From NCBI GenBank assembly GCA_964035545.1, contig OZ037773.1:151551-215550 (forward strand): a stretch of 64,000 bases of DNA. The letters are read 5' to 3'. The notes beneath the pieces were generated by a model that saw nothing but the letters and a program-made list of their open reading frames with translations, did not search any database and was not told where the DNA came from. Numbering within the stretch: the first letter of the stretch is position 1; each line of letters opens with the position of its first letter. Below, piece by piece: positions 1-64,000 of this stretch. A program made the position numbers and the translations under genes. Source of the DNA: Bugula neritina (taxonomy: Eukaryota > Animalia > Bryozoa).

Positions 1-1004
1 TTTTATTCAATGCAACTATTTCTCTTGGCCAATTTTTTTATGGAGCCTGTGCACAAAATGTATCATTAGGCAATTGTTTCTGATTGGTCTGTGTGTTACG
101 TTAGTTTATAATAACATTATTTGTCATTTGCAGAAAACAAACTCCAAAATGATGAGATTAAGGGAGACTCCAAAAGAACGAGATGAGAGTTTCACTGTGT
201 GTCTGCAGATACACTACCGGTTGATAAAATCTCACTCATTTTCACTGAAGATACAAAATAAATATTGGGTGACTGCCAAATTTCTCTATACCAAGAAATG
301 CATTTGGAATTTGAAGTTTTTACTCTGTAGATTATTTAGCTATTGAAACTATTTGCTTTTTATGATTGTGATTTGCTTCATGTTTTTTCCTGTTTCATTG
401 CATGTATTGTTCAAAATGACTACAATATCATTTTACACTCTGTACCAAAATAATGATCAATAAATTGTTAACAGTTTTATGCATACCTTGATACAAATAC
501 TTTTATTTAAAACTCATGAAACATACCTCCCAAATTTAAAGTTGAAATCATACAATTAATCACTAAAATCCATGTTAAGCAAGGTTTCCAACAATATCTA
601 AGGAATGCTTTGCAGATTTGAGAGATCTTCTGAACAATATAGCATACTGAAAGTTAGCAAAAATTACAGCAACTAAAATTGCTGTCATTAAAATAATAAT
701 GATAATTAATTTGTACAAATACATAAACAGATTAACAGTAAGTGTGTTTGGTACTAATATATATAGTTCATAAAACTGTTGTTGAGCTCTTTTATCAAAA
801 TATAACTAAATTATTTATACAGAACAATCAATCCAAGAAAGAATAAAAAAGTTTATCAAAAACCCAACAAACAGTAACAGGAAACAAAACAAAAAGTAGT
901 TGTATAATTGAAGATGAAAAAGAATCCAACTAAGTTATACATTGCATGCAGATAAACTAGTTTATTAAAAAAATGTAGTGAGGTTATAAAATTTTTCAAA
1001 CCCA

Positions 1005-1076
1005 CCCACCCCTCACCGGGGTTGGAACCTGAGACCCCCATTTCTCAAGCAAGTGCTAACCAGTACACCACATGTA
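1005..1076 (-). mobile_element. tRNA-derived SINE-like head / degenerate tRNA-like sequence
   Basis: Minus-strand A-box-like TGGTGTACTGG (1060-1070) and B-box-like GGTTCCAACCC (1019-1029) at tRNA-like spacing; no convincing cloverleaf. Confidence 0.4.
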
Positions 1077-1957
1077 TGACTGGGTAGTCTCATCACCGAA
1101 CATGCATATGTATATACACATACACAGAATGATTCAAGCGTAAATCTCTTTGAAATGGCAATAATTTTATGCATCCAGCTCACTAAAAGTATGAAGTTGA
1201 TGATTATCTCCTCTCATTTCAATGATAATTTAGTTGCAGGCAACTGTTTGACTGCAAACTGTTCTTGAATAAATTCACCTGCAGTAATCAGCCTCTGCAC
1301 TTCTTCATGCAAAACAGCTTGGACTTCTGCTTCTTTCCATTTCTTGAACCTCAAAGGTTTTCTTTCTACTAACACAACAATGCTACTAAGAACCACCCAC
1401 AATACCTTTACAGACGACTACTTCTTGTACTAGTAGAAAACTCAATGCTCATTGCCTGTACTCAAAATAAAACTTTGAACACTATTATTCAAGAAAAAAA
1501 ATTAAAAAAAACCTTAACAAATTTATTTAATGAAATCCATAACCCTGCTAAATTAACAATTGTTTTTGCCAGAGACAGATATTGTAATGGTTAGAGGAAG
1601 TATACCCCCCAGTACCCCCTGCTAAGCATGACTATAGATTACAGTGAAACTAACATCAAGGACGACAACTCCGCAAACCCTTGCTGCATGTCTATGTGAT
1701 GCCCTATTAGTAACTACGGATGACACCGCTGGAATCTATGTCATCCAATCGGAATCTACTCTGTGTATATAAGCAATGCCTCCCTCTGCCCACAGCAGTC
1801 TTGGACAGTAGTAGTAGATAACTAGTTAATTACATGTAGCGCTCTACGTTTGATACTTATGTTGCTTTTCTGATTGTAATTGTGATTTTTATCATCTTAC
1901 GTAATTAATTATAATATAGTTATTCATCGAACACTCAACTAGCTCGGTTACTTCTAT

Positions 1958-2080
1958 AGGGAAAGAGAAAGGGAAGGGAAGGGAGGGGAGGGGAAGAGAG
2001 GGGGAGAGAGAGGGAGAGAGGGGGAGAGAGGGAGAGGGGAGAGGGGGGTGAGAGAGGGAGAGAGTGTGTGTAAGGGGAGA
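1958..2080 (+). repeat. Polypurine GA/GGGA low-complexity tract
   Basis: Nearly pure G/A run. Confidence 0.9.
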
Positions 2081-2157
2081 GTGTATGGAAGAATACAGAG
2101 TAAATGTTCAATCAGAAATTCAGGACATATAGTATAGCCATACAGACACCATGATAT

Positions 2158-2501
2158 TGTAATGGGATTACGTAGCATAATAATGGAGTCGTCCCCTTTT
2201 GTGTGGAATACTTATAACTATGTTCTACTATCCAATCAGAGGGACCGGAAGGCAAGGTTCCGGTCAAGTGACTGTACGCGGGTTAGCTAGCAGAAACCAT
2301 GTGTTGTTGAGAGCAGGGGCTCGTAGTAGTAACATGCGTTTATAATTGATTGATGTATTGTGGTTTTGATGTAATGTTATAATTATGTTTATCGAGTAAA
2401 ATAAAGGTTATCGTACGCAAGCCAAACTAGTGATTGCTAGTTAAATTGAAACTAAATACGCAGGCAATCCACGCTTGATAATTGTGCTAAGACTCACAAC
2501 A
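2158..2501 (+). repeat. 5' LTR of copy A
   Basis: TG...CA ends; homologous to the reverse-strand LTRs at 6649-6985 and 9179-9521; AATAAA near 2400. Confidence 0.93.
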
Positions 2502-2502
2502 G

Positions 2503-2520
2503 TGGTGGCAGCGGTGGGAT
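2503..2520 (+). promoter_or_regulatory. Primer binding site, tRNA-Leu(AAG/TAG)
   Basis: TGGTGGCAGCGGTGGGAT is the 18-nt complement of the metazoan tRNA-Leu 3' end ATCCCACCGCTGCCA+CCA; it starts 1 nt after the LTR. Confidence 0.9.
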
Positions 2521-2535
2521 TTCGCGTATATCAAG

Positions 2536-3471
2536 ATGACAGAAAGAGGCACAGAGCTACCTATTCGGAGGAATGAAGGTGAGGAAGATAACGTTGCTAT
2601 ACCTATAGAACCAGAAGTGAGAGTGCATAGGGAATGTTATGAGGAGAAGTACCAGCTGAGGGTGCCCACCTTCTCAGGTGAGGAGCCAGTAGAGCAATTC
2701 GTCCAAGAATTCCAAGATGTAATGGAGGTTGCACAGTGGCCACCCAGAATAGCAATGCTCAAGCTCAGGATGGCGCTGTCAGACAAGGCCAAGCCATACG
2801 GAGTGGGGCCAGACATTGATCGAATCTTTGCTTCCCTGCGGGCCCGTTTTGGTATCTCCGCTGTAGATGCGCGGGCCCGTCTCCAAAGACTGCGGCGTGA
2901 TCCTCACACGCCGCTACAAGAGCACGCTACCACGGTAATGAGGCTGGCGCAGATCGCGTTCCGCGATCTGCCGCAAGCAAACCGTGAGAGGTATACTTAT
3001 GATGCCTTCATGCAGTCCATCAACGACTTGGGAATCCATCCCCAACTCCTGGCGAGGGGAGTCACCACAGTCGAAGGTGCGCTTGCAGAAGGGGAGGCTT
3101 ACCTTCTGGCCAGCCAGCTGCACCGGAGCCGTGTGACTTCTCGCCAGGTGGACATGGAGCCCTCCGCTGCTCCTACCGCTTCTCACGCGGAAACTCCAGC
3201 GGTGGCCAAGGTGACGCAGATGACGGTGGCATCGAAGGTCGCACAAATGACCTACATGCTAGCCGAATTGGTCTCCGCCTTGGCCCCTCTAAGCCAGCTA
3301 GACACCACCCGTGAGCTTGACGGGCTACCGGTACAGTCGCCTGGTAGAGGACACCCCTCTTGCTGGGAGTGCGGAAGACCAGGACACTTCCAGAAACACT
3401 GCCCCCGACTTCAACCAGGGTTAAACTACGACGGCCCGCGGATGCTCCCACATCCGGCGGGCCGCCGTTAA
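2536..3471 (+). CDS. gag: Gag (capsid-like region plus CCHC zinc knuckle)
   Basis: 311-aa ORF starting 15 nt after the PBS; VPTFSG capsid motif and CWECGRPGHFQKHC knuckle. Confidence 0.88.
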   Translation: MTERGTELPIRRNEGEEDNVAIPIEPEVRVHRECYEEKYQLRVPTFSGEEPVEQFVQEFQDVMEVAQWPPRIAMLKLRMALSDKAKPYGVGPDIDRIFASLRARFGISAVDARARLQRLRRDPHTPLQEHATTVMRLAQIAFRDLPQANRERYTYDAFMQSINDLGIHPQLLARGVTTVEGALAEGEAYLLASQLHRSRVTSRQVDMEPSAAPTASHAETPAVAKVTQMTVASKVAQMTYMLAELVSALAPLSQLDTTRELDGLPVQSPGRGHPSCWECGRPGHFQKHCPRLQPGLNYDGPRMLPHPAGRR

Positions 3472-3735
3472 AACCCCAAGGGAGGACACAGTGGCGTCCG
3501 CCACGCCAGACACCCGTCCGGGACCTCGCGAAACGGCCACCAGGACGGCAAGCAGGCTGTACAAGCCGCTCGCCGCCGGTGTTCTCAATGCCACCCCGCA
3601 ACAGGTTCGACAAACGACGGACCGCAAAGTCTGCGGAGGGAAAAGCTCAAACGCCGCAAGGCGTGGCGCCCCTCCCCTCGACAGCTGGTCCCGAGTCGTC
3701 GTCAAGAACCTAACTCCTCCGCCAGGGCGAGGGAG

Positions 3736-5802
3736 ATGAGGTCACCCAAGATACCACTACACCCCCACGAGAGCAGCCTGTTTCTACCAGGACAGATAGC
3801 TGGCAAACCTGCCAGGTTCCTGTTAGACACGGGCTGCACCACCAACCTCCTGGGTCGTCGATTCTTCGACACACTCAGTGCTCAGATCCGAAGCAGGTTG
3901 GGACCGTATGAAGGCGATCATGGCACCCTGGCAGACGGGTCGTGCATTCTCTTTTACGGTATCATTGAACTCCCTGGGAGCGTCTGTGACCAGACCATCC
4001 AGGAGAGGTTCATAGTCGAACAACTCCAGGAGGACGCCATCCTTGGGATGCCATTCTTACAACGACACGGGTGTCGCATCGATTTTGGTAAATCTGCGAA
4101 GTTTATGGGCGGCCGGGAGCTCGCCTGTGTCGATAAGTTTGGCCATCCCCTAACGGGAGAAGAGCCGATAGTACGTACTTGTACTATGCCCGGCCACTCC
4201 CGGGACACCGTCCACCACCAGGTAGACGGTGGCCGTACCTCCAGGCCGGGAGCTGTAGAGAGCGTGCACCCGAACGTCCCACCTGTCCGCAGCTCTAACC
4301 AGCTAACACGGAAAGGAAAGGCCTTGGTGCCATGCCTTTACTCCCCCTCAGAGACAGTGAGCCTACCACCCACATCTCCATCAAGCTGTACTCCTTCTGT
4401 TCAAGAAGATAACAGCAGGTCATCGCGGGAAACCGCGATGAGAAGTCCTCTAGAGAGCCCGCCTCCAGGGCGAAGGACTGCCTCACCCCACGTCCCCCAT
4501 AGCCAGGGGACTCGTGGGAGAAAATCAGACGGTTGTGTAGATAACGAGAAGCGCCAAGAGACGGCCACGTTACTACACAAAACCGAGGCTACACCTCACC
4601 TTGGGGACCCTGACATGCCCCCAAAAGTGGCACAGGACCCCCACGCCGAACCTGTCTCAACCGATGGCGTCAAGGAGCTAGGACACCTCCAGGAAACTAT
4701 TCCGGGGGTGGTAGCCGACGTCTATCGAATAAAACGGGAAGGGCGACGACCCAGTGACAAACAACGGAAGCAGGGCTGCGCCGAGTGGCAGCTGTACTGC
4801 CGACGTTGGAACGCACTGCGGATCGGGCCGGATGGTCTATTGACCATATCTTTGGCCGCTAACCACAACCAGCCAGACCAAGAGAGGACCCTCTGTCCTG
4901 CCGCTATCCGCCGAGAGTTGATAGAAGAGGTACACCAACAGGCTCACGGGGGAGCCCAACAGGTGCTCATCGAACTACAACTCTGGTGGTATTGGCCTAA
5001 CATGGAGCATGAAGTACAACGCAGAGTTGGGCAGTGTGGAGTCTGCCGGGTCAGTAAGCACGGCCTCCCTCTTGACGAGGGGGGGCGGCGAAGGCAAAGT
5101 GCAGAAAGACCCGGGCAGACGGAGACTGCTAACCTTCTTGACAAACCGCCTAGGATGCAACCCAAAGCAGTGGCGAGGCAGGAAAAGCCACACCCGTTCA
5201 GGGAAGTGCGCTCACCGCCTTCAGCGTGCAAGCCGCCACCGCCACTTCCTAGGTCAGGAACCGACCTGGAAGTGCAAAAACCCCCCAAGGGAGGGGCTCC
5301 GTACGGAGATGCTGGGGAAGCTCCATTTGTCACAAACTGGCTGGAAGCACCACCTGTGAGACGTGACCGTCCACGGGTGAGTAAACCACCCTGGCTGAGG
5401 ACAGCACTTCCCCAGGCTCCGTATGGAGATGCTAGGAAAGCTCCATTTGTCACAAACTGGCTGGAGGCACCACCTGTGAGACGTGACCGTCCACGGGTGA
5501 GTAAACCGCCTTGGTTGGTGATGACACCTCGGAAACGGTGTTCTAGACCAATCCCCGCGTATCGCAAGGACTTACCACGTGTCGTTCAGGGCGCGGTCAA
5601 ACGTCCTACGAGGCGCCGTAAGGGGAAAAGAGCAAGGCGTGGGAGTTGTGAACACCACGAGAATATCAACTTTTGCCTCGGCGGAAATTCAAACAGGATT
5701 CGTACGCCGGAGGTAATAAGTCATAGTCACGTTTCACAACCACGCTGCTCGTTCTTTTATCACATTAATACAGCTTTGAGTAGACGTACGGAGAAATCAT
5801 AA
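3736..5802 (+). CDS. pol: Reduced Pol: aspartic protease plus integrase HHCC zinc-binding domain; RT, RNase H and integrase catalytic core absent
   Basis: FLLDTGCT and DAILGMPFL protease motifs; HQQAH...YWPNM...CGVC integrase N-domain; no YxDD and no DDE region; the frame is open back to 3472. Confidence 0.8.
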   Translation: MRSPKIPLHPHESSLFLPGQIAGKPARFLLDTGCTTNLLGRRFFDTLSAQIRSRLGPYEGDHGTLADGSCILFYGIIELPGSVCDQTIQERFIVEQLQEDAILGMPFLQRHGCRIDFGKSAKFMGGRELACVDKFGHPLTGEEPIVRTCTMPGHSRDTVHHQVDGGRTSRPGAVESVHPNVPPVRSSNQLTRKGKALVPCLYSPSETVSLPPTSPSSCTPSVQEDNSRSSRETAMRSPLESPPPGRRTASPHVPHSQGTRGRKSDGCVDNEKRQETATLLHKTEATPHLGDPDMPPKVAQDPHAEPVSTDGVKELGHLQETIPGVVADVYRIKREGRRPSDKQRKQGCAEWQLYCRRWNALRIGPDGLLTISLAANHNQPDQERTLCPAAIRRELIEEVHQQAHGGAQQVLIELQLWWYWPNMEHEVQRRVGQCGVCRVSKHGLPLDEGGRRRQSAERPGQTETANLLDKPPRMQPKAVARQEKPHPFREVRSPPSACKPPPPLPRSGTDLEVQKPPKGGAPYGDAGEAPFVTNWLEAPPVRRDRPRVSKPPWLRTALPQAPYGDARKAPFVTNWLEAPPVRRDRPRVSKPPWLVMTPRKRCSRPIPAYRKDLPRVVQGAVKRPTRRRKGKRARRGSCEHHENINFCLGGNSNRIRTPEVISHSHVSQPRCSFFYHINTALSRRTEKS
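5295..5516 (+). repeat. Two ~100-bp direct repeats (period 120 bp) inside the pol ORF
   Basis: APYGDA..APFVTNWLEAPPVRRDRPRVSKPPWL occurs twice. Confidence 0.9.
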
Positions 5803-5822
5803 ACATACCACTCTCATTCACA

Positions 5823-6651
5823 ATGGCTTGCCAGGAATCGAGAGGTGAGTTAGTTATGTTTTTGGTACGAGGGCTAAACTGTATTAATCAGTTTAACTGT
5901 AACAGAGTAAGCTGGAGACTCGGTAATGATTTTTAGTGGTGAGAATTCACATTGACTCTAAGACTGAGCAGTCTGTTACAGCAGTGTGTGTTTTCGATCA
6001 ACTATTCATTAGCTGAGTCTCACGAGTGTCTAATTGAGTTAAATACCCACCAGGCTGTATACGCCGGTCGTACTCAGTGTACCCTCTTACACTGTTATAC
6101 TCTTGCAGATTACACTCGATCGACCAACTCTGGGTCACAAGATCTACACTCTCTCTCCTCCTTGGATAACGGACCGGAAATGGACAACGGACTGTCCGCG
6201 GTGCTGCGTCGAAGACACAGATGGGTGTCGCGACGGACGGAGCAGCAAATTGAAGAAGCCTGGGGACCAAGTAGGTCACAACGCACCTGCCATGCATGTG
6301 TGTCACGAAGAGCTTCCCTCACACCAAGGACTACGGCTGCATGTGAATGCACACTTCCTGCTACGTTTCTGCCCGTGTGGATTTCACGACGTATACCCAT
6401 ACCGCGTCGTGGCTCATATGATGGTCTGTTTCGCGGGCGAGGGCTATGTAGTGGACGCGGACAACTACGACCAATACCTAGAAGCTGTCAGACCAGTGGT
6501 TAAGAAGGTTTTGACCTGGGCCGCATTGTCCTCCGGATTTTATACACTACTAACAGCCGCCCGTCAGAAGTCCCCTATGATAAAAACGGTCGCTGCAATA
6601 ATACCTCGGCCGGACAACACCTCCATTGAAGCATCAGACTCTCCCGAAGAG
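5823..6651 (+). pseudogene. Spliced accessory gene of the LTR element: C2H2 + C2HC zinc-finger protein (frameshifted and truncated in this copy)
   Basis: Exon 1 5823-5844 (MACQESR+G), GTGAGT donor at 5845, TCTTGCAG acceptor ending 6108, exon 2 in frame (DYTRSTNSG...). Removing the CATG duplication at 6291-6298 gives CHVC-x12-HVNAH followed by CPC-x12-HMMVC. Confidence 0.7.
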
Positions 6652-6985
6652 TTTTAGCACAATTATCAAGCGTGGATTGCCTGCGTATTTAGTTTCAATT
6701 TAACTAGCAATTACCAACAGAGCTTGCGTACGATAACTTTTATTTAACTCGATAAACATAATTATAACAGTATATCAAAGCCACAATACATCAATCAATT
6801 ATAAACACGTCTAGCTACTACGAGCCCCTGCTCTCAACACACATGGTTTCTGCTAGCTAACCCGCGAACAGTCACTTGACCGGAACCTTGCCTTCCGGTC
6901 CTTCTAATTGGGTAGTAGAACATGGTTATAAGTATTCCACGCAGGAGGGGACAACTCCATTATTATGCTACGTAATCCCATTACA
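6649..6985 (-). repeat. 3' LTR of copy B
   Basis: Near-identical to 9185-9521; preceded on the minus strand by PPT GGTGGGGGCGG. Confidence 0.93.
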
Positions 6986-7263
6986 CCGCCCCCACCAGCA
7001 GAAAGCCATACTTTCTGATAAAAACAGAAATAGTATAATAATGCAAAAATAACATAAGTCAAGAAAATCCACAAAGAGAAAGAAGAGAAATACCAAATGT
7101 ACGACATATATAAACACATAAGTAAGATAACGGATGGCCAGTGTACAACTGGCCAGCTATAAAGAGAGAGTCCTGGATCGTAGGTCATTAGCAGTCGAGC
7201 ATTTACATGATCACAATGTAGTATCCCGGGAACATGCGGGGTGGAATTGTCAACTGTCAGCTC

Positions 7264-7562
7264 CTATTTTTGTAGGGACTGGATCCGGTGTCGTGCTTGC
7301 CGTGCACGTAGTCTACGCTTAAGGCGTCCCACTGAGCCCTTTTGTTCATTAAAGCTCACTGAAGTGCTGAGTAAGTCGGGTGCCAACTGGGTGAATTCAT
7401 CCTGCAGCCGTAGGAGTCTTTCTTCGACGGTTGCTAGTCGGGTAGGCCTGGTTGGGGTTGGCGTCGCCTCTTCCGGGGAGTCTGATGCTTCCATGGGGGT
7501 ATTGTCTAGCCGCGGTATGATTGCAGCGACCGTTTTCACCATAGGGGACTTCTGACGGGCGG
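7264..7562 (-). pseudogene. 3' part of the accessory zinc-finger gene (predicted coiled-coil plus basic C-terminus)
   Basis: Homologous to 6556-6651 of copy A (KTVAAIIPR.DNT..EASDSPEE), continuing LATVEERLLRLQDEF...GRLKRRLRARQARHRIQSLQK*. Confidence 0.7.
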
Positions 7563-7623
7563 CAGGTTAGCAGCCTCCGTCTGCCCAGGTCTTTCTGCAC
7601 TTTGCCTTCGCCACCCTACTTCC

Positions 7624-9144
7624 TCAGTAGGGGGGGCCGTGCTTACTGACCCGGCAGACTCCGCACTGCCCAACTCTGCGTTGTACTTCATGCTCCATGT
7701 TAGGCCAATACCACCAGAGTTGTAGTTCGATGAGCACCTGTTGGGCTCCCCCGTGAGCCTGTTGGTGTACCTCTTCTATCAACTCTTGGTGGATGGCGGC
7801 AGGACAGAGGGTCTTCTCTTGGTCTGGCTGGTGGTGGTTATCGGCCAAAGATATAGTCAGTAGACCATCCGGCTCGATCCGCAGTGCGTTCCAACGTCGG
7901 CAGTACAGCTGCCACTCAGCGCAGCCCTGCTTCCGTTGTCTGTCACTGGGTCGTCGCCCTTCCCGTTTCATTCGATAGACGTCGGCTACCACCCCCGGAA
8001 TAGTTTCCTGGAGGTGTCCTAGCTCCTTGACGCCATCGGTTGAGACAGGTTCGGCGTGGGGGTCCTGTGCCACTTTTGGGGGCATGTCAGGGTCCCCAAG
8101 GTGAGGTGTAGCCTCGGTTTTGTGTAATGACGTGGCCGTCTCTGGGCGCTGTTCGTCATCCACGCAACCGTCGGATGTTCTCCCACGGGTCTCCTGGCTG
8201 TGGGGTGAGGCAGTCCTTCGCCCGAAGGGCGGGTTCTCTAGAGGACTTTTCATCGCGGTTTCCCGCGATGGCCTGCTGTTATCTTCTTGAACAGAAGGAG
8301 TACAGCTTGGTGGAGAGGTGGGTGGTAGGCTCACTGGTTCTGAGGGGGAGTGGAGGCATGGCACCGAGGTCTTTCCTTTCCGTGTCAGCTGGTTAGAGCT
8401 GCGGACAGGTGGGACTTTCGGGTGCGCGCTCTCTACAGCTCCCAGCTTGGAGGTACGGCCACCGTCTACCTTGCGGTGGACGGTGCCCCGGGAGTGGCCG
8501 GGCATAGTACAGGTACGTACTACCAGCTCTTCTCCCGTTAGGGTATGGCCAAACTTATCGACACAGGCGAGCTCCCTGCCGCCCATAATCATCGCAGATT
8601 TACCAAAATCAATGCGACATCCGTGTCGTTGTAAGAATGGCATCCCAAGGATGGCGTCCTCCTGGAGTTGTCCTACAATGAACCTCTCCTGGATGGTCTG
8701 GTTACAGACGCTCCCAGGGAGTTCAATGATACCGTAGAAGGGGATGCACGACCCGTCTGCCAGGGTGCCATGATCGCCTTCGTACGGTAGCCTTTGAAGA
8801 CGGGCCCGCGCATCCACAGCGGAGATACCAAAACGGGCCCGCAGGGAAGCAAAGATGCCATCAATGTCTGGTCTCATTCCGTATGGCTTGGCTTTGTCTG
8901 ACAGCGCCGTCCTGAGCTTGAGCAATGCTATTCTAGGTGGCCATTGTGCAACCTCCATTACATCTTGGAATTCCTGAACGAATTGATCCACCGGCTCTTC
9001 ACCTGAGAAGGTGGGTACCCTCAGCCGGTACTTCTCTTCGTAACATTCCCTATGTACTCGCACTTCTGGTTCTATAGGTATAGCAATGTTATCTTCCTCA
9101 CCTTCATTCCTCCGAAGGGGTAGCTCTGTGCCTCTTTCTGTCAT
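7624..9144 (-). CDS. Deleted Gag-protease-HHCC fusion ORF of copy B
   Basis: In-frame junction ARLQRL|PYEGDHG removes the gag C-terminus, the knuckle and the DTG active site; otherwise highly similar to copy A. Confidence 0.75.
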   Translation of the reverse strand: MTERGTELPLRRNEGEEDNIAIPIEPEVRVHRECYEEKYRLRVPTFSGEEPVDQFVQEFQDVMEVAQWPPRIALLKLRTALSDKAKPYGMRPDIDGIFASLRARFGISAVDARARLQRLPYEGDHGTLADGSCIPFYGIIELPGSVCNQTIQERFIVGQLQEDAILGMPFLQRHGCRIDFGKSAMIMGGRELACVDKFGHTLTGEELVVRTCTMPGHSRGTVHRKVDGGRTSKLGAVESAHPKVPPVRSSNQLTRKGKTSVPCLHSPSEPVSLPPTSPPSCTPSVQEDNSRPSRETAMKSPLENPPFGRRTASPHSQETRGRTSDGCVDDEQRPETATSLHKTEATPHLGDPDMPPKVAQDPHAEPVSTDGVKELGHLQETIPGVVADVYRMKREGRRPSDRQRKQGCAEWQLYCRRWNALRIEPDGLLTISLADNHHQPDQEKTLCPAAIHQELIEEVHQQAHGGAQQVLIELQLWWYWPNMEHEVQRRVGQCGVCRVSKHGPPY

Positions 9145-9159
9145 CTTGAAATACGCGAA

Positions 9160-9177
9160 ATCCCACCGCTGCCACCA
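9160..9177 (-). promoter_or_regulatory. Primer binding site, tRNA-Leu, copy B
   Basis: Plus strand ATCCCACCGCTGCCACCA adjacent to the LTR. Confidence 0.9.
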
Positions 9178-9178
9178 C

Positions 9179-9521
9179 TGTTGTGAGTTTTAGCACAATT
9201 ATCAAGCGTGGATTGCCTGCGTATTTAGTTTCAATTTAACTAGCAATTACCAACAGAGCTTGCGTACGATAAACTTTATTTAACTCGATAAACATAATTA
9301 TAACAGTATATCAAAGCCACAATACATCAATCAATTATAAACACGTCTAGCTACTACGAGCCCCTGCTCTCAACACACATGGTTTCTGCTAGCTAACCCG
9401 CGAACAGTCACTTGACCGGAACTTTGCCTTCCGGTCCTTCTGATTGGGTAGTAGAACATGGTTATAAGTATTCCACGCAGGAGGGGACAACTCCATTATT
9501 ATGCTACGTAATCCCATTACA
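9179..9521 (-). repeat. 5' LTR of copy B
   Basis: Plus strand TGTTGTGAG...CCCATTACA; TG/CA termini. Confidence 0.93.
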
Positions 9522-10729
9522 GTATTTCTTTTAACTCTGTAGTGTTTATCACTCCGAAGCTAATCTGGTAATTAGTAATTTTAGTCAACATTTAGAAGCT
9601 CGCCTTTTCAGCATTTATGCCTACTTGGCAGACAATTTTACAATCTTTTAAAGAGACAAACAGGCTAGCAGAGAAACTAGTGAACAGACAGACTCTCAGA
9701 GGAACTAATGTAATTGGTTGATGCTCTATTATGTGTTTGTATCCAGTAATTTGTTTGTTGATGTAATGGTAAGTGCAATAAGACTTGCTCTGACACAGTC
9801 TGAGAGTAATGAGATTGGTTACAGGAGTTGCACCATGTGACAATGAACTAGAAGAAGCAGATTCGCGTGCGCTGTTGATGCACTATGCCGGGATGAGTGT
9901 AATGTGCAGACAAGCTATCATGGCCGTGGCCAGGTGAGCCTAGAATGCACAAAGTTGCAGGTTTTACCTATAAACAATCATACAGATCGCTTTGTTCTAA
10001 CTTCAACTGCACTTGAAGCAATATGCACTGAGTTATACTACTTCATAGACGTTCAACCCTGTTTTATGATAGGTTTTTTCTCAATAAGGTGGCATTTGGT
10101 AAAATATCTATCCGTTTGAATCTTTTGTTAAGCTAAGGTATCATCTTCTACAATTATGTTTTCTAAGTCCAACTTTTAGAAGTTGTTTTTCCTAGATTAT
10201 GCTGTCTCCCATTATACAAAAAATGAACAACTTCAGTCTGTTAGTTATTTTCATTTAATTTTTGACTGTTTAGTTTTTTAATTGTCTATGGGCTCGAGAA
10301 AACCTCTGCTATATCATGTGATATATCATGTCATATACTATATTATAGTGTATTATAGGATACACACTGCATGTGAAACATGCTTTTTCTGTTGCGTAGA
10401 TATGCTGTAGACAAAGGTATAGTAAAGAGGGTATATTATCCTAGTGGTACTTCAGTAAACATCCATTGTCTCTGTGGACTGGTTAAAACTACAGTACTAA
10501 CAGATAATAGTTTTACGTTCATATCAGTGCCCTCATTTGTTGCAATCAGTGGACTAGATCTCTGGCTACCCTGTGGTCGCCAGGCCAAGGTTAGATCATT
10601 ACTTTCATTGCATCATCATGATGTGTTCGTTTACCACAATTTTAATTTTCAGGTCGAGATTAGGATCAGTAGATATACACAGAGGAGGAGATAACTTAAG
10701 ACTCTATAATATATAGTTGCAGTTAGACC

Positions 10730-11983
10730 TTTATGAGCCACTGGAAAGTTGTCGGGGCGGACATAAGCCTGAATGGCAGTACTTTTCATTTCCAGAGCCC
10801 ATCGCGGGTAATAAATGCTGCTTTGTCCTGGGCATCAAAACTGATGGGCACCTCCCAGTACCCGCTCAGCAGATCCAAAGTACTAAAGTACTTGCTACTC
10901 GCGAGGGCATCCAGAGACTCATCTATTCGTGGGAAAGGGCAGGCGTTATAAATGAGAACACTGTTGAGTTTGCGGTAGTTCACACAGAACTTCCAGTTAT
11001 CATCCTTCTTCTTGACCAGGACTACTGGAGAGCTCCATGCACCGTGAGCAGGCTCAATCAGGTTCCAGTCGAAAAGATTTTGTACCTGTCGGCTCACCTC
11101 GTTCTCCGGGTCTAAACCCCGGGTTGGCTGCCTGATGCGAGCGGTGCCGGCTGCCAGGAGTATCTCATGCGAGATAACCTTAGTCAGCCCCATATCTCCA
11201 TCGCCTCGATTGAAAACATCACTGTACTCCATGAGTAGTTGAGCCAGTACTTGGCCTTCAGTACTGCTCGTACAGTTGCCACATGCTCCACCATACAGGT
11301 CAGCCAAGTGCTCTGGGACTGCTCCTCGACTGGCACAAGGGGGGTTTTCCTGGGTGTCAGCCACTGTCTCAGTGCCGCCCCCACATCCGCTTCTTGAATG
11401 GGGTGGTACTTCCCCACCAGCGCTCCAGCCGATAATCAGACACGTTTCGTGAAGAGGTTGATACACTGCACGAGGAGCTCTCTCTGACAGCCTAGTCGAT
11501 TCAGGCTGTTTGCCAGTCGGATTGCTCCGTGCGTTCCCTCCACCACTCCCAGACTTGAGATCTCCTCGCAGTTGACCCTGCAGCAAAGAGTAGCCTAAGA
11601 TCTTCCCAAAACCGTGCAGTCCTGCACTACTTAGACTCCGAAGGCCTGCCAAACTCTTCAACACAGACAAGTTCCCTCCTAGCCATCACCACCGCCGACT
11701 TTTGGAAACCCATGTGACACTGGTGTTTCTCCAGAAATGGCATCCCAGGATGGCGTCCTCCTCCAGCTGGCTGACTATGAACGTCCCTTGAATCACCTGA
11801 TCAGGGACACGTTCAGGTAGTGTGATGATGCTGTAGAAAAGAATACATGATTCGTTCACCAACGTACCATGTGCACCTTTGTACAGCTCTAGGCTCGCTC
11901 TTGGGCACCAAGAGTGTCATAGAGACGCCTACTCAGCAGGTTTGTAGTGCACCCAGTATCCAGTAGGAATGTGGCAGCTTTAC
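10730..11983 (-). pseudogene. Degenerate Gypsy pol fragment (protease plus N-terminal half of RT), related to copies A/B
   Basis: FLLDTGCTTNLL (~11930-11970) and LEEDAILGMPFL (~11735-11765); RT motifs WSSPVVLVKKKD, FCVNYRKLN, FSTLDLLSGYW, LPFRL.SAP.TFQ; frameshifts present. Confidence 0.85.
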
Positions 11984-12674
11984 TTAGTTAATCTCTGGGG
12001 GAGACACAACCTTCGTCTACACAGCGGGCCTCCTCTTCGTCTTAGAGACAACCGGGTAAGCTAAATCTTCCTTCACAACTTCCTTGGGCAACCTCGCGAA
12101 TTGGTTGGGAGTGGCAAGGCCGGAGGATTGGATAGACCTTTACAGTCTCCGAGGTCTCCGAGTTTTGGGGTAGAATGAAAATAAGTGGGGAGCATAACTT
12201 CAATATAGTAAAAACAAGAGGTGTTGTAGTCTCCAAGAGTATAAATCTTTATTGCGTAGTGGATGCTTTAATAGGTAGTTCGTATCAGGCGAGCTCCAAT
12301 AGCAGACTGAATCTACACTGTGAGGTCGCCTTTTTTTATAGAAAAAAAGTTAGAGTAACGATTTACAGAGCAAAAAAAAAGTATACAGAGAAGAATGAAT
12401 AATTCAATACCCAGGCCAAGAGTTTAGCTATAATAATAATCTTTGAAGGCATTCATAAAAGCTACACAGAGAATACTATTATAAAAATGATGCAATAGTT
12501 ATTGTATTCTTACTTACTTGACTTACTTGACTTACTTGAAGATGCAATCACGTTAGACCACTATATTAGTGTAAGCGACGTGCCTCGTTTGGTGAACAGA
12601 ATTATTAAATGTAGTTAATACTTTTATCGCATAAGTGCAGTTCTGATTTAAGACTTTGGTGCCAGTACAGGGCC

Positions 12675-15482
12675 TTATGAGTCCTGTCTGTGAGCAGCAT
12701 TTGATGTTATTTTCATATCACGTATTGTTCTGGGTAGGAAGCTGGCATGAAATAGTGAGGTGTTAGTTCTAAAAGTGGTGGGCATGCCATTTGACTGGGA
12801 CCTGGTGGTAACTGATGTAGTGGGCTGATCGATGAGGTGTTCATACGACTTTGAGAGTGAAGGATGATATTCCTCTTTGGCCAGGATCCGCATCAAGAGA
12901 CTAAATCGTAGGTCTTTGCGCCTGTTTTGCAGGGGGGTTAATCCAAGCCTAGATCTTGCCTCATCTGAGCCAACCCTGCCTTTAATACCTGCCACAAATC
13001 TCACAGCCTGCTCTTGCACTTGCTCAATATCTACTACAGCCTTCTTGGAGCTCGGGTCCCACACAGCAGCAGCATATTCTAGGTGAGGACGACACAGGGC
13101 TTTGTATGCTATTAACTTCGCCTTTTCTGGTGCCCAATACAGTGCCCTTTTAATCATCTCGAGTTGTCGTTTTGCTGTGAGTAATTTCTGCTGGATATGC
13201 ATGTCGAACTTCAGGTCTGATTGTATTGTGACACCAAGATACAACGCGTGGTCAACAACTGCGAGAGTCTGGCCTCCAAGTGAATAGTTATGTGTGAATT
13301 TTTTGTTACTAAAGATGATGTTCTTGCTTTGTTTCACATTGAAAGACATACCCATCCTACATGCCCAGGAGTCCAAAGAGTTCAGGTTGTGCTGAAAACG
13401 GGCTGTGTCCTGCTGGCTTGTGATGGTCTGGTACATTAAGGTGTCGTCTGCAAATAGGGCGACTGGGCAATCTACCTCGTTTGGAAGGTCATTGATAAAT
13501 ATCAGGAAAAGCACAGGCCCGAGAACTGATCCCTGAGGTACCCCTGACGAAACTGGGAGACTGCTTGACACCTTACCATTAAGTATCACCCGCTGGGACC
13601 TATCAGTAAGGAAGTTATGTATCCAGTGGAGTATATGTGTGTCAATTGTTCCGATCCTGGAGATTTTTTCCATTAGAAGTGCATGCGGCACCTTGTCAAA
13701 GGCTTTTGTGAAGTCAAGCACCGCAGCATGAGTGCTCAAGCCTTTATCTGCCACACTGAGAATATCATGCATGGTGGCACAGAGTTGTGTCTCACATGAT
13801 AGCCCTTTTCTAAAGCCGTGCTGTCTGCTGTGGAGGAAACCATCTATTTTCTCTAGTAAAATACCAAGAACAATGTGCTCTAGTAGCTTACATGGAATGC
13901 TAGTTAGGGAGATTGGCCTATAGTTATTGGCAGAGCTCCTGTCACCACTCTTGAAGATAGGGGTGACATTGGCAGATTTCCAACTGTCAGGGAGTTCACC
14001 ATGCTGTAGGGACTTGTTATAGATCTGGGTCAGGCATTCTGCAGTCAGATGTGTATCAATTGTAAGGTCAGCTTTACGTAGTTGGTCTGGCCCTGGAGCT
14101 TTCCCATTTTTAAGGCCTGCCAGTAGCTTCTTCACTCCCTCGATTTCAATATGGGTGGTGGGTTCATTAGCATGTGTCTTTGGTAGCTTTTGAAGCTGGT
14201 GTCCACTGTTGAATTGCTTGTGAAAGTGGTTATTTAGGATATCTGCACACTCCACGGCATCATCTGTGGACGAGTTGTTTGGCTTGGTTAGACGAATGAG
14301 CTGTTTACTAGTTCGCGTACCCTTTAGGTGTTTGTAAAATGGTCTGCAGTTGCCTTCAGCCAGAGGTTTGCATATGCGTGACTCCAAATATGCCTTCTTG
14401 TGCTGTCGCATATTTTTCTTTGCCTGCTTTCTGTACTGCGCATATAACTTATGATCAAAAGGGTCACCTGTCTTTTTAAATCTGTTATATAGGGAACGCT
14501 GCTTTTTAACCATTTTCCGGCTATCCTGGTTAAACCACATTGGTTCAGCATCGTTTGGTGATCTCCGAGTTTTCTTGGGAACATACTTATTAACTGCTTC
14601 CCGTAGACCTGCTGTGAAAAACTCCCACATTGCATTGACATCATCTAAATCTGAGAGTTTATGTTTGATTTCCTGCAGAGTGTGCTGAAAGCTGCCAAGG
14701 TCAACCTCATTGTACGCTTTAAATGTGTATTTTGACCTGTTCTTGTTTGCACGAGAGGAAATGTTGGCTGTCAAAATGAAGTGGTCACTTAGCCCAGGGC
14801 GAATAACATTGGCATCTACTACTTGGTTTGGTCTGTTGGAGCATATTAGGTCTAGAGTGTTACCATGTATATGGGTCGGCCCAGTAATAAGTTGGTCAAG
14901 GTTATGTTGTGCTAGTATTGACAAGAATTCCAAATTAGGTGTTTTGTTATGAGACAGTGGTTTTACTCTGGGGCCAGTCCAGTCAATACCTGGCATGTTC
15001 ATATCACCAATTAGTAGCAGGTGATCATTTGGATATTTTATTGTAACTTCCTCCAAGACTCCATGCAGTGGGCCAAGATCCCTGGCAGTTGGGGGTCTGT
15101 AGTAGCATCCTATAAGCAGGGACTGATAAATACGGATGAAGATGATCTCAATGTTACTTGCATTGTTGCAAGAAACCTGTTCCACAGAAATCACATCATT
15201 GATGGCCAACAAAACCCCACCCCCATGTACATCTCGGTCTTTCCTAAAAATGATTTTGTTTTGGTAATCAAAGATTTGATGGTCAAAGATTGTATGGTCC
15301 AGGTGAGTTTCAGTCAGACAGATGATGTCGTAATCATGGGTATCAGCAGAGAGCTCTTCAGTTTTACCTTTGGCTGACCTTATGTTCGTGGCAAATATTT
15401 TTAAACTGTCATTAAGTTGGAATTCTGTGGAGTTGGGCTGTGCTGGTTGTTTGAGTGGAGACCTATGCTCACTTCCCTCCAT
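12675..15482 (-). CDS. LINE ORF2: AP endonuclease plus reverse transcriptase
   Basis: 935-aa open frame; NIRS, LTETHL, GDMN and SDH APE motifs; GVPQGSVLGP and FADD RT motifs. Confidence 0.95.
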   Translation of the reverse strand: MEGSEHRSPLKQPAQPNSTEFQLNDSLKIFATNIRSAKGKTEELSADTHDYDIICLTETHLDHTIFDHQIFDYQNKIIFRKDRDVHGGGVLLAINDVISVEQVSCNNASNIEIIFIRIYQSLLIGCYYRPPTARDLGPLHGVLEEVTIKYPNDHLLLIGDMNMPGIDWTGPRVKPLSHNKTPNLEFLSILAQHNLDQLITGPTHIHGNTLDLICSNRPNQVVDANVIRPGLSDHFILTANISSRANKNRSKYTFKAYNEVDLGSFQHTLQEIKHKLSDLDDVNAMWEFFTAGLREAVNKYVPKKTRRSPNDAEPMWFNQDSRKMVKKQRSLYNRFKKTGDPFDHKLYAQYRKQAKKNMRQHKKAYLESRICKPLAEGNCRPFYKHLKGTRTSKQLIRLTKPNNSSTDDAVECADILNNHFHKQFNSGHQLQKLPKTHANEPTTHIEIEGVKKLLAGLKNGKAPGPDQLRKADLTIDTHLTAECLTQIYNKSLQHGELPDSWKSANVTPIFKSGDRSSANNYRPISLTSIPCKLLEHIVLGILLEKIDGFLHSRQHGFRKGLSCETQLCATMHDILSVADKGLSTHAAVLDFTKAFDKVPHALLMEKISRIGTIDTHILHWIHNFLTDRSQRVILNGKVSSSLPVSSGVPQGSVLGPVLFLIFINDLPNEVDCPVALFADDTLMYQTITSQQDTARFQHNLNSLDSWACRMGMSFNVKQSKNIIFSNKKFTHNYSLGGQTLAVVDHALYLGVTIQSDLKFDMHIQQKLLTAKRQLEMIKRALYWAPEKAKLIAYKALCRPHLEYAAAVWDPSSKKAVVDIEQVQEQAVRFVAGIKGRVGSDEARSRLGLTPLQNRRKDLRFSLLMRILAKEEYHPSLSKSYEHLIDQPTTSVTTRSQSNGMPTTFRTNTSLFHASFLPRTIRDMKITSNAAHRQDS

Positions 15483-16006
15483 TCCCCCGAGACAGGATCT
15501 TTCTTTTGTATTTTCAGACTTCTTATCCTGTATTCTCCATCAGTATCAGGGCTATGCTTTAGATCTCTAATTCGCTGACGTAATGCATATTGTTCTTCTC
15601 TTTTTTCCTTACTTTCATCTGGCTTGACAAACACATTGAACGATCTTAGAGAGGCATTCGCTCTTTTAATGAATTCCCACTTACTTGCCTCGCTGGTAAA
15701 TTCCACTTTGATAGGTCGGGGTCTGTTTGGATCTACAGGTCCACTTGTTCGAAGTCTTATAGCACTTTTTGGTTGCCGATCAGGTTGGGCATCGCTGTGT
15801 TGGAAGCAGTAGTTTTTCATTAGGTCTTTTACTTGATTCAGTGCAGTCATTTCTTCTTTTTCCTCAATCCCATAGACAATAGCATTGTTTTTCCTTGCTT
15901 CGTGCTGATTTGTTTCGAGGTGTTTCTGGAGAATGGCCTGAGCACTCCTGTTAATCTCTTGTGTTTTTCGCATACCCTCATCATTGGTTTTAACAGCTTC
16001 TGCATA
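15401..16006 (-). pseudogene. LINE ORF1, C-terminal part
   Basis: YAEAVK...RKNNAIVYGIEE...RPRPIKVEF...FVKPDESKEKREE, typical CR1-group ORF1. Confidence 0.8.
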
Positions 16007-18583
16007 CACAGTTGGTTTAAGGTCATACTTTTCATTTTCTGGCTCTTTGCCAGGTGCTTTATGTTCTATATGAACAATGTTCCACTGATAGCTCGAACAG
16101 GTTGAATGTCACAAGAACAAAAAAAATATGAAAAGATAAAGAAACTTATGTTCTCCAATATACTTTTTTATTTTTTTCAAAAGCCAATTCATGTTTAAGT
16201 TATAGCGTGTTGAAAAATATAGTCCCCCTTCCACATTCTTTTTAATTTATACGCTCCTGACTTGTTATTGTGTCTCAATATGCCTTGTATTTGAGTGCTC
16301 GTTAGTCTCGCTTCACTAACTTTGCCTATACTTCACAAGTGCCAGTGCTGCTGGCTCAAAAGCTAAATGTTATAAACTGTCAGCTAAAACCCAATCTTGT
16401 ATTCCTAGGTTGGTTGGCCTAAATAAAACGATAATCAAATCATGATTTCATGTTTTAAAAATTTACTCTATTCTAACCTGCTGCCTAGCTAGTTCTATTT
16501 TTGATGTATAATTACAGAATTTGTGAAACATTTTTTCGGCAACCATCCTAGTTATAAAATGCAGTAATGGTACTTATAATATTATATTATTATCATTATA
16601 ATATATTATATTATAGTATTATGTGTGTTTTTATTATACTGCATAATATATATTTTATTATTGTTGTTGTGCAAACAAGTGCAATTAACCTAGTTTTCAA
16701 AATTTACCTCTAAATTATCAGAATATCAGTTTAGATATTTTCATGCTTTGTTAGGTAAACCTAAAAAAAGAGGCTGTATTCCCAAAGTAAAGGGTGTTGA
16801 ACTATGAACTATATTAGATTAGCCACATTTGCTACCAAGTGCATCAGTATAATATTATATGAATAGCTCTGATGCTTTGTCTCCGGTGGCTGGCTGCGAT
16901 ATGATAACTTGGCCAACTTCCAAGAGTTTAAAATTGGCGCAATTATTCAAGAGGTTACATACTGCACAGAGCTAGCAGTGATAGTAACCTTGCTATTGAC
17001 AGTACTTATTACAACTGCCAGCATATAAGCTGCATTGTAGAATGCCGTTGGGGTAGGCTAGTGAAATTAAATTCTGCTCTCTAATATACCTTAGACACAA
17101 TGCAGCAACATAATTTTTAGTTTCAAATTACATTGCCACCCTTACATGAGCTGTGGGCTTCATAAAGATTCATATGATTAGAGATTTATGCTATAGGCCC
17201 TACCTGTGCTAGTGCATGATGAAAATAACACACCATTGTCAAAGTTAACTTCAAGTATGTTGTTTTCCAGAAACTCAGTATTGTTGATTTATCTCTCGCA
17301 TACAAATACTCATGTAATACCATACAGTTTAAGTTTTATTTTAGAGCACATCGGCAAACTCTACAATAAGACCTTGCTTTATTAGTCTATTTCAGACCTG
17401 TTTTTGTAGCTAGTAATACGCAAGCTACTTATTTTTAAACTGTTGGGTTATTTGTTCAAAACCATTAGCTTTGCTAGTAACCAGAGGCTATTGCAACAGT
17501 TCACTGCTAATCAACATGAATTGACAGCCTAATAATTATAACCCATTTGCGCGCGAAATATTTATGTACTCATAGTTACTCATATAGTTGGCAATTTATT
17601 AACGATGACTGCGTGGTCCAGAGGTTATAGGCGGCGGCGAGAAGTTGGTTGGTCATGGTTCAATCCCAGTATGTTGCAATTTTTTTTGTCAACTTATGCA
17701 AATCCTATGCATGTATAATAAATATGGCTATAATTTTAAAGGTTTTTTAACTTTTGTTCAACAGTAAGACAACATACATGCATAATACTTAGCTACTGAA
17801 CACTGGGCTAAACTTTAAATTGATCTTATAGAATACAATGTACTTGAAATAATCATATGTGAATTAGAGAAACTGGAAGTACACCTGCTGCAATATAGAC
17901 AGACCTTTACTGACAAGACTGCAAAGTGAAGTGATTTAGCTGAAATTAACTCTGCCAAACAAACAAAGAATTATGTTGTGCTGAGGCATTGTCAATAGAT
18001 TGTAACATAATGAGATGATTCAGCTAAGTGCTAATGTAAAACAGGGAACATTATATTGGCAGAAATCCAATAGATTGCCAATTTGTGCGAGAGGGTACTA
18101 TATGTTATTGTGATAGCGCGCAGAGCAGCAAACGTACTAGGGATGTTATAATTAGTCACAGGAGCGTAGCTAGAACCACCATATGAAGAATTTAGAAAAT
18201 TGCAGTGAAACTTGCATAATGGTGTATGTTTTTACCAAATTGTGAAGAGCATAAACAGAATTTTAAAAAACAAAGAAAGTATATTAGAGAAAACATATCA
18301 AGGAATGTCAAGTTTAACTTTTAGACTTTATAAAATAAATCCCCTGTGCTACAGCAGTGGAACATGGAGGGTGTAAAATTTTACTTATTATGCAACAACT
18401 TTCTCAGAAAATTTTTTATTGAAAAATTAAAAAAGTATATGAAAGAGGAATGCAAGAGCTATCTTTTCATGTAAAATTTATTAATGTGAGACAAAAACTG
18501 TTCGAGCTATCCCCTGGAAACCATTTATATATAACATAAAGCAGTGCTTGAATCTGGAAAGTAATGACCTTAAACTAACTGTG
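16007..18583. mobile_element. Non-autonomous TIR DNA transposon (2577 bp), TA target duplication
   Basis: TIR CACAGTTGGTTTAAGGTCAT.ACTTT at both ends with imperfect inverted similarity for >130 bp; TA at 16005-16006 and 18584-18585; removal restores LEKSYAEAVK in ORF1. Confidence 0.88.
17607..17687 (+). other. tRNA-like pol III promoter module inside the DNA transposon
   Basis: A-box-like TGGTCCAGAGG 17614-17624, B-box GGTTCAATCCC 17657-17667, T-run at ~17680-17687. Confidence 0.4.
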
Positions 18584-19011
18584 TAAGACTTTTCTAACTT
18601 TTCCATCCTCATCTCAAGGCTATTATTGGCGGTAGTCATGTTTTTGATCAGACTTTCAATATTTGACAACTTCTCTGATGCGGCTGTGTTAACAGCAATC
18701 ACTGCTAGACTCCCTAAAGAAGCATCCTCATTTCCTATGGAAGCTGATTCAATTTGGGGACAGCATGTGTTACAAAACCATTAATTGATACCTTTTTTGT
18801 CGTTTTTGTCAAGAAAGCTTACATCAGCATTCTGAAGATCTTGACACATTCCATGGTACCATTCATGACAGAGGTCACAGTTCACCCATCTAGTATTTAT
18901 TTTGTGCTGCTTTCCCTTTGAGTTCCTACCACTCATGTAGCAATCAGCCTCCTTGCAGGTCTTACAAGGCGTTTCAGCTGGCTTGTCAGTCTCATCATCA
19001 AGAGCAGGCAT
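18584..19011 (-). pseudogene. LINE ORF1, N-terminal part (PHD finger plus coiled coil)
   Basis: MPALDDE...CKTC...WVNCDLCHEWYHGMC...WFCNTC; one in-frame TAA at 18781-18783. Confidence 0.8.
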
Positions 19012-20469
19012 GCTTTTTCTTTTTTGCAATCCAAGTTTGAATTTATGCTGTGCTTATAATAGCATTAGCCCACACCCAAGGAGGCAAAGAAAGCGTGGCT
19101 TTTATGCAACTACAGTAAGGTTTGCTAGTCGTATCGTGTGAATGTTACCGTGCGCTATTAACACATTCTAGAACTATTCACTCTTAAAATCTATTACAAG
19201 ATAGTCTATTTATTTTCCTTTTGGCCTATCAATGTGCATCTGATATCCATAAATTTCCACACCACGCTTTTATATATTGCTAGGCGTTCACTTTAATTTG
19301 TCTTTAGTCACAAAGTTTTGCCTAATTACAGTTGTAATTTGCCATAGAAATCATTTTATTATGGCCTATAAAAGATATACAGGTATTGTATAGATTCTAT
19401 TTCTTTATCTATATAAAAAGTTTTTAGGGAGTCATTAGCTCTTGTATAATCTATTAGACTGATTTAGCGATTTTGAGGGATCGCATTTTAGCTGCATTAT
19501 TTACTGACCAATCTTCGCTGAAAAAGCCGATATTTAGCGTGAAAATATTATTATTATGTGGAAAAGATATGGGATAGCTCGTTTTAGCTGCAACTAGTAC
19601 TATCCTGACGCGCTAGGAAGTAAATACGGGCATTAAACAAATCTACTGCCTGGCTATCTGCTTATGATGGGCGTTAGTGACTATATTTTAATTTTGTTGT
19701 CGATTGGTGTGTTGCACTAGTATAGTAGTACGTAGAAGCTGTCATAAAATATGTAAACGTATACAAATTTATTACTAATTTAAATTTGAATATGGGTTTA
19801 AATTAAAATATTTTCATCAAATTCAATTTCAAGGACAAATGACATTTTCATTTTGATTTAAATTTAATAATAATATTAATTGATTTTCATTTTCTTTTTG
19901 AATTTGACATTTAAATTTCAGTCATTATCACATTGAAGTTGATATTTATATTTATTATCCATCACGATTTTAATTATCATTATGATTATCATTTGTGATT
20001 TGTCTGATTTGAATAGTAATGAATCATAATATAAATAACTGATTACAATTACTCATTATGATTACTGATCAAACAGCAAATGCTGTAAGTGTAACAAGTA
20101 CTACTACAAGTGCTAACCCTGGTCTAATAGTAATACAAGATGTCACTAGAGGCTTTCCTCGCTATAGGCGTTTCAGTTGCTGCGGAAGTCCTACCTCAAC
20201 GGCTCAACTGAGATAATAATAAGCTGTAGTAATGATCATGATGCTATATTTTTTGTTATCATTGTGATTAACTAAGTGATTATCATTAATGACCATGATT
20301 AAAATATTCATTGTGATAATAATATTGATTGTGATAATTATAATAAACACAATCACAATTCCAGTGATAGTGCTAATAGTTGTTGACTTATACTTCTAGT
20401 TATTCATATTGATATTCAATTTCATATTCCTATCGAAATTACAAACCTCTGTACAAGCTATGTGAAGTA

Positions 20470-21165
20470 AAGATGAATTAGGTAGACTCAGCGACATACT
20501 TTGGAATTGTAGCGCAGTCAAACCTTAAATTTTATCAGTATATTACACTTAAAAAGGATAAGGCCTCAAAAATTCTGGAAGCAATTAAACATGTTCTACA
20601 TGATGCCCCAGAGAAGGTAAGCTACTGGCCTACACTAGTCTGTGCCGTCCCATTTTCAAGTACGTAGATACCGCATGATATCCAACAGTAGCTAAAGATA
20701 TTGAGTTCATGGAAATGTTACAGCACAAGGCAGTGAGCTTTATTGCTGGATTAAAGGGACGAGAAAGTGTCACCGAGGCATGTTCTTAGCTTGGCCTTCA
20801 GTCTCTCAAACAGAAACGCTGGACTCACCGACTGAATCTCCTCTTGAAAATACTGCTAGAAGAAGAACAACACTCAATATTGGCAATGGCATACAATGAA
20901 ATCACAAGAGATCGCCATAGTATGACAACCACTAGGTCAGCTGCCCGCGGTGAACTAACATTCATTTATGCAAACTCACAAGTATACCATGGTAGCTTCT
21001 TACCAAGAATCATTAGAGACACCAGAGGGTCCATATAAAAGAATTTACACAATTACCAACAATTAGCCCACACTGTAAAACAAATGAGGCGCTTTTATAA
21101 TCTGTATTGTTTCCAAGTGTTTTATGTCATTAAAGGTATTCAAAGGTAATAAAAAAAATGGTAAG
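20470..21165 (+). mobile_element. 5'-truncated, degenerate CR1-type LINE 3' fragment
   Basis: AYTSLCRPI, KAVSFIAGLKGR and SFLPRIIRD match the C-terminus of the ORF2 at 12675; stops present; boundaries approximate. Confidence 0.8.
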
Positions 21166-22799
21166 GCAATTAAACTTCCAAGTTTCAATAGTAAACTTAA
21201 TTTTTGGTTTAGTATGAGTATCAATATCATCAATTTAATTATTCAATATGAATTTAAATATTAATATACTAATAAATAGGAACATCATGATCATAATCAT
21301 CATCATGGTCAACTTATTCACTTCCAGCTATTAATGATAATTTGGTGCAAGTCATTTCTTACACAAGTCGTTTACTACCCACTTTTTGATTTGCAGGTCG
21401 TTTCATTCAGCTACACATCAATATAACATTAAATCAACTAAAATACATATTTTTCGCATTTGTTTTGTTATTTAGATTTGGGGTACAGGGTTTGAAGTTT
21501 GGGGTTCATTTATTATTCACTTTGTGTACAGCAGTTTGTGTACAAAACAGCCATTTTGTATATGACAGTAACCCATACAATAATTGTGATATAATAATAT
21601 TAATAGTATAAATATTTATATTTAATAATAATACAGTTATACTAGTAGTAGGTCTAATTGTTACACTAATAGTAATGATCATACTATTAGCAATAGTAAT
21701 ACTAATGCTTAGTTATGCTTATACATATGTTATAGTTTTTACTCATTTACCGAATACAATTTTTATTGAGCTATAACATAAGTATTTAAAGTCTCACAAA
21801 GTATTGCTGATAAAGTAGCTAATAATAGTAGTTTAATAATAATCACTCTTGCAGTTACAACTGATGATCATCCTTGTGCTCAAACTGACACATTAAAATT
21901 ACATTTAGTTTTACTGGTGTCATGGCTCACCATGTCATACTATTGATCATTTATTTTCATGGTTATGAACTTGAAACCCTTTATCAGTAATGACTATGAG
22001 TAAGAGTCATACTAATAGTCTAATACCATATTTTTTACCATTAGTAATATTGTTATACTAATACTAATAGTAATATTAGAAGATCAATTTTAAGCTCTTG
22101 ATTTCACTTTGTGTTCATTTTCAGGGAATACTTAAACCAATTGATGAGAATAATTTTGATTAAATGCACAAAATCAATGAATGTAATTTACATTGACTGA
22201 AATATTGAGTTTTACTTAGTCTTACCCTTGCTTGTAGTTATAATAGCCTGTATTAGTAATAATATTGTAATGGAGCTTATACTGAAAGTAGTATCAATTT
22301 TAATGTATGAATACTATTTTTTCAAGGAATAGCTTAGAAGGCACCAATGGCAGAACTCAATAGCTAAAACTTAACACTAAGTTGGTTCTTGAAATAAAAT
22401 AGATGATTGACAAGAATCTAATTACTTGACTTCCTGAAAATTGACTCGAACTGTAAGTATTTGTTGCTTTCCTAGTATTTCATGTGTTATAATAGCTGTT
22501 GATATATGCTGGATTATTTTGGTCTGTAGTTGACACTGAGTTTATGTACCCATTACTTTATTATGCTGGAGGGTCTAAATCACTTTTGAATTATGATAAA
22601 ACTTTTTTGTTTGACTTATTTAGGATATTTGTGTAGTGAGATACATTACATAATATTATATTACATTTAACTTTCTAATTGTATTCAGCAAATCTATTTT
22701 TGTATATAAAGATAAATTTTAAAATAGGTAAAATTAAATCTATTTAATCCAACTGTGCAATCCATTTAATGAAACACTACTTTCTGCTAGTTGTATATA

Positions 22800-23698
22800 T
22801 GAGGGCAATTCAAAAAGTAAAGATAATTTTGCCGTAAGTCAAGTTGTAATCGAATTAGGGACTTGATTTTTTTCAGCATAATTTCTTGGCAAGCGAATAC
22901 CTTTCTGTCATTTTGGTACTATCGTTTTTATTCCCTCAGCATAAGATTCGGTAGATTGACTCAGTAAAATTTGCTCGAAGTAGTTCGGACCTTGTCATGA
23001 GTCTCTTTGTAAATGAATGGTTTCGGTGTGAAACTTGGAGCACCAAAAAAATGGTACTTACAAGGTGAAGGACTAAGATCCTCCAATAGTTAGGGACCTA
23101 GTTGATGTTCTCAATGGTTTGAATGGCAGATTATGGCCTTCCAGTGTCTTTGTGGATATTACACTGTAATTACATGCCTATTCTCTTCTACTTACTCTCT
23201 TTCTAAACTTAGATGTAATACACTGTTTATTAAATTAGCAAAGTTGTCGTTCTATGCTGTTATTTTCCTGAATGCCTGCCAAAAGTCTCTGAAGTCTCCA
23301 AATTGGTTGGTCTAGCCGCCTCTTCTGCTATTGGCCTACCTGACTCAGGTTCACTCTCCAAAGACGTTGTTCAATCCTTAAAACTGTTAGCCCATTTAAA
23401 AACTTGGTTTTGGTTTAAACAGCTGTCACCATATTAAGCTGTCATTCCCCTATAAATTTCATTTGGTCTGACGCCCTCATTTGACAAAAACTTTAATATA
23501 GCTCTCTGTTCAATGTGAGCGAATTTTTAGTGAGGCTGCCCTCATTAATTATACACTCTTAAATAAAAAGTATTTCCTCAAAACTGTTGAAATGATTACT
23601 ATGTAAAGACAACTTTTGAAACAACATAATATTGAAAACGAATTACAATTATACTCTGTTTTATAAAGAAATTATCTTTACTTTTCAAATCGCCCTCA
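22800..23698 (-). mobile_element. Internally deleted mariner element
   Basis: ~29-bp TIRs (TGAGGGCAATTCAAAAAGTAAAGATAATTT / reverse complement) with TA flanks; decayed transposase N-terminus IEQRAILKFL...VFKWANSFK...SLESEPESGRP. Confidence 0.88.
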
Positions 23699-24045
23699 TA
23701 ATTCTTTAAGTAAGCATTATGTGTGTATGTTGCCTAGGTAAAATACTTGCCTATTCAAGTATTTTTGAGTCATTGGTTTTAATTATCTAAAACTTGCTTA
23801 GTCTGTGACTTGGTTTGCTTTGGCTTGCTGTTACCTCAACAGACTTTGGTCACACTGCTTTCTGTTGTACACACCAATTCATCAGCACTCATTTGGTAAG
23901 CAACTTCATACAATATAATAGTAACACTAGCTTTTAGAAATTTCTCTCCTTTTACCATTAATTTCTTCCATTTTTAAAAATTTTTTCCTGACAGGTATAT
24001 TTTAGTCTATGAGCTGTCTACTATAATTTTTTTAATTTTAGGAAA

Positions 24046-27000
24046 ATGAATTTTCCCTGGATAACCATTTTCAAAGTATTGCTAGCATCTAGCTACACAC
24101 TGGGTGAGTTAATATTTCTAAAGCTAACATCTCCAGTGTTTGTTAAGTCTGGTTCTTACTTTTTAAATGAATCGTTGTAATGACAGCTCTATTCCCTTCA
24201 GATATGATTCTTATGCTCACACAACTGTGACTAATGAAATACCTTGTTTCAACTTGTAATGTTTGAGGAATTCTAATGTGGCTGTTGGCTAGTTTAGCAG
24301 TTACTTTCTGTTGGTTTTCATGCGCCTACGGAGGCTCTCAATAAATGAAACAAATAAATTAAAGACGCAGTAAACAATCTACTTAGTTTAAAAGAGTTAT
24401 TTCTGTTTTTGTTGCCTTTTCATGCAGTACATGATGTCATAGGTCATGCAGTATATGATGCTATAGGTCATGCAGTATTCCTATTTCAAATATACTTTTA
24501 GCCTTGAGAACGGGTAAACTTGAAACCAATCCAAAGTATGTAATTAATCATCTTGGTTATCAATTCATTTGTTTTGTTTGTTTTTGAATAGAATGTTATG
24601 TAGCAGTCAGAATCACTGGCTTTCCATGGATCCATCTCACTGAGATCCATTTGAGATGTGCTCAGATCGATCTTGCATAGTTGCCTCCTCTTAAGTGAAT
24701 AAATTTTTTAAGGATAATTTTTTCACCCACCCAGGTGATTAAAGCTACTTTGATTAGAAAACAAGATTGTTGCCGTATAGAACTATAAACTACACGCAGC
24801 AAAGCTTTTAGAGTAAAGTAATTTTGCCAATTTATGATGATTAATTTTAATTTTTTAGCTTGACAGCTTATATAAAATTAATAGCTGTTGTGCAGACTAT
24901 TCATAAACCTGCAGGATTGTTAGGCTTGAAATTACCCAGCAAATAACTAATGGAAGTAAGATTTACTAGTCACTTAAATTCAATCTAAATGCTCCCATTA
25001 TTTGTTTCTTCCACCATCTATAATTTCATATAATTCAGTTTTCTTATTCATTGTACTAAAAGCCAAAGTTTTGGCATCTGAAAAAGTGCCTCTTGTAATT
25101 ATTAAGTACTTTGCTTAGCAACTAGCCAAGTTATCAATTTTATTAGACAACATTTTAGCGAACAGTCTTTTTCTACTTCTCAGATCGATCTGGCATCTTT
25201 CCATGGTTTTATTGTCTTGAGATTGATCTGAGTTCGATCTCTACAGACCCACCAGGTCAGATTGATGGAGATCGATCTTTGCCGTCTTTCTTAGTGAGAT
25301 CGATCTGAGATTGATCCATGGTTAATCACGGGCTTTCCATGTACCGATCTCAGATCCATCTCAGCGAGATCGATCTGAGCACATTACTCAGATCGATCGT
25401 TTTTCCATGAGAGTGTCAGATCGATCTCTCGGAGTTGCCTCCTCTTAAGTGAAGAGCACTTTAATAGTATAATTTTTTCACCCACCTGAGTGATAAAAGT
25501 TACTGCTTGTGAAAAACAAAATTTTCATAGTCTAAAATTTGACGTCAGCTATAAACTCTACGCAGTAAAGCTTTTAATATGAAGTAATTTGGCCAATTTA
25601 AGATAATTGATTTTAATATTTTAGCTTGACAGCTTATATAAAATTAATAGCTGTTGTGCAGCTTATTCATAAACTTACGGGACTAATAGGCTTAAAATTA
25701 CGCAGCAAATAACTAATGACAGTGCGTTATACTAGTCGTTTAAATTCAATTTAAATGCTCTCACTTTTTGTATCTTCTACTGTCTATAATTTTACATAAT
25801 CAAGTTTTCTTAATCATTTTACTGAAAGTCAAAGTTTTGCCACTTGAAATAGTTGCTATCTTAATTATTAAGTACTTTGCTTAGTAATTACCAATAAGTT
25901 ATCATTTTTATTAGCAGATGACATTTTAGCGAGCAGTCATTTTTCTACTTCTCGGATCGATCTTTCATCTTTCCATGGTCTTATTGCCTTGAGATCGATC
26001 TGAGTTCGAGCTCTACAGACCGACCAGCTCAAAACGACTGAGATCGATCTTTGACGTCTTTCCATGGATTGATCTCCCTGAGATCGATCTGAGATCGGTA
26101 CTTGGAAAGCCGGTGATTAAGTTGTGAGAGTTGGACAAGAATTGTGTTTTGTTTTGTTTGTTATCAAAGTGTTACATAACAGCCAGGATGAGTTAGCCAA
26201 AAGTCATTTTTTCATTTTTGCAATGTAGGTTCTGGTGAGCTAAACTGTTGAATCTATTTATGTTTAGCTCAACCATCTACAGAGATAGACTACAGTACTC
26301 CAAGCTCACCTGACTTCTATAAAGATGAGGAAATAACTTTCACATGTGAAGCAACTGGTTATACTGATCTGAGAAGCTTACGGTTACGATATATAGCTGA
26401 TGGAGACAGTACAATCTATCAAAGTGGATGTAGTCGAAGTGCTGATGATGACACAGTATGGGAGAGTGCACCATCTCCAGATATTATTACTGTCTCTGGA
26501 ATAGAAGGACCTGGAGTCAGTAATGCATACTGTAACTCAGATGGTAAACCTGAAGGGTTCACTCTTTCTGTGCAACTCACTGCAACTGACTCGACACTCA
26601 AAGGGAAGTTCTACTGCAGAGGGTTTGAAGGAGGAGGTGTTGGAGAATTTCTCTCCTCAGAAGTTTCAATGGATGTCAAAGGTGAACACTTCAAACTAGT
26701 TTCTTTGGTCACTGATAGCCTTTATATACCACTTTAGCACTTTCTAGTACAACTTCTCATAGTTTTTAACTAACTTCCTCTCTTTCTCCCTCATAGACAA
26801 ATTTAACTGTTCCCAAGATTGGTATTATTGGTATTGAAATAGTATGTTTGCTATGCATTATATGGATAGTGGATAGTATTTGTTTTATTTGGCCTTTGTC
26901 TTCCAGCATCTCATGGAAGGATCAAGTGATAAAATTTAACTTTTCCCATGATGGTGGTAGTTAGTTAAATCAAAATAGTATATTGGCTATCTTTGTTGGG

Positions 27001-28883
27001 TAGAGGGCAAATTTTAGTTTATTATACCTTTGTTGGAGATTTTCTGGTCAGGATCACATAAGGATATCTGGTTCACATGTAGTTTCAGATAACTGTTATC
27101 ATAAGCAGACTTGGAATGTTGTAATGTTGCCATTTAAATTTACACTTTTTATTGCTACAATTTACCCAGGATATAGCACATGGCCTTTACTGCAGTCCTA
27201 ACCTAATTTACAATACAGCAATGCATCTGTATTTGGAAATGTATATTATGCATTCTTTCATTCTACAGTTGCTCCAACTGGCATATCACTTAATAAACCA
27301 GAGACTATTATAGAAGGGGAAGAATTTACCTTTGATTGTAACTCTACAGGAGCAGATCCTGTGTCAGTCTATGAATACAGTAAGTATATACATGTCTAAA
27401 TGTTATGCAACAAGCTTTCCCCACCTTTCTATCTAAGAAACTAAAAACAAATTAAATACCATAGCAGTGATAAAAAATTTTAAAAGATCATCTAAAAGGT
27501 CTTTTGTTATATTAAACTGAAATTTATAAGAATTCAGGAGAAACATACTATTGTATTAATTGGGTATCGGTATTTTATTTTAGTTCCAATTCAATAACCA
27601 ATAATATTCATCTAGCTTTCGCATAATCTTAATTGAATGATTATTGGGGAAAATAAAAAATGCACATGGATCATTTCTGGGTGAAGCTATCATAAACTTG
27701 CGCTTGTAGATTTTAGTTATAGTCTTCACTATTTCTTTTGTAGTTTTTTCCCTAACTTTGAATGTCTAGTATACATGCACATGTTTTATTTATCAGAGGT
27801 AAATGGTAAGGCAGTGGCTGGAAAATATACTCCCACTGAGACAGAGAGAACTGAACTAACTTTATCCTGTACAGATACGAAACATTCTAACTGGAAGGGA
27901 GGGAATACTCAACAAACTGTTGCCATCACACCACAGTGTAAGTAAGCACCATGAATTTGTTAATATCGCTTGAGTGTGGAAATTGTAATTCCTATGTAAT
28001 GTTTGGAATTTTATTTTATTGCATTATATTGTTGTAGACTTGGCTAAAAAGCCTGGTGTTCAAGATCCAATTGTGAAAGAACTCAACCCTGGACAACCTG
28101 ATGCTAGACTAGATTGTAGCCAACATGTGGATGCTAACCCACCACCCTCTACGTTCACTTGGACATATAATGGAGTTGTTACCACAGAAACATCTAATGA
28201 GCTAACTCTGGATTCTCAAAAGAATGGTGTAACAGAAACAGCTTCATGTACAGCTAACAATGGCTTATGTAAGAATGAGTACTTATATAATTTATAATGA
28301 TTGTTTCAAATGTTTTCTAAGTTTTAAATTAACTTTTTCTACACAATTTAAAAACTGTTTCAGCGAAGACAGTGGCTATCAAATGGAACATAACATGGGA
28401 TAATGCGGCCACAATACTCACATCCACTACAACACCCACTCCAACTACTGTGAACAAGGGAGGTCTGATAGGTGGCATAGTTGCTGCTTTAGTCGGAGTG
28501 ATAGTGGCAGTAGTAGTCTCGGTGGTAGTGGTTAGAAAATCAAAAAGTATGTTTTTATTATCCATTGCTAGAATTCTAATTTAATAGTGTAATTGTAGTA
28601 GTCTTTGTTATTTCTTAATTGGGTGGGTGATAGAAAACTGAGTAATACTGGAGATAACCTTGCATTTAGTATAATTGCAGTAAATATAAACCAATATATG
28701 TATTCATTTTTAAAGTCTCCATCCCTGTGAGTCGTGAGAACTTCGTATAGAAAGTGGTTTCAACTAAGCTAAGGACTTGTTTTCTGTAGTAGCAAAAGGA
28801 AGTTATGACTCAATACTGTTTTAGCATCACCAATCATCTTTACTTTGAATAATTGCAGCAACAAAAAAATATATATATATATT

Positions 28884-28972
<89 letters not shown>

Positions 28973-31900
28973 ATCACACTAGCCAGTTGGTATCGCATAT
29001 TCTTCGGATGCTCCACCAGATAATCAATAATCCAACGTCAAAAAAAAACTAATGTAACACCTGAGCAACAATAAAAGGTTGACGAAAAAGATTAGAAAAA
29101 GAAAATATTCAATTGCAATTCCTTGCAAATAGCTTATGCAGTAGAGATTTAATTGGCTGATAACTGTTTAACTGGCCTACCTTTCAGTTTTACCTTAATC
29201 ATTCCAATAAACAGTACATTATTGAGAATAGTGAGTGGGATTTAAAAATTTAATAATTTATACCACAGCAGTAAAGCCATTGGTCACTTAAGTTTTACTT
29301 GTTTTGCTTGTGGCTTTAAGCTAAAACGGAAATGAAGTCATTAAAGTTCCATCTGATTTTCTAATTGCCACTGCTCTGCTCCACACATGGTTGAAGTCAT
29401 TCCAATCTGTTTTGTACAGATTAGTTTCAGTTTGTCAAGCTTTCATTTTCTCTTTTGTTCAATTTTAGTAAGGAGGGCAGTAGCAGATGAAGGTAAAACA
29501 TAGTTAGACACCAGCTAGCTCACACCAATAATCACAGTTTGCATATGTGACCATTTTCCTCGTGTACTTCTAATTATAAACATCAGTTTGAAAGTTCTAG
29601 ATTAATGCTTTAGTATAGGTGTTCCTTGTACAGCCTTTGGTAATGTTGTCTGCTAATACAAGTTCTTACAACAGACTTACCAAATTGCATTTGTATTCTG
29701 CACAGCTGCGTTTTATGGGTTTGAGTTGGTAAAGTATAGTGAAAAATTGAGATAACTAGTTCAACTAATGTTTGATTCAGGCCACGTTTGCCCACCATTT
29801 CACAGCTGGTTACATGTATTGAAACCATAACATATTAAACTGGGCTGTTTTCTCAATTATCAGTCTCGGTTGCTTTTCTTCTGCCCAGTGTTGGCCAATT
29901 GGAGTATTGATATACACTGAATTTCTCCATAAGTGTTCCTCCACTCCTAACAGCAATTTAAAGTTTAAGCACTTACAGTTCTATGTACAATGTTTATAAA
30001 TTAATGCTATTAAACCAGTTGGTTTTACAATTAGATTATTAAATGGATTCACGATGATATTTTGGTAGATAACATTTTATTTTTTAACCCTCTTGAGTGT
30101 TGTTTTCACTGGTACAACTAGTTCAGTTGTAATGCAACCATGTGGCATTAAGCTTTAAACTTTTAAACCAGCCCAGTGTGTGTTGCATTAGCTAAGAACA
30201 TGATGCAGTAAAAGTCAGCAATAATACTGTGTGGACTGCAGAGTAGAAATCTTACAGTAATTCAGGGCATGTGCAAAACATTTGTTATAAAACAATTTTT
30301 AAGCATACAACCCTGTCTAGTGATCTGTAGATAGTAGCTAATATGTATATGAATGTTTCAAAATGTGTACGTAATTTTATATCAAATATTTCAAGCTGTG
30401 GACCTCTCAAATAAGTATTTCTAACTTTCTTTATTTTGCCATCTGCAGAAAGAAGACTCCGGTCGGACGCTGAGAATGCTGCAGACTCCAAGGAAAAGAG
30501 GTGAGAGTTTAAATGTTTTTCACAGATTTACTGTTTGTTTCACAGATTTAGCAAATGAGTAAAATTTGTTGAAATATTTTTGGCACATTTTCAAAAAAAA
30601 TTAACTGGTCAAACTCTAAAGCTTGTTTAGTGTCACCCTAAGGCCTAAGCTATTAACAAAATCTCACTCCTCACTGCTTTGACTTCCATTTTCACTTTTT
30701 AACTTCAGTGTACATTCCTTACTATATCTGCATGTACACAGGCCGATTTTGTGCTAGTCGATTTCGCTATTGCTGATTGCAAAATCGGCCAAGAAATTCA
30801 GACGATTTTTATGTCCCTCGTTATTTGTCTGCTTGCGCTTTATTGGCGATTGGCTCTCAGTCTATATAACTTTCTCAGGTTTACGAGCAAAGGTCAAGAT
30901 CAGTTGTATTTGCCTTGGCGTAGTAATCAATCAAAATATGGCGACTTCAACATTTCTGTTTATTCTGATGAACTAATAAATAAAAACTGAATAAAATAAA
31001 CAGCTTGCTGCATTTGAAAATTGCGTAAAAATTCATCTCTAATTTTGTATTAAATTAAATAGCAAATAGCTGGCTTGGTAGCTATTTATTTAACCAGGTT
31101 TAATGTCTATAATTATCCATAAATTACTAAGCTACACTACATTAACATCACTTACCAGATTTTTTAAGCTATTTAGTTTAAAACTAGAAGTTTAACTGAA
31201 ACGTTATTGCTTATAATATAGTCAAGGAAAACTCTAGATCTCAGCAAATCTGTTCTCTTAAAAAAAATTAAGTTGTAAAGTTGAGATGTTAATACTAGTT
31301 ACATGAATATAAAACAACAACATATAAACTACAAGTTATAAATTATATTATAAGCGAGTAAAAGTTAAGAATAATACCAGTGTTCTATTTAAAAAAGCAA
31401 TATTTAAGGAATTTCCATGAAAGTGAACCGGACTTTTACTCACGTATAGTCAGACAGCTTATCGGCTGATTTTAATGAAAAATCGGCCTGTGTACACGCA
31501 GCTTAACTGTGATATATCTCCATCTTCTCTTACTAACTGTGATGTATCCCCATCTTATGTACTATTATTATATTTTGCACTTTTCCCTGTCAATAGACTA
31601 TCTACTGGGATTATCTTTACAGCAATTCTAGTTAACTATACAGACTAACTACTATGCTGTTTTTTCTACCATAAAGTTTGGTTTTCAGTCAGCTTGCCGG
31701 CCAGTAATGCTACCAAATCCGAGACTATTCGAAAAAGTTATTTACAAAATGGGACACATGTCATTCGACTTAATGTAGTGCACATAGCAGGAAATTAGGA
31801 CCAAAAGTTGAAGTTAGCTCAAAACTCATGAATATTTCCTATATAAGTAACTTTATGTATAGCATAAAAGGCTGGGAGGAGATTCTTCAACATCATCAGT

Positions 31901-34900
31901 ACCAGTAGTGCCGTATCAGTTAGGCTATCACTGAAATGGTGTTGGCTACTGAATCATTCTAATTTAAACTTACTCACATTCACAACTATTTTAGACCTGA
32001 CTGATTTTTGAATGACTCACTCCAAACTAGGCCATGTTGAATATGGGCACCTTTAAATCTTCCCTGGACTAAAATTATCTATTTGTCAAATGTTTATTTT
32101 CGAGTTTTCCATTGGCTATTTGTCTATTTCCACGAGTGTCCATCTTTAAGTGACTTTTTCTAAAGTGTATATCATGGCTAACTCACGTGTTAGGAGTTCA
32201 AACTAACCCATTCCCCAACTCACAGCTTCGAGTTAATAATTTCATGTCTTAAGACAATACTGCTCTTAGACAGCATTGTCCTAAGACAGTTCCAACTGCC
32301 TGAAAACCAGACTTGAATGATTACAGTGACTACATTTATGTTTGTGTGTTCCTCCACTGCATGCATGTTGCCAACACCAAACGCTTCTTCTCTCTGTAAC
32401 CTCTAAGCATGCTACCTGTGTTCTGACTAGCAGATGTTGTTTGTGTTGTGTTATTGTTTCTTTCTGTTAACTCTGGCATGTGTTGTTTATGAGTAGCAAC
32501 CTGGCCCCTAAACCTGTGTACACCTCTGGTGGTGCTAAGAAAGACAAACGAATCAACGGCAACAGACATTGTAAGTTCTAATCTAAATATACGAGTTTTT
32601 GGCTGAGGTTATGTCTGTTTGTCACATTAAGTTGAGGTGTGTTACAAGTCACTTGAAGCTAATACTTGTAGCATGTATGTAAATCAAGTCAAATGTATTT
32701 CACTGCCTTCAGTAGCAAGCAGAGAGAGTTTAGGTGGACACCAGATCCTCTCTATTATGTTACACTTTGTTGCATAGCAACATAACCTGATCACGTGCCA
32801 TCTCCTGTCACTTCAACATATCAGGAAGTTAATCTTCATAACTTGTCAGGTCGTGTCACCTAAGAACAGTACTCTGAATGCTTCACTTTCACCTCAAGTG
32901 AATTATTTGCTGGAATACATTTGGTAATTGATGAGGAAGTGTCATTGTTCTTGAGCTATGGTGAAGGTGCACCTATCATAGCATCCACTAACTAGCTACT
33001 GTTCATGACACTTAGTTGGGGCACTTTTATATTGCCTACTCCATTGTATGTTGGTCCCAACTGTATTAGTTGCTCACAAATCAGTTGCTGTCAGGCTCAT
33101 TCAACTAGCGCTAGCCCAAACATTCAACTGCTTTATTTTTTGCTAGGACAAGCTTGTATAGTTTGAGCAATAGCTATGGTTATTCCTACATCTTATCTGT
33201 GTGGTTGTAGTTATTTACTAACAAATATACTCCCAGCTATCTTTAAAGTGAAGTAGTACTGTGAGCTAGTTGATTGTACTGTGTGCTAGTAGTACTGTGT
33301 GTTAGTTAGTAGTACTGTGTGTTAGTTAGTAGTACTGTGTGCTAGTTAGTAGTACTGTGTGCTAGTTAGTAGTACTGTGTGCTAGTAGTACTGTGTGCTG
33401 GTTAGTAGTACTGCGTGCTAGTTAGTAGTACTGTGTGCTGGTTAGTAGTACTGTGTGCTAGCTAGTAGTACTGTGTGCTAGTTAGTAGTACTGTGTGCTA
33501 GTTAGTAGTACTGTGTGCTAGTTAGTAGTACTGTGTGCTAGTTAGTAGTACTGTGTGCTAGTAGTACTGTGTGCTAGTAGTACTGTGTGCTAGTTAGTAG
33601 TACTGTGTGCTAGTTAGTAGTACTGTGTGCTAGTTAGTAGTACTGCGTGCTAGTTAGTAGTACTGTGTGCTAGTTAGTTGTACTGTGTGCTAGTTAGTAG
33701 TACTGTGTGCTAGTTAGTAGTACTGTGTGCTAGTAGTACTGTGTGCTAGTAGTACTGTGTGCTAGTTAGTAGTACTGTGTGCTAGTTAGTAGTACTGTGT
33801 GCTAGTTAGTAGTACTGTATGTTAGTTAGTAGTACTGTGTGCTAGTTAGTAGTACTGTGTGCTAGTTAGTAGTACTGTGTGCTAGTTAGTAGTACTGTGT
33901 GCTAGTTAGTAGTACTGTGTGCTAGTAGTACTGTGTGCTAGTTAGTAGTACTGTGTGCTAGTTAGTAGTACTGTGTGCTAGTAGTACTGTGTGCTAGTAG
34001 TACTGTGTGCTAGTTAGTAGTACTGTGTGCTAGTTAGTAGTACTGTGTGTTAGTTAGTAGTACTGTGTGTTAGTTAGTAGTACTGTGTGCTAGTTAGTAG
34101 TACTGTGTGCTAGTTAGTAGTACTGTGTGCTAGTTAGTAGTACTGTGTGCTAGTTAGTAGTACTGTGTGCTAGTTAGTAGTACTGTGTGCTAGTAGTACT
34201 GTGTGCTAGTAGTACTGTGTGCTAGTTAGTAGTACTGTGTGCTAGTTAGTAGTACTGTGTGTTAGTTAGTAGTACTGTGTGTTAGTTAGTAGTACTGTGT
34301 GCTAGTTAGTAGTACTGTGTGCTAGTTAGTTGTACTGTGTGCTAGTTAGTAGTACTGTGTGCTAGTAGTACTGTGTGCTAGTAGTACTGTGTGCTAGTAG
34401 TACTGCGTGCTGGTTAGTAGTACTGTGTGCTAGTTAGTAGTACTGTGTGTTAGTTAGTAGTACTGTGTGCTAGGTAGTAGTACTGTGTGCTAGTTAGTAG
34501 TACTGCGTGCTAGTTAGTAGTACTGTGTGCTAGTTAGTTGTACTGTGTGCTAGTTAGTAGTACTGTGTGCTAGTTAGTAGTACTGTGTGCTAGTAGTACT
34601 GTGTGCTAGTAGTACTGTGTGCTAGTTAGTAGTACTGTGTGCTAGTTAGTAGTACTGTGTGCTAGTTAGTAGTACTGTATGTTAGTTAGTAGTACTGTGT
34701 GCTAGTTAGTAGTACTGTGTGCTAGTTAGTAGTACTGTGTGCTAGTTAGTAGTACTGTGTGCTAGTTAGTAGTACTGTGTGCTAGTAGTACTGTGTGCTA
34801 GTTAGTAGTACTGTGTGCTAGTTAGTAGTACTGTGTGCTAGTAGTACTGTGTGCTAGTAGTACTGTGTGCTAGTTAGTAGTACTGTGTGCTAGTTAGTAG

Positions 34901-37900
34901 TACTGTGTGTTAGTTAGTAGTACTGTGTGTTAGTTAGTAGTACTGTGTGCTAGTTAGTAGTACTGTGTGCTAGTTAGTAGTACTGTGTGCTAGTTAGTAG
35001 TACTGTGTGCTAGTTAGTAGTACTGTGTGCTAGTTAGTAGTACTGTGTGCTAGTAGTACTGTGTGCTAGTAGTACTGTGTGCTAGTTAGTAGTACTGTGT
35101 GCTAGTTAGTAGTACTGTGTGTTAGTTAGTAGTACTGTGTGTTAGTTAGTAGTACTGTGTGCTAGTTAGTAGTACTGTGTGCTAGTTAGTTGTACTGTGT
35201 GCTAGTTAGTAGTACTGTGTGCTAGTAGTACTGTGTGCTAGTAGTACTGTGTGCTAGTAGTACTGCGTGCTGGTTAGTAGTACTGTGTGCTAGTTAGTAG
35301 TACTGTGTGTTAGTTAGTAGTACTGTGTGCTAGGTAGTAGTACTGTGTGCTAGTTAGTAGTACTGTGTGTTAGTTAGTAGTACTGTGTGCTAGTTGATTG
35401 TGAGACTAGCTGTTCAGCTATGCCAGGGTCTAACTTGGTTAAAATGATAGAAGGAAACTCTTATATGGGAAAGATAAGCTAAGTTTCATTAAACGTTTAT
35501 ATTGACATGTGTTGCTCTCAACATCAGTATCGTAAACTCCCCTTTCCCCACTCGAAATAGTGAGGTATAAGTTTAATATGGTAAGTGATAGAGCATATGT
35601 GTGTGCAGATTTATTCTATTTTAAACACCACATCTCATAGTTAGATAATTCAGTTGGTGCTGTAGAGCTTTCAAATGCTATCTGGAGCAATTTAATTTTA
35701 TTCATCCCCCCCCCTCCCCTTTAGTGTTTTAGCTCACCTCTGATAATCAGCCATTATGATGGGTTTGCTGTACATAGTTACTCAAAGCTCAGCATTTCCG
35801 ACTATAATCAGCTATAATATGCATTGCATAGCTGGTTTAGTGAGGGAATATGCTATGCCTGTGCCGTACTAACTTGGCAACCTACACAGTCCATAACTAG
35901 GCTCGTGATTGATGGCCTTTACAACATACTCCGGTGTAGCCTCACTATGATAGCAGATAGTATTCTACCAACTATCGCACTAGGTGTTGCCCATCTCCGA
36001 ATACAGCTTGAAGAGAAATTCATTGGCCCAATGTAGTTGATTTCGGAAGATATTGTCTGCTGGCTCTTTCTGTTACACCAGGCCACATTGCTTAACCCCC
36101 TAGGGCCTAGACACACTGCTTGGCACATGACATCCTAAACTCATAGGGACAGCCTACTCTGTAGGCTATGCTGTGTAGAGCAAGTTGAAGGATGCTAAGT
36201 CATGTTTTATTGATCAAATAGGGAGGAATGTTTCAACAGGAGTAGTTTATTTATTCAGTGTGTTTTAGTAACAAGTAGGTCACGTGACTCCATAGTTTAG
36301 CATGTAATCAGGGACTAACGTGCTACACTTACATGTACATGTAGCCTGTTTTACACAATAATATAACAACCTTCTACAAAATATCATAGATTCCCACTTC
36401 CTCTCCTTAACTTCTTGCTCTCCTGGTTTTCAGTCTATACAGCTATCTGCAGTTATTTATAGCTATATCTGCAGTTATTTATAGCTATATCTGCACAGCT
36501 ATTTATAGCTATATCTGCAGTTATTTATAGCTATATCTCCAGTTATTTATAGCTATATCTGCAGTTATTTATAGCTATATCTCCAGTTATTTATAGCTAT
36601 ATCTCCAGTTATTTATAGCTATATCTCCAGTTATTTATAGCTATATCTACAGTTATTTATAGCTATATCTCCAGTTATTTATAGCTATATCTACAGTTAT
36701 TTATAGCTATATCCGCACAGCTATTTATAGCTATATCTACAGTTATTTATAGCTATATCTACAGTTATTTATAGCTATATCTGCACAAATGTTTATAGCT
36801 ATATCTGCATAAATGTTTATAGCTATATCTGTACAAATGTTTATAGCTATATCTACAGTTATTTATAGCTATATCTGCAGCTAATTATAGAAAGTGGGCG
36901 CAGTAATGGAGGAAGGCTGTGTTTTAGATTGAAATTAATGAACTTGGGTTATTAAAATTTTCCTCACTCCTGCACCAAATAATTTATTAGCTCTTAGTCA
37001 TGAGATAGAACATTACATGAAGAGACAAATCTTATTTACTACCCTCTAGAGTCTAGTGCCTTGTATCACACACTCAACTCATCCCCTATTTATTAGATGT
37101 ATTATGTACAACACTTCAACACTCAGTTTGTTCTTTCAATAGATCTTTCGGCATGTTTTGAGGTTGCAAGTTAAGCTTTGATATACCAGAAAGTTATAGA
37201 GTTATTCTAAATATTTTCCCTGGTGACTTGAATGAATTCATCTTTACTGAGTCAGACTTTTTAGTAGTCACAGATGTTGCGTCAGTTGTGAGTCAAACTA
37301 CCACCAGTTGTATATCAATAAGCAGGAAGAAATTATAGAAATGTGAATATGTCACCAGATATATTCCATGCTGGTACTATCTAGTTAGTGCTCTAATTAG
37401 AGAATTCAATTTATGTACCACTACACTACTACTACTATGTACCACTACACTATTACTACTATGTACCACTACACTATTACTACTAACTACTATGTACCAC
37501 TACACTATTACTACTATGTACCACTACAGTCTTACTACTATGTACCACTACACTATTACTACTATGTACCACTACACTATTACTACTATGTACCACTACA
37601 CTACTACTACTATGTACCACTACACTATTACTACTATGTACCACTACACTAGTACTACTATGTACCACTACACTAGTACTACTATGTACCACTACACTAC
37701 TACTATGTACCACTACACTAGTACTACTATGTACCACTACACTACTACTATGTACCACTACACTACTACTACTGTCTCAGTATTGTGTAGACAACTGTCT
37801 TCCTGACAGTCACCATTCCCATGTAAGACTTTCTTGCATTCTCCAGCCACCATCTTCATCCAAATGTGGAAAGTACAATCCATCTCTCCTATTGCACTGT

Positions 37901-38868
37901 TAAGTTGTACCACCTATCTGATATTAACTACAATGTAGACCTCAAAACATTCCAACTTCTGTAAATGTAAATTCCAAAATATTTACTCTCAAACCAATGA
38001 TTTCAAGTTCTGGAAAGAACTAATTTTAAAATATGACTTGACAAAAATAATGTTCAGCTATACAGAGCTAAACCCAGAGCTGGTTAGTTGAGAGGAATGT
38101 GCTCGTCTCTTGTTTATGAAAATAATGTTAGTTGTTATATCAGCTGAGATGGATGGTCTCTTCCTGTCTCCACATATTGTTGTATTTTACTTTCTGCTAT
38201 GGATGTTGTATTCCCCCTGCAGTGTTTTTCTGTACTATTGTATGTATTTATCTAAGTTACTATTTAATTTTTAATATTGGTCCTTTGTTTATTTGTAGCA
38301 CTTACAAAGGCTCAAACACAGCAAAAGGTAAATTATTTATTATATCAGAATATTTGTTATTTAGTTGTGGCAATTCCATGCAGCAGTAGATTGTAGTGAA
38401 GCTCTCTCTAGAAAGTTTCATGTGTACAGCAAGATAGTCGTGGGTTGCTCTAGTCCTCACCAAATTATACCAAGACTTGGTACTTTTTGTTTTTTAGTAA
38501 TGGAAGTTGGTCATTGGAGTTAATGTAGTTTCCTCATCAAACTGTACTTCAGCTTATTGTACTTTTATTTACCTTCTTTTGATGCTTTTCATGACATTCA
38601 TCTGTTGGTACAAAGTGTGGACGTTGATAGTGTGTGCGATTCTTTCTAGCATAAAGACGATCCCATCATATACGCTGACTTGGACCTGAAGTCCCAACCT
38701 CGAGCACTGATTACCAAGCCAAGTGGAGACGCTCCCTCCGACGCTGTCTTGTACACTTCTATCGATCACCTCAAGACGAAAAGGCTGAAGGACCAGCTGG
38801 ATGAGCCCTCAATCCCTACCACAGCGCCGCCGCCCCCTCCACTCTATGGCAATGTCACTGATAACTGA
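24046..38868 (+). CDS. Type I membrane IgSF receptor, 3 Ig-like domains, ITIM-containing cytoplasmic tail (~511 aa)
   Basis: Phase-consistent exons 24046-24103 (signal peptide), 26268-26681, 27269-27379, 27797-27937, 28038-28268, 28364-28546 ([26 protein letters not shown]), 29469-29492, 30449-30500, 32497-32570, 38299-38327, 38650-38868 (IIYADL, VLYTSI, PPLYGNV); total 1536 nt. The cytoplasmic micro-exons are less certain. Confidence 0.82.
24611..25321. mobile_element. MITE copy 1 (GATCGATCT-rich subterminal repeats), right end truncated
   Basis: Colinear with 25326-26116; left end AATCACTGGCTTTCCATG. Confidence 0.75.
25326..26116. mobile_element. MITE copy 2 with TIRs and TTAA flanks
   Basis: TCAC(G/C)GGCTTTCCA.GTACCGATCTCAGATC inverted at both ends; TTAA at 25322-25325 and 26117-26120. 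Confidence 0.82.
28869..28969. repeat. (TA)n microsatellite
   Basis: Direct inspection. Confidence 0.95.
30726..31503. mobile_element. PIF/Harbinger-like MITE
   Basis: TIR CTGC.TGTACACAGGCCGATTTT at both ends; no coding capacity; superfamily assignment tentative. Confidence 0.75.
33255..35400. repeat. Intronic minisatellite, 16/20-bp unit TAGT(TAGT)AGTACTGTGTGC, with an 860-bp higher-order duplication
   Basis: Variant units recur 860 bp apart (33641/34501, 33811/34671, 34411/35271, 34471/35331). Confidence 0.95.
36440..36890. repeat. ~22-bp minisatellite AGTTATTTATAGCTATATCT(G/C/A)C
   Basis: Direct inspection. Confidence 0.93.
37413..37773. repeat. 21/24-bp minisatellite TATGTACCACTACACTA(T)TACTAC
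   Basis: Direct inspection; explains the MYHYT and V/S-rich spurious ORFs. Confidence 0.93.
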
Positions 38869-40157
38869 TAGACTGAGTACCAGTGGCAGCCTGGATATCC
38901 TATCTGTAACTTGTGTCGTATGCTTTTCGCTCTCAGACTACTTCCAAGTCATTGTCAATTATATTCAGTTTATTTGTGGTGTCAAGGTCAAGTTAGCTGA
39001 ACCTAGAGCCAACCTTGTGATTCAGTAAACATCACATATTAAATTGGAGATTTTGAAAATATTCTCCACTCAAAGGAGCATTAAAAGTTTCTAAAACTGA
39101 ATAAAAATCAGTATAATAAAGAGTAATTAATGCTTTTAGTAGAATCTTCTCCACAAAATAATTTTCCCATTGTAATTTGTTGGTCATGCTTTTGTCTTAC
39201 TATAGTGGATATTTTATATATGATTATGCTGCCCCTCCCCTCAGGATCTGTTTGCATTCTGGAGGTGGTTGAAACTGTCTGTGCTCAGTTAAAGCCTTAC
39301 TTTAACAAAAATAGCTTTTGTGTTAATATTTATAATTATACAAACAGACTTCTCTGCACACTGTCTTTGTCATTTTAACTTTATTGTGTAAAGAATTGTG
39401 ATTCAACTGCCTATCATATCAACTAGAGTTACATAATCACATTCTTCTCCACTTATATCACTTCTTTTATATATTCATTTTTACATTTCAATAAATAGAG
39501 TGAATCAAAACTGAGTTACGATTTGTCATACATATAAATTTATTATATAAATAAAAGATATTTTTATAAACTAGCAAACTAATTCTTTTCTATAATATAT
39601 TATAGAATCTTTCTACATAATTATTTATTTTATTGCACTGTTGAGCAAATTATAACATTACTAGAAGAATCTTGCTGCAGGCAAAATACACCAGCTAGCC
39701 GTGTTTAATGCACGGTGAGAGATCCCTAGAGTTGTGGGATTATTTTTAAAATGCAGGTACTAGTGAGGAAAATGCACAGGACTTTCAGTGAGTTCCAACA
39801 CCCAGAGATGGTGGGCAGAGTAGAACCTGCGCTGGTAAATGTGGTGAATCTCACATCTGTGAACATCACTGACTGAGAAGTGGATATTCTTCAACTCCAA
39901 CGACTTCCGTAAAACTAGTGAGCAGAACTAGGGGTTCAGTCCTTATACCCTAACATACCCCCCTACATATTCCACTCCTGTAACTAACGTACGTGCTCCA
40001 GTCTGTGGAAGACTGGTATCCACATAATTCAAGTTGCTCAATGATAGCATAACTCTCCAACTGTGAAGGTAAAAACCAGAAGACAAGTAATGCACCATTC
40101 TTGAGTAGAGACAATCGAATAAATAGAACATTGGAATAGTTTAGGAATGCCCACTCT

Positions 40158-43100
40158 TCACTTCCTCAGCTTCTTGGAGGGCTTTTTAGTCGAAGGCCAC
40201 CAGGACATTTTATACTCCAGAGTGTCTTTGAGGAGTTTCTCCTCGGCTGGTGTGAACTCTAGTAAGACGGCAAGAGCTTTCACAAGGTGCAGCGACTCGG
40301 AGTCTGTACTCATGAGGAAACTAAACACAACGTTTTTCAGATACTCAAAGTTTATATCCTTGTGGCCACAGAAACCATTCACCTGCAACATACAATAGTA
40401 GACACAGTATAGCCCCAGTTCCGCTGTGCAGCTGAAATTCTGTTTCTAGTGAGTTGATTAGTTGCCAAATCATCGCAACTTTCGTTGCAGCATATTCATT
40501 AGAAGACAGGTTTTAATAATTTGGAATGAGAAATGTCCACAGCTGGCCGAACACTAAACCTGCAGAAATGTGGGTTTTAGCTTTGCTTGGGTCTATAAGT
40601 ATTGGTTTGGAATAATCACTTAAATTCATAGTCTGACAACTGTTTATGTCAAACAGTTCATCTATAACTACTTGAGGGAGGGTGCTGTTGTCACTAACTT
40701 ACCCCCCCCCCCATGAAGTTAGATTAAAGGCCTATTTTGGTCTTGATGGCAATACCTAAGAGTTGCAACAGCAGTGGAATACAATAGAGCACCTGCTACA
40801 TGGTGTTAACATGGCACTTGGTATTTGTTAGCTCTACTTCGCTGAGATAACCAAATAAGGTTCATTGGTTGTGATAACACTAGTCAACAGTTTGTTTCAT
40901 AACTTCCTGGTTCAACACTTCAATGAGCACAACACCACAGTTCTTCAGCCATATTGTGTTGAAACCAGCAACACTTACACAATCAAACTCCATATCTAAT
41001 ATGATATCAAAACTCTGTTGCCATAGAGACAAATAAACAAGCTTCAAACAGTATTTCCTTGTTTTGTAACACTGCAGTAACTACAGCAGGAACTGGTAAT
41101 GCAACAGCCAAGTTTAAAGCGGAATGAACAAACATGTGTCATCACTTCTCAGTTACACTACACTAACAAATAACCCAATAATAACCACTCCAAAAATCAC
41201 TAAAGTTTCTTCAAAAGCTGAACATGCAATGTGTGAAATTGGAAGAATGAATTATTGGTGAGTCATTAATGACCACTTCACAGAAAATAAGAAAGGTCGT
41301 GACCTCCACCTTAGAAGCTGACTACAAGTTAATGTGGGCTTTCATTCCACTAGTGACTAGTTGAACTACCATCTTATGCAGGTAATAATTGAGCTGATAT
41401 GGACTAGTAAATACACCTGTGGATGTATCAGTTTCTACTCATAAACAGTAATGGTATGTATATAACAGCACGTAATAATCTACTGATTACTTGAATGTTA
41501 CTTATCGATTTCCAATAGTGAGTCACACATCTAATGACACACTGTAATGGTATAGTAGGGCAGAAACGAGGCTGTGCTATCAATGCAGTACAACTGTACT
41601 TTGACCTAGATTGTGTTGAATTGATGTCACAACAAAACTGCTAGTCACGAAGAATGACTCACTATTGTGATGAAATAGGGAATGTAAGCTAAATTTGAAT
41701 CACTAAGCGTTGCTCAATTGAAACAAAAGAAAGTATTCAGGCAGTTGAAAAGGTTTCTTCTACTCCCAATGGAATCCAGTCAATAGCTGAGAGCCCACTA
41801 ATAAAGGCATCACAGTTTAGCAACACACTTCTCATAACAAAACTACATCAGCTAAACTCCACAGTTCTACTATAAACTTGTAGAATTTCTATACCACTCC
41901 ACCTTTCCTACATTAGCCTTAAAATACAAAACACGTTAACGATTCAACTCCCTTAAATCTAGTATCTGGCCAAACAGTATATAATGTTACTTGCAGAGAA
42001 TACACAATATAACATTCTGCACCGACTGAGAGAAGAACCGACAACCCACACTGCATTACAAGAGAGTAACAATTCTGTAGCAACACCAAACTATCGCCAG
42101 CTCTAACAAGCAATGCAGGAGATAGGAAGTGTATGAGAGAACTTGGCCCTGTGTGTCGCTACTCTCTTGACATGTGTGACAGCTAATACAAACATTTAGA
42201 CATCAAAGAGACATCAAAGAGATAAAGTGAAGCTAGAGAGGAAATACCCAGTACTGAGTACTCAACTGTTTCTGTGGGAATCCATTGAGTTGTCTTCCCA
42301 CATAATTGCTATCAAACTTCAAATATTTCTGAACTAGGCACTCTCTCCAGAACTTTCTAACCAATTGAAACGACAGCCTTAATTACCATGAAGTTATATT
42401 TCCACAACTGCAGCTGTTAAGAGCAGGACTTCTAAATATTCTAAGCTCATTATAGTAAGCAGAACTTTACCAAACATAATTTAGGTGTGTGTTCTCTCAC
42501 CTCATGCCTGTACTGCTGTGTCAAGCCTCTATCTGCAGGTTTAGTCTGAGTTCTTAGTGTGGTGGGTACAGGTGGTGGGGTATTATCTTCCACTGGAGAG
42601 TCGTACCTGTAATAACACAAGGGCCTCTTGCTATAGTCCCATATATTCACCCAATCCTATAGTATAACATTAGAATAGAAAGTGAAACTATATGGATAGA
42701 TAGAGCAGTTCCATTCGGATAGCAACTCGGTATTTAAACCATGGCTACAGACAATAATTGTATGTTCCTCAGGTATGCCTGAAAACTGGTAACACCGGAA
42801 TTTAGAATATAAACATAGCCAAGTATCCTTAAACATTGCATTTGTACACAATATCCTGGTTACATATAACCACACAGGCATGTATTATATACACGCGCGC
42901 ACAGGCACACATTTCCCTTAACCAGTCATCTTGACTAACCTTTCGAGGTCGGTGAGAGAGGGAATGGAGCGCACCCTTTCCAGCAGCTTACTAGGGCTAG
43001 AGTCCCTGTGGCTAAGTTTAGAGTTATCCCCGAGACCTCTCAACTCTCGTTTAATTGTCTTTTTGAGATCATTGATTGTCTGTTGCTGAATTTTGAGAGA

Positions 43101-46100
43101 TTTATTCCTGTCAGAAATTGTCTTCTCCTGCCTAGAGAGCTCAGTCTTCAAACTCTCACTGTAATCATTCAAACACTTGAATATGCGTTTTTACTTTGAC
43201 TTTAGAATTTCCAGTCCACTCAGAATTTCTACATGTAATTAATTTTGCAGAGGAATCTTATGAAAAGAATGATATCAATGATAATATAAACTAGGAGTGA
43301 ATCAGCGCTCCTTAGTAAATACATAGAAGTGAAAGACCAAGTACCTGTCTCTTTAAGTAGTGTGTATCTGTATCATTAATCTCACGGTATCCCTATTCTC
43401 CCCCCCCCCTCCCCACCTCCCCCTCCCGGCGTATGCAATTGAACACTTAAAATATCAATCTTACAATTTATATAGCAGCATGAGCATGCAGTAGACTCAT
43501 ATCAGTAGGAGTTATCTTATCTATATTAGGCGAGCAAACAACTTCAAAATTCAACTAACTGCCAGTATAAGAAATGGTGACTTCTTTCTAGACATTCGAT
43601 ATAAGAAGTTTACTGTTAGCAGAGGGAAAGACTTTTTGTGTAATTTTACAAAAATCCACGCCTTACATTCCAAGATAATTAGAAAATTAGATAGTATGAC
43701 AGCTGAGATGTTTGTCATATTGTTTCTATTTCTATTCACAAAACTTGCCAAAACATGGACTATAGCAGGTGGTACCTTTGTCTAGTCTAATCAGCTCAGT
43801 AAAAGGTAAGCATCTCAAACAGGGCACTTGCTTGCTTGAGCTCGAAAATTCTAATTCATAGTCTCACTACTATTACATAGTCACACTACTATTACATAGT
43901 CACACTACTATTACATAGTCACACTACTATTACATAGTCACACTACTATTACATAGTCACACTACTATTACATAGTCACACTACTACTACATAGTCACAC
44001 TACTATTACATAGTCACACTACTATTACATAGTCACACTACTATTACATAGTCACACTACTATTACATAGAGCCTTGACTATTGCCAAGTCATAAGAATA
44101 TTGGTTACTGACTCACATTTCTGAAACCTTTTCATCTAGCTCTTTCTGTATAGCCTCAGAGCTGAAAAGTTGACCTTCTAAGAGAGTTATCTTCTCTTGT
44201 AAAGTTTCATGCTCTTGCCTGGCAGAATTTCCCCTTACCTCTATGGTAATGAAGTAGAACATTACTAGTTACACAGTGCTGCATTGCCAGAAATTAGCTT
44301 CATATTATATAACTCCATTTACTAACTAGTGCTGAGTGAAACTGTAAACTCAAAGAGGGAGTAGCTCACCATTTGCTTGTAGCTTCTCCTGCAACTCCAC
44401 AACTGTCTGCTGATGGGTAGCCTGTGCAGACTTGAGTTCTATTTTACATTTCTCTAGTTGGGAGGAGAGCTCTGCATTTCTCAAGTACAGTTCATCAGTC
44501 TCTGTGAACCAAATCTAAGATTTTATAATTGAATACCAGCTCTGCTATCTATGCAAGCACTATACTAGACAGTAACTAGTAGTACTAGTGACTATGTAGT
44601 ACTCATTACTAGACAGTAACTAGTAGTACTAGTGACTATCTAGTACTCATTACTAGAAGTACAGTTCTCCCTCCGTATTTAACTAGGCTGTGGATCCCGA
44701 AACTTTGATTCGTGACATTAAAATACAATATTTAACTCATGGATCCTTTGAATTTGGCAATTTTTTCTTTACACGCAGTACAGAGTACACACAGTACAGA
44801 GTACACACAGTACAGAGTACACACAGTACAGAGTACACACAGTACAGAGTACACACAGTACACAGAGTACACACATACATGAGTCACGAGGTCCAAGCCC
44901 TTCCCATGACCAATAGAAGTTAAAAAGAACTAGAAATGTGAGATATGGAGGGAGCACTGTAGTAGCAGCACCACCACTACTACTACTACTACCAGTACTA
45001 CCGCTAATACTACCAGTACTACTACTACCACTACGACTACCACTACCACAACTACTACCACTACTACTACCACCACTACTACCACCACCACTACCACCAC
45101 CACTACCACCACCACTACTACTACCACTACCACCACTACTACCACCACTACCACCACCACTACTACCACTACTACTACTACTACTACCACTACTACTACT
45201 ACTACCACTACTACTATCAGTGCTACTACTACTAATACTACTACTACCACTATTACTACCTGCACTAACAGTCTCCAAGTTTCTCTGCACTTCCTGTAGA
45301 CTTTGAGTAAGATTTTCTTTATCAGTCTTCAACCTAGATACTTCCAGTTGCAGCCCCTCAATCTGATAAGAAAAGTAAACGGATTAAGAATGATTGTGAA
45401 GATTTCATGAAGTGAGCACAGTTAGCAATCACGATTGTTTTCATCTACAAAATACACATGCTAAAACTTGAACACACAATACCCTTTATTAACAGCACAC
45501 TATTATATAATAATATCACAGCTAATAACATTGTAATAATCACATTGCAGATATTATATAACCCAGCAGGTAGAATCCACATGCCTGTTCATTCAATCTT
45601 TCTTCTGTGACTTTAGTCTCTGCTGCTACAGCCAAGGAGCTGTCCTTCAGCTTATTAATTACTGACTCTTTGGAAGAGAGGAGAGTGTTCAACTCGTCTA
45701 CTTCCTTCCTCTTAGACCTCTCCAGCTGCCGCAACTCCCCTAGCAACAATGTAAACAAATATGTAGTCACCTAGCAACAATGTAAACAAATATGTAGTCA
45801 CCTAGCAACAATGTAAACAATATAATATAATTATGTACGCTGAGGCAGCAAAGAAAATACATAAAATTCAAAAATACTCAAACATAATATGAATTTATAA
45901 TTAAGAAAACACAAGAAATGTAAAATATTCCATCTAGATAGGATTAAGTCTAGAAACTCTATCGAATATTCATGAAACATACAAAGATATGTGAACATCT
46001 GTACTCAGAGTCCGTAGTACGAATTGAAACAAGTCAAAATCTACCTCTGACAGTAGAGAGCTGCTCATGGAGGTCACTGAGTTGCTTCTCGTCATCGAGC

Positions 46101-49100
46101 TGTTTGTCGAGTGCTTCCTCCCGCAGAGTGTCCAGCTGCTCCTGAACACAGAGAAACAAGGGTAGGGGTGTGAGTGAAGAGTAGGGGGGTGTGAGTGAAG
46201 AGTAGGGGGGTGTGAATGAAGGGTAGGGGTACATAGTGAAGGGTAGGGATACATAGTGAAGGGTAGGGGTACATAGTGAAGGGTAGGGGTACATAGTGAA
46301 GGGTAGGGGTACATAGTGAAGGGTAGGGATACATAGTGAAGGGTAGGGGGTACATAGTGAAGGGTAGGGGTACATAGTGAAGGGTAGGGGTACATAGTGA
46401 AGGGTAGGGGTACATAGTGAAGGGTAGGGGTACATAGTGAAGGGTAGGGGTACATAGTGAAGGGTACCTATCACGTATCCAGTATAACTACATTCATATT
46501 CAGTATACACACAAATACTTTGAATTGTGCTGTTAGAAAGGTTAATTAATTAATGGTGAAAAATGCAGTTGAAACATAAAACAGACCAGGCATGCTCAGA
46601 TTTTATAAAACCCATCTATTTTAAAAAAATCTATCAACAATAATAGAAAATAAAAGCGTGCTATGGTTAGCTGAGCTGTTTCCATGGTAACTGGTTATAA
46701 ATTTTAATCATGGCCATTGCTGAGCATTGAAGCTGAGAGAAGTCTCTAGAAACTCAGCAGAGTACATTATATGAAACATTTACCTTGACCTTGGCAGAGG
46801 ACTGAGACTCTGTAGCCAGAGACAGTGTCAAGGAATCACAGGTGTGTTTAAGTTCGGTGATCTGTTTGGAGTAGTTGGCTGAGAGTTCTTCTTTCTCCTG
46901 TCTGCTGTTGCTTGTTTGCTTATCTAATGCCAACTCCTGGGGAATGGAATTGCAATAGAAATAACACAGAATGTAATGTTATATTTCTATGTTATTCTTT
47001 TGTAATATTATAGTATTATAATATTATTATAGTATTATATTATTATTGAACAGCTGTCACAGTTAAGATAAGCAAGACTGCTAGTCACCAAGACTGTTAG
47101 TAACTGTTAGTCACTAAGACTGTTAGTCACTAAGACTGTTAGTAACTGTTAGTCACTAAGACTGGTGCCATGTTAGTCAATCACTCACCAGGTTTGCCAT
47201 GGCTGTTTGTTTCTCAGAGAGCAGACGACTCTGGGTTTTGTGCTGGTTTTCAAGAAGAGCCAACTTTTGTACGAGGGAAGACAACTCAGACCGAAGGCTG
47301 CTTTCTTCTTGAGTGACGGAGAGGAAATCATCCAGTGCCTGTGTGAGAGGAGCATTAAACAGACTGTGGAACATAAATGTCGAAATAAAAAAAACTTTAA
47401 ACGTTAAAAATCACAAGACAAGGTAACGAAAATAACTAGTTACTCAGATAAAAGTATTATAATAAATTGTATCACAAGAAAGAGAAATGCAGAGCTGGAA
47501 AGTTAAATAATATAATATTTTCAGTTTTGACACTCCTGGTGTGTAGCCCTTGAAACTGATGACACATCAACCTACATTCTAGTAACAGTGAATATGTCTC
47601 AAGGTTTTCAATAATACTAAAGTTGTTCATGAAGCGCTATACACTTATAATCTTTGTTGAAACTAGGAGGTCATACAATAAAATAACTGTTCGCAGAGAA
47701 AAATTTGAAAAAATTCAAAGTAATTTAGTTTTTTTCTTTCTGGATTATAGATCATTTATTCTGGTATATCATTAGTAAATATACCTCACTAAAAACATAT
47801 ACTTTCTCATTTCAATAACAGCTGCCTCCCCACAAACCTTTTGCTTATTATTCTCTAAGTTTGTTTTAATATCTTGGTTTTCCTTGAGAAGAGAAGATAA
47901 CTCCAGGTTCTTATCGTCTAATTGCTTTTCTAGCTGCTTAGTGCGCGAGTGAACTCTGGTTAATTTATTCTTCAATTGGGACACCTCCTCATCACCCCTA
48001 CAAATATTCTATTTTCTGTGTGGACTGGGGCTAGACTCAGTTCATCATAAAACCACAACTTCTACAGTTTGACAGTCAATGGAAATCAGTTATTTACTAT
48101 TCAAGTGCATGAGGAATGTAGACTGAGTTCTGACTGACATTGAACTAGCAGAGCCGGTGGTCGTCACAGACCTATCGCTATTATTTCTACTCTTCATAGT
48201 TTCAAGTAGTCTGTTTTTCTCCTCCACCGTGTCTTGCAATGTCACCACCTGTCAGCAAAGAAAAACAGTTTTAGTTGCACTTCAGTTGACTCACTGATGA
48301 GAAATATACTTCAAATAAAATAATATTTGCTGAACACTTAGTTTACCTGAGCTTGAAGAGAGGACAACTCTGAATTCACTGTGGAGACCGTGAGCTTGGA
48401 AGACTCCAGCTGCTTAGAGAGCTGCAAGACTTCCTTATGTTTGTCAGCTAATTTGACTTCTAAATCTGTTAGTTGATCTTTATACTTGGCACCACTGAGC
48501 TCTAAAGTTTTCAGACTGATTTCCAACTCAGATATATGAACTGCTTGTCTTTCCAACTCAGATTTGAATTTCAATTCGTTTCTGTAATCAGATTTAGGAT
48601 ACAACATCAATACCCTTCCTCTTCGCATAGTGAACGTACTAACTTCATATACTATACATACTTACTCTTCATATACTATACACACTTACTCTTCACATAC
48701 TATACATACTTACTCTTCACATACTATACATACTTACTCTTCATATACTATACACATTTACTCTTCATATACTATACATACTTACTCTTCATATACTATA
48801 CATACTTACTCTTCACATACTATACACACTTACACTTCATATACTATACATACTTACTCTTCATATACTATACACACTTACTCTTCACATACTATACACA
48901 CTTACACTTCATATACTATACACATTTACTCTTCATATACTATACATACTTACTCTTCACATACTATACATACTTACTCTTCACATACTATACACACTTA
49001 CTCTTCATATACTATACACACTTACTCTTCACATGCAGCTAGTTTTGCCAGCAGATTAGCGTCTGAAGCTGAGGAAGTCACATCTTCTGTCTGATTCCCC

Positions 49101-50012
49101 ATAAGCAATGAGATCTTCATTTCTAGTTGTGATATGAGTTTATTCTTTTCACTGATCTCTTCGCCATACTTAAGAACTGTTGCAGCGAGATTAGCCCGAC
49201 GTGATGTTGGCTCCATTGTAAGTGTTGCTGGTACCTCTTCACTCCTGGCGCTGTTTACTGGCGTCATCATAACGACTGTGTTGGCACCAGATGTGACATC
49301 ACCAGATGAGTCATCTCGGTTATCAGTGACTGAACTAGCAGCAGCATCAGGATTGTCAGTAAAGTTTATCTGTTTGTGTGCAGAGACTGTCTGGGTTTCG
49401 GCAGTTGATTCACTGATGGAATTAGTTATGGATTTCTCTAAAACAAGCAACTATGAAGTCAAATAAAATAAAAAAGCTGATTTAAAATCTGCTGATACAA
49501 TTTTATAAATAAAACGCAACACAAAATTATAGATATACACAACACATATTTATTTAGTGTCTCAACTGTTTTCTAGACATACAGTTGGATCCTTTTTGGT
49601 TAGCTGGGACCTCATACGATCAGGTTACTTAGGTGTGTACTGACTACAGCTTATAGACGGAAACAGCGTAGTTAGTTGAGTGACTAGTTGACAGTTGAAT
49701 GAGCATAGAGAAACACTAACAGTGAGTGACACTGACAGTGAGTGACACTGACAGTGAGTGACACTGACAGTGAGTGACACTGACAGTGAGTGACACTGAC
49801 AGTGAGTGACACTGACAGTGAGTGACACTGACAGTGAGTGACACTGACAGTGAGTGACACTGACAGTGAGTGACACTGACAGTGAGTGATACTGACAGTG
49901 AGTGACACTGACACAGGATAAAATTTGAAGACTGACCAGCATGCTCAGAGACCTTGACCTTAGCGTTAGGAGAGCCCTCTTGCTCTATCTTCTGCTTCAG
50001 TTTCCTAAACAT
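40158..50012 (-). CDS. GOLGA1: Golgin subfamily A member 1 (golgin-97), GRIP-domain trans-Golgi coiled-coil protein
   Basis: N-terminus MFRKLKQKIEQE (ATG at 50012); coiled-coil exons at approximately 49025-49450, 48346-48590, 47838-48249, 47208-47362, 46784-46938, 46044-46141, 45583-45740, 45260-45363, 44370-44500, 44118-44240, 42922-43227, 42501-42606; last exon 40158-40382 with GRIP INFEYLKNVV...LLEFTPAEEKLLKDTLEYKMSWW. Internal boundaries approximate. Confidence 0.85.
43857..44069. repeat. 19-bp minisatellite CATAGTCACACTACTATTA
   Basis: Direct inspection. Confidence 0.93.
44776..44875. repeat. 16-bp minisatellite CAGTACAGAGTACACA
   Basis: Direct inspection. Confidence 0.9.
44960..45258. 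repeat. (CTA/CCA)n trinucleotide tract in a GOLGA1 intron
   Basis: Direct inspection; source of the poly-V, poly-L/P and G/S ORFs. Confidence 0.93.
46160..46465. repeat. 20-bp minisatellite GGGTACATAGTGAAGGGTAG
   Basis: Direct inspection. Confidence 0.93.
48640..49033. repeat. 24-bp minisatellite containing the exon donor site
   Basis: Unit CTTACTCTTCA(T/C)ATACTATACA(T/C)A; the minus strand reads GAAGA|GTAAGT. Confidence 0.93.
49720..49912. repeat. 16-bp minisatellite ACAGTGAGTGACACTG
   Basis: Direct inspection. Confidence 0.93.
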
Positions 50013-53000
50013 CACTGAGCTGTTCTTCTAGAAAAGTAATGAATGACATTTCACCTAAAAATATTCATGCAATGAGTGCATTAACAGAACTGAGCACACA
50101 GCTAACTGATGGCAGTAAATTAGTTTATTAATTAATCAAATATAAGTTAAACAATGAAAATAATTAACCTAGCCCAGTTCAGAGCAGCATGTGTGAAATA
50201 ATGAGTGAATTATAACTTACACTAACTTATCTTAAATAAATATAGACTTGATTATACTCACATCACCTCACCACTAGCATCCTACATGTTTTTATAATCT
50301 TTAATTGAAGAAAATGCAGAGAACCAAACAAAAAACGGAAGGATTACATATTTTGAGGCACTGAAATAAGTTTTGTAAATTATTCACAATTAATTGTGTA
50401 TCAAGAGAGGCAACATCTCTAGGTGCCTATCAGTATATAGAGATTTGCGTAACACTGGAAAATTTTCATGCCATAGGCTGATTAGGACACAAGAGTCTGC
50501 TTCTCATTGCACGATAAACCTAGAAAAAGTTCCTGGGAAATTAATGAGTTATGAGATGGTAGGTAGGAAAGCTTAAAAAGCTTTGGCCCCCTCTAGAGAC
50601 AACCAGCTAAGCTTGAACAACTGTTCAAATTAAACAAGCTTTCAGTTTTTTATATAACATATGAAGCGCAAAAAAATTTTTATCTTCAAGTTTATCTATA
50701 ACTCACTTAAAATTATTTATCAAACTGCATAGAAAGACCTAAGGCTCATGACTAAAAAGACAGTGTTTCGCATTATAGAATGTAGCATGTATTGCCTACT
50801 TAATAGCAATATGAATATTAAGCATTGAAAAATCACGTTCACTCTACTCATATATAGCAAGAATTTGTCTAAAATCCTCACAGTATGAAGCAATATAATT
50901 AGAAGGCTAATACTAATAGCAATACTGATAGTAATAGTAATTTATCAATTAAAAAATAGCCATAATTAAAGTTTGTATTTTATCAACTACTACTAGTACT
51001 ACTAGTAGTAGTACTACTAGCAACATAACTTATCGATAAGCATTTCAATAATCGATAAGCATTTCAACTGACAAAAAGCAAAAGCATGTTTTTAAAATCA
51101 GTATGACTATGAGAATGACTATGATAGTAAAATTATTATGATGGTCATGGCATTGAATTAATTATAATTATTATTGAATCACTCAACCAGAAATGAGTAA
51201 TGAACATCAACATGTAATATTTTAAAAATTAAATTTAACGATTATCATTATGATTATAACTATAACTATAAGTTTAAGTATAACTATAAGATTTAATTTG
51301 CCAAAATCTAAATAATAAACAAGAATCAAAATTGTCAATTTTACATGATGATGATGATGATCAATTTTTCGTACTCATAATAATATATATAATTATTGAG
51401 CGATTTTAATTAAATGATTATTATTCATACTAAAATTCATATTTAATCATTTTTATAGTTATACTTGTTATATCGAGACATGGAGTTTAAAGTTGAAGTA
51501 ACTGTAACACTAACTGTAAGTCAAAGTGTGTCTATTCAGCTTATCGATATAGCTGTCTGCTGGTAGGACAATCACAATGACAGTCTTAAGACCAATACAG
51601 ATACTGATAGTAATATGCAGACAGCCAATACCGTATGCCAGCCAATGTTAGCCACTAAATATAAATAGTAAATTACCATTATAACATACTTATAGTAATA
51701 CTATAACTATAACTATTAGTATTAGTATTACTATTACTGTATTAGTATTAGTATTACATTAGTATAAGTATTAGTATTACTATTACTAATTTTTATTATC
51801 AATTAATGAATTATGGTTTATTATAATTATTTTAGTTAACGTCGATTTGTTACCAATTTTTATTTTATTGTATATGTGTAATTTCATACTCAAACTTAAA
51901 CTTCTAAATTAACTTGAAGACTTTTATTCTAAAACTTCAAATACTAGTAGAATTAAAACTAAAAGTAAAACTAAATGCAAAACAGAAACTCGAACTGTAA
52001 AACTAAAGGAAAAGGCAACGATGTTGTATCACGATTTTTACCTTAGTTGTAGTTGTCTCCTTTTAAATATTTTGTTTATGGAGGGTGCACAACTCCGTTT
52101 GGGTATCATAGTCAAAATAATTATTACATCAATAAAATATGTATGGATGGAACAGATATAAAACAGATGTGTTTATGAGAGATTGAGGAGACTGAGTGGT
52201 TGAAGATTATGATTAAGAATTATGGACAGAGCAGAAAAGAAGTGTTTAAATACAATGATGCTCATTACGATTATTTATAAACATTGTATTTCCAATGTTT
52301 TACTCTAATTATATTTTTTCAAGCGTGCTTTCCAAAATAACTAAGCTGTGCCATGTATATATTGGCAATTGTTGCTAATTTTGTCTATTAAAAAAACTTT
52401 TTTGTTTTTGGTGTGCTTTCTTCCTTCTTATGGGCACTTTCAATGTATATTATACTTTCAGTTACCGAGTTTTGTCTTATGGTTTTTTTTATTTTCACTG
52501 TTTATGCTAAGTTTGTTTTATTAGACTTAGAGACTGATTGAAGAATTTGTGATAGTTCATTGCTCTAGATATCAAAGGTCAACTTCAGATAGATCTATAC
52601 AAGCCAAAACTGACTATTATGAATAACACAAGTAACACTGTGTAAACATTTATACATCAAGACAAGGCATATTCAGCATATCATCAACACTGTTTAAAAA
52701 AGTTGACAAAAGTTTACATATTATAGGGTGGTTATATTCTTTAAAAGAAGCATTGTGTGATTGGTGATCAATAGGTTAATAACTATATATGCCAGCTAAT
52801 TTGATTGCATTATTTGCTCAGTTACAGCCTGCATAGTTTTTCTTTGTAAAATATTTTAAATGTGAATGGAACAGGAAAGCGTGCAGCAGCCATCACATGA
52901 CCAGTAAATGCTTGTGCACATGCCGCATGTGTTTCATATAAATATTTTACTATTAGAATATAATCCAGCAATCCAAACAGGACAAATGGGAGATAGGTGA

Positions 53001-53416
53001 GTATAGGTCCGGAAATCATAATGATGTTAAAAATCTATGACAACTGATTGTGATGCTTAATTTTATATCGCGTTTGTATTTTTTTAATAAGTCACGTAAA
53101 ATTGCAAAATCAATTAATAATTCTAATGAAATAAATTATATTAGAATTCAAAATAATGGCAGTTAGTATACGTGTAAAGGATAAAAAAAGTAATATCACA
53201 GCTCAGATGTTAGTTTAAAGGCCATTCCTCAGCAGTATTTGCACAGTAAATATATTATATTATATCAGAATAATATATATCTCGAGCTAGCATAGTATTA
53301 ATAGTATAAAATATCATATAAGGCTGCAAATCAGATCATATTATTATGTAGCAAACGATGCTATGCAAACCATAAAATAATGATAAAGTCAAGCTGGTGG
53401 ATAAACAAAAAATTTC

Positions 53417-56400
53417 TCATCCAACTAGCCAATAAAATTGAAACATGAAAATGAGGCTGACAGATGATAACACTTTTGACATCGTGTTACATCTATCTCC
53501 TTTGCATGAACACTTCAGAGTCCTGCTCCGAATATTTGGTTCTCTGTAAATATCTGCATCTTTGTTGAGACACTCAGAGTTGTCATAGATGGAGCCACAT
53601 GACCTTGTTACTGCAATAGTGATCAGTTAGAATAAATAAACGATTGTAGCCAGTGTACGTGTGCATTGTATGTGTGTCTGTGTGTACATGTATGAGTGTT
53701 CTCTTATGCTCTAAATTACTTACCACCGGTGGTCTTCACCCCGGAGATACGAGAAATCACTTTGAGTTTTGTGCAGCCACCATTTTCCAGAGTGTTAAAT
53801 TTTTTGTCGCAAGAAACTTCGTGTTTTACATTTCCTTCGTAGGCATCGCCGCAGTCACTGTCATAACCTGTACACTCATAGCACACCGTGGCCTTAGCTC
53901 CTGCAGTGATGTATAAAATATATGTTTACAATTGTCCTTCTTGCCTTTAAAGAGTTAATTGTTACTGACTAGCTTTTAGCTCTGAACTTCATCACTACAG
54001 TTATAGGAACCTAACACCCCATAATTATTAGTTGAGCATTTATGAAACTTGCCCCCAGTCGCTATATAGTAGTATAGTATTAATTTTATTCACTAGCTCT
54101 GCAGAGAAGGCACAACTACAAACTGAGCATATTAACTACAACAATATACAAAGGTGTGGCCTGTGTGATAGTTATGAATAGCTTGATAGGAGAGTATACA
54201 GGTGATAGAGAGAGTGTATTTATCTACAGAAAGATAGTATAGAGTGAGTATATAGAGAGAGTATATAGAGAGAGTATATAGAGAGAGTATATATAGAGAG
54301 AGTATATAGAGAGAGTGTGTATAGATATAGTATAGAGAGTATATATATAGAGAGTATATAGAGAGTATATAGAGTGAGTATATAGATGGTATATAGAGTG
54401 AGTATATATAGAGAGAGTATGTAGAGAGAGTATAGAGAGAGTATATAGAGTGAGTATATAGAGAGAGTATATATAGAGAGAGAGTATATAGAGAGAGTGT
54501 GTATAGATATAGTATTGAGAGTATATATATAGAGAGTATATAGAGAGTATATAGAGTGAGTATATAGATGGTATATAGAGTGAGTATATATAGAGAGAGT
54601 ATGTAGAGAGAGTATAGAGAGAGTATATAGAGTGAGTATATAGAGAGAGTATATAGAGAGAGTATATAGAGAGAGTATATAGAGAGAGAGTATATAGAGA
54701 GAGTATATATAGAGAGTATATAGACGGTATATAGAGAGAGTATATAGACGGTATATAGTGAGTATATAGAGAGAGTATATAGAGAGAGTATATAGAGAGA
54801 GTATATAGAGAGAGAGTATATAGAGAGAGTATATATAGAGAGTATATAGATGGTATATAGAGAGAGTATATATAGAGAGAGTATATAGAGAGAGTATATA
54901 TAAAGAGTATATAGAGAGAGAGTATATAGACGGTATATAGAGTGAGTATATAGAGAGAGTATATAGAGAGAGTATATAGAGAGAGTATATAGAGAGAGAG
55001 AGTATATATAGAGAGTATATAGAGTGAGTATATAGACGGTATATAGAGTGAGTATATAGAGAGAGTATATAGAGAGAGTATATAGAGAGAGTATATAGAG
55101 AGAGAGTATATAGAGAGAGTATATATATAGAGAGTATATATAGAGAGTATATAGAGAGAGTATATATAGAGAGAGTATATAGAGAGAGTATAGGGAGAGA
55201 GAGTATATAGAGAGAGTATATAGAGAGAGAGTATAGAGAGAGAGTATATATAGAGAGTATATAGAGAGTATATAGAGAGAGAGTATATAGAGTGTATATA
55301 GAGAGAGTATATAGAGTGTATAGAGAGAGTATATAGAGTGAGTATATAGACGGTATATAGAGGGTATATAGGGAGAGTGTGTATATCTACAAAGAGATAG
55401 TTTAGAGTGAGTATAGAGGGTATATAAAGAGAATGTGCAACAAAAGAGAGATTTTTAATAGATAATTTAGGAATGCTGCTACATCTAGAGACTAGAAATG
55501 GCCTATTCTACTATTAGGCTGTTATACCTTGTGCATAGCTGATACACTCACACTGTACGTGTCAGAAGATTTTGTTTTTTATAGTTATAACATGAATAAC
55601 ATAGTTCTCTCTCACATATGTTCTTAGTAGTGAGTATAGCAATAGACAGGTTAACATAGCAGCTTGTATGTAATGCTGTCAAACATTAATTAGTTAGCTC
55701 CTAGGTAATCAGTAGCAAACTAATTGAAGACAATACATATAGCTTGACAGTCAATACCAGCTACTCTAGCTACAATGATGACAGGGACAATAACAGCTAC
55801 AAATAATGAAAGACTATCTGCTATTAATATTACATATTGCTCTATGCAGGACTAATTATGCAACATGATACACATTAGCATAGCTCTTCACTGCTGTCCC
55901 GAATTCTGATATTGGATAACAAGTGCATACACATAGACATGCATAACATGAAACCCCCAGCTTGGTAGTCCCATATCAAAGGCTCACTCTGCTTGCTATC
56001 TCTCGTTTTGGATATAATGTATATCCACTGATGAGATGATTAGAAGATTGATTAGACTTAGAATTGAAAGAGAGAGACAGCAAGTGAACAGTGAGATAAA
56101 GATTCTCAGACTAGACAGCCACCAGAATACCTGGTTACTTAAACCAGAATAAGCTAACATTCCATCAATGCTATTTGTTTGCAGTTAGAATCATCAAGTT
56201 AAAGTAGCCGAGCGAGAAGTTAATTATTTTGGGCTTAACAACATTGTTTGAAGTAGTTATAAGGATGTTTTAAAGTGCTTAGCCTAGGAACCTAGACATA
56301 TACCCTGACCTGGAGGTTCAACCTTCCTTACAGATTCAGTTAGGGACTCGAGCTAATCTCATATAGCCTAGCAATATGTCTCAATGCACCAACCCCAAGC

Positions 56401-56731
56401 TTGACTTGTTTAGTAATTGATTTGACTTGGTTAGTAATTGATTTGACTTGGTTAGTAATTGATTTGACTTGTTTAGTAATTGATTTGACTTGTTTAGTAA
56501 TTGATTTGACTTGGTTAGTAATTGAGAAGATTTGATTTGCTGTGGCTTCAACCTCTCTCTACTGAGAAAGAATAGTTGTAGTATTGCTACATTATGCAGT
56601 GTGGTATTAGTATTGTTATATCATTATATATTATGTATTATTGTTATATTATTAACATTATACATCTACTTACCAGAAAACAGTGTTAATACAGTAACAA
56701 GCGTAAAAACACTGATAGAGATAATATGCAT
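53417..56731 (-). CDS. GPI-anchored Ly6/uPAR three-finger protein (quiver/sleepless-like), ~142 aa
   Basis: Exons 56674-56731 (signal MHIISISVFTLVTVLTLFS), 53724-53900 (TVCYECTGYDSDC...SC...GCTKLK), 53417-53610 (VTRSC...EC...CSCKGDRCN plus hydrophobic tail); phase-1 introns; 10 Cys. Confidence 0.88.
54230..55430. repeat. AG/TA-rich degenerate minisatellite (TATAGAGAGAGTA)n
   Basis: Direct inspection. Confidence 0.93.
56400..56525. repeat. 21-bp minisatellite TTGATTTGACTTG(G/T)TTAGTAA
   Basis: Direct inspection. Confidence 0.9.
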
Positions 56732-57562
56732 GTTCCAACAGGATTTAGTGTACCAGCACACCAGTTTATTACAAACTTATATTGACTGCGCCTACATCCG
56801 TACCAATTAGTACTTAGTAGTCCGGGGTACTACTATCAACACTATTTCTTTTGAATATACTATGTATTATGCTCAACAATGCTGCATGAATGCAGGCTTT
56901 TGTATTATTGAGATGCAACAGTAGAATAAAAATCAATGTGGTTTATGTTGTCCATAGCAACAGCCTATAGAAGTGCTAACGCTAGAAAATGTTATTATCC
57001 AAAGCAGTCCAATCGAGAGGGCTGTAAGACCCGATGATGTTTTTTACAAAATGATATATTAACTCTCCATTTTACCCTAGATGAGTTTAAAAACATTGTA
57101 GATCAGTAAAAGTTAATAAACAAAACTGCATCAAGAGTGCAATATGTTCAAGTATACTTTTTACTAGCAGTAAACATCACAGTATATAATTAAGTTTAGT
57201 GTATAGATGCTTCAAACTTTGTCTGAAATAAAATACATACCAGCATATCTTGTAAGTTTGATTTCACGAAAGAGTTATTACAACAAATTCAGAAAATACA
57301 ATTGGTAGGTAGGCTATAATGTTGATAACAAACTGGCAACATGAGCAGTTACAGATAATTAGTTAAATGACACAACACCAAGCATCAATTTCAACAGTTG
57401 AACTTAGAATTACAAACTCAAGCTACGGGCAAAGTTCTTCTCTGCATCAAATTAATTAGAAACTCACTGTAAACAGTGAGATAATCTTGGAGTGATTTAG
57501 TGTATTATCTGCATACATGCTATCATGATTAGCTAGCTGTTGTCTGCACTTTAAACATCTCT

Positions 57563-59434
57563 TTAGCGCACTACATAAAGTAGAATCATTGTCACTGCTA
57601 ACAAATATGCAGGTGTCACAGTAAGGTGTATGCAGCTGTTTTCTTTCCTTGTTAGCTCCCATGTCAAAGTGATCTCTTTCCCTGCAATATTTGTATATGA
57701 ATAATATGAGGTACATTGAGGTACACATTCAACTATACTGGTAACTAGTTATAGTAATAGAGTCTTGACTATAATCAGTATATACTAGTATTGTCTACCA
57801 ACCCCTTCAGCTGTCTAGTCTATAATGTTTGACATACAACCTACACTTTGGTGCCAATATTCAAAGTATACAGTAGTCCATAGCACAATATAGGAAAGGT
57901 AATCAACTTAACTAACCAAGACCATTGCTAGCACGACAGATCACTTTTTCATTAGTTGTGTTGGCTTGGAGGTTGACTATGTATGAACCAGAAGACTCTG
58001 CTAGTTCTAATAGCTGCCATTCCCAAGTAAAGTTGGTTGGTGAGGGGTTTGCTGTTAGATGCTCCCAAGTAAAGTTGGTTGGTGAGGGGTTAGCTGTTAG
58101 ATGCTTGATGCAGTTTAAAGTTATCTCCAAGTCGTTGGAATTAAACTCAACAACAATAGGGTTGTCTGTTCCAGTTTTAATATCAATATCTGCGTGAACA
58201 GACTGCTCAAAATTATATGGGAAGACTTAAAGCATCTGTCTAATGATGTAGCTGAGCGGACAAATATCTACCTGATTTTAGTGATTAGTCAGTAAACATA
58301 AAGAAAACAGAGCAATAGAAAGAGCTAAATTTAATTGCTTACATTTTGGTTTGACATTGGTTTGAGTATAAACATTTCCTCCTTTCCAATTGACATGCAC
58401 CATATCTCTGCAAGAGAGCGTTACTCCCGCTCTGTCCTTTTTAGTAGGCGAGTATTGTTTCGTTTCATTCCAAATATCTCCATTAAGTTCTGAAGAGAAA
58501 AAGAAATCTCGCCATGATTGAAGAAGAAAAATTAGGTATGTACATACTTATACTTATATATACATATAATATTTATTTGTACACATATAGGTATTTATAC
58601 CCATATATACCTATACAGATATACATATATACCTATACAGATATACATATATACATACACATATACATATATATATATGCAACACTTACCATACACATAT
58701 ACAGATTTTGGGATAGCATTTGAGGAATTACAACTGAACCCAAACCATTTATCTTCTTCCACATTACCATGTATGGTGAGAGATAGATTCTGTGGGGCAA
58801 CTAAAAATATTATAATTGAATGAGTGTATACGTTCACTTTATCACAAAGTCCATAGGTACTGTGAATAATTGACGCAATATCTATTTTCACAGTAGAAGA
58901 GTTTGAATTTTTACTTTACTGTAGCTGCAAGCCTTATTATAAAAACTGTAAGTTATTTATTTAAAATGATGTTTAATAAATTAATAAATTAAAGCAAATT
59001 AAGATATTAACATACTAATAATACGTGATACAGATGTGCTTATTCACACAATTGGTCGGAAATGCTAACTTAATTATTTTGTTATAATATGCATTACACC
59101 AATTAGAAGTACTGCGTATTTGAGTACCTATATTTAACAAAGGTTCTAAATCAACTCAATTCAATTATTGTTTATAAAACTGCCGTGTGCGCTGTGTATG
59201 TAGGCATGTGTGTATGTAGGTTTGTGTGTATGTAGGTATGTGTGTATGTAGGCATGTGTGTATGTAGGTTTGTGTGTATGTAGGTATGTGTGTATGTAGG
59301 CATGTGTGTATGTAGGTATGTGTGTATGTAGGTGTGTGTGTATGTAGGTATGTGTGTATGTAGGTATGTGTGTATGTAGGTATGTGTGTGTGTGTGTGCG
59401 TGGGTTTGTGTGTGTGCGTGAGTTTGTGTGCGTG

Positions 59435-59466
<32 letters not shown>

Positions 59467-60160
59467 AGTAGGCAGAACAAGTTATAGAATGGTATTTTTA
59501 TTTTAAGTAACGACACCTTTAATAGCAACTCTATGACGTAATGAGTCGACAGCTTGAGTATTCTCCCCTACTCTCTCAAGTCCTGAACAATAAAACTCTC
59601 CAAAGAAAGACTCCGACACTATTGTGAGATTCTGGACCAAGTTGAATCCAGTAGTTGACCCTACCGATCTGCACTCTTCATCAGAGATTGGAGATGCCTG
59701 TACGGCACTGGTGTCATTGTTGAAGGACTTTGATAACCAATTGTTCTGAAGGTTTATAAAACAGCCTCTTTTGTAAGTCCTCTTCAGATAGTCAAATTTA
59801 AAATAAAGAAGTCTTAAGTTGGTGAATCTCGAGGGAGCACATGTCCATTTCATGACATCGTAGGTGTAAAAGTCTGGTGAACTTGGATTTGCTAAGCGAA
59901 CTTGTAAAGCTGGCTGAGCAAATGCATGTTCTATAACAGACATGCACAAATATTTTTATAAATAACCATATAGTAAAATATGCTTAGAAAAATAATTTGC
60001 TACATTATAAATATATGTGTTGAAATGTTATTGTTTTAGTCAGCATATTCTAAGTGCATACAGGATACTCTTAGTATGGCTCAATATTTTTACCTGAAAA
60101 GTATGCAAACTTTAGTACAGTTATCAGGAAAAACAAAGCATTGAAGTCTCCAGCTTTCAT
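57563..60160 (-). CDS. 3-Ig-domain protein, paralog of the 24046-38868 receptor, with a C-terminal GPI-type signal and no cytoplasmic tail (~376 aa)
   Basis: Exons 60094-60160 (signal peptide), 59517-59930, 58690-58800, 58343-58489, 57917-58189, 57563-57681 ([39 protein letters not shown]); all phase 1, with the same intron positions as the paralog; total 1131 nt. Confidence 0.82.
59195..59466. repeat. TGTATGTAGG(T/C)ATGTG minisatellite grading into (TG)n
   Basis: Direct inspection. Confidence 0.92.
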
Positions 60161-61047
60161 TGCAACTTTTGCTGTTGACCAGCATTTCTGATTTTATAAT
60201 TAAAATTTGTTTCAATTGTTACGAGTTGAGCCACAGAAGTTACTATGATTGTTAAATACCAATAACTAAGTTTATAGCTAGCAATATTGTTTGTGCGCTC
60301 ATTGCTATTGTTGTAATGTTTAACACAAAAGTAATATATTTCAGCAATAATCATTTTGTAATGAACCATCAAGAATGACACGTTATAGAATACTTACTAA
60401 ATCACTTTTAGAAAACAAACTATAAAATGTGTACATGTTGGAAGTGAATTTGTATACTTGTAGAAATAAAGATATTTTGCAACAGATAGGAGTGATAGCG
60501 TGCACCACATAAGAGAGGAACAAGTGGTCACCATCACAATATTGCAAGAAAGGACAAAACAGAGCTGGCTATTGCTGTTGCTCAACTTACTCTGGTCTGT
60601 AGCTTGTAATAGCCTCTGTTAGATAATATTGTCATGGGATAACTGAGGAACTGTTATTATCTTATAAGCATGAGTTTCTAGGCTTTACATCTGAAAGTGG
60701 TACCCTTGTTTATACTCTAGAATTTTGAGCTGTTAGAAAAGTAATTATGTAAAAGATTGCTTTGTAGTTATTTCATATGCACATAAGGAAACACATATTG
60801 GTTTGTCAAGCCTAAATTATACTTTATTGGAAACAATGGCATCCTGTGACAATAAGAATAACCCCTGCATTCATATTAAACAATCCAAGTGAGTTGGAGC
60901 ATTACACATATGTTAATAATTGTCATACAAACTTCAATCATGGAGCATAATTAATTTTACAAGTCAGTAATAATTTAGTGTTTCTCCAGCTATCTGTGTG
61001 TCTAAGGCTATTGTTGTTAGCCTAAGGCTACTGTTGTTAGCCTAAGG

Positions 61048-63591
61048 CTACTGTTGTGAGCAAGACGGACCATGACCATGCATACCGTCCATTTCATCAT
61101 CTTCACTGTCGTCATAATGTGCTGAATGGAAGCCATGATACCCAGGGAAGCCTGGTGGATAGCCATGGAAATGCTGCAACACAAGAAGTCATTATAGTAA
61201 TACTGATAAGGAAGTAGTAGTGATACTGATAAGGAAGTAGTAGTGATACTGATAAGGAAGTAGTAGTGATACTGATAAGGAAGTAGTAGTGATATTGATA
61301 AGGAAGTAGTAGTGATACTGATAAGGAAGTAGTAGTGATATTGATAAGGAAGTAGTAGTAATACTGATAAGGAAGTAGTAGTGATACTGATAAGGAAGTA
61401 GTAGTGATACTGATAAGGAAGCAGTTAAAAGCAGCCGATAGCTACGTCTCGAAACTAACCGGGTGCCGCTGCTGCCGCTGCCTTCTACGTGACTCATCGT
61501 AGTCAACAAGCGGTACTTCCTCTGCTATCCCAGAATGCATCACATCAACTCGCTTGGGTAAAGATTTTTCTAGAAGCTAAAAATTTGACAAGAATTAGAG
61601 GTGATGATGTCCAAACCTCTAGCACATTATAATCCATACAGTAATCATCAAAAGAGCTCATTGTAGAGATTCAACGACCTGTAAGTCAACCTGTATATAG
61701 TTTTGCATTTAACAAAGGACGTTTATGACGCAAACTCCAAGAGAACAAAATTGAATAGACAGTATTGGAGCCGTCAGGAGTCAGAGTCGTCCAACAACAT
61801 ATACGATGACCAAGAATAACTGTCCCTTCTCCAAACTAAAACTTCCCCCTAAATAAAAAAAAAACATAAATACCTTCAACTTTCTTTCCGGGAGGTAGTT
61901 TGGTGGAGGAAAGGCGACAGTAAACTTGATGAGGAGTTGACCCTTGTTGAAAGGGTTCCTGTGTTGAGGCATGCCTTCACCTGTGATAGCACGGAGGGCG
62001 TTGTGTGGCACCACTTTACCTGAGATTAAGAAGCAAAAGCATTTAGACATCCACTAGAAAAGTGCATTAAGGGATCACAAAAGCATTTCAGATGCATTTC
62101 TACTCTCTAGCAACCATTAATATAGGAAATGCCAAAATAATGATGATGAGAAGGAAACTGGAGATGAGTCAGACATACCAGGAGGGGATTCAATGAGTAG
62201 CACCCTTTTATCTAACGTCTTGATGGTCTTCTTAAACCCTATCAATGATTCTGTGATATTGATCTCCATGTCCATAGCCAGGTCTGAAAGTATGTAACAG
62301 GAAGATACTACTGCTGCCGCTGCTACTACTACTACCACTACCACCACTACTACTGCTACTACTACCACCACTACTACCACTACTACCACTACTACCACTA
62401 GTACTACTACTACTGCTGCTGCTACTACTGCTACTACTACTACTACCAATACTGCTGCTACTACTACTACTACTACTGCTACTACTACCACTGCCACTAC
62501 TACTACTACTACTGCTGCTGCTACTACTACGACTACTACTGCTGCTACTACTAATACTACCACTACTGCTACTATTACTACTACTTGCTGCTTACACTAA
62601 CCTAACTCCTGTCTCTTGAACACTTTGTGAGGCAGCTCGTGTAGGATTACGAGAATGTCACCAGGTTCTATTCCGGGTTCCTGATCTCCTTCGCCATGGA
62701 AGGTGATTTGGTCGCCATCTTTCATTCCTACATTGATATAAGTAAAAGCTGTCACTACGCGCTTATTACTAGTCACTAGTCTACATGACAGTGAGTAATA
62801 GACTGCAATTATTGCAGACTTGTAATGAGTTGGGTAAAACATAGATTTACGATTAGGGTACGAAGTAAACTAACAGATGAAAAATTGTGTAATAACAGGC
62901 ATTACAAAACCACAAGGTAAGACAACTGTTTCAGTGTAAGCAGTGAATGTGTCCAATTTAATGTGAAGTGAAAAATAAAGAATTATTATTAAACTAGGTA
63001 TGAATTTTGTTTATTTTCACAGACATCTAGACCTACCTTTATCAATGTGAACTTCCAACACTTTCTTTTCACCAACAACTTTTTTGGAGTTACAGTCCTT
63101 GCACGCATACTGTGGGTCTACTATTTCCCCTCGACCTCTACAGTCCTTGCACATTCCCTGCGTCTGCTGCATCATCCCTAAACCGATCTGCGGTGGTAAA
63201 CAGATTATTCAATACATAATATATTAGAATACTATGTATAACCTAATATATACAATGTATTGAAGTACTATGTATTATTACCTAATAAATAATATGCAAC
63301 ATCAGACTGAAGTGGTAACAGACAGTCCCACCTACCTGCTGAAGTTTAACTTGTATACCAGTTCCCTTACAGCTGTAGCATTTCTGTACGGCACCTTCTT
63401 TAGTACCACCAGTACCTACACATTTACACATAGGCTCAATGTCAAGGTCAAATTCACTATTGTAGTTTCTTTGGATAAATGTGTGCAATATATATGAGCA
63501 ACAATCACGTACCTTCGCACCCTTTACAGATCACATTTTTATTCGCAGCAATTTTCTTCACAGTACCATTATACAGGTCTTCTAGCGTTAC
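61048..63591 (-). CDS. DNAJA: DnaJ homolog subfamily A (Hsp40 class I), 3' portion; J-domain exons lie beyond the window
   Basis: VTLEDLYNG, CxxCxGxG repeats, [37 protein letters not shown]-terminal CaaX CSQQ*; exons approximately 63513-63591, 63335-63415, 63037-63187, 62602-62727, 62178-62283, 61874-62019, 61460-61577, 61048-61173. Confidence 0.93.
61197..61420. repeat. 23-bp minisatellite GATACTGATAAGGAAGTAGTAGT
   Basis: Direct inspection; fills most of the last DNAJA intron. Confidence 0.93.
62307..62583. repeat. (CTA/CTG/CCA)n tract filling a DNAJA intron
   Basis: Direct inspection. Confidence 0.93.
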
Positions 63592-63727
63592 CTGCAGTGA
63601 AATGCAGTTCCAGATCAAATGAGTAGAAAGTGACATCAGCAATTTATAGTAACTTTCAGTACACACGTAACCAGCACAACTTACACTATACAAGTAATGT
63701 ACACTACACAAGCAACCTACACTAACT

Positions 63728-63830
63728 AAAGTGACTTACACAACACGAGTGACTTACACAACACGAGTGACTTACACAAAACAAGTGACTTACACAACAC
63801 GAGTAACTTACACTACAGGAGTAACTTGTA
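63728..63830. repeat. ~18-bp minisatellite AGTGACTTACACAACACG
   Basis: Direct inspection. Confidence 0.8.
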
Positions 63831-64000
63831 CAACAAATGAAATATAAACACAAAAACCTAAACACATTTATTGTTTGGTTTGAAAACCAGGTGATTGTTA
63901 ACTCAAAGTGATTTTCGGGGAGACTTAATTGACAATTAGACAATTACAACTTCTAACTAACGTCATTTCAGCTGATATTTGATAAGACTTTATATCTTTC

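Follow-up and report, generated by a model that had tools for sequence, protein, structure and literature searches.

Gene organisation of the locus

The window analysed here is a 64,000-nucleotide stretch of the Bugula neritina genome (contig OZ037773.1, positions 151,551 to 215,550) and contains two immunoglobulin superfamily (IgSF) genes, gene A on the plus strand and gene B on the minus strand. All introns of both genes are GT-AG and phase 1, and both models translate free of stops. Exon 1 of gene A (24046-24103) carries the start codon, a signal peptide of 19 residues and the phase-1 donor GTGAGT. Exon 2 (26268-26681, 414 nt) encodes D1, which is V-set-like, spans 138 codons and has four invariant cysteines (C26, C54, C88 and C116); it is followed by exon 3 (27269-27379, 111 nt) with the first half of D2 (VAP...FTFDCNSTG...VYEY), exon 4 (27797-27937, 141 nt) with the second half of D2, and exon 5 (28038-28268, 231 nt) with D3, a putative Ig domain that includes CTANNGL. 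Exon 3 is 53 % identical to the matching part of the Watersipora protein P0048. Exon 6 (28364-28546, 183 nt) starts with an 11-residue motif and encodes, in order, a Thr/Pro stalk, a 23-residue transmembrane (TM) helix with a Kyte-Doolittle mean of 3.3 across 19 residues, the residues RKSK and the phase-1 donor GTATGT. The probable last exon (38657-38868) encodes IIYADL, VLYTSI, PPPPLY and YGNV, followed by a stop.

Gene B runs in the opposite direction from exon 1 (60160-60094), which holds the start codon and a signal peptide and is 68 % identical in the orthologue from the sibling taxon L057. Its D1 lies on exon 2 (59930-59517, 414 nt) with four cysteines as in gene A, the two halves of D2 lie on exon 3 (58800-58690, 111 nt) and exon 4 (58489-58343, 147 nt; HVNWKGGN), and D3 lies on exon 5 (58189-57917, 273 nt), where a 42-nt in-frame tandem duplication at 58021-58105 doubles a segment of 14 residues. 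The last exon (57681-57563) encodes 17 residues, the spacer IHLTVTPA, a hydrophobic stretch of 13 residues and a final Arg before the stop.

The shared exon plan noted in the preliminary description, with phase-1 introns and exons of 414 nt and 111 nt, was recovered in both genes. Its anchor motifs were likewise all located in each gene, once each, among them PSSPDFY (26300 in gene A and 59886 in gene B), FYCxGxE (26609 and 59595), HxNWKGGN (27883 and 58397), ANPxPxxFTW (28133 and 58094, with an extra duplicate copy at 58052 in gene B) and CxAxNGL (28247 and 57938). The two genes had been described as convergent, which is right as to orientation and needs qualifying as to position: they lie less than 30 kb apart and are not adjacent, being separated by a minus-strand coiled-coil gene at approximately 42.9-50 kb that is unrelated to both and for which Pfam gives only sub-threshold coiled-coil matches. 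Gene B adjoins a DnaJ gene.

Transcript evidence for gene A or a close copy

Reads matching gene A were sought in run X1, which is labelled 'RNA?' and whose RNA nature was guessed. Contigs from this run are confined to gene A exons. They show GT..AG junctions from 26681 to 27269 and from 28268 to 28364, and the acceptor at 28038 was also seen spliced. They cover exon 6, and nothing was found across 28600-29999. The evidence taken from X1 was restricted to the three spliced junctions, because a diverged species whose sequences pass the 95 % filter could also produce coverage of exons only. The contigs are 95-99 % identical to gene A and may derive from an orthologue or a near paralogue, so that the RNA check suggested for gene A yielded spliced junctions from gene A or a close copy of it.

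Domain folds

An AlphaFold model of gene A D1 (pLDDT 95) has a V-set-like fold that is superposable on V domains, in keeping with a two-sheet Greek-key beta sandwich with C' and C'' strands. The top 50 structural matches of the model are all V domains (Z 10.2-11.4, rmsd 2.6-3.3 Å, 109-119 residues aligned); nanobody V domains superpose with an rmsd of 2.7 Å across 115 aa, and Foldseek gives an E-value of 6e-5. C26 and C116 are invariant across 22 D1 sequences and the motif G112-x-F-Y-C116 is conserved, as expected of the predicted canonical B-F disulfide, while the position of the strand-C core Trp is taken by a nearly invariant Leu (L39). Pfam finds no family at E <= 1 on the D1 of either gene. 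Gene A D3 reaches 23.5 bits against Pfam Ig_3 (E 7.9e-5), short of the 30-bit cut-off, and gene B D3 matches no Pfam Ig profile; the D3 of Watersipora homologues scores 30.7-31.4 bits against Ig_3, above that cut-off. The modelled ectodomain of a Watersipora homologue has its best matches in CD22, MAG, CD33, ICAM and VCAM, all of them arrays of V plus C2 domains. The classification of both products as atypical IgSF surface proteins is supported.

Between genes A and B, identity is 33-37 % in D1, 41-44 % in D2 and approximately 40 % in D3, and the D1 value bears out the estimate that roughly 70 % of D1 positions differ. In a genome-wide search, gene B D1 matches A-type D1 sequences with E-values of 1e-12 to 1e-17, far beyond chance.

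The receptor family

A D1 search of the 216-Mb genome gave at least 86 matches, approximately 70 of them on contig C9, and this genome-wide count, proposed in the preliminary description, points to a large family. With a D1 profile, only 50 matches were obtained among 1.84 billion proteins. Ten of these 50 were looked up and came from a Bugula-labelled JGI metagenome, from Logan contigs, or from B. neritina or Watersipora. A further search added 10 more Watersipora proteins, and a search of metagenome contigs with a narrow alignment found no relative in a set from which near-identical records may have been withheld. By these searches the genes belong to a large, undescribed IgSF receptor family, so far seen only in cheilostome bryozoans (Bugula neritina and Watersipora subatra); the suggestion that the family is undescribed is supported.

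Members would share an exon order of signal peptide, V-set-like D1, D2 on two exons, Ig D3, stalk and membrane anchor. The D1 of the family is predicted to be an atypical V-set-like domain with a second, putative disulfide pair and a short helix, D2 would be a small Ig-like domain, and the putative stalk exon begins K-x-V-x-V-x-W-N-I-T-W. ITAM-like tails occur in Watersipora family members.

In the D1 tree, gene A falls inside a clade of 46 rows with 95 % support. This A-type clade is shallow, with about 36-46 copies, and dN/dS among the D1 sequences of its paralogues is 0.3-0.88; by its placement gene A is a member of a young, fast-changing clade. It is the last of five A-type genes in tandem, whose D1 sequences lie at C9:34044, 69758, 103954, 146839 and 177820. 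Gene B and its orthologue fall outside the A-type clade, and their branch has a length of 1.87. In L057 the orthologue is 1:1, with a D1 92.7 % identical and a dN/dS of 0.13, in flanking DNA that is 80-87 % identical. From this dN/dS gene B is judged to be under purifying selection; it represents an old, slowly evolving single lineage on a long branch.

Predicted membrane anchors and the probable cytoplasmic tail of gene A

Gene B ends 39 codons into its last exon. The preliminary description had read this end, with N-S-C and a hydrophobic stretch, as a GPI-signal pattern, and inspection finds each element present: N-S-C, the 8-residue spacer IHLTVTPA, 13 hydrophobic residues and Arg-stop, in a product with an N-terminal signal peptide. 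The end thus looks like a tailless GPI signal. The last 19-21 residues have a Kyte-Doolittle value of 1.9-2.1, hydrophobic enough for a TM anchor, and the alternative is such an anchor followed by a single residue as tail. Within 660 nt of the gene B stop, no canonical poly(A) signal was found.

The Tyr-motif exon that probably belongs to gene A (38650/38657-38868) is separated from the TM exon upstream by 10 kb. IIYADL and VLYTSI fit the ITIM pattern [ILVS]xYxx[ILV], and their tyrosines are 27 residues apart; ITIMs often occur in two copies about 25-30 residues apart. Coding signal is present only in the ITIM frame, GC content is 54 %, and the exon is unique in the genome. It is 37 % identical across 54 aa (E 1e-5) to the tail of Watersipora P0061, which keeps both ITIMs as IVYAVL and LPYMSI together with their spacing and the following motif, and it is the sole genome-wide candidate for the P0061 tail, although with a genome-wide E-value of only 0.53. 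A protein search with the ITIM exon gave no match, and a search with the Watersipora tail matched only itself.

The acceptor at 38650 is the first AG and has a better polypyrimidine tract than that at 38657, and it is out of frame with exon 6, giving ...RKSKT-stop; an intermediate exon or alternative splicing is therefore possible. Homology to Watersipora tails and codon scoring were both used to look for an intermediate tail exon and found none, the best windows in codon scoring being satellite repeats. Gene A could on these grounds be tailless, ending either by read-through of exon 6 to a stop or by the joint at 38650, with the ITIM exon a relic or part of another transcript; besides the stronger acceptor, an intron of 10 kb full of satellites and the lack of the ITIM exon from all paralogues speak for this. 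It is nonetheless unlikely, given that X1 coverage ends at the exon 6 donor, that the ITIM exon codes only in the ITIM frame, that a Watersipora family member keeps both ITIMs in its tail, with their spacing and the motif that follows, and that no other plus-strand gene was found nearby. The exon at 38657-38868 is thus the probable last exon of gene A, with a joint to exon 6 that we infer, and gene A very probably carries a TM helix and a dual-ITIM tail. As to the earlier reading of gene A as a TM receptor with a Tyr-motif tail, the helix in exon 6 is plain and the tail, 10 kb downstream, very probable.

Relationship between genes A and B

The proposal that genes A and B form a dedicated pair is not supported. 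Classical paired receptors have near-identical ectodomains, whereas those of A and B are 33-44 % identical and gene B lies outside the A-type clade on the D1 tree; gene B is conserved 1:1 (dN/dS 0.13), gene A belongs to a set of at least 36 close copies, and an unrelated gene stands between them. An ITIM receptor and a GPI-anchored paralogue that bind a common ligand (receptor/decoy) or each other would account for their equal domain architecture, opposite anchor types and separation of less than 30 kb. Such a functional pair is nevertheless highly improbable, not only at this ectodomain identity and with a gene intervening: gene B is as close to about 40 other genes as to gene A, purifying selection acts on it, in contrast to the rapid turnover of the A-type clade, and the locus holds five A-type genes.

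A contrast between tailed and tailless forms does exist at the level of the family, and gene A and its tandem neighbours would show it better. The true paired system may consist of gene A and the four neighbouring A-type genes as tailless, decoy or GPI forms, a reading that we hold as possible and tentative. Their ectodomains are near-identical (D1 77-85 %), the five D1 sequences stand in tandem from C9:34044 to 177820, and D1 dN/dS among the copies is 0.75-0.82. The TM exons of the neighbours match stop-free through residue 53-54 and then meet a TAA within 1-5 codons, and the dual-ITIM exon is unique in the genome, so gene A alone would carry that tail. TM exons of interest here lie at C9:37173, 72894, 107090, 149967, 1032544 and 1084514. 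The position of the TAA, however, was derived from stop counts and the coordinates of matches. A donor site further upstream could bypass it, the neighbours might use unrelated tail exons, and an assembly duplicate may account for two of the four copies, which are identical. A perfect duplication of 16,032 bp was also noted. By D1 identity and predicted ends, the four tandem neighbours would be better candidates for a tailless partner than gene B.

Genes A and B are, as we think likely, intact members of one family and neighbours in its cluster that do not form a matched pair, gene A being an inhibitory dual-ITIM receptor and gene B a GPI-type protein. In gene A, the TM exon would most likely be spliced to the ITIM exon at 38.65 kb. 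Once tyrosine-phosphorylated, its ITIMs would be expected to recruit a tandem-SH2 phosphatase and damp signalling, each step from phosphorylation onward being by inference, and gene A would so act as an inhibitory receptor. The hydrophobic C-terminal peptide of gene B would most likely be exchanged for a GPI anchor at N-S-C, and the anchored protein would serve surface recognition or adhesion with no tail of its own.

Significance

Bryozoan colonies either fuse with their neighbours or reject them, and they harbour heritable symbionts; recognition genes are not known for Bryozoa. The family described here would be a candidate set of recognition genes, being large, clustered and lineage-specific, with V-set-like receptors, a conserved dual-ITIM tail and many putatively tailless forms, and it would be one more independent instance of a receptor design found in the vertebrate LRC and in the Alr complex of Hydractinia. 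The window holds the genome's only copy of the conserved dual-ITIM tail, and gene B, as an old, slow GPI-type member, is suited for use as an outgroup and for comparison with the fast-evolving clade. It is conceivable, if quite unlikely, that gene A, as the sole dual-ITIM member of a family of at least 60 genes, forms with its tandem neighbours, which would be tailless and have near-identical yet fast-changing ectodomains, a true protostome complex of the paired-receptor or histocompatibility type. Such a complex would decide colony fusion, rejection or symbiont tolerance, and its origin would be independent of both the vertebrate LRC and the ARC of Hydractinia.

Comparison with known systems

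In Hydractinia, Alr proteins have an N-terminal V-set-like domain, often with an extra helix, that is missed by Pfam and recovered by structure prediction, some of their tails carry ITIM or ITAM motifs, tails vary, and some copies are pseudogene-like (Huene et al. 2022, PMC9546547). Both the Alr genes (PMC9546547) and the bryozoan family are large, clustered sets in a colonial invertebrate with a V-set-like D1 that Pfam misses, further Ig-like domains, a stalk, a TM helix, some tails with ITIM or ITAM motifs, variable tails and copies that resemble pseudogenes. The earlier choice of Alr as an analogue is fair as regards clustering, V-set-like D1 and ITIM tails. The two differ in phylum, and the bryozoan family is not known to be linked genetically to fusion or rejection; the bryozoan D1 has a second Cys pair besides the canonical one, whereas Alr D1 has no canonical Cys. 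No homology to Alr was detected by the D1 profile search, none of the 10 matches looked up out of 50 being cnidarian.

Siglecs (CD22, CD33 and MAG) give the best structural matches to the full modelled ectodomain of the Watersipora homologue. Features in common are a V-set D1 that carries an additional disulfide, domains of the C2 type and tails with tandem ITIMs. Siglecs are only 10-12 % identical to it in sequence, the global TM-score is as low as 0.17-0.3, and no homology is evident beyond the Ig fold.

The vertebrate KIR, LILR and SIRP families, CEACAM1 versus GPI-linked CEACAM5/6, and Siglec-5/14 resemble the bryozoan family in their clustered genes, IgSF ectodomains and ITIM or tailless/GPI ends. 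Vertebrate pairs have very similar ectodomains, unlike genes A and B (33-44 %), in which neither a charged TM residue nor an adaptor is evident. Only gene A together with its tandem neighbours would appear to approach the design of the vertebrate paired receptors.

Gene models and read support

Gene A (plus strand) and gene B (minus strand) were assembled with GT-AG introns, and both models translate cleanly. The exons of gene A lie at 24046-24103, 26268-26681, 27269-27379, 27797-27937, 28038-28268 and 28364-28546, and those of gene B at 60160-60094, 59930-59517, 58800-58690, 58489-58343, 58189-57917 and 57681-57563. As the preliminary description had proposed, the two genes have a common exon architecture, with all introns in phase 1, exons of 414 nt for the first Ig-type domain (D1) and following exons of 111 nt. 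A six-frame motif scan of the window found the anchor motifs claimed for both genes once per gene, each where it had been placed, and gene B stops 39 codons into its last exon, reading KENSC, IHLTVTPA and 14 further residues before the stop. The observations on the sequence are confirmed and both genes are real. Protein identity between them is 33-37% in D1, 41-44% in D2 and about 40% in D3. Between the genes, on the minus strand at about 42.9-50 kb, lies a coiled-coil gene, for which Pfam gave only sub-threshold coiled-coil matches.

Reads were assembled over the region of gene A. Contigs from run X1, labelled metagenomic RNA-Seq although its RNA status is a guess, are 95-99% identical to the window and there cover only exons 2-6 and the intron-1 repeat of gene A, with none at 28600-29999. 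They contain a GT..AG joint 26681>27269, a joint 28268>28364, and a loose end at 28038 bearing the end of exon-4-like sequence. The splicing in these contigs agrees with the model, for gene A itself or for a very close copy of it, and the contigs hint at use of the exon-6 donor. For the intron-1 repeat (24600-26200), contig depth is very high in each of the two runs; this repeat, with several internal joints, is probably a mobile element family.

The D3 exon of gene B carries an in-frame 42-nt tandem duplication (58021-58105, minus strand), which doubles a stretch of 14 residues; the copies differ at two sites, both synonymous, and the Trp within the stretch is presumably the core strand-C Trp. 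Directly upstream of gene B is a DnaJ-family gene (61679-64000, minus strand; L057:657-3434 in the orthologous contig), which is syntenic in the sibling sample and there matches Pfam DnaJ, DnaJ_CXXCXGXG and DnaJ_C.

A probable tail exon of gene A

A tyrosine-motif exon is located 10 kb past the transmembrane (TM) exon of gene A, at 38.65 kb, and codes for IIYADL and VLYTSI (Tyr 27 apart), PPPPLY, YGNV and a stop, with poly(A) signals 170-250 nt past the stop. Its GC content is 54%, and coding signal is present in the ITIM frame only (0.16 per codon, against -0.25 and -0.14). The exon occurs only once in the genome and matches nothing in the protein database, but in pairwise comparison it aligns with the tail of the Watersipora family member P0061 at 37% identity over 54 residues (E 1e-5; DDSIVYAVL...DALPYMSID...LK in P0061, DDPIIYADL...DAVLYTSID...LK in the exon). 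A genome-wide search with the Watersipora tail returned this exon as its sole candidate, at a weak E of 0.53. The odds that the single best candidate falls by chance within 10 kb downstream of a same-strand family TM exon were roughly estimated, from about 14-60 family TM exons x 10 kb against 432 Mb (both strands), at about one in a thousand. On the grounds of the coding signal, the P0061 alignment, the single candidate and this estimate, the exon is likely to be the tail of gene A.

At 38648-38657 (plus strand) there are two acceptor AGs with a spacing of 7 nt. The acceptor at 38650 has the better tract and, joined to the phase-1 TM exon, gives a tailless RKSKT-stop end, whereas use of 38657 keeps the phase and yields the dual-ITIM tail; the pair might thus serve to switch splicing from one isoform to the other. 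The last intron of gene A also contains three satellites (33252-35395, 36444-36890 and 37412-37773), built of a 20-mer (112 copies), a 22-mer and a 24-mer.

Domain structure

D1 had no Pfam match at E <= 1. An AlphaFold model made from an alignment of 22 D1s was confident (pLDDT 95, pTM 0.90), and its top structural matches were V domains throughout, at E 6e-5 to nanobodies, Fabs and CD8 by Foldseek, and at Z 10.2-11.4, rmsd about 2.7 A over about 115 residues and 9-16% identity by a second structural aligner. C26, C54, C88 and C116 are invariant in the alignment; C26 and C116, the latter with G-x-F-Y-C, match the canonical Ig cysteine pair, strand C has Leu in place of Trp, and residues 85-91 form a short helix. 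D3 is an Ig domain encoded by a single exon, which scores 23.5 bits against Ig_3 in gene A, under the cut-off, and 30.7-31.4 bits, over it, in the Watersipora homologues. The full-length model of Watersipora P0048 was moderate (mean pLDDT 56; D1 and D2 70-90), and its best matches are receptors of the V plus C2 type, among them CD22, MAG, CD33, ICAM-5 and VCAM-1.

Family size and taxonomic range

A search of the 216-Mb assembly with the gene A D1 gave 86 matches. Contig C9 accounts for about 70, clustered at 0.03-0.23, 0.35-0.37, 0.71-1.09, 3.07-3.25 and 4.14-4.21 Mb, and the remainder are on C1, C2 and C4. Some family genes have a repeated D1-D2 module or runs of D1 exons. At C9:3157405-3160788, at least six D1-type exons are arrayed in tandem at a spacing of about 490 bp, with stops in neighbouring copies; they make up either an exon array in decay or a gene that encodes many V-like domains.

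A D1 profile search of 1.84 billion representative proteins gave only 50 matches. Ten of these were traced to a source. Most were single-exon ORFs from either a JGI metagenome labelled as Bugula or Logan contigs; those with names were KAF6030178 of Bugula neritina, and XP_067939839 and XP_067939872 of Watersipora subatra. Another search added 10 proteins from Watersipora, every one titled 'uncharacterized' or 'NCAM-like'. Non-coding DNA of the JGI/Logan contigs is 80-87% identical to the window, so the animal sequenced here differs from that sample and is closely related to it or a sibling species.

Relationship of gene A to gene B

The proposal that A and B are paired receptors is unsupported, because near-identical ectodomains, the defining feature of such pairs, are absent at 33-44% identity. 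In a quick IQ-TREE tree of D1, gene A falls within a shallow clade of 46 rows (support 95), the A-type, nearest to tandem copies at C9:146839, 69758 and 103954, whereas gene B and its orthologue P0008 lie outside it, among unresolved old lineages, on a branch of length 1.87. Several old D1 lineages match sibling-sample sequences 1:1, but the A-type clade does not. The region orthologous to gene B (L057) is collinear with window 64000-58678, the same DnaJ gene included; D1 of gene B is 92.7% identical to its orthologue (dN 0.032, dS 0.238, ratio 0.13), and exon 3 has a dN/dS ratio of 0.24. Among A-type D1 paralogues the ratio is 0.3-0.88, with tandem neighbours at 0.75-0.82. By the tree, orthology and selection evidence, A and B are only distantly related within the family and happen to share a place at the edge of one array.

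A 'twin' of gene B 16 kb away falls in a tandem repeat of window 48169-64000 (period 16,032 bp, 100.000% identical; L056 and L032, directly downstream). The repeat includes gene B, a portion of the DnaJ gene and the 5' part of the coiled-coil gene, and it probably reflects a very recent duplication or an artefact of assembly. Identical A-type D1 exons at C9:69758 and C9:103954, 34,196 bp apart, suggest a second perfect segmental duplication in the array.

Apparently tailless relatives and tail diversity

The genome contains 14 A-type TM exons, six of which have a TAA within the match (C9:37173, 72894, 107090, 149967, 1032544 and 1084514); four of these six belong to the tandem genes immediately upstream of gene A. 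With the query truncated at residue 54, all 14 match without a stop, which places the stop 1-5 codons past the hydrophobic core and ahead of the gene A donor position, as judged from match coordinates. Gene A is 77-85% identical in D1 to these tandem neighbours and is the only one with the probable ITIM tail. If the stop placement holds, gene A and its neighbours would be pairs with similar ectodomains and different tails.

Watersipora tails vary: P0061 has a dual ITIM, others are Tyr-rich and P0057 has 20 residues. That of P0039 (Watersipora subatra XP_067939872) contains YEAL-x9-YDSL, spaced much as in an ITAM, so the family may have activating tails alongside inhibitory ones.

Comparison with known receptor families

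The interest lies in the family itself, which is undescribed and so far bryozoan-only, and further in what appears to be a sole conserved dual-ITIM tail, in gene A, beside apparently tailless near-copies. No account of IgSF or ITIM receptors in bryozoans turned up in literature searches, and the nearest description is that of the Hydractinia Alr family. In architecture, the bryozoan family resembles the Alr and LRC receptors.
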